DNA of 64,000 nucleotides from Raja brachyura (taxonomy: Eukaryota). The position numbers and the translations under genes were made by a program. Under the pieces are notes generated by a model. That model was not told the origin of the DNA. It made no database searches and worked only from the letters and a program-made list of their open reading frames with translations. The DNA lies in contig OY740810.1 in assembly GCA_963514005.1 (NCBI GenBank), positions 14,198,001-14,262,000 on the forward strand, in the 5' to 3' direction. Below, piece by piece: positions 1-64,000 of the stretch. The first letter of the stretch is position 1. Each line of letters starts with the position of its first letter.

Positions 1-1567
1 TGATTCCATCAAATGTTTTCCCAATTCCCTTTCCACAGTCCTGGTTGATTATGCTTTCACCTCCCCTATAGTTCCAGAGAATAACTACTCTCTACCTAAA
101 ATACCCTCACATCTCCCATGTAGCTATCAGCCATTTAAAAAAAAATTGCAACCCCTGTTCCTTGAACCTTGTGCGTACGGTAATAACTACTTACTTACTT
201 GTTGTAACCAGTCCTGATCTTACAAAGATTATCCTCAGATTTCTCTGCTGCATGAAGAATAATCCATGCTTCTCAAGTCTAACCTTGCAGCTGATGTATC
301 TCATTCTCACAAGCATGTTTTCTATAACTTCATGCTCACGAAGCGCTAAAAGTTGATACACTGCAAGGATTTGGAAAGGCAAAGATTCACTGAACTTCTC
401 CCAAAGGATTTGAGTACAGGAATTGAGACATCATGCTCTTATTGCCAGGAGCCCCAGTGAGACCACAGCTGGAATGTTATGTATCGATCTGGTCTCTGTA
501 TTGATTGAAGAATATACTTGAGATTTAAAGTCCAGTGAAGATTCATCAGATTTATTGGTGTCTGGGGATATTTCTCATCTGATTACAGATTCAAACAGGG
601 TCTATACTTGGAGATTACAAGGATAATGTGCCTCTACATTGAAATAGACATTTTTCTGGGGTTTGCTTGTAATGGTTGTTGTCTCTAAAACCACTGTCTC
701 AAAATATGCAGGGTTGAGAACCCACGGTTTGCTCTGTCTTTGGAATTCTCTCCTCCATTCAACTGCGAAGGCTGAGTCACTGATTATAGTCAAGGGAGGA
801 AAATCAATCGATTTTTAGAAGCGAAGTCAATCAACAGATGTGTAGTTGGTGCAGGAAAGGGTACCGAGGTACAGAAATCAGCCACAATCTTACTGAAGCA
901 TGCAGCAGGCATGAGGAACCAATCTAGCCTATTCTCCTCACAATCTTCAACTGTATAAGATGAAGCCTCAGCAATTGTCTCCCTTGCCCCTCCCAAGCGA
1001 TTCCCTAGATTCCCTCTCTAGCTGCACTGATATTTTTTGCAGCCCCCAAGCTCCAAGGCAGTGATGTGGGTGCATGGGATGTGAGCAGTGACCACCTATC
1101 TGGACATCACATCCTGAGGTTCCTGCTCCAGCACATTTGACATTTAATGGCCTGCTTCACACTTTGTATATGTTTGCATTTGATCTGGGTGAAAAATGTG
1201 GTGCAAAACCACTCTAAAGACCAAGCAAACATTCTCCTGATGACTCCTGTTCATTTACCATTGAAATAGAGTAGCATAGTGCATGGATCAGAGATTTGTC
1301 TGTATGTGTGCTGATAAAATCTTGAACGGCAATTTCCCCAGCTGTATTTCATGAATTTCCAGTGAATCTTCAGAAGCCAGGTGGCACAGTGAGAATAGTT
1401 GAGAGTTCTTAAACTCTTGAGAGTTCTTGAAAGTTCTTGAGATAATAGCTGGTAATTAAAACCGACAATAATGACTTATTTGACTAGCAAATTAGCTGGA
1501 CCGCGATCAGAAAAGTCAGTGATATCCTGATTACTGTACAGCTTCACCCATGATTCACAATCAGTCT

Positions 1568-1576
1568 TATATAAAG
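1568..1576 (+). promoter_or_regulatory. Possible TATA box (TATATAAAG) upstream of the mucin gene
   Basis: Motif match in non-repetitive-looking sequence; no transcription-start evidence. Confidence 0.2.
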
Positions 1577-1996
1577 CCTGTAGGTGCATTCCAAACATTT
1601 GATTCAAGCCTTTACCATCACTGTGCCTTGCATCAAGCATAGGTGAAACTAGATTTTTTTTCTTATGACTATCCTAGCCATTTCATAGATCATTTAATTT
1701 CCAATGAGTCCAGGGAAAATTTCTCCCAATAGAATGTGCCTGCATAACAGTTCCATCTGGCCTCTCGTCCATGCTGCTATCGGACAAATCTGACAGGGGC
1801 TTAGCTTGCAGCAAATTTATGGGCTGCTTTGTCGGCTCTGTGTTAGGTCGGGATCTGCAACAGCTCCCGAAATGGTTTCGCCTCTTGCACCGATGACAAA
1901 CTTGATGGATGTTATCCCACTTCTGACACCATGTGCAAAGTACTATTGATACAGAGTCATTATATATCATAACAAGTACTTTAATTAGAATACATA

Positions 1997-2906
1997 CAGA
2001 GACCATCAAAATGAGTACTGTAGGCTCGAAAGTACTTCTGTTGGAGTGAAGCTGGAATCACTGCCTTGTGGCCCTTTTTTGATAGCCCCACCTTCAATGG
2101 TCAGTTTGTCCCAGACAGAAAAGTAAGGCCGAATCGCAAGCGGTCGCAAATGCTGCTTGCCAGGCTATCCGTGATTTATGATTGAGGCGAGCATCTGCAG
2201 GGTGGTATCTTTTGTCGTATGAACCACCAACGTATCCAGATGATGTGTTATGGACAGAGGGTGGAAATGACTATCTGTATGAGGGACATGTGACAGCAGA
2301 CGGCAAGCAGTTCTGAGATCAGTTCTTTGTTTCTGCTCCTGCAAAAGGACTGCCAATGGGGCTGATGCTGATGATGAAGACTCCTGTAAGGACTGTTGAC
2401 AAATCCCCTGCAAAACCTGTGTTGGTTGAGTCATTGGCTGCTAAGAAACTCCCGATGCCTGTTGGCGACATCTCCTGTGAGGAATACAGCTGAAGGCCTG
2501 TACCGTACGTGTGCAGGACGGGTCAGCAAGCCTGTGGCTAGATACGGGGATTATGTCTAGCACCAGATCTTGGACTCTTATTAACTATAACTGACATTTC
2601 TTATATTACTTACAATATATCCTCCAATGCTTTACTGTAGATGATAGTTAATTATATAGCCTTACATACATATTACTTATGTATGCTTTATGTTTTCTCT
2701 GAATAAAAAAGAAGCCTAAGAGGGGGGGATGTAGATCAAACAGAATTGCTGATTTGATCCATGTCTGGTTTTGCTGCTGATGATCTGATCCATAATCCAT
2801 GAAGGGTTTCCACACACTGCCATCTCCTAGTGGCATGCAGGCAGCCATGTTTGTTAGGCAGTTCAACTTACTATTTCGAGCCTACAGTACTCATGGATGG
2901 TCTCTG
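1997..2906. mobile_element. Non-autonomous DNA transposon with ~35-bp terminal inverted repeats and TA flanks, carrying probable internal insertion(s)
   Basis: TA|CAGAGACCATCAAAATGAGTACTGTAGGCTCGAAA (1997-2031) is the near-perfect reverse complement of TTTCGAGCCTACAGTACTCATGGATGGTCTCTG|TA (2874-2906). Confidence 0.65.
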
Positions 2907-3764
2907 TATGCAGCTGGCCATAAAGTCCCGTTGGCTTGGTGGTGTTGAAGGGTTGGCCTGGCCAAGCAAAGCTGTAGGCATCCTCCACTGCTGCTCCATC
3001 GCTCTGTGCCACTGCAGGCCACATCCGGTCCACGTCCTCAGTCTCCTGGAGTGGCGCCCAATGCAGTCACGTCCCTGGCTGCTGCAGGGTCTCCAGCCGT
3101 TGTCTCCAGCGACTTGTCATCCTAGTCCTTGCCCAGCTACCTTTTCAGCTCTGGGCACCTCACACAACCGACCATTAGGGTGCGGAAGGAAAGACAAAGG
3201 TTTCCCTTACCGGCCCTTCGTTCTTTGCATCCGCCGCCGATTACTCCCTCCAACCTCATCTCATCCCTTGTCTCGCACGGATGAGCAGGAGCCAGACTCA
3301 GCTATTTCCCTCTTCAAGGCGAGCTGCCCGGTTTTGTGGCGGGCCACCCAGGCCTGCGACAGGGGGATAGCCATGATACTATGGCCTGCCGTGCGGCTCC
3401 ACGGTCAGATCATGATATCCCAGTTTCTGCTTTAATCTTTATTTGGTGCTAGGTAGCATGCTTAAATTATTCACCCAACATTCTTCATGATCTTGGTTTG
3501 TTGTTGGTCATTTTTCAATGCAATTGGCTGATCAGCTTGTTTGATGGTATTGATGTAGCAATGCGTCAGAGGTCTATGACAAAGGCATTCTATATAAAAT
3601 ATTCTAATAGCTGCTCACGCTTTATTACACCAATGCTTTGGTGCTGGATTTTATATGGGTATAGATTCATTCCTGCGCGTACATCCCTGTGGGCTGTTTC
3701 GGCAACTAATCTTATTTCAGAATGAAAATATTACCTTGTTAATTAAAGTTTTTTACAAGTAACA

Positions 3765-3880
3765 TGGGTAGAAAAGGTTTAGAGGAATACGGACCAAATG
3801 CAGGTGAATGGAAGGAACTAACTTACATGGGGATTGTTGGTTGGTTTGGATGAGTTGGACCAAAGGGCCTGTTTCTCTGG
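3765..3880 (+). mobile_element. CR1-type LINE 3' end fragment
   Basis: aaaggtttagaggaatacggaccaaatgcagg...ggatgagttggaccaaagggcctgtttc resembles the chondrichthyan CR1 3' terminus. Confidence 0.6.
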
Positions 3881-4059
3881 CCCATTTTCCGGAAACAATT
3901 ACAAAGTTTGCTAACAGCAGCATCACAGGCACATAGACGCGGACAAATACACCAAAAATATACATTATACAAGACAGTGCACAAATATTTTTTTTTTCAA
4001 ATAAACAAGACACTAGTGAAAAAATACTATTAGAAACAAGTCCATGGTAGTGCAAGAGA

Positions 4060-4535
4060 TAGGCTAGAGTGCTCCTTTGATAAGGTGGAATTAGTGTTGT
4101 GCAGGTCGGTTCAAGAACTTGATCGCTGTTGGAAAGTAGCTGCTGTTGAACCTGGTGAAGTGCAACTTCAGGCTTTCGTACCTCCTGCCCGATGGTAGCT
4201 GTGGGAAGAGGGCCTGGCCCAGATGGTGTGGATCCGTGGTGATGTATGTGCCTTCTTGAGGCAGTGCTTCATGTAGGTATTTTTGATGGAGAAGTGGGAT
4301 GTGCCCGAGATGGACTGGCCTGAGTCCACCACTCTCTGTGGCATCTTGTATTTCTGTGCTCTGGAATTGCCATTCCAGCCCATGATGCAACCGGTTGGGA
4401 TACTTTCTGCAGTGCATCTGTCGAAATTTGTTGGAGTATTCGGTGAAGTTGAATATCTTCTAAAAAAGTAGAGGAACAGGCATGTCTTTGTCATGATTGC
4501 ATCTATGTTCTTGGCCCAGGATAGGTCATCTGATC
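4060..4535 (-). mobile_element. Rex1/Babar- or L2-like LINE, reverse transcriptase C-terminal fragment (frameshifted)
   Basis: Minus-strand translations FDRCTAESIPTGCIMGWNGN..QRVV and DPHH..ALFPQLPSGRRYESL..TRFNSSYFPTAIKFLN fit the DUF1891-type RT tail. Confidence 0.75.
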
Positions 4536-4572
4536 ATTTTGTATAAGAGCATTGCCTTTTCGCGATCTATAG

Positions 4573-4620
4573 ACACATCATTAATCAAGTGCTGTATCAT
4601 GCCTGAAGCTATTGCTGAAG
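4573..4620 (+). CDS. Candidate upstream 48-nt exon (TSLIKCCIMPEAIAE, phase 1-1)
   Basis: ctatag|AC...GAAG|gtaaaa, open and phase-compatible with the PTS exon; no homology support. Confidence 0.3.
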
Positions 4621-4939
4621 GTAAAATTGCATAACCGCAATATTATTTAAAGCCTTGCTTTTGATGTCTATGGACATACCTTGCTGCCTTTGATGCTTTT
4701 GAAATCAAACACTTGCATTGTCTATGGTGTGGCAGAAGTAGAAATGGGAGGACAATACTATTCGATCCAAGAGCGAGATTTTCAACTTTGCTCTGGATCA
4801 GTGTAAACTACAAAGTGAGCAACAACTTCATAAGAGATCCCCTTTCCACTCAATGATATGTTACATCTTGATATGTTTTAAGCTTTGCTGGAAGCTTAAA
4901 ATACGCAAAGAGTGCATGCAGCTATCAACCTTGTACCTT

Positions 4940-5075
4940 ATGTCTAAAGAAGGATTCCAAACCAAAACGCCACCTACTCCTTTTCTCCAGAGATGCTGCC
5001 TGACCCACTGAGTTACCCCAGCATTTTGGGACTATCTTTGATGCAAACCAGGATCTGTAGTTCCTTCCTGCAGAT
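4940..5075 (+). mobile_element. Short Penelope-derived SINE-like element
   Basis: ccttttctccagagatgctgcctgacccactgagttaccccagcattttg...ctgtagttcct; same family as the intronic copies in the array. Confidence 0.65.
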
Positions 5076-5295
5076 ATTAACTTTGGTTGTTCCGAGTTTG
5101 GTTGAGAATTATTGAACCAGTGTACTGCCACAAGGCAAGGTTTGAGCTATTAAAGAAAGGACAACATGGGTCGGGAACACATGCAAAGACCGAAAGAGAC
5201 TATACTAATTCAAAGCATACTAAAACATATATTTCCAGGAAAAAAGTTTTATGTTCTTGCTCCGTGTAAAATAAACATCAATTTTGTTCCAACAG

Positions 5296-6522
5296 CTTCC
5301 AGTTCATCAACAAATAATGAAACATCAGCTGTGAGCACTTCAACAAAGGATATGGGATTCCACCCCAAAATAATATGGATGCAAACATTATCTACCACAG
5401 TTACAAAACCAAAGGCACAAGAGAGTCAAAAGGAAAAGTACCATGGAGCAGCACCGGCTTGTAACAGACCAGTGAATCCGCAGAAAATGCCTACGATATC
5501 TCCAACAACCACTCCAGTTAAAATAACAATTGTGGTAGAAAATGTGCATGGGACAGGAAAGGATTCCTCAATTAACAAAACAATCACTCAAACTCAAACA
5601 CCTACACCTTCCATGGCACCTGTACCCATTATAATACTTATACCTACAAAAACAACTACACCCTCCACAAAATCTACATCCTCCACACCACATATACCCT
5701 ACATTATAACTATACCCTACAAAATACCTACACACTCCACGACAACATCCACACCATCTACAACTACAGTCTCCACAACTGCAGCCTCCACACCACATAT
5801 ACCCTACATAATAACTATACCCTACAAAATACCTACACCCTCCACAACTACATCCACACCTTCTACAACTACAGTCTCCACACCACATATACCCTCCATA
5901 ATAACTATACCCTCCAAAAAGTCTACACCCTCCAAAACTTTTGTTGAAACAACATCTCCAACAACAGTTGGGCAAGAACATATACACGAAGCTCCTTCAT
6001 GTAACATCCCAGTACATCCAATGCAATCTCCCCCAGAATCCACAACAGCAACCACAGCTGAAACTACATCTACAACTTCTCCAAAGGTAATTGTGATAGA
6101 AAATGTACAAAACCAAATAGGTCCAACGTCTGCATCTCCTGAAACACCTACACCTTCCACAACAATTGTAGATAAAACACTGTTCACAGCACCCACACCC
6201 AACCCAAGTGCAACTACAACTGCAGCCAAAACAACATCTCCACATACCCCAAAAATAATTGTGATAGAAAATGTAGAATATCAATCGGAAAGTCCCTCAA
6301 ATAACAGAGCAATCACTCAAGCATCCACATCTACACCCACCCCAACTACAACCGCAGCTAAAGTAATATCTGCACTGGACCCAATAATAATCGTGATAGA
6401 AATCATACAAAATGAAGAAACTGTTCCCGTATGTAACATACGTCAACAACAAATGTCCACAACTATCCCGACAACTACTACAGCTGAACCAACATATACA
6501 ATTTCCACAACAGTTGTTACTG
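5296..6522 (+). CDS. Large Pro/Thr/Ser-rich mucin exon (409 codons, phase 1-1)
   Basis: Acceptor ttgttccaacag|CT at 5295/5296 and donor ACTG|gtaaga at 6522/6523. Lies within ORF 5166-6605 and is very T/S/P-rich. Confidence 0.88.
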
Positions 6523-9500
6523 GTAAGATATACAGTGTTCTGTGGCAGATATATGCCTTGTCTGTGGTGGATTTAGATTTAAGGTCTTCAATTTCTCCAT
6601 ATTAACGCATATTATTCAGCAATGTAATCACTGAAGTAATATAGTACAAACATCAAAAATAAAATAAAAACAGGAAATGCTGAAAGCACGCAGCAGGACA
6701 GGCAGTGCCATGGAAAGAGATAAAGTTAACAAAATACTTTGGCGACTATTCAGCAAAGTTGGGAAAGTGAGAAAATTAGTCAATTGAATGTTAGAGAGAG
6801 GGAGACAAGATGAAAGGGAACTATTTTATTTGGGTGAGTGCAGTATTGCTTAGAGAGGCTTCTGTATTAATGGCNNNNNNNNNNNNNNNNNNNNNNNNNN
6901 NNNNNNNNNNNNNNNNNNNNNNNNNNNNNNNNNNNNNNNNNNNNNNNNNNNNNNNNNNNNNNNNNNNNNNNNNNNNNNNNNNNNNNNNNNNNNNNNNNNN
7001 NNNNNNNNNNNNNNNNNNNNNGAGCGAGGAAAGGGAGAGAGGAAAGGGAGAGAAGGAGAAAAACAAGAGAGAGAACCAAGAAAAGTGGCATATGCAAGGT
7101 GCAATGTATATGTCACTGAAATCTAAAACCAAAAACAGGACTCTGGAAAGGCTTGTTAGGTGAAGTAATGTTGATGGAGAGCAGCACTTAGTTAATATAG
7201 ATGGATAACCTTATATTTCTAATCTAAACAAAAACTGCAAAAGATAACTTTTTCCCTTCCTATCAAACATTCAAGATCCCAAGCTGCAATGGGTCTTGAA
7301 TTCCAGGTCTCCCTCTCCCTTTGCTTTCCTTTGACCACCATCTCCGCAAAGCCACACCCCCTGTGGCATTCTTGTTACCTCTCTAAACCCAGATTATCCA
7401 TCCTCAGTGGAGGCTTCAGGTTCATACAATGGATTCTAACCTTAATTAATTCTGAGCCCGCATGGTATAGCTTTTCCTTGGTTGCTCTATCACATCTACA
7501 TCTCTTTGACCCACTTGGATTCCTCCTTCTGGATTCTGACCATCTCCAGATCTAATCATTGCTAACTACCAATGTGACATTTCCAGTCCCGTTGTTTACT
7601 CTAACCTATTCCCATTGGAACTTGTAGCAGTCCATTCAGTAAGAACATTTCCTCGTCCAGTTCTTTCCATTTAGATTTGTGACAACTATGTTTTCTGCAA
7701 TATTAACAGTTCCCATTTTTTTTTGCCTAGATTGGTCAGGGTGACTAAAGCTGAATAAATCACTGCAAATGTGGCTTCACCAACATTTTATACAACTGTA
7801 ATATAATATCCCAACTTCTATACTCAATACCCTGACTGTTGAAGACCTTCTTTACCACCCTACCTGCCATGTCAAAGTCAATTACAATAGGTAGAGCAAA
7901 AGGGAAGATACAGAGTGCAGAATATAGTTCTCTGCATTATAGACAATAGACACTAGGTGCAGGAGTAGGCCATTCAGCCCTTCGAGCCAGCACCACCATT
8001 CAATGTGATCATGGCTGATCATCCCCAATCAGTACCCCGTTCCTGCCTTTACCCCATATCCCCAGACTCCGCTATCTTTAAGAGCCCTATCCAGCTCTCT
8101 TTTGAAAGCATCCAGAGAACTTGTAGCGCAATTGTTCCAATGTCCAATGTCTGCAATTGGGTAGAGGTGAATTAAACACCAGCTTATGGAAGGAACATTC
8201 AGAAGCCTGATAACAGAGGGAAAGAAGCTGTTCCTGAATCTGGTGCTGCGTGATTTCAGGCTGCTGGACTATTAAACTATGTGTGATACAATCCACAAAG
8301 TCCTGAAAGGTTGAAAACATCACATCCACAGGCACAACCTTGTCTATTCTACAGACTCCATAGATTTGCAGTGTAGATGCTGGACTCGGGTCCCTTCTGT
8401 CAACTCGTTTTGATTTGTATCGGTTCTGCATCCTGCTCTTGTACCGAGCTCAAAAAATGTCACTACATTCCCTACAATTGTCTATCCTGCTCTCACTTTT
8501 GCATGCTTCATCTGACTTCTCCATGCTCTTCATAAAATGATATTTCTATATCTCTGGGGAAAGGTCAGCAACCAATGTTCATTGCAAATGCAAAGTTTTC
8601 CACAGCTATCTGGACAATACTGCTTTCAATCTTTTTACTGCAAGGACTCCATCCTTTTTTCCTTGTTCCTCCATCTCTGGTGCATGCTCAGATAATGTCA
8701 CTCTCCAGCAGCTGCCTCATAGATGTAGAACACAAGTTGCTGGTGTAACTCAGTGGGTAGGGCAGCAACTCTGGCGGACAGGTGCTGTTTCAGGTTGGGA
8801 TCTTTCTACAAAGTCTGACAAACATCACCTATCCATGTCCTCTAAAGCTGCGGCCAGATGCGCTGAATTCTCTAGCAAGTTGTGCTTTATTCAAGATTCT
8901 AGCATTTGCAACTCTTTGTGCCTGCCTCAGAGATGTCTCAGAGTTATAGAGGTTAATACCAGGGAACCAAGATGCCCCATATCTTATTTTTTTCTTAACC
9001 ATAACTTCCTCACTACCGTAATTGACAGAACGTTCGACCTAGATCCTATACTTCAGCTCTCATCTTCTCCTCCCAGCCAGAGCAAGGGCAAGGTTTCCCC
9101 AGCTATTACCTTCTGCTGACTAGTGTTAACAAGATTTCACCATCAGTTACATCTTCTCCTCACCGCCTCCCCTTTTAACATTCCAAGGAAATGTTCCCTC
9201 GGTCACTCCCTGCTCTGCGCTCCCATCCCCTCCAACTATCCCTTCTCCCACCACTTTCCCATGCAACTGCAGGAGCTGTAAGACTGGTCATGATGCTCAC
9301 CCAAACAGTCTTTATCCAGTGAAGCAGCCATTGGATGTGATGTGCGCTCACTTTTCTGCCTGTACCAGTAATAGCCAATTTTTCCCAACCATAGCAGCAC
9401 CACTCTGGTCAATGGGTTTAATGACAATATCCCAGTTGATACTTTGTGAGCTGAAGCTGCAAGTTCAAAAAGGGGCTGGCTGGAGTGAGTAAGGGGAGTG

Positions 9501-12500
9501 GGAAAACTGAGAAGGTCCGAATAAGGGTCTGGACACAAAACGTCACCCATTCCTTTTTCCAAAGATGCTGAGTTACTCCAGTATGTCCGTCTGAGATGGT
9601 CAATGTTGTGTCACCAATCAGAGTTGAATAGATGTTTTTTTTATGACTTAGATCAAATGCCTTTTGAATACCTGCACTTGAAAAACTATCTTACTAGTGG
9701 ACCTTGACAAATGATTCCCATGTTACACCACTGCTTTCAGTTAGAGAGAAACAGACATTAAAATAACCTGAGAAGCAAATTGCTGATTTATTGGGCAAAG
9801 GATTTTATGACTAGGTCAGCTGTCAAAGAGTGAGATAACAAAAAAAGGATCAAAAGACACATAACAGGTGTACTTTATAAGATCCAATACATTTTAATTC
9901 CAATTGCCTTGGAACATATCCTTGAATTAGTTTGGGGCATTTTATGATTGTACACATTTTTGATGAATTCACAGCTTTTAGTAACATTTTCCAATTGTTT
10001 CTTCAAAATTTTCTTTGCAGAGCCACCAATTGTTCCTGAACAAAATAAGCCAAACAATCAAGAGAATTCAGGTAACTCAGCTACATGCTCTGCATACATC
10101 AAGTATATGGAGATCTCCAAATACTAATTCATAATTCGCAAAGAAACACAAAATATAACCAAAACTAGGCTGTACTCCGCCCACTATCACTACAATGAGT
10201 CAGGTGGTGGATGATCAGGATTGGATCTCCCAGTATGATATTTTATAGCTTTCATTATAATTGAAGGGAAATTGTGGATGAAGAAGGAAAAGTAGAGGCT
10301 TTGATTCCAAAGGGGAGACATAAGAGATTACAGATGCTGGAAACTGGAACAAACAACAAAATGCTGGAGGAACTCAGTAAGTCCGGCAACACCTGTGGAA
10401 GGAAATGGATAGACAACATTTCAGATCTGAACTTGAATGTCAACTGTGCATTCCCCTTCACAGATACTCCTGGAATGCTAGGTTCCAACAGCAGTTTGTT
10501 TTCCCCTTACGATTGTAAAATAAATAATCAAAATAGCAAAAAGCAATGCACAACCTCAGCATGACCGAGACCACTTCACAACAAACCGAGCTCTCATGAC
10601 ATGTAATCTCTGATTTCAAATGTTGAACAAATCAGCTCAAAAATTGGGCTTCTGTCAAGTAATATATCTGAGGGGCAATCTGGTAACAAAACTATGATAC
10701 AACCTACCTCTAATTTTCTTTGTTTTTCCTGATTTCACTGTGCAGCCGAATGGTGAGTTTGTATCAAATGCATCAAACAATTGGCTTATTCTTTCTTCTC
10801 CATCTGTTGCTTAAACTGTGTCGAATTCCAGTACTGGGAAACAGTTTTTAAACTATTTGAAAATTGTGGTACTTTCATCATGCAAAATTGCTTACTGTAT
10901 TTCCACAGATTCATTTCCAATCGAGAAAATAAATGCCATTGATTACAATGTGACATTCATTGTGGAAAGTCTGTCTATTAAAGAAATACAAGCAATGCCC
11001 TTACAAACAGCAACCATGATTTCAGCTGAGGTGAGAGTATTTACAAATTAGTTTTCTGCTGATATATTCCTTATTTGTTCAATTTTTACTTCTCATTTTG
11101 ACCCAATTTTTCTTGCCCACAGCTCACAGATCTGTTTGAGAACTGCAGTTTCAATGCAACTTTCTTAAAATGTGTCGTAAAATCATTCAGGTAACTCACA
11201 ATAACTTTCAAATTAAATCATGAAAATCACATTCCTTTGTCTTCTAATTGTTAATGCACTGACTCCAAATGGCAAACGGGAGAAAGACTGGAGACACTTT
11301 TAAAAAGCCAGACAACTTTTAATAAAGTTTAGCGGGCATTTAACTTACCGGTCGGTTATCCTTGGTCCTGAAAACTCCAATGAGCCAATTAAAATGCCCG
11401 GTCAGCTTAGGAGATTGCCTACGGCTGCTCTCGATTGCCTATAACTATATAGCGATCCCACTCCACTGCACTACGAGTTCAAAAGAACTATGTCGACCAA
11501 TTTTTACTCGCGGAAAATTTTTCAACTTGCTGAAAAATTTTCCTCGACCAAACTGAGGCCGCGAGTATGCGGGAACTTCCCTCGAGCATGAACGAGAGTT
11601 CCAGTGACCTCATAGGACCTCCTAGGACCACGTGTCGACCATGCTGCGAGTTTGAGTCGAGGGCAAACTCTTCTAAACTGGCAGATTAGGTTGCCGCCAT
11701 GGGACCTTAAGGATCACATCAAGTGCAGCGACCACAGGAGATGAGGTTAGAGACTGGGGTGTGAAAGGTAGGGACAAGGGGAACTCTTTCGTTGATCAGT
11801 TTGGTTGAGGGGAATGCAAGAGCAGATCTATAAGAGACGTGGATGAGGGATCCATCTAAACCAGCCAGGGGTAATCCACGTTTACTCGAGAAAAAGGACA
11901 TCTCAGGTGCCCCAGAAAGGGAAAGCATCATGGGAGCAGATGCGGCGACGATGGGCAAACTAAGCATTGGATTTCTATGACCATTGCTTAGACTCTTATA
12001 ATCAGTCAAGCAACATTTCAGCTATGCTCTTGATAAAGGGTCTGTCCCACTTTCCCGAGTTATTCACAAATTCTCCCAAGTTTTCCCCTTGATTCAAGTT
12101 CTCAGAATGTTCGTAACGAGTCAGTAGGATACCGTAGCAGTCCGTGGATATATCGTAGAGGCTCGTTATGCCAGTCATAGGTACTCGAGGCTATTTCTTT
12201 ACTCGTGGACATTTTTGATCTGGCTGGAAAAAACGTCCCGACTTCCCTGTAGCCCCGAATACCTACGGCCTCGTTACGAACATTCTGCAAGTTTGAATCA
12301 AAGGGAAAACTCGGGAGAATTTGTGAATACCTCAGGTGATTTTGTGAATAACTCAGGAAAGTGGGACAGGCCCTTAACATTGCAAACAACTTTGCACTCA
12401 TTTATTTTTCACTTTGTACAAATATCTTATGCTTTTTTGCAGAGAGGTAACAGTTAACAGCACCAGAGTGACTGCTGATTGTTCATTCCAAAACGTGTCC

Positions 12501-15500
12501 AACATGGAACCCATCAAACCAGAAGAGATTTATGATGCAGTTAGAGAGGAGACCAATAACCTTTCCTCACTGGGGCCATACGCACTGCAAAGCTACAGCC
12601 TCCTCGTAGATGGTACATATCAAAATATTCCTCAGTGTTTTTCTTCATGTTGTACTTCATGCAATCTATAGTAACTGCTGAATTGTAGTCAACCTCTTTG
12701 ATATTTACATATTCAGATCAGCGAGAACCAGGTATGATATCCTATAAAATCTGGGAAAGCGAATTTAAAGTAATTCATAATCTTGCTCTTCAGAGCCAGC
12801 CTAGCATAAAGATTCTGCCTCTCTGGTTTGATCCCATTACAAAAGCAGTTACTTCCTGATAAGTGTTCAAGGTGCAAGTAAAAAGACATCTCCTCCAATA
12901 AAGGGTGACATTTGTTTAAAAGAAGAAACATAGTGCTGGAATAACTCAGCTGTTCAGGCAGCATCACTCAGGACTCTTCTTCAAGTCTGGACTTCTTCAG
13001 ACTGATTGTGGAGGGTTGGGGGGAGAAGAAAGCTGGAAGAGAGGAGGGGCAGTACAAAGCACATCAGTTAATTGGTAAACACAGGTGAGGTGGCGATTTG
13101 ATAAACAGAAGTTTGGACAAAGTCCGGCGATTAAAAAACATAAGATGTGAGACAAAGGTTTGAAGAGTTTTGAATTTGAGGCCGGAGGAAGGAATGTAGA
13201 AGAAGGCAAGGTGGGGGGGAGCTCAATAGGTGCGAGTCCAGATTAATCACTGTGGATTGGGGGTGCTGCGTTGTTAGAGGTTACCTGAACTTGAGGAATT
13301 TAAAGTTCATATCATTGGCTTAAAACCTACCTATGTTTCTTTGTTTAATTTCAGATTTCACCATCCAGCCCAATGTCAACGGTGAGTTTGGATCAAATGC
13401 ATCAAACAATTGGCTCACGTTACATTTTTTCTTTTCGGCCTGTTGCTAAAGCTGTGTGAAATTCCAGTACTGGGAAACAGATTTTAAACTAATTGAAAGT
13501 TGTGGTACTTTCAGCATGCTAAATTGCTTATTCTATTTCCACAGTTCCAGTTCCAATTGAGATAACAAATCCCATTGTTTTTAACATGATGTTCACTGTT
13601 GACAGTCTGTCTTTTGAAGAAGTAGAAGTAAACCCTTCAGGAACAGCAACCACGATTGAAACTGAGGTGAGAGATTTTACATTAGGTTTTTGCTAACATA
13701 TTACTTCATCGTTCTCTTTTTATATCTTATTCTGATACAATTTTTCCTGCCCTCAGCTCTCAAAACTGTTTGAAGACAGTAGTATCGAAGCAACGTTCTT
13801 TAACTGTGCGGTAAAATCATTCAGGTAACTCCGATTAAATCATGAAAATTCCATTCCTTTACCTTCCAAGTATTAACACAGACAATTCCAACATGCAAAA
13901 GCAGTAATCTCTTGAGCACATGTCCCACAAATATCATTGCAGAGTCAATAAAAATTCTAACAGAGAGAGACACCACATGCTGGGTTATCTCAGCGGGTCT
14001 GGAGGCAAATCTGGAGAACAAGGCGAGGCAAAGTTTTGGGTCGGGCCCTTCTTCTGACTGATAGGGGTGAGAAAGCTGGCAGAGAGGTAGGATGGAGATA
14101 ACAAAGTGTGGCAAGTGATAGGAGGATACAAGTGATGGGGAGGTCAAATGGTTGGACAAATTCTAGAGATGAAAAGGTTTAATATAGGGAGTTAAGCATA
14201 GAAGAGGACAGAAATATAAAGCTAGATGAAAGAAGAAAAATTAGACGTTGAGATTAGTGGGTGGAGGGGAAAGGGTCAAATGGGTGCACACCCAGATGTA
14301 GCAAAGGGAAGAGTTGGGAGAAAGTGGCGGGGAGCATTTGAAGTATGGTATGTAAAATTGGAAATTCATTGTACATAACGTCAGGCTCTAAGGTACTTAT
14401 TGGAATATGAGGTGCTGTTCCTCCAGATTGAATGTGGTCCCGTTCTGGCAATGTATGAGGCCCGACACAGACAGGTCATTATGGGAATGGGGAGTTAAAC
14501 ATTTTTGCAAAAGGAAGATCCAGCAGGCCTTGGTTGGCCCTGCACAAGTGTTCGGCAAAACAGTCGACTAGACGATACTTGGAGACGTAAAGGAGACCAC
14601 ATCAAGGTCAGCGACTGCAGGAGATAAGGTTAGAGACTGGTGTGTGAAGCTAAGGATGAGGGGAACTCTATCATTGTTCAGTTTGGGTAAGGGGGATGCA
14701 AAAGCAGAACTATAGGAGATGTGAGTGAGGGATCCATCTAAGTCGGCTAGGGGTAATCCACGTTTACTCAAGAAAAAGGACATGCAGATGCCCTAGAATG
14801 GGAAAGCCTTGTGGGAGAAGATGTGGCAAAGATGGATAAATTAAAACATTGGATTTTCCTGACTATTGCTGCTTCTCTTATAATCAGTCACAGCAACATA
14901 TCAGCTGTGCTCTTGCTAATCCTGCAAACAACATTGCACTGAATTATTTTACACTTATCACAAATGTCTTTTGCTTTTTGCAGAAGTGCATTGGTTCACA
15001 GCACCAGCGTGACAGCTGATTGTTCATTCCAAAACGTGTCAACCATTGAACCCATCAAACGAGAAGATGTTTATGGTGTATTTAGCGAGAAGACCAATGA
15101 CATTTCCTCACTGGGACCATACGTACTGCAAAGCTACAGCCTCTATGTAGACGGTACTTATCAAAATATTCCATGGTGTTTCTCTTCATATTGTATTTGT
15201 GCAATCTACGGTAACTATTGATTTAGTCAAGTTCTTCGGTATTTACATATTTAGATCAGGGACAACCAGGGATATCCGATGGGATCTGAGAAGGAAACCT
15301 TAAAATTATTCACAGTCTTGCCTTTTGGAGCCTGCCTATGCACAATTACTCAGCCTCATTGTTTGGACCGAATGACAAGAGCGGTTATTTCCTGATAATG
15401 TTCAAGATGCAGGGGGAAAAAAACCTCCTCTCTTAAAAGTTTACATGTTTTTGAGAGGAAGTCACAATGTGCTGGAGTAACTCAGCAGGTCAGGCAGAAT

Positions 15501-18500
15501 CACTGGAGAATATGAATTTGTGACCTTTCAAGTCGGGACCCTCCTCCAGACTGATTGTGGAGTGGTGCGGGGAGGCAGTACAAAGCTCGTCAGTTAATAG
15601 GTGAACACTGGTGAGGTAGAGTATTCATACACAGAAGAATGGACAGAAGCCAGAGGCGAGAAAACATAAGGTGTGAGAGAAAAGGATTGAAGAGGTTGCA
15701 AATTTTAAGCAAGAGGAAGGAATGCAGATGGAGGGCAAGGGGGAGGGGTTTAATAGGTGTGTGCCCAGGTGTGGTTGTGGTTGGTGGGTTTTTAAAGGTT
15801 GCCTAAACTTGAAGATTTGAAGTTCTACCTATATTTCTCTGTTTTCAGATTTCAATATACAGCCCAATGTCAATGGTGAGTTTATCTCAAATGCATCAAA
15901 CAATTGGATCAAGTTACATTTGTTCTTCTCCATCTGTTCCTTAAACTGTGTAGAATTCCAGTACTGGGAAACAGTTTTTAAACTATTTGAAAATCATGGT
16001 ACTCACAACATGCTAAAGTGCTTACTCTATTTCTACACTTCCAGTTCCAATCGAGGCAAGAAATCCCATTAAATACAACGTGACTTTCATTGTTGACAAT
16101 CTGTCTATTGAAGAAATTCAAGCAAACCCTTCAAAAACAGCAACCATGATTGCAAATGAGGTGAGAGAGTTTACCCATTAGTTTTTTGCGGATATATTCC
16201 TTCATTGTCTCCTTTTCATGTCTAATTCTAACACCATTTTTCTTGCCCTCAGCTCACAGACCTGTTTGAGAACAGCAGTATCAATGCAACGTTCTTACAA
16301 TGTGCTGCAAAATCATTCAGGTAACTCACAATAACTTTCCAATTAAATCATTAAAATTGCATTCCTTTGCCTCCAAATTTTGAATGCACAGTGATTCCAA
16401 ATGGGAAAGATGATAATGTCATAAACACATTTCCTATACATATCAGAGAAAAGTCAATATAAATTCTAACAGAAAAAGACATGATGGAGTATCTCAGCGG
16501 GTCAGTCGGCAAATCTGGAGAACATGGCTAGGCAGAGTTTTGGGTCGGGCCCTTCTTCAGACATTGCAGTAGGGGTGAGAAAGCTGCAAGAGAGGTGGAA
16601 AGGGGATGACAAAGTGTGGCAAGTGATAGTAGGATACAAGTGATGGGGAGGGAGCAGTTGATTGGCAAATGGTTGCAGAAAATCCAGAGATTAAAAGACA
16701 AAATGTTCAATATAGGGAGTTAGGCATAGAAGTCAAATTAATTATGAAGCTAGAGGAAGCAAAGTGGAATGGGAGAATGGGGAGTGGGGAGGGATGAAGG
16801 GTAAAGGGAAAATGGGTGCACTTTCAGCTGTAGCACAGGGAAGAGTGGTGGGAAATTGGGGGGGGGGGGGCATTTGTAGGTTGAAACATTAAATTGAACA
16901 ATTCATTGTTCGTATAGTTTGTAGGTTATCATGTAGAATTATTCACATTGTTAGGCTCCAAACCTACACATCAGATCATAAGTAAGAAAGAACTGCAGAT
17001 GGTGGAAAAATCGAAGGTAGACACAAAATGCTGGAGTAACACAATCAGGTGAAGTAGCATCTCTAGAAAGAAGGTTTGGGTGACGTTTCGGACAGAAACC
17101 CTTCGAAGGGTCTCGACCCAAAATGTCATCCATTCGTTCTCTCCAGAGATACTGCCTCACCCGCTGTGTTACTCCAGCACTTTGTGTCTACATCAAATTA
17201 GGAGGTGCTTTTCCTCCAGCTTAAATGTGGTTCCCCTCTGGCTATCGATGAGGCTCGACACAGGCACGTCGTTATGGGAATGGGAAGGGGAGTTGTTTTG
17301 CAACCAGGAAACCCACCAGACCTTGGTCGATCCTGCATCCGTTCGGAAAAAAATTGTCACCTAGAGGATGCTTGGACTTGCCGGTGTAAAGGAGACCACA
17401 TTGAAAGCAGCAAATACAGGAGATGGATTTAGAGACTAGTGTGTAAAATCCAAGAATGAGGGGAACTCTATCCTTGGTCAGCATGAGTGAGGGGGATGCA
17501 AGAGCAGGTAATGAGCCACAGCAACATTTCAGCTGTACTCTTTCTAACATTGCAAGTACTTTATACTAAATTATTATTATAAATGTCTTTTGCTTTTTTG
17601 CAGAGAGATACGGCACCAGTGCACCAGAGTGGCAGCTGAATGTTCATTCCAAAACATGTCCACCATGGAACCCATCAAGCGAGAAGTGGTTTATGAAGTA
17701 ATTAGAGTGAAAACCCATAACATTACCGCACTGGGACAATATCCATTGCAAAGTGGCAGCCTCTATGTAGAAGGTACATCAAAATAATCCTCAATCTTTT
17801 TCTATATATTCTACTTCACGCAATCTACCGCAGGTGTTGACGGAGTCAAGTCCTTTGGGAATTACATATTCAGATCAGGGAGGATCATGTATGATGTCCG
17901 ATGGGCATTGGGAAAGTGAATCTTAAAGTCATTCATGAAAGTCATCCTCACTAACAGGAGGAAGAAATAGATGCGAGTCCAGTTGGGGCACAGGAGGGGG
18001 AGGTGGGGAAGGGTGCAATTTGTTCGAAGTTACTTAAAATTGGAAAACTCATTGTTCATCCTGTTGGCTGTAAACTGGCTATGTTTCTTTCTTTGCTTCC
18101 AGGTTACACTGTGCCACCCATTGTCATTGGTGAGTTTGGGCTTCCATTGAACTGTTTCGGGTTTCTTTGGTTATTCACTGCTTTCATGACACATCCAGCA
18201 CCCATATTCTGCAAGAATATTGGTTGAAACACGTGAAATGATGCCTTGCCCTTTGCTCCCAAATACAATCGCGATTGAGAAATGAGTGAATTGAAAGCTT
18301 TCCTTGCTGTTCGCAAGGTTTTTTTTAATAAAACCAATGTTAATACCAATTTCTTGGCCAAAGCTAGATACAATCCACAAATTTTCCAGTCGACATCTTG
18401 TGCAAAATTTCACTCAAATGTATCAAACAATTGCCTCTGATCACATTTGTTCTTTTTGTTCTTTTGCTAAGCTGCGACAAATTCCATTACAGGGAAACAG

Positions 18501-21500
18501 TTGTTAAACTATTGAAATATCGTGGTACTTGCAGCATGCTAAATTACTTCCTATATTCCACAGTTCCAGCCGAGGAATCAAATCCCACTACTTATAACGT
18601 GACATTCATTATTGACAGTCTGTCTATTGAAGAAATTCAAGACAAACCCTCACAAACAGCAACCATGATTGCATCTGAGGTGAGAGAATTTACAAGTTAG
18701 TTTACTGATGATGTTTTACTTCATCGTACCCTTTTATTTCTCATTCTGACTCAATTATTATTACTGCCTTCAGCTCACCGACCTGTTCGAAAATAGCAGT
18801 ATCAATGCTACATTCTTGACATGTGTTGTGGAATCCTTCAGGTAACTCAAAATAACTTTCGTATTAAACGATAAAAACCGCATCCTTTAATTTCCACTTG
18901 TTAACGCTCAATAATTCCAATTTGCAAACACATTAAACTCATAAGCAAATTTCCCACAAATATCACGTAGAATTAATATATATTCTACCAGAAAAAGGTA
19001 CAATGTACGTGAGTCTCCCGGTGACTCAGGCAGCAAATCTGTAAACCCTGGCGAGTCAAAAGTTTTGTAGTAGGGGTTCCAGTCGTTGGTTTTTCGGCAA
19101 GTTGCTACGACTATGACAGTCGCCGGCAGTCGTCGAAAATATCGCTTAAGTGGGACAGGCCCATAATGCTCTAAGCTACTCCTCGGAATATGAGGTGCTG
19201 TTCCTCCAGTTTAAGTGTGGCCTCACTCTGGCAACGGATGAGGCCCAGGACAGACAGTTTGTTATGAAAATGGAAAGGGGAGTTAAATTGTTTTTGAACC
19301 GGAATTTCCAGCAGACCTTGGCTGACTCTCCACGTGTTCGGCGAAAAAAATCACCTTGACACTGTTTGGTCTTGCTAACGTATAGGACACCACATAAGGT
19401 GCATCAAATGCAGTAGGTGGTGTTAGCGACAGGTGGGGTGTAAACGAAGAATGGGGGAAACTATCCTTGCTCCGTCTGGGTGAGGGTGATGTGAGAGCAG
19501 ATCTAGAGGAGGTTTGGGTAAGGGATCCATCTAAAATGTCCAAGGTTAATCTACATTTACATTAGAAAGAAGACATCTTGGATGTCCTAGGATGGGAAGA
19601 CACATCGTGGGTGAAGATGGGGTGGAGACGGACAAATTGAGTCGGATTTCTCTGACCATTGCTTAGACACCAGTACTCAGCCACGGGAACATTTCAGATG
19701 TGCTCTTGCTGGCACTTCAAACAACTTTGCACTAAATTATTTTACACTTATCACAAATGTCTTTTGATTTTTCGCAGAGAGGAAGTGGTTAACAACGTCA
19801 GAGTGACAGCTAAATGTTCATTCCAAAACGTGTCAACAATGGAACCCATTAACCGAGAAAAGATTTACGCTATATTTAGCGAGAAGACCAATGACATTTC
19901 CGCAATGGGGCCATACGTACTGCTAAGATACAGCCTCTATGTAAACGGTACTTATCAACATTTCCTTGGTGTTTCTCTTCCTATTGTACTTGTTCAATCT
20001 ACGGTAACTATTGATTTATAGTCATGTTCTTTGGTATTTACATATTTAGATCAGGGACAACCAGGGTATATCCTATGGGATCTGAAAAAGCAAACCTTAA
20101 AATCATTCACAGACTTGCTCTTCGTAGCCTCCTTTGCTCAAACACACTGCCTCACTGGTTTGACCCACTCACAAAAGGGTTTTCTTCCTGTTAAATGTTC
20201 AAGGAGCAGGTGAAAAAAACAAACTCCTCCGTTAAAAGGTTACTTGCTTTTTTAGAAGACACAAAGTGCTAGAGTAACTCAGCGGGTCAGGCAGCATCAC
20301 TTTAGAACGTGAATGTGTGACTTTTCAGCCCGAGATCCTTGTTCAGACTGATTATGGGGTGGTGGGGGGAGAAGAAAGCTGGAAGTGAAGGGAGGCAGTA
20401 CAAAGCACTTCAGTTAATAGGTGAACACAGGTGAGGTCGAGTTTAGATACGCAGAAGGTTGGACAAAGGGTAGAGACGAAAAAACATAAAGTGTGAGGGA
20501 AAAGGATTGAAGAGTTGCAAATTTGAAGTCAGAAAAAGGAATGTAGATGGAGGGCAAGGGGGAGGAGTTTATTAGGTGCGTGCCCAGGTGGGACACTGTT
20601 GTTGTGGTTGGTGGGTTTTTAAAGGTTGCCTAAACATGAAGATTTAAAGTTCTACCTATGTTGCACTGTTTGTTTTCAGATTTCAATGTACAGCCCAATG
20701 TTAATGGTGAGTTTATGTCAAACGTATCAAATAATTGGCTCACGTTACATTTGTTCTTCTCCATCTGTTGCTTCAACTCTGTAGAATTCCAGTGCCTGGA
20801 AACTGTTTTTTAATTATTTGAAAATCGTGGTACTCACAACATGCTAAATTGGTTAATCTATTTCCACAGTTCCAATTCCAATCGAAGTACTAAAACCCAT
20901 TAAATACAACGTGACTTTCATTGTTGACAAACTGTCTATTGAAGAAATTCAAGCAAACCCTTTAGAAACAGCAACCATGATTGCAAATAAGGTGAGAGAG
21001 TTTACCAATTATTGTTTTGCTGATATAGTGCTAATTCATCCCCTTTTTTATGTCTCATTCTAACACCATTTTTCTTGCCTCAGCTCACAGACCTGTTTGA
21101 GAACAGCAGTATCAATGTAACGTTCTTAAAATGTGCCGTGAAATCATTCAGGTAACTTACAATATCTTACTGATTAAATCATGAAAATTGCATTCCTTTG
21201 TCTCCAAATTGTTAATGCACAGTGATTCCAAATGGTAAAGATGATAATCTCATAAACACATTTCCTACAAATATCAGTGCAAAGTCAATATAAACTCTAA
21301 CACAAAAAGGCACGATGTGCTGGAGTATCTCAGCGGGTCAGTCGGCAAATCTGGAGAACATGGCTTGGCAGAGTTTTGGGTCGGGCCCTTCTTCAAACTG
21401 ATTGCAGTACGGGGTGAGAAAGCTTCAAGAGAGGTGGAAAGGGGATGACCACATGTGGCAAGTGATAGTAGGATACAAGTGATGGCGAGGGAGCAGTTGA

Positions 21501-24500
21501 TTGGCCAATGCTTGCTGAAAATCCAGAGATGAAAAGACAAAAGTTTCAATATAGGGAGTTAGGCATAGAAGTCAAAATAATTATGAAGCCAGTGGAAGCA
21601 AAGTGGAATGGGAGAATGGGGATGGATGGAAGGGAATGGGAAAATGGGTGCACATTCAACTGTAACACCGGGGGGGTTTGGGGGGAGAGGGGTAGGTTGA
21701 AATGTTACATTTGTAGGTTGAAATGTTAAATTGAACAACTCATTGTTCACATTGATAGTTTGAAGGTTGTCATGTAAAATGATTCATATTGTTAGGCTCC
21801 AAACCAGCACATCAGATTACAAGTAAGAAAGAACTGCAGATGCTGGTAAAATCAAAGGTAGACACAAAATGCGGGAGTAATGCAACAGGTGAAGCAGCAT
21901 CTCTAGAGAGTAGAAAGGGTCTCGACCCAAAATGTCACCCATTCCTTCTCTCCAGAGATACTGCCTCACCCGCTGAGTTACACCAGCATTGTGTGTCTAC
22001 ATCTAATTATGAGGTCCTTTTCCTCCAGCTTAAATGTGGTTCCCCTCTGGCTATCGATGAGGCTCGACACAGACACGTTGTTATGGGAATGGGAAGGGGA
22101 GTCAAAATGTTTTGCAACACGGAAATCCAGCAAACCTTTGTCGACTTTGCATCTGTTCGAAAATAAACTTTCACCTAGATGATGCTTGTACTTGCCGATA
22201 TAAAGGAGACCACATCGAGAGCAGCAAATACAGGAGATGGGTTTAGAGACTGGTGTGCAAAATCCAAGAATGAGGGGAAATCTATCCTTGGTCAGCATGG
22301 GTGAGGGGGATGCAAGAGCAGATAATCAGCCACAGCAACATTTCAGGTGTGCTCTTTTCTAACATTGCAACTACTTTGCACTAAATTATTTTTATCAATG
22401 ACTTTTGTTTTTTTGCAGAGAGGTAATGCACCAGAGTACCAGAATTACAGCTCATTGTTTATTCCAAAACGTTTCCACCATGGAACCCATCAAGCGACAA
22501 GTGGTTTATGAAGTAATTAGAGTGAAAACCCATGACTTTACCGCACTGGGACAATATCCATTGCAAAGTGACAGCCTCTATGTAGAAGGTACTTATCAAA
22601 ATAATCCTCAATCTTTTTCTATGTATTCTACTTCACGCAATCTACCGTAGGTGTTGACGGAGTCAAGTCCTTTGGGAATTCAGATCCGGGAGGATCAGGT
22701 ATGATGTCCGATGGGCTTTGGGAAAGTGAATCTTGAAGTCATTCATGAAAGTCATCCTGACTAACTTGAGGGAGAAATAGGCGCGGGTCCAGTTGGGGCA
22801 CAGGAGAGGGAGGTGGGGAAGGGGCTAAGATACAGCCTCTATGTAAACGGTACTTATCAACATTTCCTTGGTGTTTCTCTTCCTATTGTTAATTGTTCAA
22901 TCTATGGTAACTATTGATTTATAGGCATGTTCTTTGGTATTTACAAATTTAGATCAGGGACAACCAGGCATGATATCCTATGGGATCTGACAAAGCAAAC
23001 CTTAAAATCATTCACAGACTTTCTCTTCGTAGCCTGCCTTTGCACAAACACACTGCCTCACTAGTATGATCCACTCACAAAAGGGTTTTCTTCCTGATAA
23101 ATGTTCAAGGAGCAGGTAAAAAAAAACTCCTCCATTAAAAGGTTACATGCTTTTTTAGAAGACACAAATTGCTAGAGTAACTCAGCGGGTCAGACAGCAT
23201 CACTGGAGAACGTGAATGGCTGACATTTCAGCCCGGGATCCTTGTTCAGACTGATTATGGGGTGGTGGGGGGAGAAGAAAGCTGGAAGAGAAGGGAGGCA
23301 GTACAAAGCACGTCAGATAATAGGTGAATACAGGTGAGGTCGAGTTTAGATACGCAGAAGGTTGGACAAAGGGTAGAGACGAAAAAACATAAAGTGTGAG
23401 GGAAAAGGATTGAAGAGTTGCAAATTTGAAGTCAGAAAAAGGAATGTAGATGGAGGGCAAGGGGGAGGAGTTTATTAGGTGCGTGCCCAGGTGGGACACT
23501 GTGTTGTTGTGGTTGGTGGGTTTTTAAAGGTTGCCTAAACATGAAGATTTAAAGTTCTACCTATGTTTCACTGTTTGTTTTCAGATTTCAATGTACAGCC
23601 CAATGTTAATGGTGAGTTTATATCAAACGTATCAAATAATTGGCTCACGTTACATTTGTTCTTCTCCATCTGTTGCTTCAACTCTGTAGAATTCCAGTGC
23701 CTGGAAACTGTTTTTTAATTATTTGAAAATCGTGGTACTCACAACATGCTAAATTGGTTAATCTATTTCCACAGTTCCAATTCCAATCGAAGTACTAAAA
23801 CCCATTAAATACAACGTGACTTTCATTGTTGACAAACTGTCTATTGAAGAAATTCAAGCAAACCCTTTAGAAACAGCAACCATGATTGCAAATAAGGTGA
23901 GAGAGTTTACCAATTAGTGTTTTGCTGATATAATGCTAATTCATCCCCTTTTTTATGTCTCATTCTAACACCATTTTTCTTGCCTCAGCTCACAGACCTG
24001 TTTGAGAACAGCAGTATCAATGTAACATTCTTAAAATGTGCCGTGAAATCATTCAGGTAACTTACAATATCTTACTGATTAAATCATGAAAATTGCATTC
24101 CTTTGTCTCCAAATTGTTAATGCACAGTGATTCCAAATGGTAAAGATGATAATCTCATAAACACATTTCCTACAAATATCAGTGCAAAGTCAATATAAAC
24201 TCTAACACAAAAAGGCACGATGTGCTGGAGTATCTCAGCGGGTCAGTCGGCAAATCTGGAGAACATGGCTTGGCAGAGTTTTGGGTCGGGCCCTTCTTCA
24301 AACTGATTGCAGTACGGGGTGAGAAAGCTTCAAGAGAGGTGGAAAGGGGATGACCACATGTGGCAAGTGATAGTAGGATACAAGTGATGGCGAGGGAGCA
24401 GTTGATTGGCCAATGCTTGCTGAAAATCCAGAGATGAAAAGACAAAAGTTTCAATATAGGGAGTTAGGCATAGAAGTCAAAATAATTATGAAGCCAGTGG

Positions 24501-27500
24501 AAGCAAAGTGGAATGGGAGAATGGGGATGGATGGAAGGGAATGGGAAAATGGGTGCACATTCAACTGTAACACCGGGGGGGTTTGGGGGGAGAGGGGTAG
24601 GTTGAAATGTTACATTTGTAGGTTGAAATGTTAAATTGAACAACTCATTGTTCACATTGATAGTTTGAAGGTTGTCATGTAAAATGATTCATATTGTTAG
24701 GCTCCAAACCAGCACATCAGATTACAAGTAAGAAAGAACTGCAGATGCTGGTAAAATCAAAGGTAGACACAAAATGCGGGAGTAATGCAACAGGTGAAGC
24801 AGCATCTCTAGAGAGTAGAAAGGGTCTCGACCCAAAATGTCACCCATTCCTTCTCTCCAGAGATACTGCCTCACCCGCTGAGTTACACCAGCATTGTGTG
24901 TCTACATCTAATTATGAGGTCCTTTTCCTCCAGCTTAAATGTGGTTCCCCTCTGGCTATCGATGAGGCTCGACACAGACACGTTGTTATGGGAATGGGAA
25001 GGGGAGTCAAAATGTTTTGCAACACGGAAATCCAGCAAACCTTTGTCGACTTTGCATCTGTTCGAAAATAAACTTTCACCTAGATGATGCTTGTACTTGC
25101 CGATATAAAGGAGACCACATCGAGAGCAGCAAATACAGGAGATGGGTTTAGAGACTGGTGTGCAAAATCCAAGAATGAGGGGAAATCTATCCTTGGTCAG
25201 CATGGGTGAGGGGGATGCAAGAGCAGATAATCAGCCACAGCAACATTTCAGGTGTGCTCTTTTCTAACATTGCAACTACTTTGCACTAAATTATTTTTAT
25301 CAATGACTTTTGTTTTTTTGCAGAGAGGTAATGCACCAGAGTACCAGAATTACAGCTCATTGTTTATTCCAAAACGTTTCCACCATGGAACCCATCAAGC
25401 GACAAGTGGTTTATGAAGTAATTAGAGTGAAAACCCATGACTTTACCGCACTGGGACAATATCCATTGCAAAGTGACAGCCTCTATGTAGAAGGTACTTA
25501 TCAAAATAATCCTCAATCTTTTTCTATGTATTCTACTTCACGCAATCTACCGTAGGTGTTGACGGAGTCAAGTCCTTTGGGAATTCAGATCCGGGAGGAT
25601 CAGGTATGATGTCCGATGGGCTTTGGGAAAGTGAATCTTGAAGTCATTCATGAAAGTCATCCTGACTAACTTGAGGGAGAAATAGGCGCGGGTCCAGTTG
25701 GGGCACAGGAGAGGGAGGTGGGGAAGGGGCTAAGATACAGCCTCTATGTAAACGGTACTTATCAACATTTCCTTGGTGTTTCTCTTCCTATTGTTAATTG
25801 TTCAATCTATGGTAACTATTGATTTATAGGCATGTTCTTTGGTATTTACAAATTTAGATCAGGGACAACCAGGCATGATATCCTATGGGATCTGACAAAG
25901 CAAACCTTAAAATCATTCACAGACTTTCTCTTCGTAGCCTGCCTTTGCACAAACACACTGCCTCACTGGTATGATCCACTCACAAAAGGGTTTTCTTCCT
26001 GATAAATGTTCAAGGAGCAGGTAAAAAAAAACTCCTCCATTAAAAGGTTACATGCTTTTTTAGAAGACACAAATTGCTAGAGTAACTCAGCGGGTCAGAC
26101 AGCATCACTGGAGAACGTGAATGGCTGACATTTCAGCCCGGGATCCTTGTTCAGACTGATTATGGGGTGGTGGGGGGAGAAGAAAGCTGGAAGAGAAGGG
26201 AGGCAGTACAAAGCACGTCAGATAATAGGTGAATACAGGTGAGGTCGAGTTTAGATACGCAGAAGGTTGGACAAAGGGTAGAGACGAAAAAACATAAAGT
26301 GTGAGGGAAAAGGATTGAAGAGTTGCAAATTTGAAGTCAGAAAAAGGAATGTAGATGGAGGGCAAGGGGGAGGAGTTTATTAGGTGCGTGCCCAGGTGGG
26401 ACACTGTGTTGTTGTGGTTGGTGGGTTTTTAAAGGTTGCCTAAACATGAAGATTTAAAGTTCTACCTATGTTTCACTGTTTGTTTTCAGATTTCAATGTA
26501 CAGCCCAATGTTAATGGTGAGTTTATATCAAACGTATCAAATAATTGGCTCACGTTACATTTGTTCTTCTCCATCTGTTGCTTCAACTCTGTAGAATTCC
26601 AGTGCCTGGAAACTGTTTTTTAATTATTTGAAAATCGTGGTACTCACAACATGCTAAATTGGTTAATCTATTTCCACAGTTCCAATTCCAATCGAAGTAC
26701 TAAAACCCATTAAATACAACGTGACTTTCATTGTTGACAAACTGTCTATTGAAGAAATTCAAGCAAACCCTTTAGAAACAGCAACCATGATTGCAAATAA
26801 GGTGAGAGAGTTTACCAATTAGTGTTTTGCTGATATAATGCTAATTCATCCCCTTTTTTATGTCTCATTCTAACACCATTTTTCTTGCCTCAGCTCACAG
26901 ACCTGTTTGAGAACAGCAGTATCAATGTAACATTCTTAAAATGTGCCGTGAAATCATTCAGGTAACTTACAATATCTTACTGATTAAATCATGAAAATTG
27001 CATTCCTTTGTCTCCAAATTGTTAATGCACAGTGATTCCAAATGGTAAAGATGATAATCTCATAAACACATTTCCTACAAATATCAGTGCAAAGTCAATA
27101 TAAACTCTAACACAAAAAGGCACGATGTGCTGGAGTATCTCAGCGGGTCAGTCGGCAAATCTGGAGAACATGGCTTGGCAGAGTTTTGGGTCGGGCCCTT
27201 CTTCAAACTGATTGCAGTACGGGGTGAGAAAGCTTCAAGAGAGGTGGAAAGGGGATGACCACATGTGGCAAGTGATAGTAGGATACAAGTGATGGCGAGG
27301 GAGCAGTTGATTGGCCAATGCTTGCTGAAAATCCAGAGATGAAAAGACAAAAGTTTCAATATAGGGAGTTAGGCATAGAAGTCAAAATAATTATGAAGCC
27401 AGTGGAAGCAAAGTGGAATGGGAGAATGGGGATGGATGGAAGGGAATGGGAAAATGGGTGCACATTCAACTGTAACACCGGGGGGGTTTGGGGGGAGAGG

Positions 27501-30500
27501 GGTAGGTTGAAATGTTACATTTGTAGGTTGAAATGTTAAATTGAACAACTCATTGTTCACATTGATAGTTTGAAGGTTGTCATGTAAAATGATTCATATT
27601 GTTAGGCTCCAAACCAGCACATCAGATTACAAGTAAGAAAGAACTGCAGATGCTGGTAAAATCAAAGGTAGACACAAAATGCGGGAGTAATGCAACAGGT
27701 GAAGCAGCATCTCTAGAGAGTAGAAAGGGTCTCGACCCAAAATGTCACCCATTCCTTCTCTCCAGAGATACTGCCTCACCCGCTGAGTTACACCAGCATT
27801 GTGTGTCTACATCTAATTATGAGGTCCTTTTCCTCCAGCTTAAATGTGGTTCCCCTCTGGCTATCGATGAGGCTCGACACAGACACGTTGTTATGGGAAT
27901 GGGAAGGGGAGTCAAAATGTTTTGCAACACGGAAATCCAGCAAACCTTTGTCGACTTTGCATCTGTTCGAAAATAAACTTTCACCTAGATGATGCTTGTA
28001 CTTGCCGATGTAAAGGAGACCACATCGAGAGCAGCAAATACAGGAGATGGGTTTAGAGACTGGTGTGCAAAATCCAAGAATGAGGGGAACACTATCCTTG
28101 GTCAGCATGGGTGAGGGGGATGCAAGAGCAGATAATCAGCCACAGCAACATTTCAGGTGTGCTCTTTTCTAACATTGCAACTACTTTGCACTAAATTATT
28201 TTTATCAATGACTTTTGTTTTTTTGCAGAGAGGTAATGCACCAGAGTACCAGAATTACAGCTCATTGTTTATTCCAAAACGTTTCCACCATGGAACCCAT
28301 CAAGCGAGAAGTGGTTTATGAAGTAATTAGAGTGAAAACCCATGACTTTACCGCACTGGGACAATATCCATTGCAAAGTGACAGCCTCTATATAGAAGGT
28401 ACTTATCAAAATAATCCTCAATCTTTTTCTATGTATTCTACTTCACGCAATCTACCGTAGGTGTTGACGGAGTCAAGTCCTTTGGGAATTCAGATCCGGG
28501 AGGATCAGGTATGATGTCCGATGGGCTTTGGGAAAGTGAATCTTGAAGTCATTCATGAAAGTCATCCTGACTAACTTGAGGGAGAAATAGGCACGAGTCC
28601 AGTTGGGGCACAGGAGAGGGAGGTGGGGAAAGGGGCTAAGATACAGCCTCTATGTAAACGGTACTTATCAACATTTCCTTGGTGTTTCTCTTCATATTGT
28701 TAATTGTTCAATCTACGGTAACTATTGATTTATAGGCATGTTCTTTGGTATTTACAAATTTAGATCAGGGACAACCAGGCATGATATCCTATGGGATCTG
28801 ACAAAGCAAACCTTAAAATCATTCACAGACTTTCTCTTCGTAGCCTGCCTTTGCACAAACACACTGCCTCACTGGTATGATCCACTCACAAAAGGGTTTT
28901 CTTCCTGATAAATGTTCAAGGAGCAGGTAAAAAAAAACTCCTCCATTAAAAGATTACATGCTTTTTTAGAAGACACAAAGTGCTAGAGTAACTCAGCGGG
29001 TCAGGCAGCATCACTGGAGAACGTGAATGGGTGACATTTCAGCCCGAGATCCTTGTTCAGACTGATTATGGGGTAGTGGGGGGAGAAGAAAGCTGGAAGA
29101 GAAGGGACGTAGTACAAAGCACGTCAGATAATAGGTGAATACAGGTGAGGTCGAGTTTAGATACGCAGAAGGTTGGACAAATGGTAGAGACGAAAAAACA
29201 TAAAGTGTGAGGGAAAAGGATTGAATGGTTGCAAATTTGAAGTCAGTAATAGGAACGTAGATGGAGGGCAAGGGGGAGGAGTTTATTAGGTGCGTGCCCA
29301 GGTGGGACACAGTGTTGTTGTGTTTGATGGGTTTTTAAAGGTTGCCTAAACATGAAGATTTAAAGTTCTACCTATGTTTCTCTGTTTGTTTTCAGATTTC
29401 AATGAACAGCCTAATGTTAATGGTGAGTTTATATCAAACGTATCAAATAATTGGCTCACGTTACATTTGTTCTTCTGCATTTGTTGCTTAAACTCTGTAG
29501 AATTCCAGTGCTGGGAAACAGTTATTAAACTATTTGAAAATCGTGGTACTTTCAACATGCTAAATTGGTTAATCTATTTCCACAGTTCCAGTTCCAATTC
29601 CAATCGAAGTAATAAAACCCATTAAATACAATGTGACTTTCATTGTTGACAAACTGTCTATTGAAGAAATTCAAGCAAACCCTTTAGAAACAGCAACCAT
29701 GATTGCAAATAAGGTGAGAGAGTTTACCAATTAGTGTTTTGCTGATATAGTACTTATTCATCCCCTTTTTTATGTCTCATTCTAACACCATTTTTCTTGC
29801 CTCAGCTCACAGACCTGTTTGAGAACAGCAGTATCAATGTAACATTCTTAAAATGTGCCGTGAAATCATTCAGGTAACTTACAATATCTTTCTGATTAAA
29901 TCATGAAATTTGCATTCCTTTGTCTCAAAATTGTTAATGTACAGTGATTCCAAATGGTAAAGATGATAATCTCACAAACACATTTCCTACAAATATCCGT
30001 GCAAAGTCAATATAAATTCTAATACAAAAAGGCACGATGTGCTGGAGTATCTCAGCGGGTCAGTCGGCAAACCTGGAGAACATGGCTTGGCAGAGTTTTG
30101 GGTCGGGCCCATCTTCAAACTGATTGCAGTATGGGGTGAGAAAGCTTCAAGAGAGGTGGAAAGGGGATGACCACATGTGGCAAGTGATAGTAGGATACAA
30201 GTGATGGCGAGGGAGCAGTTGATTGGCCAATGCTTGCTGAAAATCCAGAGATGAAAAGCCAAAAGTTTCAATGCAGGGAGTTAGGCATAGAAGTCAAAAT
30301 AATTATGAAGCCAGTGGAAGCAAAGGGGGGGGGGGGGGGGGGGAGGGGGGAAGGTTGAAATGCTATATTTGTAGGTTGAAATGTTAAATTGAACAACTCA
30401 TTGTTCATATTGATAGTTTGAAGGTTGTCACGTAAAATGATTCATATTGTTAGGCTCCAAACCAGCACATCAGAATACAAATACGAAAGAACTGCAGATG

Positions 30501-33500
30501 CTGGTAAAATCAAAGGTAGACACAAAATGCGGGAGTAATGCAACAGGTGAAGCATCATCTCTAGAGAAAAGAAAGGGTCTTGACCCGAAATGTCACCCAT
30601 TCCTTCTCTCCAGAGATATTGCCTCACCCGCTGAGTTACACCAGCATTTTGTGTCGACATCTAATTATGAGTTCCTTTTCCTCCAGCTTAAATGTGGTCC
30701 CCCTCTGGCTATCGATGAGGCTCGACACAGACACGTCGTTTTGGGAATGGGAAGGGGAGTCAAACTGTTTTGCAACCCAGAAATCCAGCAGACGTTTGTC
30801 GACCCTGCATCTGTTCGAAAATTAACTTTCACCTAGCCGATGCTTGGACTTGCCGATGTAAAGGAGACCACATCGAGCGCAGCAAATACAGGAGATGGGT
30901 TTAGAGACTGTTGTGTAAAATCCAAGAATGAGGGGAACTCTATCCTTGGTCAGCATGGGTGAGGGGGATGCAAGAGCAGATAATCAGCGACAGCAACATT
31001 TCAGGTGTGCTCTTTTCTAACATTGCAACTACTTTGCACTAAATTTTTTTTTTTTAATTCTTTTGCTTTTCTGCAGAGAGGTAACGCTGAGTACCAGAAT
31101 TACAGCTGATTGTTCATTCCAAAACGTGTCCACCATGGAACCCATCAAGCGAGAAGTGGTTTATGAAGTAATTAGAGTGAAAACCCATGACTTTACCGCA
31201 CTGGGACAATATCCATTGCAAAGTGACAGCCTCTATGTAGAAGGTACTTATCAAAATAATCCTCAATCTTTTTCTATGTATTCTACTTCACGCAATCTAC
31301 CGTAGGTGTTGACGGAGTCAAGTCCTTTGGGAATTCAGATCTAGGAGGATCAGGTATGATATCCGATGGGCTTTGGGAAGGTGAATCTTGAAGTCATTCA
31401 TGAAAGTCATCCTGACTAACAGGAGGGAGAAATAGGCGCGGGTCCAGTTGGGGCACAGGAGAGGGAGGTGGGGTTGGATGCGATTTGTTCGAGGATATTT
31501 AAAATTGGAAAACTCAATGTTCATCCTGTTGGTTGTAAACTGAGTATGTTTCTTTCTTTGCTTCCAGGTTACACTGTGCCACCCATTGTCATTGGTGAGT
31601 TTGGGCTTCCATTGAACTGTTTCGGGTTTCTTTGGTTATTCACTGTTTTCATGACACATCCAGCACAACATATTCTGCAAGAATATTTGTTGAAACTCAT
31701 GAAAAGATGCCTTGCCGTTTGCTCACAAAAACAATCTTGATTGAGAAATGAATGAATTGAAAACTTTCCTTGCTGTTCGCAAGGTTTTCTTAACAAAAGC
31801 AATTTTTATACCGATTTCTCAGCAAAGTTAGATACAATACACAAATTTTCCAGTCGACATCTAGTGCAGAAATTCACTCAAATGTATCAATCAATTGCCG
31901 CAGATCACATTTGTTCTTTTTGATCTGTTGCTAAGCTGCCACAAATTCCATTACAGGGAAACTAAACTATTGAAATATCATGGTACTTGCAGCAAGTTGA
32001 ATTACTTCCTCTATTTCCACAGTTCCAGTCGAGGAATCAAATCCCACTACTTACAACGTGACATTCATTGTTGACAGCCTGTCTATTGAAGAAATTCAAG
32101 CAAATCCTTCAGAAACAGCGACCATGATTGCATCTGAGGTGAGAGAGTTTACAAGTTAGTTTACTGATGATGTTTTACTTCATCGTACCCTTTTGTTTCT
32201 CATTCTGACTCAATTATTATTACTGCCTTCAGCTCACCGACCTGTTCGAAAATAGCAGTATCAATGCTACATTCTTGACATGTGTTGTGGAATCCTTCAG
32301 GTAAATCAAAATAACTTTCGTATTAAATGATAAAAACCGCATCCTTTAATTTCCACTTGTCAACACTCAATAATCCCAATTTGCAAACAGTAAATGCATA
32401 AGCAAATTTCCCACAAATATCACGTAGAATTAATATAAATTCTACCAGAAAAAGGTACGATGTACAGGAGTCTCCTGGTGAGTCAGGCAGCAAATCTGTA
32501 AATCCTGGCGAGGCAAAGTTTTGTAGTAGGGATTCCAGTCATCGGTTTTTCGGCGATCTGCTACGACTATGACAGTCGCCGGCAGTCGTAGAAAATATTG
32601 CTTAAGTCGGACAGGCCCATAATGCTCTAAGCTACTCCTCGGAATATGAGGTGCTGTTCCTCCAGTTTAAGTGCGGCCTCACTCTAGATTTGGATGAGGC
32701 CCAGGACAGACAGTTTGTTTTGGGAATGGAAAGGGGAGTTAAATTGTTTTTGAACCGGGATTTCCAGCTGACCTTGGACGACTCTGCACGTGTTCGGCGA
32801 AAAAGTCACCTTGACACTGTTTGGTCTTGCTGACGTATAGGACACCACATAAGGTACATCAAATGCAGTAGGTGGTGTTAGTGACAGGTGGGGTGTAAAC
32901 TAAGGATGGGGGAAACTATCCTTGCTCCGTCTGGGTGAGGGTGAGGGTGAGGGTGATGTGAGAGCAGATCTAGAGGAGATTTGGGTAAGGGATCCATCTA
33001 AAACGTCATAGGGTAATCTATATTTACATTAGAAAGAGGACATCTTGGATGTCCTAGGATGGGAAGTCACATCATGGGTGAAGATGGAGCGGAGACGAAC
33101 AAATTGAGTCGGATTTCACTGACCATTGCTTAGACACCAGTACTCAGCCACGGCAACTTTTCAGCTGTGTTCTTGCTGGCACTTCAAACAACTTTGCACT
33201 AAATTCTTTTACACTTATCACAAATGTCTTTTACTTTTTCGCAGAGAGGAAGTGGTTAACAGCTCCAGAGTGACAGCTAAATGTTCATTCCAAAACATGT
33301 CAACAATGGAACCCATCAACCGAGAAGATGTTTATGATGTATTTAGCGAGAAGACCGATGACATTTCCTCACTGGGGCCATACGTACTGCAAAGCTACAG
33401 CCTCCATGTAGACGGTACTTATCAAAATATTCCTAGGTGTTTCTCTTCATATTGTATTTGTGCAATCTACGGTAACTATTGATTTATATTCACGTTCTTT

Positions 33501-36500
33501 GGTATTTACTTATCTAGATCAGGGATCTGAGAAAGCAAACCCTAAAATCATTCACAGTCTTGCTTTTCGTATCCTGTTACTTGCTTTTATAAAAGTTACT
33601 TGCTTTTATAGAAGAAACAAAGCGCTAGAGTAACTCAGCGGGTCAGGCAGCATCACTGGAGAATGTGAATGGGTGACATTTCAGCTTGAGATCCTTCTTC
33701 AGACCGATTGTGGGGGGGGTGGGGGGAGAAGAAAGCTGGAAGTGAAGGGAGTCAGTACAAATCACATCATTAATAGGTGAACACAGGTGAAGTAGAGTTT
33801 AGATATGCAGAAGGTTGGACAAATGGTAGAGACGAAAAAACAAAAAGTGTGATGGAAAAGGATTGAAGAGTTGCAAATTTGAAGCCAGAAATAGGAATTT
33901 GGATGGAGGGCAAGGGCGAGGAGTTTAATAGGTATGTGGCCAGGTGTGGTTATGGTTGGTCTGATTTTAAAGGGTGCCGAAACTTGCACATTTAAAGTTC
34001 TACCTATATTTCTCTGTTTGTTTTCAGATTTCAATGTGCAGCCCAATGTCACTGGTGAGTTTGCATCAAATGCATGAAAAAATGGGCTCACGTTGCATTT
34101 CTTCTTCTCCATCTGTTGCTTAAATTCTGTAGAAATCCAGTACTGGGAAACAGTTTTTAAACTATTTGAAAAGCACGGTACTCACAACACGCTAAATTGC
34201 TTAATCTATTTCCACAGTTCCTGTTCCAATCGAGGTAACAAATCCCAATAAATACAATATGACTTTCATTGTTGACAATCTGTCCATTGAAGAAATTCAA
34301 GCAAACCCTTCAGAAACTGCAACCAAGATTGCAAATGAGGTGAGAGAGTTTACCAATTAGTTTACTGATGATGTTTTACTTCATCGTACCCTTGTATTTC
34401 TCATTCTGACTCAATTATTATTACTGCCTTCAGCTCACCGACCTGTTCGAAAATAGCAGTATCAATGCTACATTCTTGACATGTGTTGTGGAATCCTTCA
34501 GGTAACTCAAAATAACCTTCGTACTAAATGATAAAAAGCGCATCCTTTAACTTCCACTTGTTAAAGCTCAATAATTCCAATTTGCAAACACATTAAATGC
34601 ATAAGCAAATTTTCCACAAATATCACGTAGAATTAATATAAATTCCACCAGAAAAAGGTACAATGTGCTCGAGACTCCTGGTGAGTCAGACAGCAAATCT
34701 GTAAACACTGGCGAGGCAAAGTTTTGTAGTAGGGGTTCCAGTCGTTGGTTTTTCGGCAACCTGCTACGACTGAGTCGCCGGCAGTCGTTGAAAATATTGC
34801 CTAAGTAGGACAGGCACATAATGCTCTATGAGGTGCTGTTCCTCGAGTTTAAGTGTGGCCTCACTCTGGCAATGGATGAGGCCCAGGACAGATAGTTTAT
34901 TTTGGGAATCGAAAGTGGAGTTAAATTGTTTTTGAACAAGGATTTTCAGCAGCCCTTGGACAACCCTGCACATGTTTGGCGAAAAAGTCACCTAGACACT
35001 GTTTAGTCTTGCTGACCTATAGGACATCACATAAGGTGCATCAAATGCAGTCGGTGGTGTTAGCGACAGGTGTGGTTTAAACTAAGGATGCGGGAAACTA
35101 TCCTTGCTCTGTCTGGGTGAGGGTGATGTGAGAGCAGATCTAGAGGAGATTTGGGTAAGGGATCCATCTAAAATGTCCAAGGCTAATCAACATTGATATT
35201 AGAAAGGGGTTATCTTGGATGTCCTAGGATGGGAAGTCACATCGTTGGTGAAGATGGGGCGGAGACGGACAAATTGAGTCGGATTTCTCTGACCATTGCT
35301 TAGACACCAGTACTCAGCCACGGCAACTTTTCAGCTGTGTTCTTGCTGGCACTTCAAACAACTTTGCACTAAATTCTTTTACACTTATCACAAATGTCTT
35401 TTACTTTTTCGCAGAGAGGAAGTGGTTAGCAGCACCAGAGTGACAGCTAAATGTTCATTCCAAAACATGTCAACAATGGAACCCATCAACCGAGAAGATG
35501 TTTATGATGTATTTAGCGAGAAGACCGATGACATTTCCTCACTGGGGCCATACGTACTGCAAAGCTACAGCCTCTATGTAGACGGTACTTATCAGAATAT
35601 TCCTTGGTGTTTCTCTTCATATTGTATTTGTGCAATCTACGGTAACTATTGATTTATAGTCACATTCTTTGGTATTTACATATTTAGATCAGGGACAGCC
35701 AGGTATTATATCCTATAGGATCTGAGAAAGCAAACCTTAAAATCATTCACAGTCTTGCTGTTCGGAGCCTGCCTTAGCACAAAAACACTGCTTCCACTGG
35801 TATGACCCACTCACAAAAGGGTTTTCTTCCTGATAAATGTTCAAAAGGAGGCAAAACAAATACCCCATTAAAAGGTTACTTGCTTTTATAGAAGAAACAG
35901 AGTGCTAGAGTAACTCAGCGGGTCAGGCAGCATCACTGGAGAATGTGAATGGGTGACGTTTCAGCTCGAGGTCCTTCTTTTGACTGATTGAGGGAGGAGG
36001 AGAAAGCTGGAAGAGAAGGGAGCAGTACAAAGAACATCATTAATAGGTGAACACAGGTGAAGTAGAGTTTAGATACGCAGAAGGTTGGACAAATGGTAGA
36101 GATGAAAAAACATAAAGAGTGAGGGAAAAGGATTGAAGAGTTGCAAATTTGAAGCCAGAAATAAGAATGTAGATGGAGGGCAAGGGGGAGGAGTTTAATA
36201 GGTGTGTGCCCAGGTCTGGTTCTGGTTGTTCGGATTTTAAAGGTTGCCTAAACTTGAACATTTAAAGTTCTACCTATATTTCTCTGTTTGTTTTCAGATT
36301 TCAATGTACAGCCCAATGTCAATGGTGAGTTTGAATCAAATGCATGAAACAATGGGCTCACGTTGCATTTCTTCTTCTCCATCTGTTGCTTAAATTCTGT
36401 AGAAATCCAGTACTGGGAAACAGTTTTTAAACTATTCGAAAATCATGGTACTCACAACACGCTAAATTGCTTAATCTATTTCCACAGTTCCTGTTCCAAT

Positions 36501-39500
36501 CGAGGTAACAAATCCCAATAAATACAACGTGACTTTCATTGTTGACAATCTGTCGATTGAAGAAATTCAAGCAAACCCTTCAGAAACAGCAACCATGATT
36601 GCAAATGAGGTGAGAGTGTTTACCAATTAGTTTACTGATGATGTTTTACTTCAACGTACCCTTTTATTTCTCATTCTGACTCAATTATTATTACTGCCTT
36701 CAGCTCACCGACCTGTTCCAAAATAGCAGTATCAATGCTACATTCTTGACATGTGTTGTGGAATCCTTCAGGTAACTCAAAATAACATTCCTATTAAATT
36801 ATAAAAAGCGCATCCTTTAATTTCCACTTGTTAACGCTGAATAATTCCAATTTGCAAACACATTAAACGCATAAGCAAATTTCCCACAAATATCACGTGG
36901 AATTAATATAAATTCCACCAGAAAAAGGTACAATGTGCTCAAGACTCCTGGTGAGTCAGGCAGCAAATCTGTAAACACTATAAAAACTATCCTTGCTCCA
37001 TCTGGGTGAGGGTGATGTAAGAGCAGATCTAGAGGAGATTTGGGTAAGGGATCCATCTAAAACAGCCAAGGCTAATCTACATTTACATTAGAAAGAGGAC
37101 ATCTTGGATGTCCTAGGATGAGAAGTCACATCGTGGGTGAAGTTGGGGAGGAGACGGACAAATTAATTCAGACACCAGTATTCAGCCACGGCAACATTTC
37201 AGCTGTGTTCTTGTTGGCACTTCAAACAACTTTGCATTAAATAATTTTGCACTTATCACAAATGTCTTTTACTTTTTCGCAGAGAGGAAGTGGTTAACAG
37301 CACCAGAGTGACAGCTAAATGCTCATTCCAAAACATGTCAACAATGGAACCCATCAACCGAGAAGATGTTTATGATGTATTTAGCGAGAAGACGGATGAC
37401 ATTTCCTCACTGGGGCCATACATATTGCAAAGCTACAGCCTCCATGTAGACGGTACTTATCAAAATATTCCTTGGTGTTTCTCTTCATATTGTTTTTGTG
37501 CAACCTACGGTAACTGTTGATTTATAGTCAAGATCTTTGGTATTTACATATTTAGATCAGGGACAACCAGGTATGATATCCTATAGGATCTGACAAAGCA
37601 CACCTTAAAATCATTCACAGTCTTGCTCTTCGGAGCCAGGCTTTGCACAAACACACTGCCTCACTGGTATGACCCACTCACAAAAGGGCTTTCTTCCTGA
37701 TAAATGATCAAGGGGAGGCAAAAAAAAAACCACATTAAAAAGTTACTTGCTTTTATAGAAGAAACAAAATGCTAGAGTAACTCAGCGGGTCAGGCAGCAT
37801 CACTGGAGAATGTGAATGGGTGATGTTGCAGCTCGAGATCCTTCTTCAGACTGAATGTGGGAGGGAGGGGGGAGAAGAAAGCTGGAAGAGAAGGGAAGCA
37901 GTACAAAGCATGTCATTAATACGTGAACACAGGTGAAGTAGAGTTTAGATACGCAGATGGTTGGACAAATGATAGAGATGAAAAAACATAAAGTATGGGG
38001 GGAAAGGATTGAAGAGTTGCAAATTTGAAGCCAGAAATAGGAATGTAGATGGGGGGCAAGGGGGAGGAGTTTAATAGGTGTGTGCCCAGATGTGGTTGTG
38101 GTTGGTGGGTTTTTAAAGGTTGCCTAAACTTGAAGATTTAAAGTTCTACCTATATTTCTCTGTTTGTTTTCAGATTTCAATGTACAGCCCAATGTCAATG
38201 GTGAGTTTGTATCAAATGCATGAAACAATGGGCTCATATTGCATTTGTTCTTCCCCTTCTGTTGCTTAAACTCTGTAGAAATCTCGTACTGGGAATCAGT
38301 TTTTAAACTATTTGAAAATTGTGGTACTCACAACATGCTAAATTGCTTAATCCATTTCCACAGTTCCAGTTCCAATCGAGGTAACAAAGCCCAATGAATA
38401 CAACGTGACTTTCATTGTTGACAATCTGTCTATTCAAGAAATTCAAGCAAACCCTTCAGAAATAGCAACCATGATTGCAAATGAGGTGAGAGAGTTTACC
38501 AAATAGTTTTCTGCTGATATAGTACTTATTCATCCCCTTTGTTATGTCTCATTCTAACACCATTTTTCTTGCCTCAGCTCACAGACCTGTTTGAGGACAG
38601 CAGTATCGATACAACATTCTTAAAATGTGCCGTGATATCATTCAGGTAACTCACAATAACTTTCCGATTAAATCATGAAAATTGCATTCCTTTGTCTCCA
38701 TATTGTTAATGCACAGTGATTCCAAATGGGAAAGATGATAATCTCATGAACACATTTCCTACAAATATCAGTGCAAAGTCAATATAAATTCTCACAGAAA
38801 AAGACATGATGTGCTGGAGTATCTCAGCGGGACAGTCGGGAAATCTGGAGAACATGGCTTGGCAGAGTTCTGGGTCGGGCCCTTCTTCAGACTGATTGAA
38901 GTAGGGGTGAGAAAGCTGCAAGAGAGGTGGAAAGGGGATGACAAAGTGTGGCAAGTGATAGTACGATACAGGTGATGCGGAGTGAGCAGTTGATTGACCA
39001 ATGGTTGCAGAAACTCCAGAGATGAAAACACAAAAGGTTCAATACAGGGCGTCAGGTATAGAAGTCAAATTAATTATGAAAGTTGAGGAAGCATCGTTGA
39101 AGGGGATAATGGGGGGAGTAGAGGGGGGAAGGGAAAGCGAATAATGGGTGCACAGTCAGGTGTAGCACAGGGAAGAGTGGGGGGAAATTGAGGGGGAAGA
39201 GAGGCATTTGTATGTTCACACGTAAAATTGAACAACTCATTGTTCATACAGTTAGTTTGTAGGTTGTCACATAAAATGATTCATATTGTTAGACTCCAAA
39301 CCTACACATCAGATTATGAGGTGTATTTCCTCCAGCTTAAATGTGGTCTCCCTCTGGCTATCGATGAGGCTCGACACAGACACGTCGATATGGGAATGGG
39401 AAGGGGAGTCAAAATGTTTTGCAACCGGGGAACCCAGCAGGCATTGGTCGACCCTGCACCTCTTCGGAAAAAAACTGTCACCTAGACGATGCTTGGACTT

Positions 39501-42500
39501 GCCGATGTAAAAGGGACGACATCTAGAGCAGCAAATGCAGGATATGGGTTTAGAGACTGGTGTGGGAAATCTAAGCATGAGAGGAACTCTCTCCTTGGAC
39601 AGTCTGGGTGAGGGGGACGCAAGAGCAGAACTACAGGAGACGTGGGTGAGGGATCCATCTGAGACAGCAAAGGGTAATCCACAACTACTAAAAAAAAGGA
39701 CATGTCAGATGCCTAGAATGGGAAAGCATCGTGGAAACAGATGCGCTGGAGATGAATAAACTGAGTATTGGACTTCTCTGACCATTACTTCTACCCCTGT
39801 AACCAGCTGCAGCAACATTTCAGGTGTGCTCTTCCTAACATTGCAACTACTTTGCACTAAATTATTTTTGTAAATGTGTTTTGCTTTTTTGCAGAGAGGT
39901 AATGGCTAACAGCACCAGAGTGACAGCTAATTGTTTATTCAAGAATGTGTCCACCATGGAACCCATCAACCAAGAAGAGGTTTATGATGTATTTAGAGAG
40001 AGGACCCATAACATTACCGCACTGGGACAATATCCATTGCAAAGTGACAGCCTCTATGTAGAAGGTACTTATCAAAATAATCCTCAATCTTTTTCTATGT
40101 ATTCTACTTCACGCAATCTACCGTAGGTGTTGACGGAGTCAAGTCCTTTGGTAATTACATATTCAGATCCGGGAGGATCAGGTATGATGTCCGATGGGCT
40201 TTGGGAAAGTGAATCTTGAAGTCATTCATGAAAGTCATCCTGACTAACAGGAGGGAGAAATAGGCGCATGTCCATCTGGGTCACCGGAGAGGGAGGTGGG
40301 GTTGGATGCGATTTGTTCGAGGATACTTAAAATGGGAAAACTCAATGTTCATCCGGTTGGTTGTAAACTGAGTATGTTTCTTTCTTTGCTTCCAGGTTAT
40401 ACTGTGCCACCCATTGTCATTGGTGAGTTTGGGCTTCCATTGAACTGTTTCGGGTTTCTTTGGTTATTCACTGCTTTCATGACACATCCAGCACCCATAT
40501 TCTGCAAGAATATTTGTTGAAACTCATGAAAAGATGCCTTGCCCTTTGCTCACAAAAACAATCTTGATTGAGAAATGAATGAATTGAAAACTTTCCTTGC
40601 TGTTCGCAAGGTTTTTTTTAACAAAAGCAATTTTTATACTGATTTCTCAGCCAAAGCTAGATACAATCCACAAATTTTCCAGGCGACATCTAGTGCAGAA
40701 TGTCACTCAAATGTATCAATCAATTGCCTCAGGTCACATTTATTCTTTTTGATCTGTTGCTAAGCTGCCACAAATTCCATTACAGGGAAACTAAACTATT
40801 GAAATATCATGGTACTTGCAGCAAGCTGAATTACTTCCTCTATTTCCACAGTTCCAGTCGAGGAATCAAATCCCACTACTTACAACGTGACATTCATTGT
40901 TGACAATCTGTCTATTGAAGAAATTCAACCAAATCCTTCAGAAACAGCAACCATGATTGCATCTGAGGTGAGAGAGTTTACAAGTTAGTTTACTGATGAT
41001 GTTTTACTTCATCGTACCCTTTTGTTTCTCATTCTGACTCAATTATTATTACTGCCTTCAGCTCACCGATCTGTTCGAAAACAGCAGTATCAATGCTACA
41101 TTCTTGACATGTGTTGTGGAATCCTTCAGGTAACTCAAAATAACTTTCCTATTAAATGATAAAAAACACATCCTTTAATTTCACTTATTAACGCTCAATA
41201 ATTCCAATTTGCAAACACATTAAACGCATAAGCAAATTTCCCACAAATATCACGTAGAATTAATATAAATTCTACCAGAAAAAGGTACAATGTACGGGAA
41301 TCTCCTGGTGAGTCAGGTAGCAAATCTGTAAACCCTGGCGAGGCAAAGTTTTGTAGTAGGGGTTCCAGTCCTCGGTTTTTCGGCAACCTGCTACGTCTAT
41401 AACAGTCGCCGGAAGTCACAGAAAATATCGCTTAAGTGGGACAGGCCCATAATGCTATAAGCTACTCCTTGGAATATGAAGTACTGTTCCTCCAGTTTAA
41501 GTGTGGCCTCATTCTGGCAATGGATGAGGCCCAGGACCGAAAGTTTGTTATGAAAATGCAAAGGGGAATTAAATTATCTAGAGGAGATTTGGGTAAGGGA
41601 TCCATCTAAAACAGCCAAGGCTAATCTACATTTACAGTAGAAAGAGGACATCTTGGATGTCCTAGGATGGGAAGTCACATCGTGGGTGAAGGTGGGGGGA
41701 GACGGACAAATTAAGTCGGACACCAGTATTCAGCCACGGCAACATTTCAGCTGTGCTCTTGCTGGCACTTCAAACAACTTTACACTAAATTGTTTTACAC
41801 TTATCACAAATGTCTTTTACTTTTTCACAGAGAGGACGTGGTTAACTGCACCAGAGTGACAGCTAAATGTTCATTCCAAAACATGTCAACAATGGAACCC
41901 ATCAACCGAGAAGATGTTCATGATGTATTTACCGAGAAGACCGATGACATTTCCTCACTGGGGCCATACGTACTGCAAAGCTACAGCCTCTATGTAGACG
42001 GTACTTATCAAAATATTCCATGGTGTTTCTCTTCATATAGTATTTGTGCAATCTACAGTAACAATTGATTTATAGTCACGTTCTTTGGTATTGACATATT
42101 TAGATCAGGGACAACCATGCATGATATCCTATAGGATCTGAGAAAGCAAACCTTAAAATCATTCACAGTCTTGATGTTCGGAGCCTGCCTTTGCACAAAA
42201 ACTCTGCCTCACTGGTATGACCCACTCACAAAAGGGTTTTCTTCATGATAAATTTTCAAAGAGAGGCAAAACAAATACCCCATTAAAATGTTACTTGCTT
42301 TTATAGAAGAAACAGAGTGCTAAAGTAACTCAGCGGGTCAGGCAGCATCACTGGAGAATGTGAATGGGTGACGTTTCAGCTCGAGATCCTTCTTCTGACA
42401 TTGTGGGAGGAGGAGAAAGCTGGAAGAGAAGGGAGGCAGTACAAAGCATGTCATTAATAGGTGAACACAGGTGAAGGAGAGTTTAGATACACAGAAGGTT

Positions 42501-45500
42501 GGACAAATGGTAGAGACGAAAAACATAAAGTGTGATGGAAAAGGATTGAAGAGTTGCAAATTTGAAGCCAGAAATGGGAATGTAGATGGGGGGGCAAGGG
42601 GGAGGAGTTTAATAGGTGTGTGCCCAGGTGTGGTTGTGGTTGGTGGGTTTTTAAAGGTTGCCTAAACTTGAACATTTAAAGTTCTACCTATATTTCTCTG
42701 TTTGTTTTCAGATTTCAATGTACAGCCCAATGTCAATGGTGAGTTTGAATCAAATGCATGAAACAATGGGCTCACGTTGCATTTCTTCTTCTCCTTCTGT
42801 TGCTTAAATTCTGCAGAAATCCAGTACTGGGAAACAGTTTTTAAACTATTTGAAAATCGTGGTACTCACAACCCACTAAATTGCTTAATCTATTTCCACA
42901 GTTCCAGTTCCAATCGAGGTAACAAATCCCAATAAATACAACGTGACTTTCATTGTTGACAATCTGTCAATTGAAGAAATTCAAGCAAACCCTTCAGAAA
43001 CAGCAACCATGATTGCAAATGAGGTGAGAGAGTTTACCAATTAGTTTATTGATAATGTTTTACTTCATCATACCCTTTTATTTCTCAATCTGACTCAATT
43101 ATTATTACTGCCTTCAGCTCACCGACCTGTTCGAAAATAGCAGTATCAATGCTACATTCTTGACATGTGTTGTGGAATCCTTCAGGTAACTCAAAATAAC
43201 TTTCATACTAAATGATAAAAAGCACATCCTTTAACTTCCACTTGTTAATGCTCAATAATTCCAATTTGCAAACACATTAAATGCATAAGCAAATTTCCCA
43301 CAAATATCACGTGGAATTAAGATAAATTCCACCAGAAAAAGGTACAATGTGCTCAAGACTCCTGGTGAGTCAGGCAGCAAATCTGTAAACACTGTAAAAA
43401 CTATCCTTGCTTCATCTGGGTGAGGGTGATGTGAGAGCAGATCTAGAGGAGATTTGGGTAAGGGATCCATCTAAAACAGCCAAGGCTAATCTACATTTAC
43501 ATTAGAAAGAGGACATCTTGGATGTCCTAGGATGAGAAGTCACATCGTGGGTGAAGTTGGGGCGGAGACGGACAAATTAAGTCGGACACCAGTATTCAGC
43601 CACGGCAACATTTCAGCTGTGTTCTTGTTGGCACTTCAAACAACTTTGCATTAAATAATTTTGCACTTATCACAAATGTCTTTTACTTTTTCCCAGAGAG
43701 GAAGTGGTTAACAGCACCAGAGTGACAGCTAAATGCTCATTCCAAAACATGTCAACAATGGAACCCATCAACCGAGAAGATGTTTATGATGTATTTAGCG
43801 AGAAGACGGATGACATTTCCTCACTGGGGCCATACATATTGCAAAGCTACAGCCTCCATGTAGACGGTACTTATCAAAATATTCCTTGGTGTTTCTCTTC
43901 ATATTGTTTTTGTGCAACCTACGGTAACTGTTGATTTATAGTCAAGATCTTTGGTATTTACATATTTAGATCAGGGACAACCAGGTATGATATCCTATAG
44001 GATCTGACAAAGCACACCTTAAAATCATTCACAGTCTTGCTCTTCGGAGCCAGGCTTTGCACAAACACACTGCCTCACTGGTATGACCCACTCACAAAAG
44101 GGCTTTCTTCCTGATAAATGATCAAGGGGAGGCAAAAAAAAAACTACATTAAAAAGTTACTTGCTTTTATAGAAGAAACAAAATGCTAGAGTAACTCAGC
44201 GGGTCAGGCAGCATCACTGGAGAATGTGAATGGGTGATGTTGCAGCTCGAGATCCTTCTTCAGACTGAATGTGGGAGGGAGGGGGGAGAAGAAAGCTGGA
44301 AGAGAAGGGAAGCAGTACAAAGCATGTCATTAATACGTGAACACAGGTGAAGTAGAGTTTAGATACGCAGATGGTTGGACAAATGATAGAGATGAAAAAA
44401 CATAAAGTATGGGGGGAAAGGATTGAAGAGTTGCAAATTTGAAGCCAGAAATAGGAATGTAGATGGGGGGCAAGGGGGAGGAGTTTAATAGGTGTGTACC
44501 CAGATGTGGTTGTGGTTGGTGGGTTTTTAAAGGTTGCCTAAACTTGAAGATTTAAAGTTCTACCTATATTTCTCTGTTTGTTTTCAGATTTCAATGTACA
44601 GCCCAATGTCAATGGTGAGTTTGTATCAAATGCATGAAACAATGGGCTCATATTGCATTTGTTCTTCCCCTTCTGTTGCTTAAACTCTGTAGAAATCTCG
44701 TACTGGGAATCAGTTTTTAAACTATTTGAAAATTGTGGTACTCACAACATGCTAAATTGCTTAATCCATTTCCACAGTTCCAGTTCCAATCGAGGTAACA
44801 AAGCCCAATGAATACAACGTGACTTTCATTGTTGACAATCTGTCTATTCAAGAAATTCAAGCAAACCCTTCAGAAATAGCAACCATGATTGCAAATGAGG
44901 TGAGAGAGTTTACCAAATAGTTTTCTGCTGATATAGTACTTATTCATCCCCTTTGTTATGTCTCATTCTAACACCATTTTTCTTGCCTCAGCTCACAGAC
45001 CTGTTTGAGGACAGCAGTATCGATACAACATTCTTAAAATGTGCCGTGATATCATTCAGGTAACTCACAATAACTTTCCGATTAAATCATGAAAATTGCA
45101 TTCCTTTGTCTCCATATTGTTAATGCACAGTGATTCCAAATGGGAAAGATGATAATCTCATGAACACATTTCCTACAAATATCAGTGCAAAGTCAATATA
45201 AATTCTCACAGAAAAAGACATGATGTGCTGGAGTATCTCAGCGGGACAGTCGGGAAATCTGGAGAACATGGCTTGGCAGAGTTCTGGGTCGGGCCCTTCT
45301 TCAGACTGATTGAAGTAGGGGTGAGAAAGCTGCAAGAGAGGTGGAAAGGGGATGACAAAGTGTGGCAAGTGATAGTACGATACAGGTGATGCGGAGTGAG
45401 CAGTTGATTGACCAATGGTTGCAGAAACTCCAGAGATGAAAACACAAAAGGTTCAATACAGGGCGTCAGGTATAGAAGTCAAATTAATTATGAAAGTTGA

Positions 45501-48500
45501 GGAAGCATCGTTGAAGGGGATAATGGGGGGAGTAGAGGGGGGAAGGGAAAGCGAATAATGGGTGCACAGTCAGGTGTAGCACAGGGAAGAGTGGGGGGAA
45601 ATTGAGGGGGAAGAGAGGCATTTGTATGTTCACACGTAAAATTGAACAACTCATTGTTCATACAGTTAGTTTGTAGGTTGTCACATAAAATGATTCATAT
45701 TGTTAGACTCCAAACCTACACATCAGATTATGAGGTGTATTTCCTCCAGCTTAAATGTGGTCTCCCTCTGGCTATCGATGAGGCTCGACACAGACACGTC
45801 GATATGGGAATGGGAAGGGGAGTCAAAATGTTTTGCAACCGGGGAACCCAGCAGGCATTGGTCGACCCTGCACCTCTTCGGAAAAAAACTGTCACCTAGA
45901 CGATGCTTGGACTTGCCGATGTAAAAGGGACGACATCTAGAGCAGCAAATGCAGGATATGGGTTTAGAGACTGGTGTGGGAAATCTAAGCATGAGGGGAA
46001 CTCTCTCCTTGGACAGTCTGGGTGAGGGGGATGCAAGAGCAGAACTACAGGAGACGTGGGCGAGGGATCCATCTGAGACAGCACAGGGTAATCCACAACT
46101 ACTAAAAAAAAGGACATGCCAGATGCCTAGAATGGGAAAGCATCGTGGAAACAGATGCGCTGGAGATGAATAAACTGAGTATTGGACTTCTCTGACCATT
46201 ACTTCTACCCCTGTAACCAGCTGCAGCAACATTTCAGGTGTGCTCTTCCTAACATTGCAACTACTTTGCACTAAATTATTTTTGTAAATGTGTTTTGCTT
46301 TTTTGCAGAGAGGTAATGGCTAACAGCACCAGAGTGACAGCTAATTGTTTATTCAAGAATGTGTCCACCATGGAACCCATCAACCAAGAAGAGGTTTATG
46401 ATGTATTTAGAGAGAGGACCCATAACATTACCACACTGGGACAATATCCATTGCAAAGTGACAGCCTCTATGTAGAAGGTACTTATCAAAATAATCCTCA
46501 ATCTTTTTCTATGTATTCTACTTCACGCAATCTACCGTAGGTGTTGACGGAGTCAAGTCCTTTGGTAATTACATATTCAGATCCGGGAGGATCAGGTATG
46601 ATGTCCGATGGGCTTTGGGAAAGTGAATCTTGAAGTCATTCATGAAAGTCATCCTGACTAACAGGAGGGAGAAATAGGCGCATGTCCATCTGGGTCACCG
46701 GAGAGGGAGGTGGGGTTGGATGCGATTTGTTCGAGGATACTTAAAATGGGAAAACTCAATGTTCATCCGGTTGGTTGTAAACTGAGTATGTTTCTTTCTT
46801 TGCTTCCAGGTTACACTGTGCCACCCATTGTCATTGGTGAGTTTGAGCTTCCATTGAACTGTTTCGGGTTTCTTTGGTTATTCACTGCTTTCATGACACA
46901 TCCAGCACCCATATTCTGCAAGAATATTTGTTGAAACTCATGAAATGATGCCTTGCCCTTTGCACACAAAAACAATCTTGATTGAGAAATGAATGAATTG
47001 AAAACTTTCCTTGCTGTTCGCAAGGTTTTTTTTAACAAAAGCAATTTTTATACTGATTTCTCAGCCAAAGTTAGATACAATACACAAATTTTCCAGTCGA
47101 CATCTAGTGCAGAAATTCACTCAAATGTATCAATCAATTGCCGCAGGTCACATTTGTTCTTTTTGATCTGTTGCTAAGCTGCCACAAATTCCATTACAGG
47201 GAAACTAAACTATTGAAATATCATGGTACTTGCAGCAAGCTGAATTACTTCCTCTATTTCCACAGTTCCAGTCGAGGAATCAAATCCCACTACTTACAAC
47301 GTGACATTCATTGTTGACAGCCTGTCTATTGAAGAAATTCAAGCAAATCCTTCAGAAACAGCGACCATGATTGCATCTGAGGTGAGAGAGTTTACAAGTT
47401 AGTTTACTGATGATGTTTTACTTCATCGTACCCTTTTGTTTCTCATTCTGACTCAATTATTATTACTGCCTTCAGCTCACCGACCTGTTCGAAAATAGCA
47501 GTATCAATGCTACATTCTTGACATGTGTTGTGGAATCCTTCAGGTAAATCAAAATAACTTTCGTATTAAATGATAAAAACTGCATCCTTTAATTTCCACT
47601 TGTCAACACTCAATAATCCCAATTTGCAAACAGAAAACGCATAAGCAAATTTCCCACAAATATCACGTAGAATTAATATAAATTCTACCAGAAAAAGGTA
47701 CGATGTACAGGAGTCTCCTGGTGAGTCAGGCAGCAAATCTGTAAATCCTGGCGAGGCAACGTTTTGTAGTAGGGATTCCAGTCATCGGTTTTTCGGCGAT
47801 CTGCTACGACTATGACAGTCGCCGGCAGTCGTAGAAAATATTGCTTAAGTGGGACAGGCCCATAATGCTCTAAGCTACTCCTCGGAATATGAGGTGCTGT
47901 TCCTCCAGTTTAAGTGCGGCCTTACTCTAGATTTGGATGAGGCCCAGGACAGACAGTTTGTTTTGGGAATGGAAAGGGGAGTTAAATTGTTTTTGAACCG
48001 GGATTTCCAGCTGACCTTGGACGACTCTGCACGTGTTCGGCGAAAAAGTCACCTTGACACTGTTTGGTCTTGCTGACGTATAGGACACCACATAAGGTAC
48101 ATCAAATGCAGTAGGTGGTGTTAGTGACAGGTGGGGTGTAAACTAAGGATGGGGGAAACTATCCTTGCTCCGTCTGGGTGAGGGTGAGGGTGAGGGTGAT
48201 GTGAAAGCATATCTAGAGGAGATTTGGGTAAGGGATCCATCTAAAACGTCATAGGGTAATCTATATTTGCATTAGAAAGAGGACATCTTGGATGTCCTAG
48301 GATGGGAAGTCACATCATGGGTGAAGATGGAGCGGAGACGGACAAATTGAGTCGGATTTCACTGACCATTGCTTAGACACCAGTACTCAGCCACGGCAAC
48401 TTTTCAGCTGTGTTCTTGCTGGCACTTCAAACAACTTTGCACTAAATTCTTTTACACTTATCACAAATGTCTTTTACTTTTTCGCAGAGAGGAAGTGGTT

Positions 48501-51500
48501 AACAGCTCCAGAGTGACAGCTAAATGTTCATTCCAAAACATGTCAACAATGGAACCCATCAACCGAGAAGATGTTTATGATGTATTTAGCGAGAAGACCG
48601 ATGACATTTCCTCACTGGGGCCATACGTACTGCAAAGCTACAGCCTCCATGTAGACGGTACTTATCAAAATATTCCTAGGTGTTTCTCTTCATATTGTAT
48701 TTGTGCAATCTACGGTAACTATTGATTTATAGTCACGTTCTTTGGTATTTACTTATCTAGATCAGGGATCTGAGAAAGCAAACCCTAAAATCATCCACAG
48801 TCTTGCTTTTCGTATCCTGTTACTTGCTTTTATAAAAGTTACTTGCTTTTATAGAAGAAACAAAGCGCTAGAGTAACTCAGCGGGTCAGGCAGCATCACT
48901 GGAGAATGTGAATGGGTGACATTTCAGCTTGAGATCCTTCTTCAGACTGATTGTGGGGGGGTGGGGGGAGAAGAAAGCTGGAAGTGAAGGGAGGCAGTAC
49001 AAAGCACATCATTAATAGGTGAACACAGGTGAAGTAGAGTTTAGATATGCAGAAGGTTGGACAAATGGTAGAGACGAAAAAACAAAAAGTGTGATGGAAA
49101 AGGATTGAAGAGTTGAAGCCAGAAATAGGAATGTAGATGGAGGGCAAGAGCGAGGAGTTTAATAGGTATGTGGCCAGGTGTGGTTGTGGTTGGTGGGTTT
49201 TTAAAGGTTGCCTAAACTTGAACATTTAAAGTTCTACCTATATTTCTCTGTTTGTTTTCAGATTTCAATGTACAGCCCAATGTCACTGGTGAGTTTGTAT
49301 CAAATGCATGAAACAATGGGCTCACGTTGCATTTCTTCTTCTCCATCTGTTGCTTAAATTCTGTAGAAATCCAGTACTGGGAAACAGTTTTTAAACTATT
49401 TGAAAAGCATGGTACTCACAACACGCTAAATTGCTTAATCTATTTCCACAGTTCCTGTTCCAATCGAGGTAACAAATCCCAATAAATACAATGTGACTTT
49501 CATTGTTGACAATCTGTCCATTGAAGAAATTCAAGCAAACCCTTCAGAAACAGCAACCAAGATTGCAAATGAGGTGAGAGAGTTTACCAATTAGTTTACT
49601 GATGATGTTTTACTTCATCGTACCCTTTTATTTCTCATTCTGACTCAATTATTATTACTGCCTTCAGCTCACCGACCTGTTCGAAAATAGCAGTATCAAT
49701 GCTACATTCTTGACATGTGTTGTGGAATCCTTCAGGTAACTCAAAATAACTTTCGTACTAAATGATAAAAAGCGCATCCTTTAACTTCCACTTGTTAATG
49801 CTCAATAATTCCAATTTGCAAACACATTAAATGCATAAGCAAATTTTCCACAAATATCACGTAGAATTAATATAAATTCCACCAGAAAAAGGTACAATGT
49901 GCTCGAGACTCCTGGTGAGTCAGGCAGTAAATCTGTAAACGCTGGCGAGGCAAAGTTTTGTAGTAGGGGTTCCAGTCGTTGGTTTTTCGGCAACCTGCTA
50001 CGACTGAGTCGCCGGCAGTCGTTGAAAAAGTAGGACAGGCACATAATGCTCTATGAGGTGCTGTTCCTCGAGTTTAAGTGTGGCCTCACTCTGGCAATGG
50101 ATGAGGCCCAGGACAGATAGTTTATTTTGGGAATTGAAAGTGGAGTTAAATTGTTTCTGAACAAGGATTTTCAGCAGCCCTTGGACAACTCTGCACGTGT
50201 TTGGCGAAAAAGTCACCTAGACACTGTTTAGTCTTGCTGACGTATAGGACATCACATAAGGTGCATCAAATGCAGTAGGTGGTGTTAGCGACAGGTGTGG
50301 TTTAAACTAAGGATGCGGGAAACTATCCTTGCTCCGTCTGGGTGAGGGTGATGTGAGAGCAGATCTAGAGGAGATTTGGGTAAGGGATCCATCTAAAACG
50401 TCCAAGGCTAATCAACATTTACATTAGAAAGGGGTTACCTTGGATGTCCCAGGATGGGAAGTCACATCGTGGGTGAAGATGGGGCGGAGACGGACAAATT
50501 GAGTCGGATTTCTCTGACCATTGCTTAGACACCAGTACTCAGCCATGGCAACTTTTCAGCTGTGTTCTTGCTGGCACTTCAAACAACTTTGCACTAAATT
50601 CTTTTACACTTATCACAAATGTCTTTTACTTTTTCGCAGAGAGGAAGTGGTTAGCAGCACCAGAGTGACAGCTAAATGTTCATTCCAAAACATGTCAACA
50701 ATGGAACCCATCAACCGAGAAGATGTTTATGATGTATTTAGCGAGAAGACCGATGACATTTCCTCACTGGGGCCATACGTACTGCAAAGCTACAGCCTCT
50801 ATGTAGACGGTACTTATCAGAATATTCCTTGGTGTTTCTCTTCATATTGTATTTGTGCAATCTACGGTAACTATTGATTTATAGTCACACTCTTTGGTAT
50901 TTACATATTTAGATCAGGGACAGCCAGGTATGATATCCTATAGGATCTGAGAAAGCAAACCTTAAAATCATTCACAGTCTTGCTGTTCGGAGCCTGCCTT
51001 AGCACAAAAACACTGCTTCCACTGGTATGACCCACTCACAAAAGGGTTTTCTTCCTGATAAATGTTCAAAAGGAGGCAAAACAAATACCCCATTAAAAGG
51101 TTACTTGCTTTTATAGAAGAAACAGAGTGCTAGAGTAACTCAGCGGGTCAGGCAGCATCACTGGAGAATGTGAATGGGTGACGTTTCAGCTCGAGATCCT
51201 TCTTTTGACTGATTGAGGGAGGAGGAGAAAGCTGGAAGAGAAGGGAGCAGTACAAAGAACATCATTAATAGGTGAACACAGGTGAAGTAGAGTTTAGATA
51301 CGCAGAAGGTTGGACAAATGGTAGAGATGAAAAAACATAAAGAGTGAGGGAAAAGGATTGAAGAGTTGCAAATTTGAAGCCAGAAATAGGAATGTAGAGG
51401 GAGGGCAAGGGGGAGGAGTTTAATAGGTATGTGCCCAGGTGTGGTTGTGGTTGGTGGGTTATTAAAGGTTGCCTAAACTTGAACGTTTAAAGTTCTACCT

Positions 51501-54500
51501 ATATTTCTCTGTTTGTTTTCAGATTTCAATGTACAGCCCAATGTCAATGGTGAGTTTGAATCAAATGCATGAAACAATGGGCTCACGTTGCATTTCTTCT
51601 TCTCCATCTGTTGCTTAAATTCTGTAGAAATCCAGTACTGGGAAACAGTTTTTAAACTATTCGAAAATCACGGTACTCACAACACGCTAAATTGCTTAAT
51701 CTATTTCCACAGTTCCTGTTCCAATCGAGGTAACAAATCCCAATAAATACAACGTGACTTTCATTGTTGACAATCTGTCGATTGAAGAAATTCAAGCAAA
51801 CCCTTCAGAAACAGCAACCATGATTGCAAATGAGGTGAGAGAGTTTACCAATTAGTTTACTGATGATGTTTTACTTCATGGTACCCTTTTATTTCTCATT
51901 CTGACTCAATTATTATTACTGCCTTCAGCTCACCAACCTGTTCGAAAATAGCAGTATCAATGCTACATTCTTGACATGTGTTGTGGAATCCTTCAGGTAA
52001 CTCAAAATAACATTCCTATTAAATTATAAAAAGCGCATCCTTTAATTTAACGCTGAATAATTCCAATTTGCAAACACATTAAACGCATAAGCAAATTTCC
52101 CACAAATATCACGTAGAATTAATATAAATTCCACCAGAAAAAGGTACAATGTGCTCAAGACTCCTGGTGAGTCAGGCAGCAAATCTGTAAACACTATAAA
52201 AACTATCCTTGCTCCATCTGGGTGAGGGTGATGTGAGAGCAGATCTAGAGGAGATTTGGGTAAGGGATCCATCTAAAACAGCCAAGGCTAATCTACATTT
52301 ACATTAGAAAGAGGACATCTTGGATGTCCTAGGATGAGAAGTCACATCGTGGGTGAAGTTGGGGCGGAGACGGACAAATTAAGTCGGACACCAGTATTCA
52401 GCCACGGCAACATTTCAGCTGTGTTCTTGTTGGCACTTCAAACAACTTTGCATTAAATAATTTTGCACTTATCACAAATGTCTTTTACTTTTTCGCAGAG
52501 AGGAAGTGCTTAACAGCACCAGAGTGACAGCTAAATGTTCATTCCAAAACATGTCAACAATGGAACCCATCAACCGAGAAGATGTTTATGATGTATTTAG
52601 CGAGAAGACCGATGACATTTCCTCACTGGGGCCATACATATTGCAAAGCTACAGCCTCCATGTAGACGGTACTTATCAAAATATTCCTTGGTGTTTCTCT
52701 TCATATTGTTTTTGTGCAACCTACGGTAACTATTGATTTAGTCAAGATCTTTGGTATTTACATATTTAGATCAGGGAAAACCAGGTATGATATCCTATAG
52801 GATCTGACAAAGCACACCTTAAAATCATTCACAGTCTTGCCTTTCGGAGCATGCCTTTGCATAAACACACTGCCTCACTTGTATGACCCATTCACAAAAG
52901 GGTTTTCTTCCTGGTAAATGTTCAAGGAGAGGCAAAAAAAAAACCCCATTAAAAAGTTACTTGCTTTTATAGAAGAAACAAAATGCTAGAGTAACTCAGC
53001 GGGTCAGGCAGCATCACTGGAGAATGTGAATGGGTGACGTTGCAGCTCGAGATCCTTCTTCAGACTGAATGTGGGAGGGAGGGGGGAGAAGAAAGCTGGA
53101 AGAGAAGGGAGGCAGTACAAAGCATGTCATTAATACGTGAACACAGGTGAAGTAGAGTTTAGATACGCAGAAGGTTGGACAAATGATAGAGACGAAAAAA
53201 CATAAAGTATGAGGGGAGGGGTTTGAAGAGTTACAAATTTGAAGCGAGAAATAGGAATGTAGATGGGGGGGCAAGCCTAGATGTGGTTGTGGTTGGTGGG
53301 TTTTTAAAGGTTGCCTAAACTTGAACATTTAAAGTTCTACCTATATTTCTCTGTTTGTTTTCAGATTTCAATGTACATCCCAATGTCAATGGTGAGTTTG
53401 TATCAAATGCATGAAACAATGGGCTCACATTGCATTTGTTCTTCTCCTTCTGTTGCTTAAACTCTGTAGAAATCTCGTACTGGGAATCAGTTTTTAAACT
53501 ATTTGAAAATTGTGGTACTCACAACATGCTAAATTGCTTAATCCATTTCCACAGTTCCAGTTCCAATCGAGGTAACAAAGCCCAATGAATACAACGTGAC
53601 TTTCATTGTTGACAATCTGTCTATTCAAGAAATTCAAGCAAACCCTTCAGAAACAGCAACCATGATTGCAAATGAGGTGAGAATTTACCAAATAGTTTTC
53701 TGCTGATATAGTACTTATTCATCCCCTTTGTTATGTCTCATTCTAACACCATTTTTCTTGCCTCAGCTCACAGACCTGTTTGAGGACAGCAGTATCGATA
53801 CAACATTCTTAAAATGTGCCGTGGTATCATTCAGGTAACTCACAATAATTTTCCGATTAAATCATGAAAATTGCATTCCTTTGTCTCCATATTGTTAATT
53901 CACAGTGATTCCAAATGGGAAAGATGATAATCTCATGAACACATTTCCTACAAATATCAGTGCAAAGTCAATATAAATTCTCACAGAAAAAGACATGATG
54001 TGCTGGAGTATCTCAGCGGGACAGTCGGGAAATCTGGAGAACATGGCTTGGCAGAGTTCTGGGTCGGGCCCTTCTTCAGACTGATTGAAGTAGGGGTGAG
54101 AAAGCTGCAAGAGAGGTGGAAAGGGGATGACAAAGTGTGGCAAGTGATAGTACGATACAGGTGATGCGGAGTGAGCAGTTGATTGACCAATGGTTGCAGA
54201 AACTCCAGAGATGAAAACACAAAAGGTTCAATACAGGTATAGGTATAGAAGGTTCAATACAGGTCAGGTATAGAAGTCAAATTAATTATGAAAGTTGAGG
54301 AAGCATCGTTGAAGGGGATAATGGGGGGAGTAGAGGGGGGAAGGGAAAGCGAATAATGGGTGCACAGTCAGGTGTAGCATAGGGAAGAGTGGGGGGAAAT
54401 TGAGGGGGAAGAGAGGCATTTGTATGTTCACACGTAAAATTGAACAACTCATTGTTCATACAGTTAGTTTGTAGGTTGTCACATAAAATGATTCATATTG

Positions 54501-57500
54501 TTAGACTCCAAACCTACACATCAGATTATGAGGTGTATTTCCTCCAGCTTAAATGTGGTCTCCCTCTGGCTATCGATGAGGCTCGACACAGACACGTCGA
54601 TATGGGAATGGGAAGGGGAGTCAAAATGTTTTGCAACCGGGGAACCCAGCAGGCATTGGTCGACCCTGCACCTCTTCGGAAAAAAACTGTCACCTAGACG
54701 ATGCTTGGACTTGCCGATGTAAAAGGGACGACATCTAGAGCAGCAAATGCAGGATATGGGTTTAGAGAATGGTGTGGGAAATCTAAGCATGAGGGGAACT
54801 CTCTCCTTGGACAGTCTGGGTGAGGGGGATGCAAGAGCAGAACTACAGGAGACGTGGGTGAGGGATCCATCTGAGACAGCACAGGGTAATCCACAACTAC
54901 TAAAAAAAAGGACATGTCAGATGCCTAGAATGGGAAAGCATCGTGGAAACAGATGCGCTGGAGATGAATAAACTGAGTATTGGACTTCTCTGACCATTAC
55001 TTCTACCCCTGTAACCAGCTGCAGCAACATTTCAGGTGTGCTCTTCCTAACATTGCAACTACTTTGCACTAAATTATTTTTGTAAATGTGTTTTGCTTTT
55101 TTGCAGAGAGGTAATGGCTAACAGCACCAGAGTGACAGCTAATTGTTTATTCAAGAATGTGTCCACCATGGAACCCATCAACCAAGAAGAGGTTTATGAT
55201 GTATTTAGAGAGAGGACCCATAACATTACCGCACTGGGACAATATCCATTGCAAAGTGACAGCCTCTATGTAGAAGGTACTTATCAAAATAATCCTCAAT
55301 CTTTTTCTATGTATTCTACTTCACGCAATCTACCGTAGGTGTTGACGGAGTCAAGTCCTTTGGTAATTACATATTCAGATCCGGGAGGATCAGGTATGAT
55401 GTCCGATGGGCTTTGGGAAAGTGAATCTTGAAGTCATTCATGAAAGTCATCCTGACTAACAGGAGGGAGAAATAGGCGCATGTCCATCTGGGTCACCGGA
55501 GAGGGAGGTGGGGTTGGATGCGATTTGTTCGAGGATACTTAAAATGGGAAAACTCAATGTTCATCCGGTTGGTTGTAAACTGAGTATGTTTCTTTCTTTG
55601 CTTCCAGGTTACACCATGCCACCCATTGTCATTGGTGAGTTTGAGCTTCCATTGAACTGTTTTGGGTTTCTTTGGTTATTCACTGCTTTCATGACACATC
55701 CAGCACCCATATTCTGCAAGAATATTTGTTGAAACTCATGAAAAGATGCCTTGCCCTTTGCTCACAAAAACAATCTTGATTGAGAAATGAATGAATTGAA
55801 AACTTTCCTTGCTGTTCGCAAGGTTTTTTTTAACAAAAGCAATTTTTATACTGATTTCTCAGCCAAAGTTAGATACAATCCACAAATTTTCCAGGCGACA
55901 TCTAGTGCAGAATGTCACTCAAATGTATCAATCAATTGCCTCAGGTCACATTTATTCTTTTTGATCTGTTGCTAAGCTGCCACAAATTCCATTACAGGGA
56001 AACTAAACTATTGAAATATCATGGTACTTGCAGCAAGCTGAATTACTTCCTCTATTTCCACAGTTCCAGTCGAGGAATCAAATCCCACTACTTACAACGT
56101 GACATTCATTGTTGACAATCTGTCTATTGAAGAAATTCAACCAAATCCTTCAGAAACAGCAACCATGATTGCATCTGAGGTGAGAGAGTTTACAAGTTAG
56201 TTTACTGATGATGTTTTACTTCATCGTACCCTTTTGTTTCTCATTCTGACTCAATTATTATTACTGCCTTCAGCTCACCGATCTGTTCGAAAATAGCAGT
56301 ATCAATGCTACATTCTTGACATGTGTTGTGGAATCCTTCAGGTAACTCAAAATAACTTTCCTATTAAATGATAAAAAACACATCCTTTAATTTCACTTAT
56401 TAACGCTCAATAATTCCAATTTGCAAACACATTAAACGCATAAGCAAATTTCCCACAAATATCATGTAGAATTAATATAAATTCTACCAGAAAAAGGTAC
56501 AATGTACGGGAATCTCCTGGTGAGTCAGGTAGCAAATCTGTAAACCCTGGCGAGGCAAAGTTTTGTAGTAGGGGTTCCAGTCCTCGGTTTTTCGGCAACC
56601 TGCTACGTCTATAACAGCCGCCGGAAGTCACAGAAAATATCGCTTAAGTGGGACAGGCCCATAATGCTATAAGCTACTCCTTGGAATATGAAGTACTATT
56701 CCTCCAGTTTAAGTGTGGCCTCATTCTGGCAATGGATGAGGCCCAGGACCGAAAGTTTGTTATGAAAATGCAAAGGGGAATTAAATTATCTAGAGGAGAT
56801 TTGGGTAAGGGATCCATCTAAAACAGCCAAGGCTAATCTACATTTACATTAGAAAGATGACATCTTGGATGTCCAAGGATGGGAAGTCACATCGTGTGTG
56901 AAGTTGGGGCGGAGACGGACAAATTGAGTCGGATTTCTCTGACCATTGCTTAGACGCCAATACTCAGCCACGGCAACATTTCGCTGTGTTCTTGCTGGCA
57001 CTTTGCACTAAATGCTTTTACACTTATCACAAATGTCTTTTACTTTTTCGCAGAGAGGGAGTGGTTAACAGCTCCAGAGTGACAGCTAAATGTTCATTCC
57101 AAAACATGTCAACAATGGAACCCATCAACCGAGAAGATGTTCATGATGTATTTAGCGAGAAGACCGATGACGTTTCATCACTGGGGCCATACGTACTGCA
57201 AAGCTACAGCCTCTATGTAGATGGTACTTATCAAAATATTCCATGGTGTTTCTCTTCATATTGTATTTGTGCAATCTACAGTAACTATTGATTAATAGTC
57301 ACGTTCTTTGGTATTTACATATTTAGATCAGGGACAACCAGGTATGATATCCTGTAGGATCTGAGAAAGCAAACCTTAAAATCATTCACAGTCTTGCCCT
57401 TCGGAGCATGCCTTTGCATAAACACACTGCCTCACTGGTATGACCCACTCACAAAAGGGTTTTCTTCCTAATAAATTTTCAAAGAGAGGCAAAACAAATA

Positions 57501-60500
57501 CCACATTAAAAAGTTACTTGCTTTTATTGAAAAAACAGAGTGCTAGAGTAACTCAGTGGGTCAGGCAGCATCACTGGAGAATGTGAATGGGTGACGTTTC
57601 AGCTCGAGATCCTTCTTCTGACTGATTGTGGGAGGAGGGGAAAGCAGGAAGAGAAGGGAGGCAGTACAAAGCAAGTCATTAATAGGTGAACACAGGTGAA
57701 GTAGAGTTTAGATACGCAGAAGGTTGGACAAATGATAGACGAAAAAACAAAAAGTGTGAGGAAAAGGATTGAGGAGTTGCAAATTTAAAGCCAGAAATAG
57801 GAATGTAGGTGGTGGGCAAGGGGGAGGAGTTTAATAGGTGTGTGCCCAGGTGTGGTTGTGGTTGGTGGGTTTTTGAACATTTAAAGTTCTACCTATATTT
57901 CTCTGTTTGTTTTCAGATTTCAATGTAAAGCCGAATGTCAATGGTGAGTTTGAATCAAATGCATGAAACAATGGGTTCACGTTGCATTTGTTCTTCTCCA
58001 TCTGTTGCTTAAATTCTGTAGAAATCCAGTACTTTGTAACAGTTTTTAAACTATTTGAAAAGCATGGTACTCACAACATGCTAAATTGCTTAATCTATTT
58101 CCACAGTTCCAGTTCCAATCGAGGTAACAAATGAATACAACGTGACTTTCATTGTTGACAATCTGTCTATTGAAGAAATTCAAGCAAACCCTTCAGAAAC
58201 AGCAACCATGATTGCAAATGAGGTGAGAGAGTTTACCAATTAGTTTACTGATGATGTTTTACTTCATCGTAGTCTTTCATTTCTCATTCTGACTGAATTA
58301 TTATTACTGCCTTCAGCTCACCGACCTGTTTGAAAATAGCAGTATCAATGCTACATTCTTGACATGTGTTGTGGAATCCTTCAGGTAACTCAAAATAACT
58401 TGCATATTAAATGATAAAAACTGCATCCTTTAATTCCCACTTGTTAACGCTCAATAATTCCAATTTGCAAACACATTAAACTCATAAGCAAATTTCCCAC
58501 AAATATCACGTTGAATTAACATAAATTCTACCAGAAAAAGGTACAATGTACTGGAGTCTCCTGGTGAGTCAGGCAGCAAATCTGTAAACCCTGGTGAGGC
58601 AAAGTTTTATAGTAGGGATTCCAGTCGTCTTTTTTTCGGCGACCTGCTACGACTATAACAGTGGCCGGCAGTCGTCCAAAATATCGCTTAAGTGGGACAG
58701 GCCCATAATGCTCTAAGATACTCCTCGGAATATGAGGTGCTGTTCCTCCAGTTTAAGTGTGGCCTCTCTCTGGCAATGGATGAGGCCCAGGACAGACAGT
58801 TTGTTATGAAAATGGAAAGGGGAGTTAAACTGTTTTTGAACTGGGATTTCCAGCTGACCTTGGCCAACTATCCACGTGTTCACCGAAAAAGTCACCTTGA
58901 CACTGTTTGGTCTTGCTAACGTATAGGTCACCACATAAGGTGCATCAACTACAGTAGGTGGTGTTAGCGACAGGTGGGGTATAAACTAAGGATGGGGGAA
59001 ACTATCCTTGCTCCGTCTGGGTGAGGGTGATGTGAGAGCAGATCTAGAGGAGATTTGGGTAAGGGATCCATCTAAAATGTCCAAGGTTAATCTACATTTA
59101 CATTCGAAAGAGATCATCTTGGAAGTTGGGGCGGAGACGGACAAATTGAGTCGGATTTCTCTGACCATTGCTTTGACACCAGAACTCAGCCACGGCAACA
59201 TTTCAACTGTGCTCTTGCTGGCACTTCAAACAACTTTGCACTAAATTCTTTTACACTTATCACAAATGTCTTTTACTTTTTCGCAGAGAGGAAGTGGTTA
59301 ACAGCACCAGAGTGACAGCTAAATGTTCATTCCAAAACATGTCAACAATGGAACCCATCAACCGAGAAGATGTTCATGATGTATTTAGCGAGAAGACCGA
59401 TGACGTTTCATCACTGGGGCCATACGTACTGCAAAGCTACAGCCTCTATGTAGACGGTACTTATCAAAATATTCCATGGTGTTTCTCTTGATAATGTATT
59501 TGCAATCTACGGTAACTATTGATTAATAGTCACGTTCTTTGGTATTTACATATTTAGATCAGGGACAACCAGGTATGATATCCTGTAGGATCTGAGAAAG
59601 CAAACCTTAAAATCATTCACAGTCTTGCCCTTCCGAGCATGCCTTTGCACAAACACACTGCCTCACTGGTATGACCCACTCACATAAAGGGTTTTCTTCC
59701 TAATAAATTTTCAAAGAGAGGCAAAACAAATACCACTTTAAAAATTTAATTGCTTTTATTGAAAAAACAGAGTGCTAGAGTAACTCAGAGGGTCAGGCAG
59801 CATCACTGGAGAATGTGAATGGGTGACGTTGCAGCTCGAGATCCTTCTTCTGACTGGTTGTGGGAGGAGGAGAAAGCTGGAAGAGAAGGGAGGCAGTACA
59901 AAGCATGTCATTAATAGGTGAACACAGGTGAAGTAGAGTTTAGATACGCAGAAGGTTGGACAAATGATAGACGAAAAAACAAAAAGTGTGAGGAAAAGGA
60001 TTGAGGGGTTGCAAATTTAAAGCCAGAAATAGGAATGTAGGTGGTGGGCAAGGGGGAGGAGTTTAATAGGTGTGTGCCCAGGTGTGGTTGTGGTTGGTGG
60101 GTTTTTGAACATTTAAAGTTCTACCTATATTTCTCTGTTTGTTTTCAGATTTCAATGTACAGCCCAATGTCAATGGTGAGTTTGAATCAAATGCATGAAA
60201 CAATGGGTTCACGTTGCATTTGTTCTTCTCCATCTGTTGCTTAAATTCTGCAGAAATCCAGTACTTTGTAACAGTTTTTAAACTATTTGAAAAGCATGGT
60301 ACTCACAACATGCTAAATTGTATAATCTATTTCCACAGTTCCAGTTCCAATCGAGGTAACAAATGAATACAACGTGACTTTCATTGTTGACAATCTGTCT
60401 ATTGATGAAATTCAAGCAAACCCTTCAGAAACAGCAACCATGATTGCAAATGAGGTGAGAGAGTTTACCAATTAGTTTACTGATGATGTTTTACTTCATC

Positions 60501-63500
60501 GTAGTCTTTCATTTCTCATTCTGACTGAATTATTATTACTGCCTTCAGCTCACCGACCTGTTTGAAAATAGCAGTATCAATGCTACATTCTTGACATGTG
60601 TTGTGGAATCCTTCAGGTAACTCAAAATAACTTGCATATTAAATGATAAAAACGGCATCATTTAATTCCCACTTGTTAACGCTCAATAATTCCAATTTGC
60701 AAACACATTAAACTCATAAGCAAATTTCCCACAAATATCACGTTGAATTAACATAAATTCTACCAGAAAAAGGTACAATGTACTGGAGTCTCCTGGTGAG
60801 TCAGGCAGCAAATCTGTAAACACAGGTGAGGCAAAGTCTTATAGTAGGGATTCCAGTCGTCTGTTTTTCGGCGACCTGCTACGACTATAACAGTGGCCGG
60901 CAGTCGTCCAAAATATCGCTTAAGTGGGACAGGCCCATAATGCCCTAAGCTACTCCTCGGAATATGAGGTGCTGTTCCTCCAGTTTAAGTGTGGCCTCTC
61001 TCTAGCAATGGATGAGGCCCAGGACAAACAGTTTGTTATGAAAATGGAAAGGGGAGTTAAATTGTTTTTGAACTGGGATTTCCAGCTGACCTTGGCCAAC
61101 TATCCACGTGTTCACCGAAAAAGTCACCTTGACACTGTTTGGTCTTCCTAACGTATAGGTCACCACATAAGGTGCATCAACTGCAGTAGGTGGTGTTAGC
61201 GACAGGTGGGGTATAAACTAAGGATGGGGGAAACTATCCTTGCTCCGTCTGGGTGAGGGTGATGTGAGAGCAGATGTAGAGGAGATTTGGGTAAGGGATC
61301 CATCTAAAATGTCCAAGGTTAATCTACATTTACATTCGAAAGAGATCATCTTGGAAGTTGGGGCGTAGACGGACAAATTGAGTCGGATTTCTCTGACCAT
61401 TGCTTTGACACCAGTATTTTGCCACGGCATCATTTCAGCTGTGTTCTTGCTGGCACTTCAAACAACTTTGCACTGAATTCTTTTACACTTATCACAAATG
61501 TCTTTTACGTTTTCGCAGAGAGGAAGTGGTTAACAGCTCCAGAGTGACAGCTAAATGTTCATTCCAAAACATGTCAACAATGGAACCCATCAACCGAGAA
61601 GATGTTCATGATGTATTTAGCGAGAAGACTGATGACATTTCATCACTGGGGCCATACGTATTGCAAAGCTACAGCCTCTATGTAGACGGTACTTATCAAA
61701 ATATTCCATGGTGTTTCTCTTCATATTGTATTTGTGCAATCTACAGTAACTATGGATTTATAGTCACATTCTTTGGTATTTACATATTTAGATGTGGGAC
61801 AACCAGTGCTATGATATCCTATAGGATCTGAGAAAGCAAACCTTAAAATCATTCACAGTCTTGCCCTTCGGAGCCTGCCTTTGCACAAATATACTGCCTC
61901 ACTGGTATGACCCACTAACAAAAGGGTTTTCTTCCTGATGAATTTTCAAAGAGAGGCAAAACAAATACCCCATTAAAAAGTTACACGCTTTTATAGAAGA
62001 AACAGAGTGCTAGAGTAACTCAGTGGGTCAGGCAGCATCACTGGAGAATGTGAATGGGTGACGTTTCAGCTCGAGATCCTTCTTCTGACTGGTTGTGGGA
62101 GGAGGAGAAAGCTGGAAGAGAAGGGAGGCAGTACAAAGCATGTCATTAATAGGTGAACACAGGTGAAGTAGTGTTTAGATACGCAGAAGGTTGGACAAAT
62201 GGTAGACGAAAAAACAAAAAGTGTGAGGAAAAGGATTGAACAGTTACAAATTTGAAGCCAGAAATAGGAATGTAGATGGAGGGCAAGGGAGAGGAGTTTA
62301 ATAGGTATGTGGCCAGGTGTGGTTGTGGTTAGTGGGTTTTTAAAGGTTGCCTAAAGTTGAACATTTAAAGTTCCACCTATATTTCTCTGTTTGTTTTCAG
62401 ATTTCAATGTACAGCCCAATGTCAATGGTGAGTTTGAATCAAATGCATGAAACAATGGGCTCACGTTGCATTTGTTCTTCTCCATCTTTTGCTTAAATTC
62501 TGCAGAAATCCAGTACTCGGAAACAGTTTTTAAACTATTTGAAAATCGTGGTACTCACAACATGCTAAATTGCTTAATCTATTTCCACAGTTCCAGTTCC
62601 AATCGAGGTAACAAATCAATACAACGTGACTTTCATTGTTGACAATCTGTCTATTGAAGAAATTCAAGCAAACCCTTCAGAAACAGCAACCATAATTGCA
62701 AATGAGGTGAGAGAGTTTACCAATTAGTTTACTGATGATGTTATCCTTCATGGTACCCTTTTATTTCGCATTCTGACTCAATTATTATTATTGCCTTCAG
62801 CTCACCGACCTGTTCGAAAATAGCAGTATCAATGCTACATTCTTGACATGTGTTGTGAAATCCTTCAGGTAACTCAAAATAAATTTCATATTAAATGATA
62901 AAAACCGCATCCTTTAATTTCCACTTGTTAACGCTCAATAATTCCAATTTGCAAACACATTAAACTCATAAGCAAATTTCCCACAAATATCACGTATAAT
63001 TAATATAAATTCTACCAGAAAAAGGTACAATGTACGGGAGTCTCCTGGTGAGTCAGGCAGCAAATCTGTAAACCCTGCCAAGGCAAAGTTTTAGAGTAGG
63101 GATTCCAGTCGTCTCTTTTTCGGCGACCTGCTACGACTATGACAGTGGCCGGCAGTCGTCGAAAATATCCCTTAAGTGGGACAGGCCCATAATGCTCTAA
63201 GCTACTCCTCGGAATATGAGGTGCTGTTCCTCCAGTTTAACCGTGGCCTCTCTCTGGCAATGGATGAGGCCCAGGACAGACAGTTTGTTATGAAAATGGA
63301 AAGGGGAGTTAAATTGTTTTTGAAGCGGGATTTCCAGCAGACCTTGGCCAACTATCCACGTGTTCACCGAAAAAGTCACTATGACACTATTTGGTCTTGC
63401 TAACGTATAGGACACCACATATGGTGCATCAAATGCAGTAGGTGGTGTTAACGACAGGTGGGGTGTAAACTAAGTTTGGGGGAAACTATCCTTGCTCCGT

Positions 63501-63940
63501 CTGGGTGAGGGTGATGTGAGAGCAGATCTAGAGGAGATTTGGGTAAGGGATCCATCTAAAATGCCCAAGGTTAATCTACATTTACATTCGAAAGAGGACA
63601 TCTTGGAAGTTGGGGCTGAGACAGACAAATTGAGTCGGATTTCTCTGACCATTGCTTTGACACCAGAACTCAGCCACGGCAACATTTCAACTGTGCTCTT
63701 GCTGGCACTTCAAACAACTTTGCACTAAATTCTTTTACACTTATCACAAATGTCTTTTACTTTTTCGCAGAGAGGAAGTGGTTAACAGCACCAGAGTGAC
63801 AGCTAAATGTTCATTCCAAAACATGTCAACAATGGAACCCATCAACCGAGAAGATGTTCATGATGTATTTAGCGAGAAGACCAATGACGTTTCATCACTG
63901 GGGCCATACGTACTGCAAAGCTACAGCCTCTATGTAGACG
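5296..63940 (+). CDS. MUC16: Mucin-16 (CA125)-like giant mucin: PTS exon plus at least 23 tandem SEA domains; partial (5' exons uncertain, 3' end beyond window)
   Basis: Spliced consensus repeat VPVPIEVTNPNKYNVTFIVDNLSIEEIQANPSETATMIANE|LTDLFENSSINATFLTCVVESFR|EEVVNSTRVTAKCSFQNMSTMEPINREDVYDVFSEKTDDISSLGPYVLQSYSLYVD resembles MUC16 SEA repeats (FTLNFTITNL..LF.NSS....GC.....R......T.VD..C...LY.ELS..TH.IT.LGPY.LDRDSLYVNG). Exons have GT-AG boundaries with compatible phases. The symbol reflects similarity, not proven orthology. Confidence 0.8.
5681..5935 (+). repeat. Coding minisatellite (STPHIPYIITIPYKIPT..., 3 copies, periods 105 and 90 nt)
   Basis: ctccacaccacatataccct recurs at about 5681, 5786 and 5876. 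Confidence 0.85.
6875..7021. other. Assembly gap (147 N) in the intron after the PTS exon
   Basis: Run of N. Confidence 0.99.
7940..8118 (-). mobile_element. CR1 LINE 3' end with agacaat-type tail
   Basis: agacaatagacactaggtgcaggagtaggccattcagcccttcgagccagcacc...ccccatatcccc. Confidence 0.7.
8980..9420 (+). mobile_element. Decayed Penelope-like element fragment
   Basis: Traces of the PLE linker region (SPPSQSKGKVSP; ...TTFPCNCRSCKT), homologous to the reverse complement of the array intron fragments. Confidence 0.5.
10021..10071 (+). CDS. 51-nt spacer exon EPPIVPEQNKPNNQENS (phase 1-1)
   Basis: Acceptor ttttctttgcag|AG, donor TCAG|gtaact; open and frame-compatible between the PTS exon and SEA exon A1. 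Confidence 0.75.
10909..13381 (+). CDS. SEA module 1 (divergent)
   Basis: Exons A 10909-11030, B 11123-11190, C 12443-12612, L 13355-13381. Confidence 0.85.
11270..11708. mobile_element. CpG-rich DNA-transposon (Harbinger-like) fragment in the module 1 B-C intron
   Basis: Unique to module 1, replaces part of the intron consensus, and ends ...gccgccatgggacc, similar to the gtgggacaggccc terminus. Confidence 0.5.
12037..12374. mobile_element. PIF/Harbinger-type MITE, 338 bp, TAA target-site duplication
   Basis: TAA|AGGGTCTGTCCCACTTTCCCGAGTTATTCACAAA...TTTGTGAATAACTCAGGAAAGTGGGACAGGCCCT|TAA; other units show the empty site (ctctttctaacattgc). Confidence 0.88.
13545..15875 (+). CDS. SEA module 2 (divergent)
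   Basis: A 13545-13666, B 13757-13824, C 14984-15153, L 15849-15875. Confidence 0.85.
16045..18129 (+). CDS. SEA module 3 (Y-type exon C: THNITALGQYP)
   Basis: A 16045-16160 (shifted acceptor), B 16253-16320, C 17604-17773, L2 18103-18129 (GYTVPPIVI). Confidence 0.8.
17017..17191. mobile_element. Inverted pair of SINE-like elements forming a 175-bp palindrome
   Basis: gtagacacaaaatgctggagtaac...acccttc|gaagggt...gttactccagcactttgtgtctac. Confidence 0.8.
18564..20706 (+). CDS. SEA module 4 (X-type)
   Basis: A 18564-18679, B 18774-18841, C 19778-19947, L 20680-20706. Confidence 0.85.
19067..19163. mobile_element. Half Harbinger MITE (single terminal repeat aagtgggacaggccc followed by TAA)
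   Basis: Shares its terminal motif with the 12037-12374 MITE; recurs in modules 9, 10, 13, 16, 17 and 20-23. Confidence 0.6.
20870..23611 (+). CDS. SEA module 5 (Y-type)
   Basis: A 20870-20991, B 21084-21151, C 22419-22588, L 23585-23611. Confidence 0.85.
22005..22320 (-). mobile_element. Penelope-like GIY-YIG endonuclease fragment (homologous remnants in the other B-C introns)
   Basis: ORF 21978-22298: ICCSRCGLLYIGKYKHHLG...VAKHFDSPSHSH..VSV..L...KLEE..LI, typical of the PLE GIY-YIG C-terminus. Confidence 0.8.
23775..26516 (+). CDS. SEA module 6 (Y-type, near-identical to 5)
   Basis: A 23775-23896, B 23989-24056, C 25324-25493, L 26490-26516. Confidence 0.85.
26680..29422 (+). CDS. SEA module 7 (Y-type)
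   Basis: A 26680-26801, B 26894-26961, C 28229-28398, L 29396-29422. Confidence 0.85.
29586..31594 (+). CDS. SEA module 8 (Y-type)
   Basis: A 29586-29713 (128 nt), B 29806-29873, C 31077-31243 (167 nt), L2 31568-31594. Confidence 0.85.
32023..34054 (+). CDS. SEA module 9 (X-type)
   Basis: A 32023-32138, B 32233-32300, C 33245-33414, L 34028-34054. Confidence 0.85.
34218..36324 (+). CDS. SEA module 10 (X-type)
   Basis: A 34218-34339, B 34434-34501, C 35415-35584, L 36298-36324. Confidence 0.85.
36488..38200 (+). CDS. SEA module 11 (X-type, short B-C intron)
   Basis: A 36488-36609, B 36704-36771, C 37283-37452, L 38174-38200. Confidence 0.85.
38364..40422 (+). CDS. SEA module 12 (Y-type)
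   Basis: A 38364-38485, B 38578-38645, C 39895-40064, L2 40396-40422. Confidence 0.85.
39312..39720 (-). mobile_element. Penelope-like GIY-YIG fragment (also at 45723-46130 and 54521-54930)
   Basis: ERVPLMLRF..ICCSRCRPFYIGKSKHRLGD..PVAKHFDSPSHSHIDVSV..KLEEIHLII. Confidence 0.8.
40852..42738 (+). CDS. SEA module 13 (X-type)
   Basis: A 40852-40967, B 41062-41129, C 41831-42000, L 42712-42738. Confidence 0.85.
42902..44614 (+). CDS. SEA module 14 (X-type, short B-C intron)
   Basis: A 42902-43023, B 43118-43185, C 43697-43866, L 44588-44614. Confidence 0.85.
44778..46836 (+). CDS. SEA module 15 (Y-type)
   Basis: A 44778-44899, B 44992-45059, C 46309-46478, L2 46810-46836. Confidence 0.85.
47266..49288 (+). 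CDS. SEA module 16 (X-type)
   Basis: A 47266-47381, B 47476-47543, C 48488-48657, L 49262-49288. Confidence 0.85.
49452..51549 (+). CDS. SEA module 17 (X-type)
   Basis: A 49452-49573, B 49668-49735, C 50640-50809, L 51523-51549. Confidence 0.85.
51713..53391 (+). CDS. SEA module 18 (X-type, short B-C intron)
   Basis: A 51713-51834, B 51929-51996, C 52499-52668, L 53365-53391. Confidence 0.85.
53555..55634 (+). CDS. SEA module 19 (Y-type)
   Basis: A 53555-53676, B 53767-53834, C 55107-55276, L2 55608-55634. Confidence 0.85.
56064..57943 (+). CDS. SEA module 20 (X-type)
   Basis: A 56064-56179, B 56274-56341, C 57054-57223, L 57917-57943. Confidence 0.85.
58107..60175 (+). CDS. SEA module 21 (X-type)
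   Basis: A 58107-58222, B 58317-58384, C 59287-59456, L 60149-60175. Confidence 0.85.
60339..62427 (+). CDS. SEA module 22 (X-type)
   Basis: A 60339-60454, B 60549-60616, C 61519-61688, L 62401-62427. Confidence 0.85.
62591..63940 (+). CDS. SEA module 23 (X-type; array continues beyond window)
   Basis: A 62591-62706, B 62801-62868, C 63771-63940. Confidence 0.85.
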
Positions 63941-64000
63941 GTACTTATCAAAATATTCCATGGTGTTTCTCTTGATAATGTATTTGCAATCTACGGTAAT

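Follow-up and report, generated by a model that had tools for sequence, protein, structure and literature searches.

The stretch of DNA analysed here (64,000 nucleotides, hereafter the window) carries a long series of similar short exons on its forward strand, which a first-pass annotation had attributed to a mucin of the MUC16 (CA125) type. This raised the questions of whether the locus belongs to the MUC16 family, whether it is an intact gene for a membrane-bound protein, and whether its repeat array is old or recent. Our analysis indicates that the window very probably covers the middle part of an intact skate gene belonging to the MUC16 (CA125) family. In this gene at least 23 in-frame SEA modules come after a PTS exon, and its product is likely a membrane-tethered epithelial mucin.

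Exon structure and reading frame

As listed in Table 1, the 93 exons in the window comprise a PTS exon, a 51-nt exon and 23 SEA units. All 93 are bounded by AG and GT, on the reading that the exon A acceptor of unit 3 has moved 6 nt downstream, and the joined frame of 3367 codons contains neither a stop codon nor a frameshift. This agrees with the earlier description, in which a PTS exon preceded at least 23 in-frame SEA modules. The 51-nt exon was absent from the list in the first-pass annotation. The 409 codons of the PTS exon encode 23.5% T, 12.7% P and 12% S (P+T+S 48%), and a gap of 147 N lies inside the intron on its 3′ side.

Each SEA repeat is encoded by four exons (linker, A, B and C) with a period of 127–130 aa. 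The phases 1-0-2-1 given previously were correct. Of the sizes 122/68/170/27 nt given with them, those of exon B (68 nt in 23/23 units), the linker exon (27 nt in 22/22; in unit 1 it survives only as a relic that lacks the acceptor) and exon C (170 nt in 22 units, 167 nt in one) held, but exon A measures 122 nt in only 13 of 23 units, 116 nt in nine and 128 nt in one. The length changes are of five kinds, every one a multiple of 3. Both cysteines of the expected two-Cys loop are invariant in all 23 units; the loop between them is 18 residues long in 22 of these, and in unit 8 it is 17. The Y-type motif was found exactly as quoted in the first-pass annotation in two of the 23 units (12 and 19) and as variants in six more (3, 5–8 and 15). 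Most SEA modules contain 4–6 N-glycan sequons, and a GSVVV-type cleavage motif was found in none of the 23.

Contigs of DNA run X3 showed no difference from the pieces of 5200–15107 that were compared, and this part is therefore real genomic sequence. In two runs from related organisms (RNA at a guess, one flagged 'probably DNA'), contigs joined exon C of unit 2 to the linker exon that follows (15153 to 15849) with exon-exact ends; these were single contigs, from organisms other than the window species. The depth over the same joints in two DNA runs was 0. No tRNA or Rfam match was obtained in the window, and no flanking gene was identified within it.

Table 1. Positions of the exons and SEA units in the window.
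Feature	Position	Strand	Remarks
PTS (mucin) exon	5296..6522	+	1227 nt, phase 1-1, internal 90–105-nt repeats; aligns with N-terminal PTS of Amblyraja P0003; run X2 contig spans 5293–6516
51-nt linker exon, PTS to SEA unit 1	10021..10071	+	phase 1-1; same peptide in P0003 and P0001
27-nt linker exon relic before unit 1	10732..10752	+	acceptor AG lost, likely skipped; not in Amblyraja model
SEA unit 1	10909..12612	+	exons 10909–11030, 11123–11190, 12443–12612; one-to-one with unit 1 of Amblyraja, Leucoraja
SEA unit 2	13355..15153	+	exons 13355–13381, 13545–13666, 13757–13824, 14984–15153; one-to-one with unit 2 of Amblyraja, Leucoraja
SEA unit 3	15849..17773	+	exon A acceptor now CAC; in-frame AG 6 nt downstream (16045–16160)
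SEA unit 4	18103..19947	+	
SEA unit 5	20680..22588	+	2905-bp tandem block, Y-type
Orphan 3′ stub of exon C with donor	22824..22849	+	duplication breakpoint; also at 25729–25754, 28635–28660
SEA unit 6	23585..25493	+	block 99.8% identical to unit-5 block
SEA unit 7	26490..28398	+	
SEA unit 8	29396..31243	+	exon A 128 nt, exon C 167 nt
SEA unit 9	31568..33414	+	
SEA unit 10	34028..35584	+	
SEA unit 11	36298..37452	+	
SEA unit 12	38174..40064	+	Y-type
SEA unit 13	40396..42000	+	
SEA unit 14	42712..43866	+	
SEA unit 15	44588..46478	+	Y-type
SEA unit 16	46810..48657	+	
SEA unit 17	49262..50809	+	
SEA unit 18	51523..52668	+	
SEA unit 19	53365..55276	+	Y-type; exon C alone matches human MUC16 SEA (8vm1, E 1.4e-4)
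SEA unit 20	55608..57223	+	
SEA unit 21	57917..59456	+	
SEA unit 22	60149..61688	+	
SEA unit 23	62401..63940	+	gene continues beyond window end

Skate relatives, family membership and membrane anchor

The closest relatives of the window gene were RefSeq proteins named 'mucin-16-like', XP_032902719.1 of Amblyraja radiata (P0003) and XP_055514215/607-611 of Leucoraja erinacea. All of the closest relatives are from skates, and the cartilaginous fish suspected as the source was thus narrowed to a skate. The Amblyraja protein is 74% identical to the window product over 3510 columns. These represent the same gene as that in the window, with the PTS exon, the 51-nt exon, units 1 and 2 and the repeat subtypes in common, whereas the public models are fragmented and differ from it in the order and number of middle units. 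The Amblyraja model has 23 SEA modules and a Pristis model (P0005) has 28. A supplement to the little-skate genome names Muc16-1 and Muc16-2 and records their expression in fins (PMC10115646). Shark and skate 'mucin-16-like' genes were therefore already present in RefSeq and in a supplementary table, and their basic presence is not new.

Membership of the MUC16 family is well supported. When the Leucoraja protein P0002 was compared with 177,635 PDB sequences using phmmer, seven matches were obtained at E≤10, and the four significant ones (E 6e-10 to 3e-8) were all MUC16 SEA domains. The P0002 model aligned with MUC16 SEA structures with Z of 16.9, 16.8 and 16.0 (rmsd 2.0–5.2, 110–120 residues aligned), against 13.3 for TMPRSS6 and 10.8 for another protease SEA, and Foldseek with the same model likewise placed MUC16 SEA closest. 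The MUC16-type SEA proposed earlier is thus borne out. The absence of other SEA families from the match lists does not in itself exclude them as relatives. The Pfam SEA profile (PF01390), suggested as a check, scored above its cut-off on orthologues P0001–P0003, with 23 stretches in P0003; on single window exons it was weak, one of seven queries reaching SEA with a best E of 0.096.

It is highly improbable that the locus is instead a separate multi-SEA mucin which acquired a MUC16-like cassette independently, outside the family. SEA identity to mammalian modules is just 30–34%, the period of 127–130 aa departs from 156, and our trees contained MUC16-type proteins only, since the searches yielded no outgroup sequences from agrin, MUC1, MUC13 or IMPG, the C-terminal ones being quick trees; all this would fit an independent origin. 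However, the C-terminus of the skate relatives, a membrane segment and tail, aligns with that of mammalian MUC16 and gives a tree in broad agreement with vertebrate relationships, the relatives form a graded series from lamprey through mammals, and the chromosome matches. The Leucoraja proteins lie on a contig of 31,094,262 bp, exactly equal in size to Leri_29C; LER29 is equated with chicken chromosome 28 in the little-skate genome paper (PMC10115646), and chicken Muc16 is on chromosome 28 (PMC1552070). The MUC16 linkage group of chicken 28 therefore matches the Leucoraja orthologue, at chromosome level only. Cartilaginous fishes have several MUC16 paralogues, which formed clades b (support 100) and a (support 96) in the C-terminal tree, and the window gene belongs to lineage b, the one placed on the chromosome matching chicken 28.

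Indirect evidence suggests that intron positions within the SEA repeat may match those of human MUC16. Gene-model breaks in partial SEA domains fell within 2 positions of skate introns in 34/61 cases of the mammal class and 18/29 of the sauropsid class where about 12% was expected, the counts not being independent and 51/60 'mammal' labels having been taken from the nearest named reference; the proportions in ray-finned fish (3/8) and lamprey (1/5) were not significant. On the exon sizes of the human repeat, the literature search gave only 'five exons' and 156 aa (PMC3431878); the sizes given in the first-pass annotation sum to 468 nt, or 156 codons, in agreement with this.

In close skate relatives the C-terminus consists of the MUC16 membrane segment and tail. 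A membrane helix is missing from the end of Amblyraja P0003 and of several Leucoraja models, and the window stops short of the 3′ end, as would be seen if this were a secreted or truncated paralogue, an SEA array without anchor forming a soluble glycoprotein of the mucus layer. We consider this unlikely. The last residues of P0001 and P0002 are a read-through of the exon C donor, matching the intron start seen in the window, and mark broken gene models; P0149 and P0130, separate models on the same contigs, begin with the same repeat type and have the anchor; and Pristis P0005 joins its b-lineage SEA modules to the anchor in one model. Window unit 10 is 75–78% identical to SEA modules of the anchor-bearing skate proteins P0149, P0130 and P0010. 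At the other end, the N-terminus is hydrophobic in P0003 and P0020, and a tblastn search that used the 30 N-terminal residues of P0003 found no convincing plus-strand match to a signal-peptide exon in 1–5295.

Judging from these relatives, the membrane-tethered gene would have a signal-peptide exon 5′ of the window; 3′ of it would come further SEA modules, the last of them of GSVVV type, then a single membrane helix and a short tail bearing two tyrosines. In the product, the 409-aa PTS part is predicted to be O-glycosylated. The SEA modules, each with a 9-residue linker exon and a two-Cys loop, would form a long N-glycosylated chain that keeps the PTS part, as a barrier and lubricant, at a distance from the apical membrane. 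Self-cleavage at the last SEA, suggested by its motif, may release the ectodomain.

Turnover of the repeat array

Introns had been described as near-identical between units, and the array as expanded independently and recently. The former is not general: median pairwise identity is 72–85% by intron class, and pairs at least 95% identical range from 14/253 (intron B-C) to 47/253 (intron A-B). Near-identity was found only inside recent duplication blocks, which are 96–99.8% identical. The last duplications are thus recent as stated, but repeat subtypes, and units 1 and 2 as one-to-one partners, are common to Amblyraja and Leucoraja. A wholly independent recent expansion was rejected because the subtypes occur in these other skate genera. 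In a FastTree tree of units across genera, in which a long Polypterus branch falls within the b group, most window units grouped with one another within subtypes, and the order and number of middle units are particular to this genome. Since introns are near-identical only in recent blocks and subtypes are common to other genera, the array history is one of turnover of an old array, and a multi-SEA array was present in every sampled lineage. The array likely grows and shrinks via unequal crossing-over, which would keep the frame because each four-exon cassette begins and ends in phase 1. Pairwise dN/dS between units was 0.54–0.72, and constraint is therefore weak.

Between units 5 and 6 there are only 5 differences in 2905 bases, the coding sequences of units 9 and 16 are identical, the assembly has the N gap noted above and the read comparison covered 5200–17900, features which would suit a copy number that is partly an artefact of assembly, or a young pseudogene. 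We find this very unlikely, as other blocks differ by 1–3.5% with indels, the 93 exons are free of stops and frameshifts, and the Amblyraja and Pristis models have comparable module numbers. An intact gene, with an array turning over, remains the preferred reading.

Age of the family and comparison with known systems

Relatives formed a graded series from lamprey, chimaera, bichirs, sturgeons and lungfish to frogs, reptiles, birds and mammals; the lamprey member bears the label 'mucin-2-like'. They support the earlier proposal that the SEA cassette predates the split of cartilaginous and bony vertebrates, and it is probably older still, reaching lamprey. In PMC3431866, which cites Duraisamy 2006, MUC16 is dated to before the bird-mammal split; it was reported missing from the fish then examined (PMC1552070) and has been called an orphan mucin (PMC9417175). 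An origin of the family as far back as lampreys is likely, much earlier than the published date. A word-indexed search for hagfish and invertebrate relatives with the lamprey C-terminal region matched only Lampetra planeri (one among 8000 candidates scored). No teleost was among the named matches; most of the 127 matches in one search were without a name, four of them nearest to ray-finned references, and loss of MUC16 in teleosts is only a lead. No earlier report of MUC16 in cartilaginous fish or lamprey was found by title or start of abstract, in a search with most subscription papers outside it, and passages from a shark skin mucus proteomics paper contain no mention of MUC16 (PMC10707392).

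The last SEA has a MUC1-like GSVVV-type motif in 28/32 non-amniote proteins, and a GS-type motif there was lacking in 3/3 mammals checked. In human MUC16 the cut lies close beside the membrane, and the last two SEA domains are not cleaved (PMC4456727). We lean slightly towards a pan-vertebrate MUC16 that arose before the lamprey/jawed-fish split, formed a small cluster in cartilaginous fishes and ancestrally self-cleaved, like MUC1, at a membrane-adjacent GSVVV-type SEA; amniotes would have gained one SEA behind it, the mammalian motif would have decayed to the non-cleaving DSVLV, and the skate form would be one of compact SEA beads without a Pro/Ser/Thr linker.

The orthologue was already annotated, and interest is therefore lower: the skate gene is another member of a known family, of modest evolutionary interest. 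The lamprey 'mucin-2-like' member, the cartilaginous-fish paralogues and the GSVVV-type last SEA in non-amniotes are what this analysis adds. Taken with its relatives and the lamprey protein, the skate gene would shift the MUC16 family to the base of the vertebrates. The set from skate to lamprey is a natural series bearing on the purpose of the SEA repeat and of its cysteine loop, the region with the CA125 epitope, and the GS-type last SEA offers an explanation, with a direct test, of why human MUC16 is not cleaved at its DSVLV site.

Compared with human MUC16/CA125 (PDB 7SA9, 8GKL, 8VM1; mouse 1IVZ), the skate gene has the same order of PTS then tandem SEA, two invariant loop cysteines and the same fold; the membrane segment and tail are the same in close skate relatives, and intron positions may match, on indirect evidence. 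The human repeat has five exons and 156 aa (PMC3431878), a form absent from the skate gene with its four exons and 127–130 aa. That form is a human trait and does not define the family, because in other species the period of named MUC16 proteins ranges between about 120 and 155 aa. Human MUC16 has a long Pro/Ser/Thr linker that the skate gene is without, and its loop cysteines 59 and 79 enclose 19 residues instead of 18. The PTS part is 409 aa in skate and about 12,000 in human (PMC3431878), and repeats number at least 23 in skate and 19 in human (PMC10829539). The GS-type motif of the last SEA in skate relatives is likewise a difference from the mammals checked.

The a-type cartilaginous-fish paralogues (Amblyraja XP_032902718.1) resemble the window gene in domain order, in lying on the same contig in Amblyraja and in a GS-type last SEA, but have a period of about 140 aa, 43% identity to window unit 10 and a clade of their own. 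MUC1 gave no match at E≤10 with the Leucoraja P0002 query against PDB, and E of 0.5–0.7 with the lamprey query. MUC1, MUC13 and MUC17 have one SEA only (PMC4456727), compared with the 23 motif-free modules of the window, and share with the family the PTS, SEA and membrane helix and, in non-amniote MUC16 relatives, the GSVVV-type motif near the membrane.

Anatomy and reading frame of the array, and probable splicing in orthologues

In a self-comparison, the sequence from ~10.7 kb to the window end forms a single, degenerate tandem array that reads on the + strand. A search seeded with the exons of unit 2 recovered 23 units, a unit being one SEA repeat cassette of a linker exon and exons A, B and C, with exon phases 1-0-2-1. 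The linker exon is 27 nt in 22 of 22 units, unit 1 having only a relic without acceptor. Exon A measures 122 nt in 13 units, 116 nt in nine and 128 nt in one; exon B is 68 nt in all 23, and exon C is 170 nt in 22 and 167 nt in one. At exon A of unit 3 the normal acceptor reads CAC (16036-16045), and an in-frame AG available 6 nt downstream would rescue the exon. With this shifted acceptor, AG/GT borders were found at 93/93 exons and the spliced frame ran through 3367 codons with 0 stops. Both loop cysteines are invariant across units. Exon build, splice sites, open frame and cysteines thus bear out the MUC16-like anatomy described in the first-pass annotation. Of the 120 N-glycan sequons in the window model, 118 lie outside the Pro/Thr/Ser (PTS) part. 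A 147-N gap at 6875-7021 lies in the intron 3′ of the PTS exon, where the Amblyraja model has no exon. The peptide of the 51-nt exon is found again further along in Amblyraja P0003 (XP_032902719) and in P0001 of Leucoraja; this exon may therefore belong to a larger duplicated segment.

Exons and exon remnants outside the 23 complete cassettes (window positions)
Feature	Position	Strand	Remarks
PTS exon	5296-6522	+	1227 nt, 5′ of array
51-nt exon	10021-10071	+	5′ of array
Relic linker exon before unit 1	10732-10752	+	donor intact, acceptor lost; 51-nt exon in its place
Orphan exon C stub	22824-22849	+	26 nt, intact donor, purine-rich sequence 5′
Orphan exon C stub	25729-25754	+	26 nt, intact donor, purine-rich sequence 5′
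Orphan exon C stub	28635-28660	+	26 nt, intact donor, purine-rich sequence 5′

Two runs of related organisms, X1 and X2, and two DNA runs were compared over 5200-17900. X1 and X2 are tentatively taken as RNA, one of them bearing the flag 'probably DNA'. In X1, exon C2 is joined to the following linker exon across GT..AG borders, and X2 has a joint at this position too; depth at the exon C2-linker joints was 0 in both DNA runs. Pieces of X1 and X2 stop at exon borders (13544-13666, 16039-16160, 12440-12611 and 5293-6516). The joints support splicing of orthologues, not of the Raja brachyura copy. An X1 contig spans the full 122-nt form of unit 3 exon A (16039-16160).

The introns had been described as near-identical between units, which holds inside recent blocks and fails array-wide. 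Median pairwise intron identity was 85% (linker-A), 77% (A-B), 72% (B-C) and 85% (C-linker), and that of the coding sequence 86%. High identity was confined to three 2905-bp copies (98.9-99.8%), a 12.4-kb block (96.5%) and a 5.3-kb block (98.0%). The 2905-bp series begins within exon C of unit 4; the three exon C stubs mark the breakpoints of this duplication and are likely not spliced. Between unit pairs dN/dS was 0.54-0.72 by a simple counting method: constraint on the units is weak, yet the reading frame is undamaged. Very high summed DNA-run depth at ~7750-8170, 11140-12400, 15380-15800 and 16650-17500 marks high-copy interspersed repeats within introns, some co-duplicated with units.

Family membership and skate orthologues

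The window gene is a true, intact MUC16 family member in a skate. Leucoraja erinacea protein P0002 gave seven matches to PDB sequences at E<=10, of which the four significant ones were all human or mouse MUC16 SEA. Its AlphaFold model (mean pLDDT 84) had MUC16 SEA ranked first by Foldseek, and when aligned to 48,161 chains again placed MUC16 SEA first (Z 16.9, 16.8 and 16.0; next SEA 13.3). Among 1.84 billion representatives searched without an index, 127 proteins reached E<=0.001, the named relatives spanning lamprey, chimaera, sharks, rays, bichirs, sturgeons, paddlefish, lungfish, frogs, turtles, lizards, birds and mammals. Teleosts, gar and bowfin are missing from the named relatives, possibly through loss. 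In relatives with a complete end, a single membrane helix is followed by a short tail that contains two tyrosines and one histidine. Quick trees of this C-terminal end (46 rows in one; 41 in the other, which excluded rows without detected helix) were broadly the same as the species tree. The window stops before this end; unit 10 shares 75-78% identity with modules of the anchor-bearing proteins Amblyraja P0149 and Leucoraja P0130/P0010, and the product is most likely a membrane-tethered mucin. The Leucoraja pieces all lie on a 31,094,262-bp contig, which has exactly the length of Leri_29C. LER29 is given as equivalent to chicken 28 (PMC10115646), and chicken Muc16 is reported on chromosome 28 (PMC1552070).

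Exon C of unit 19 matched L. erinacea 'mucin-16-like' proteins at 70-80% (two matches among three candidates), and Amblyraja radiata XP_032902719 falls in the same protein cluster. The latter shares 74% identity with the window model across 3510 columns, PTS and 51-nt exon included; the window thus comes from a different skate species, and the orthologue of its gene is already annotated. Muc16-1 and Muc16-2 are listed among fin differentially expressed genes in the little-skate genome supplement, where SI Table 5 gives both (rows LE21675 and LE21907) a log2 fold change near 6; the text links this table to anterior vs posterior pectoral fin (PMC10115646). The orthologue may be either of the two.

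The presence of MUC16 in cartilaginous fishes is therefore already in databases. The orthology evidence, lamprey member, paralogue cluster and cleavage-site history were absent from the papers searched, which make up part of the literature.

Array history, paralogues and the lamprey member

A recent independent expansion had been proposed for the array. In a tree of 288 SEA modules, units 1 and 2 of the window each have a single partner in Amblyraja and in Leucoraja, and the Y-type repeat subtypes are common to all three, most other window units grouping together. Distal modules form a lineage-specific cluster in each of lamprey, bichir, paddlefish, lungfish and turtle; modules adjoining the membrane group by position. 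This pattern fits long-running turnover of an already multi-copy array rather than a fresh expansion.

The window gene belongs to cartilaginous-fish lineage b (Scyliorhinus, Pristiophorus, Pristis and three skates; support 100). Within lineage a (support 96), sharks form two subgroups; the second MUC16 gene of chimaera represents a further paralogue lineage. At least two paralogues lie on contigs of equal length in Amblyraja (P0007/P0003/P0149), Heterodontus (P0145/P0147), Cetorhinus (P0027/P0163) and Mustelus (P0013/P0160); such genes of cartilaginous fishes are likely tandem clusters. Bichirs too have several MUC16 models.

Lethenteron reissneri XP_061407377 (P0070), labelled 'mucin-2-like', begins with a PTS part, continues with 14-15 SEA modules of the two-cysteine type, for which the top PDB matches are MUC16 (E 2e-5), and ends in the membrane segment and tail shared by MUC16 relatives. 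A Lampetra protein is 97% identical to it. The lamprey 'mucin-2-like' proteins are likely misannotated MUC16. P0131 (L. reissneri XP_061407292) and P0140 (Lampetra planeri), 'mucin-2-like' or unnamed, also have MUC16-type SEA arrays.

Cleavage motif and exon build compared with human MUC16

Excluding three proteins without detected helix, a GSVVV-type motif was found in the last SEA of 28/32 named non-amniote proteins and the second-last SEA of 4/4 sauropsids. The motif has decayed in mammals, a DS variant standing in the second-last SEA of two of three. Self-cleavage driven by such motifs is established for MUC1, and human MUC16 is reported uncut at the second-last-SEA motif site (PMC4456727). 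By analogy, the motif may drive self-cleavage in MUC16 relatives too.

Intron positions were compared indirectly: partial SEA domains of gene models were placed on a profile, and the points where they break off were set against the skate introns, which correspond to 44/45 and 67/68 of that profile. After removal of initial-Met starts, breaks lay <=2 positions from skate introns in 34/61 mammal-class and 18/29 sauropsid-class cases against ~12% expected by chance, the breaks being non-independent and class labels coming mostly from the nearest named protein. Ray-finned fish (3/8) and lamprey (1/5) were not significant.

Printed exon sizes of human MUC16 were not found in the literature searched. 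In human MUC16 each repeat is reported to be 156 aa long, to be encoded by five exons and to carry its cysteines at positions 59 and 79 (PMC3431878); the number of repeats is given as 19 and the loop as 19 residues (PMC10829539). The 18-residue skate loop fits an exon C of 170 nt against the 173 nt given for human in the first-pass annotation. The skate repeat differs in that its linker exon is single and short and a Pro/Ser/Thr linker is missing.
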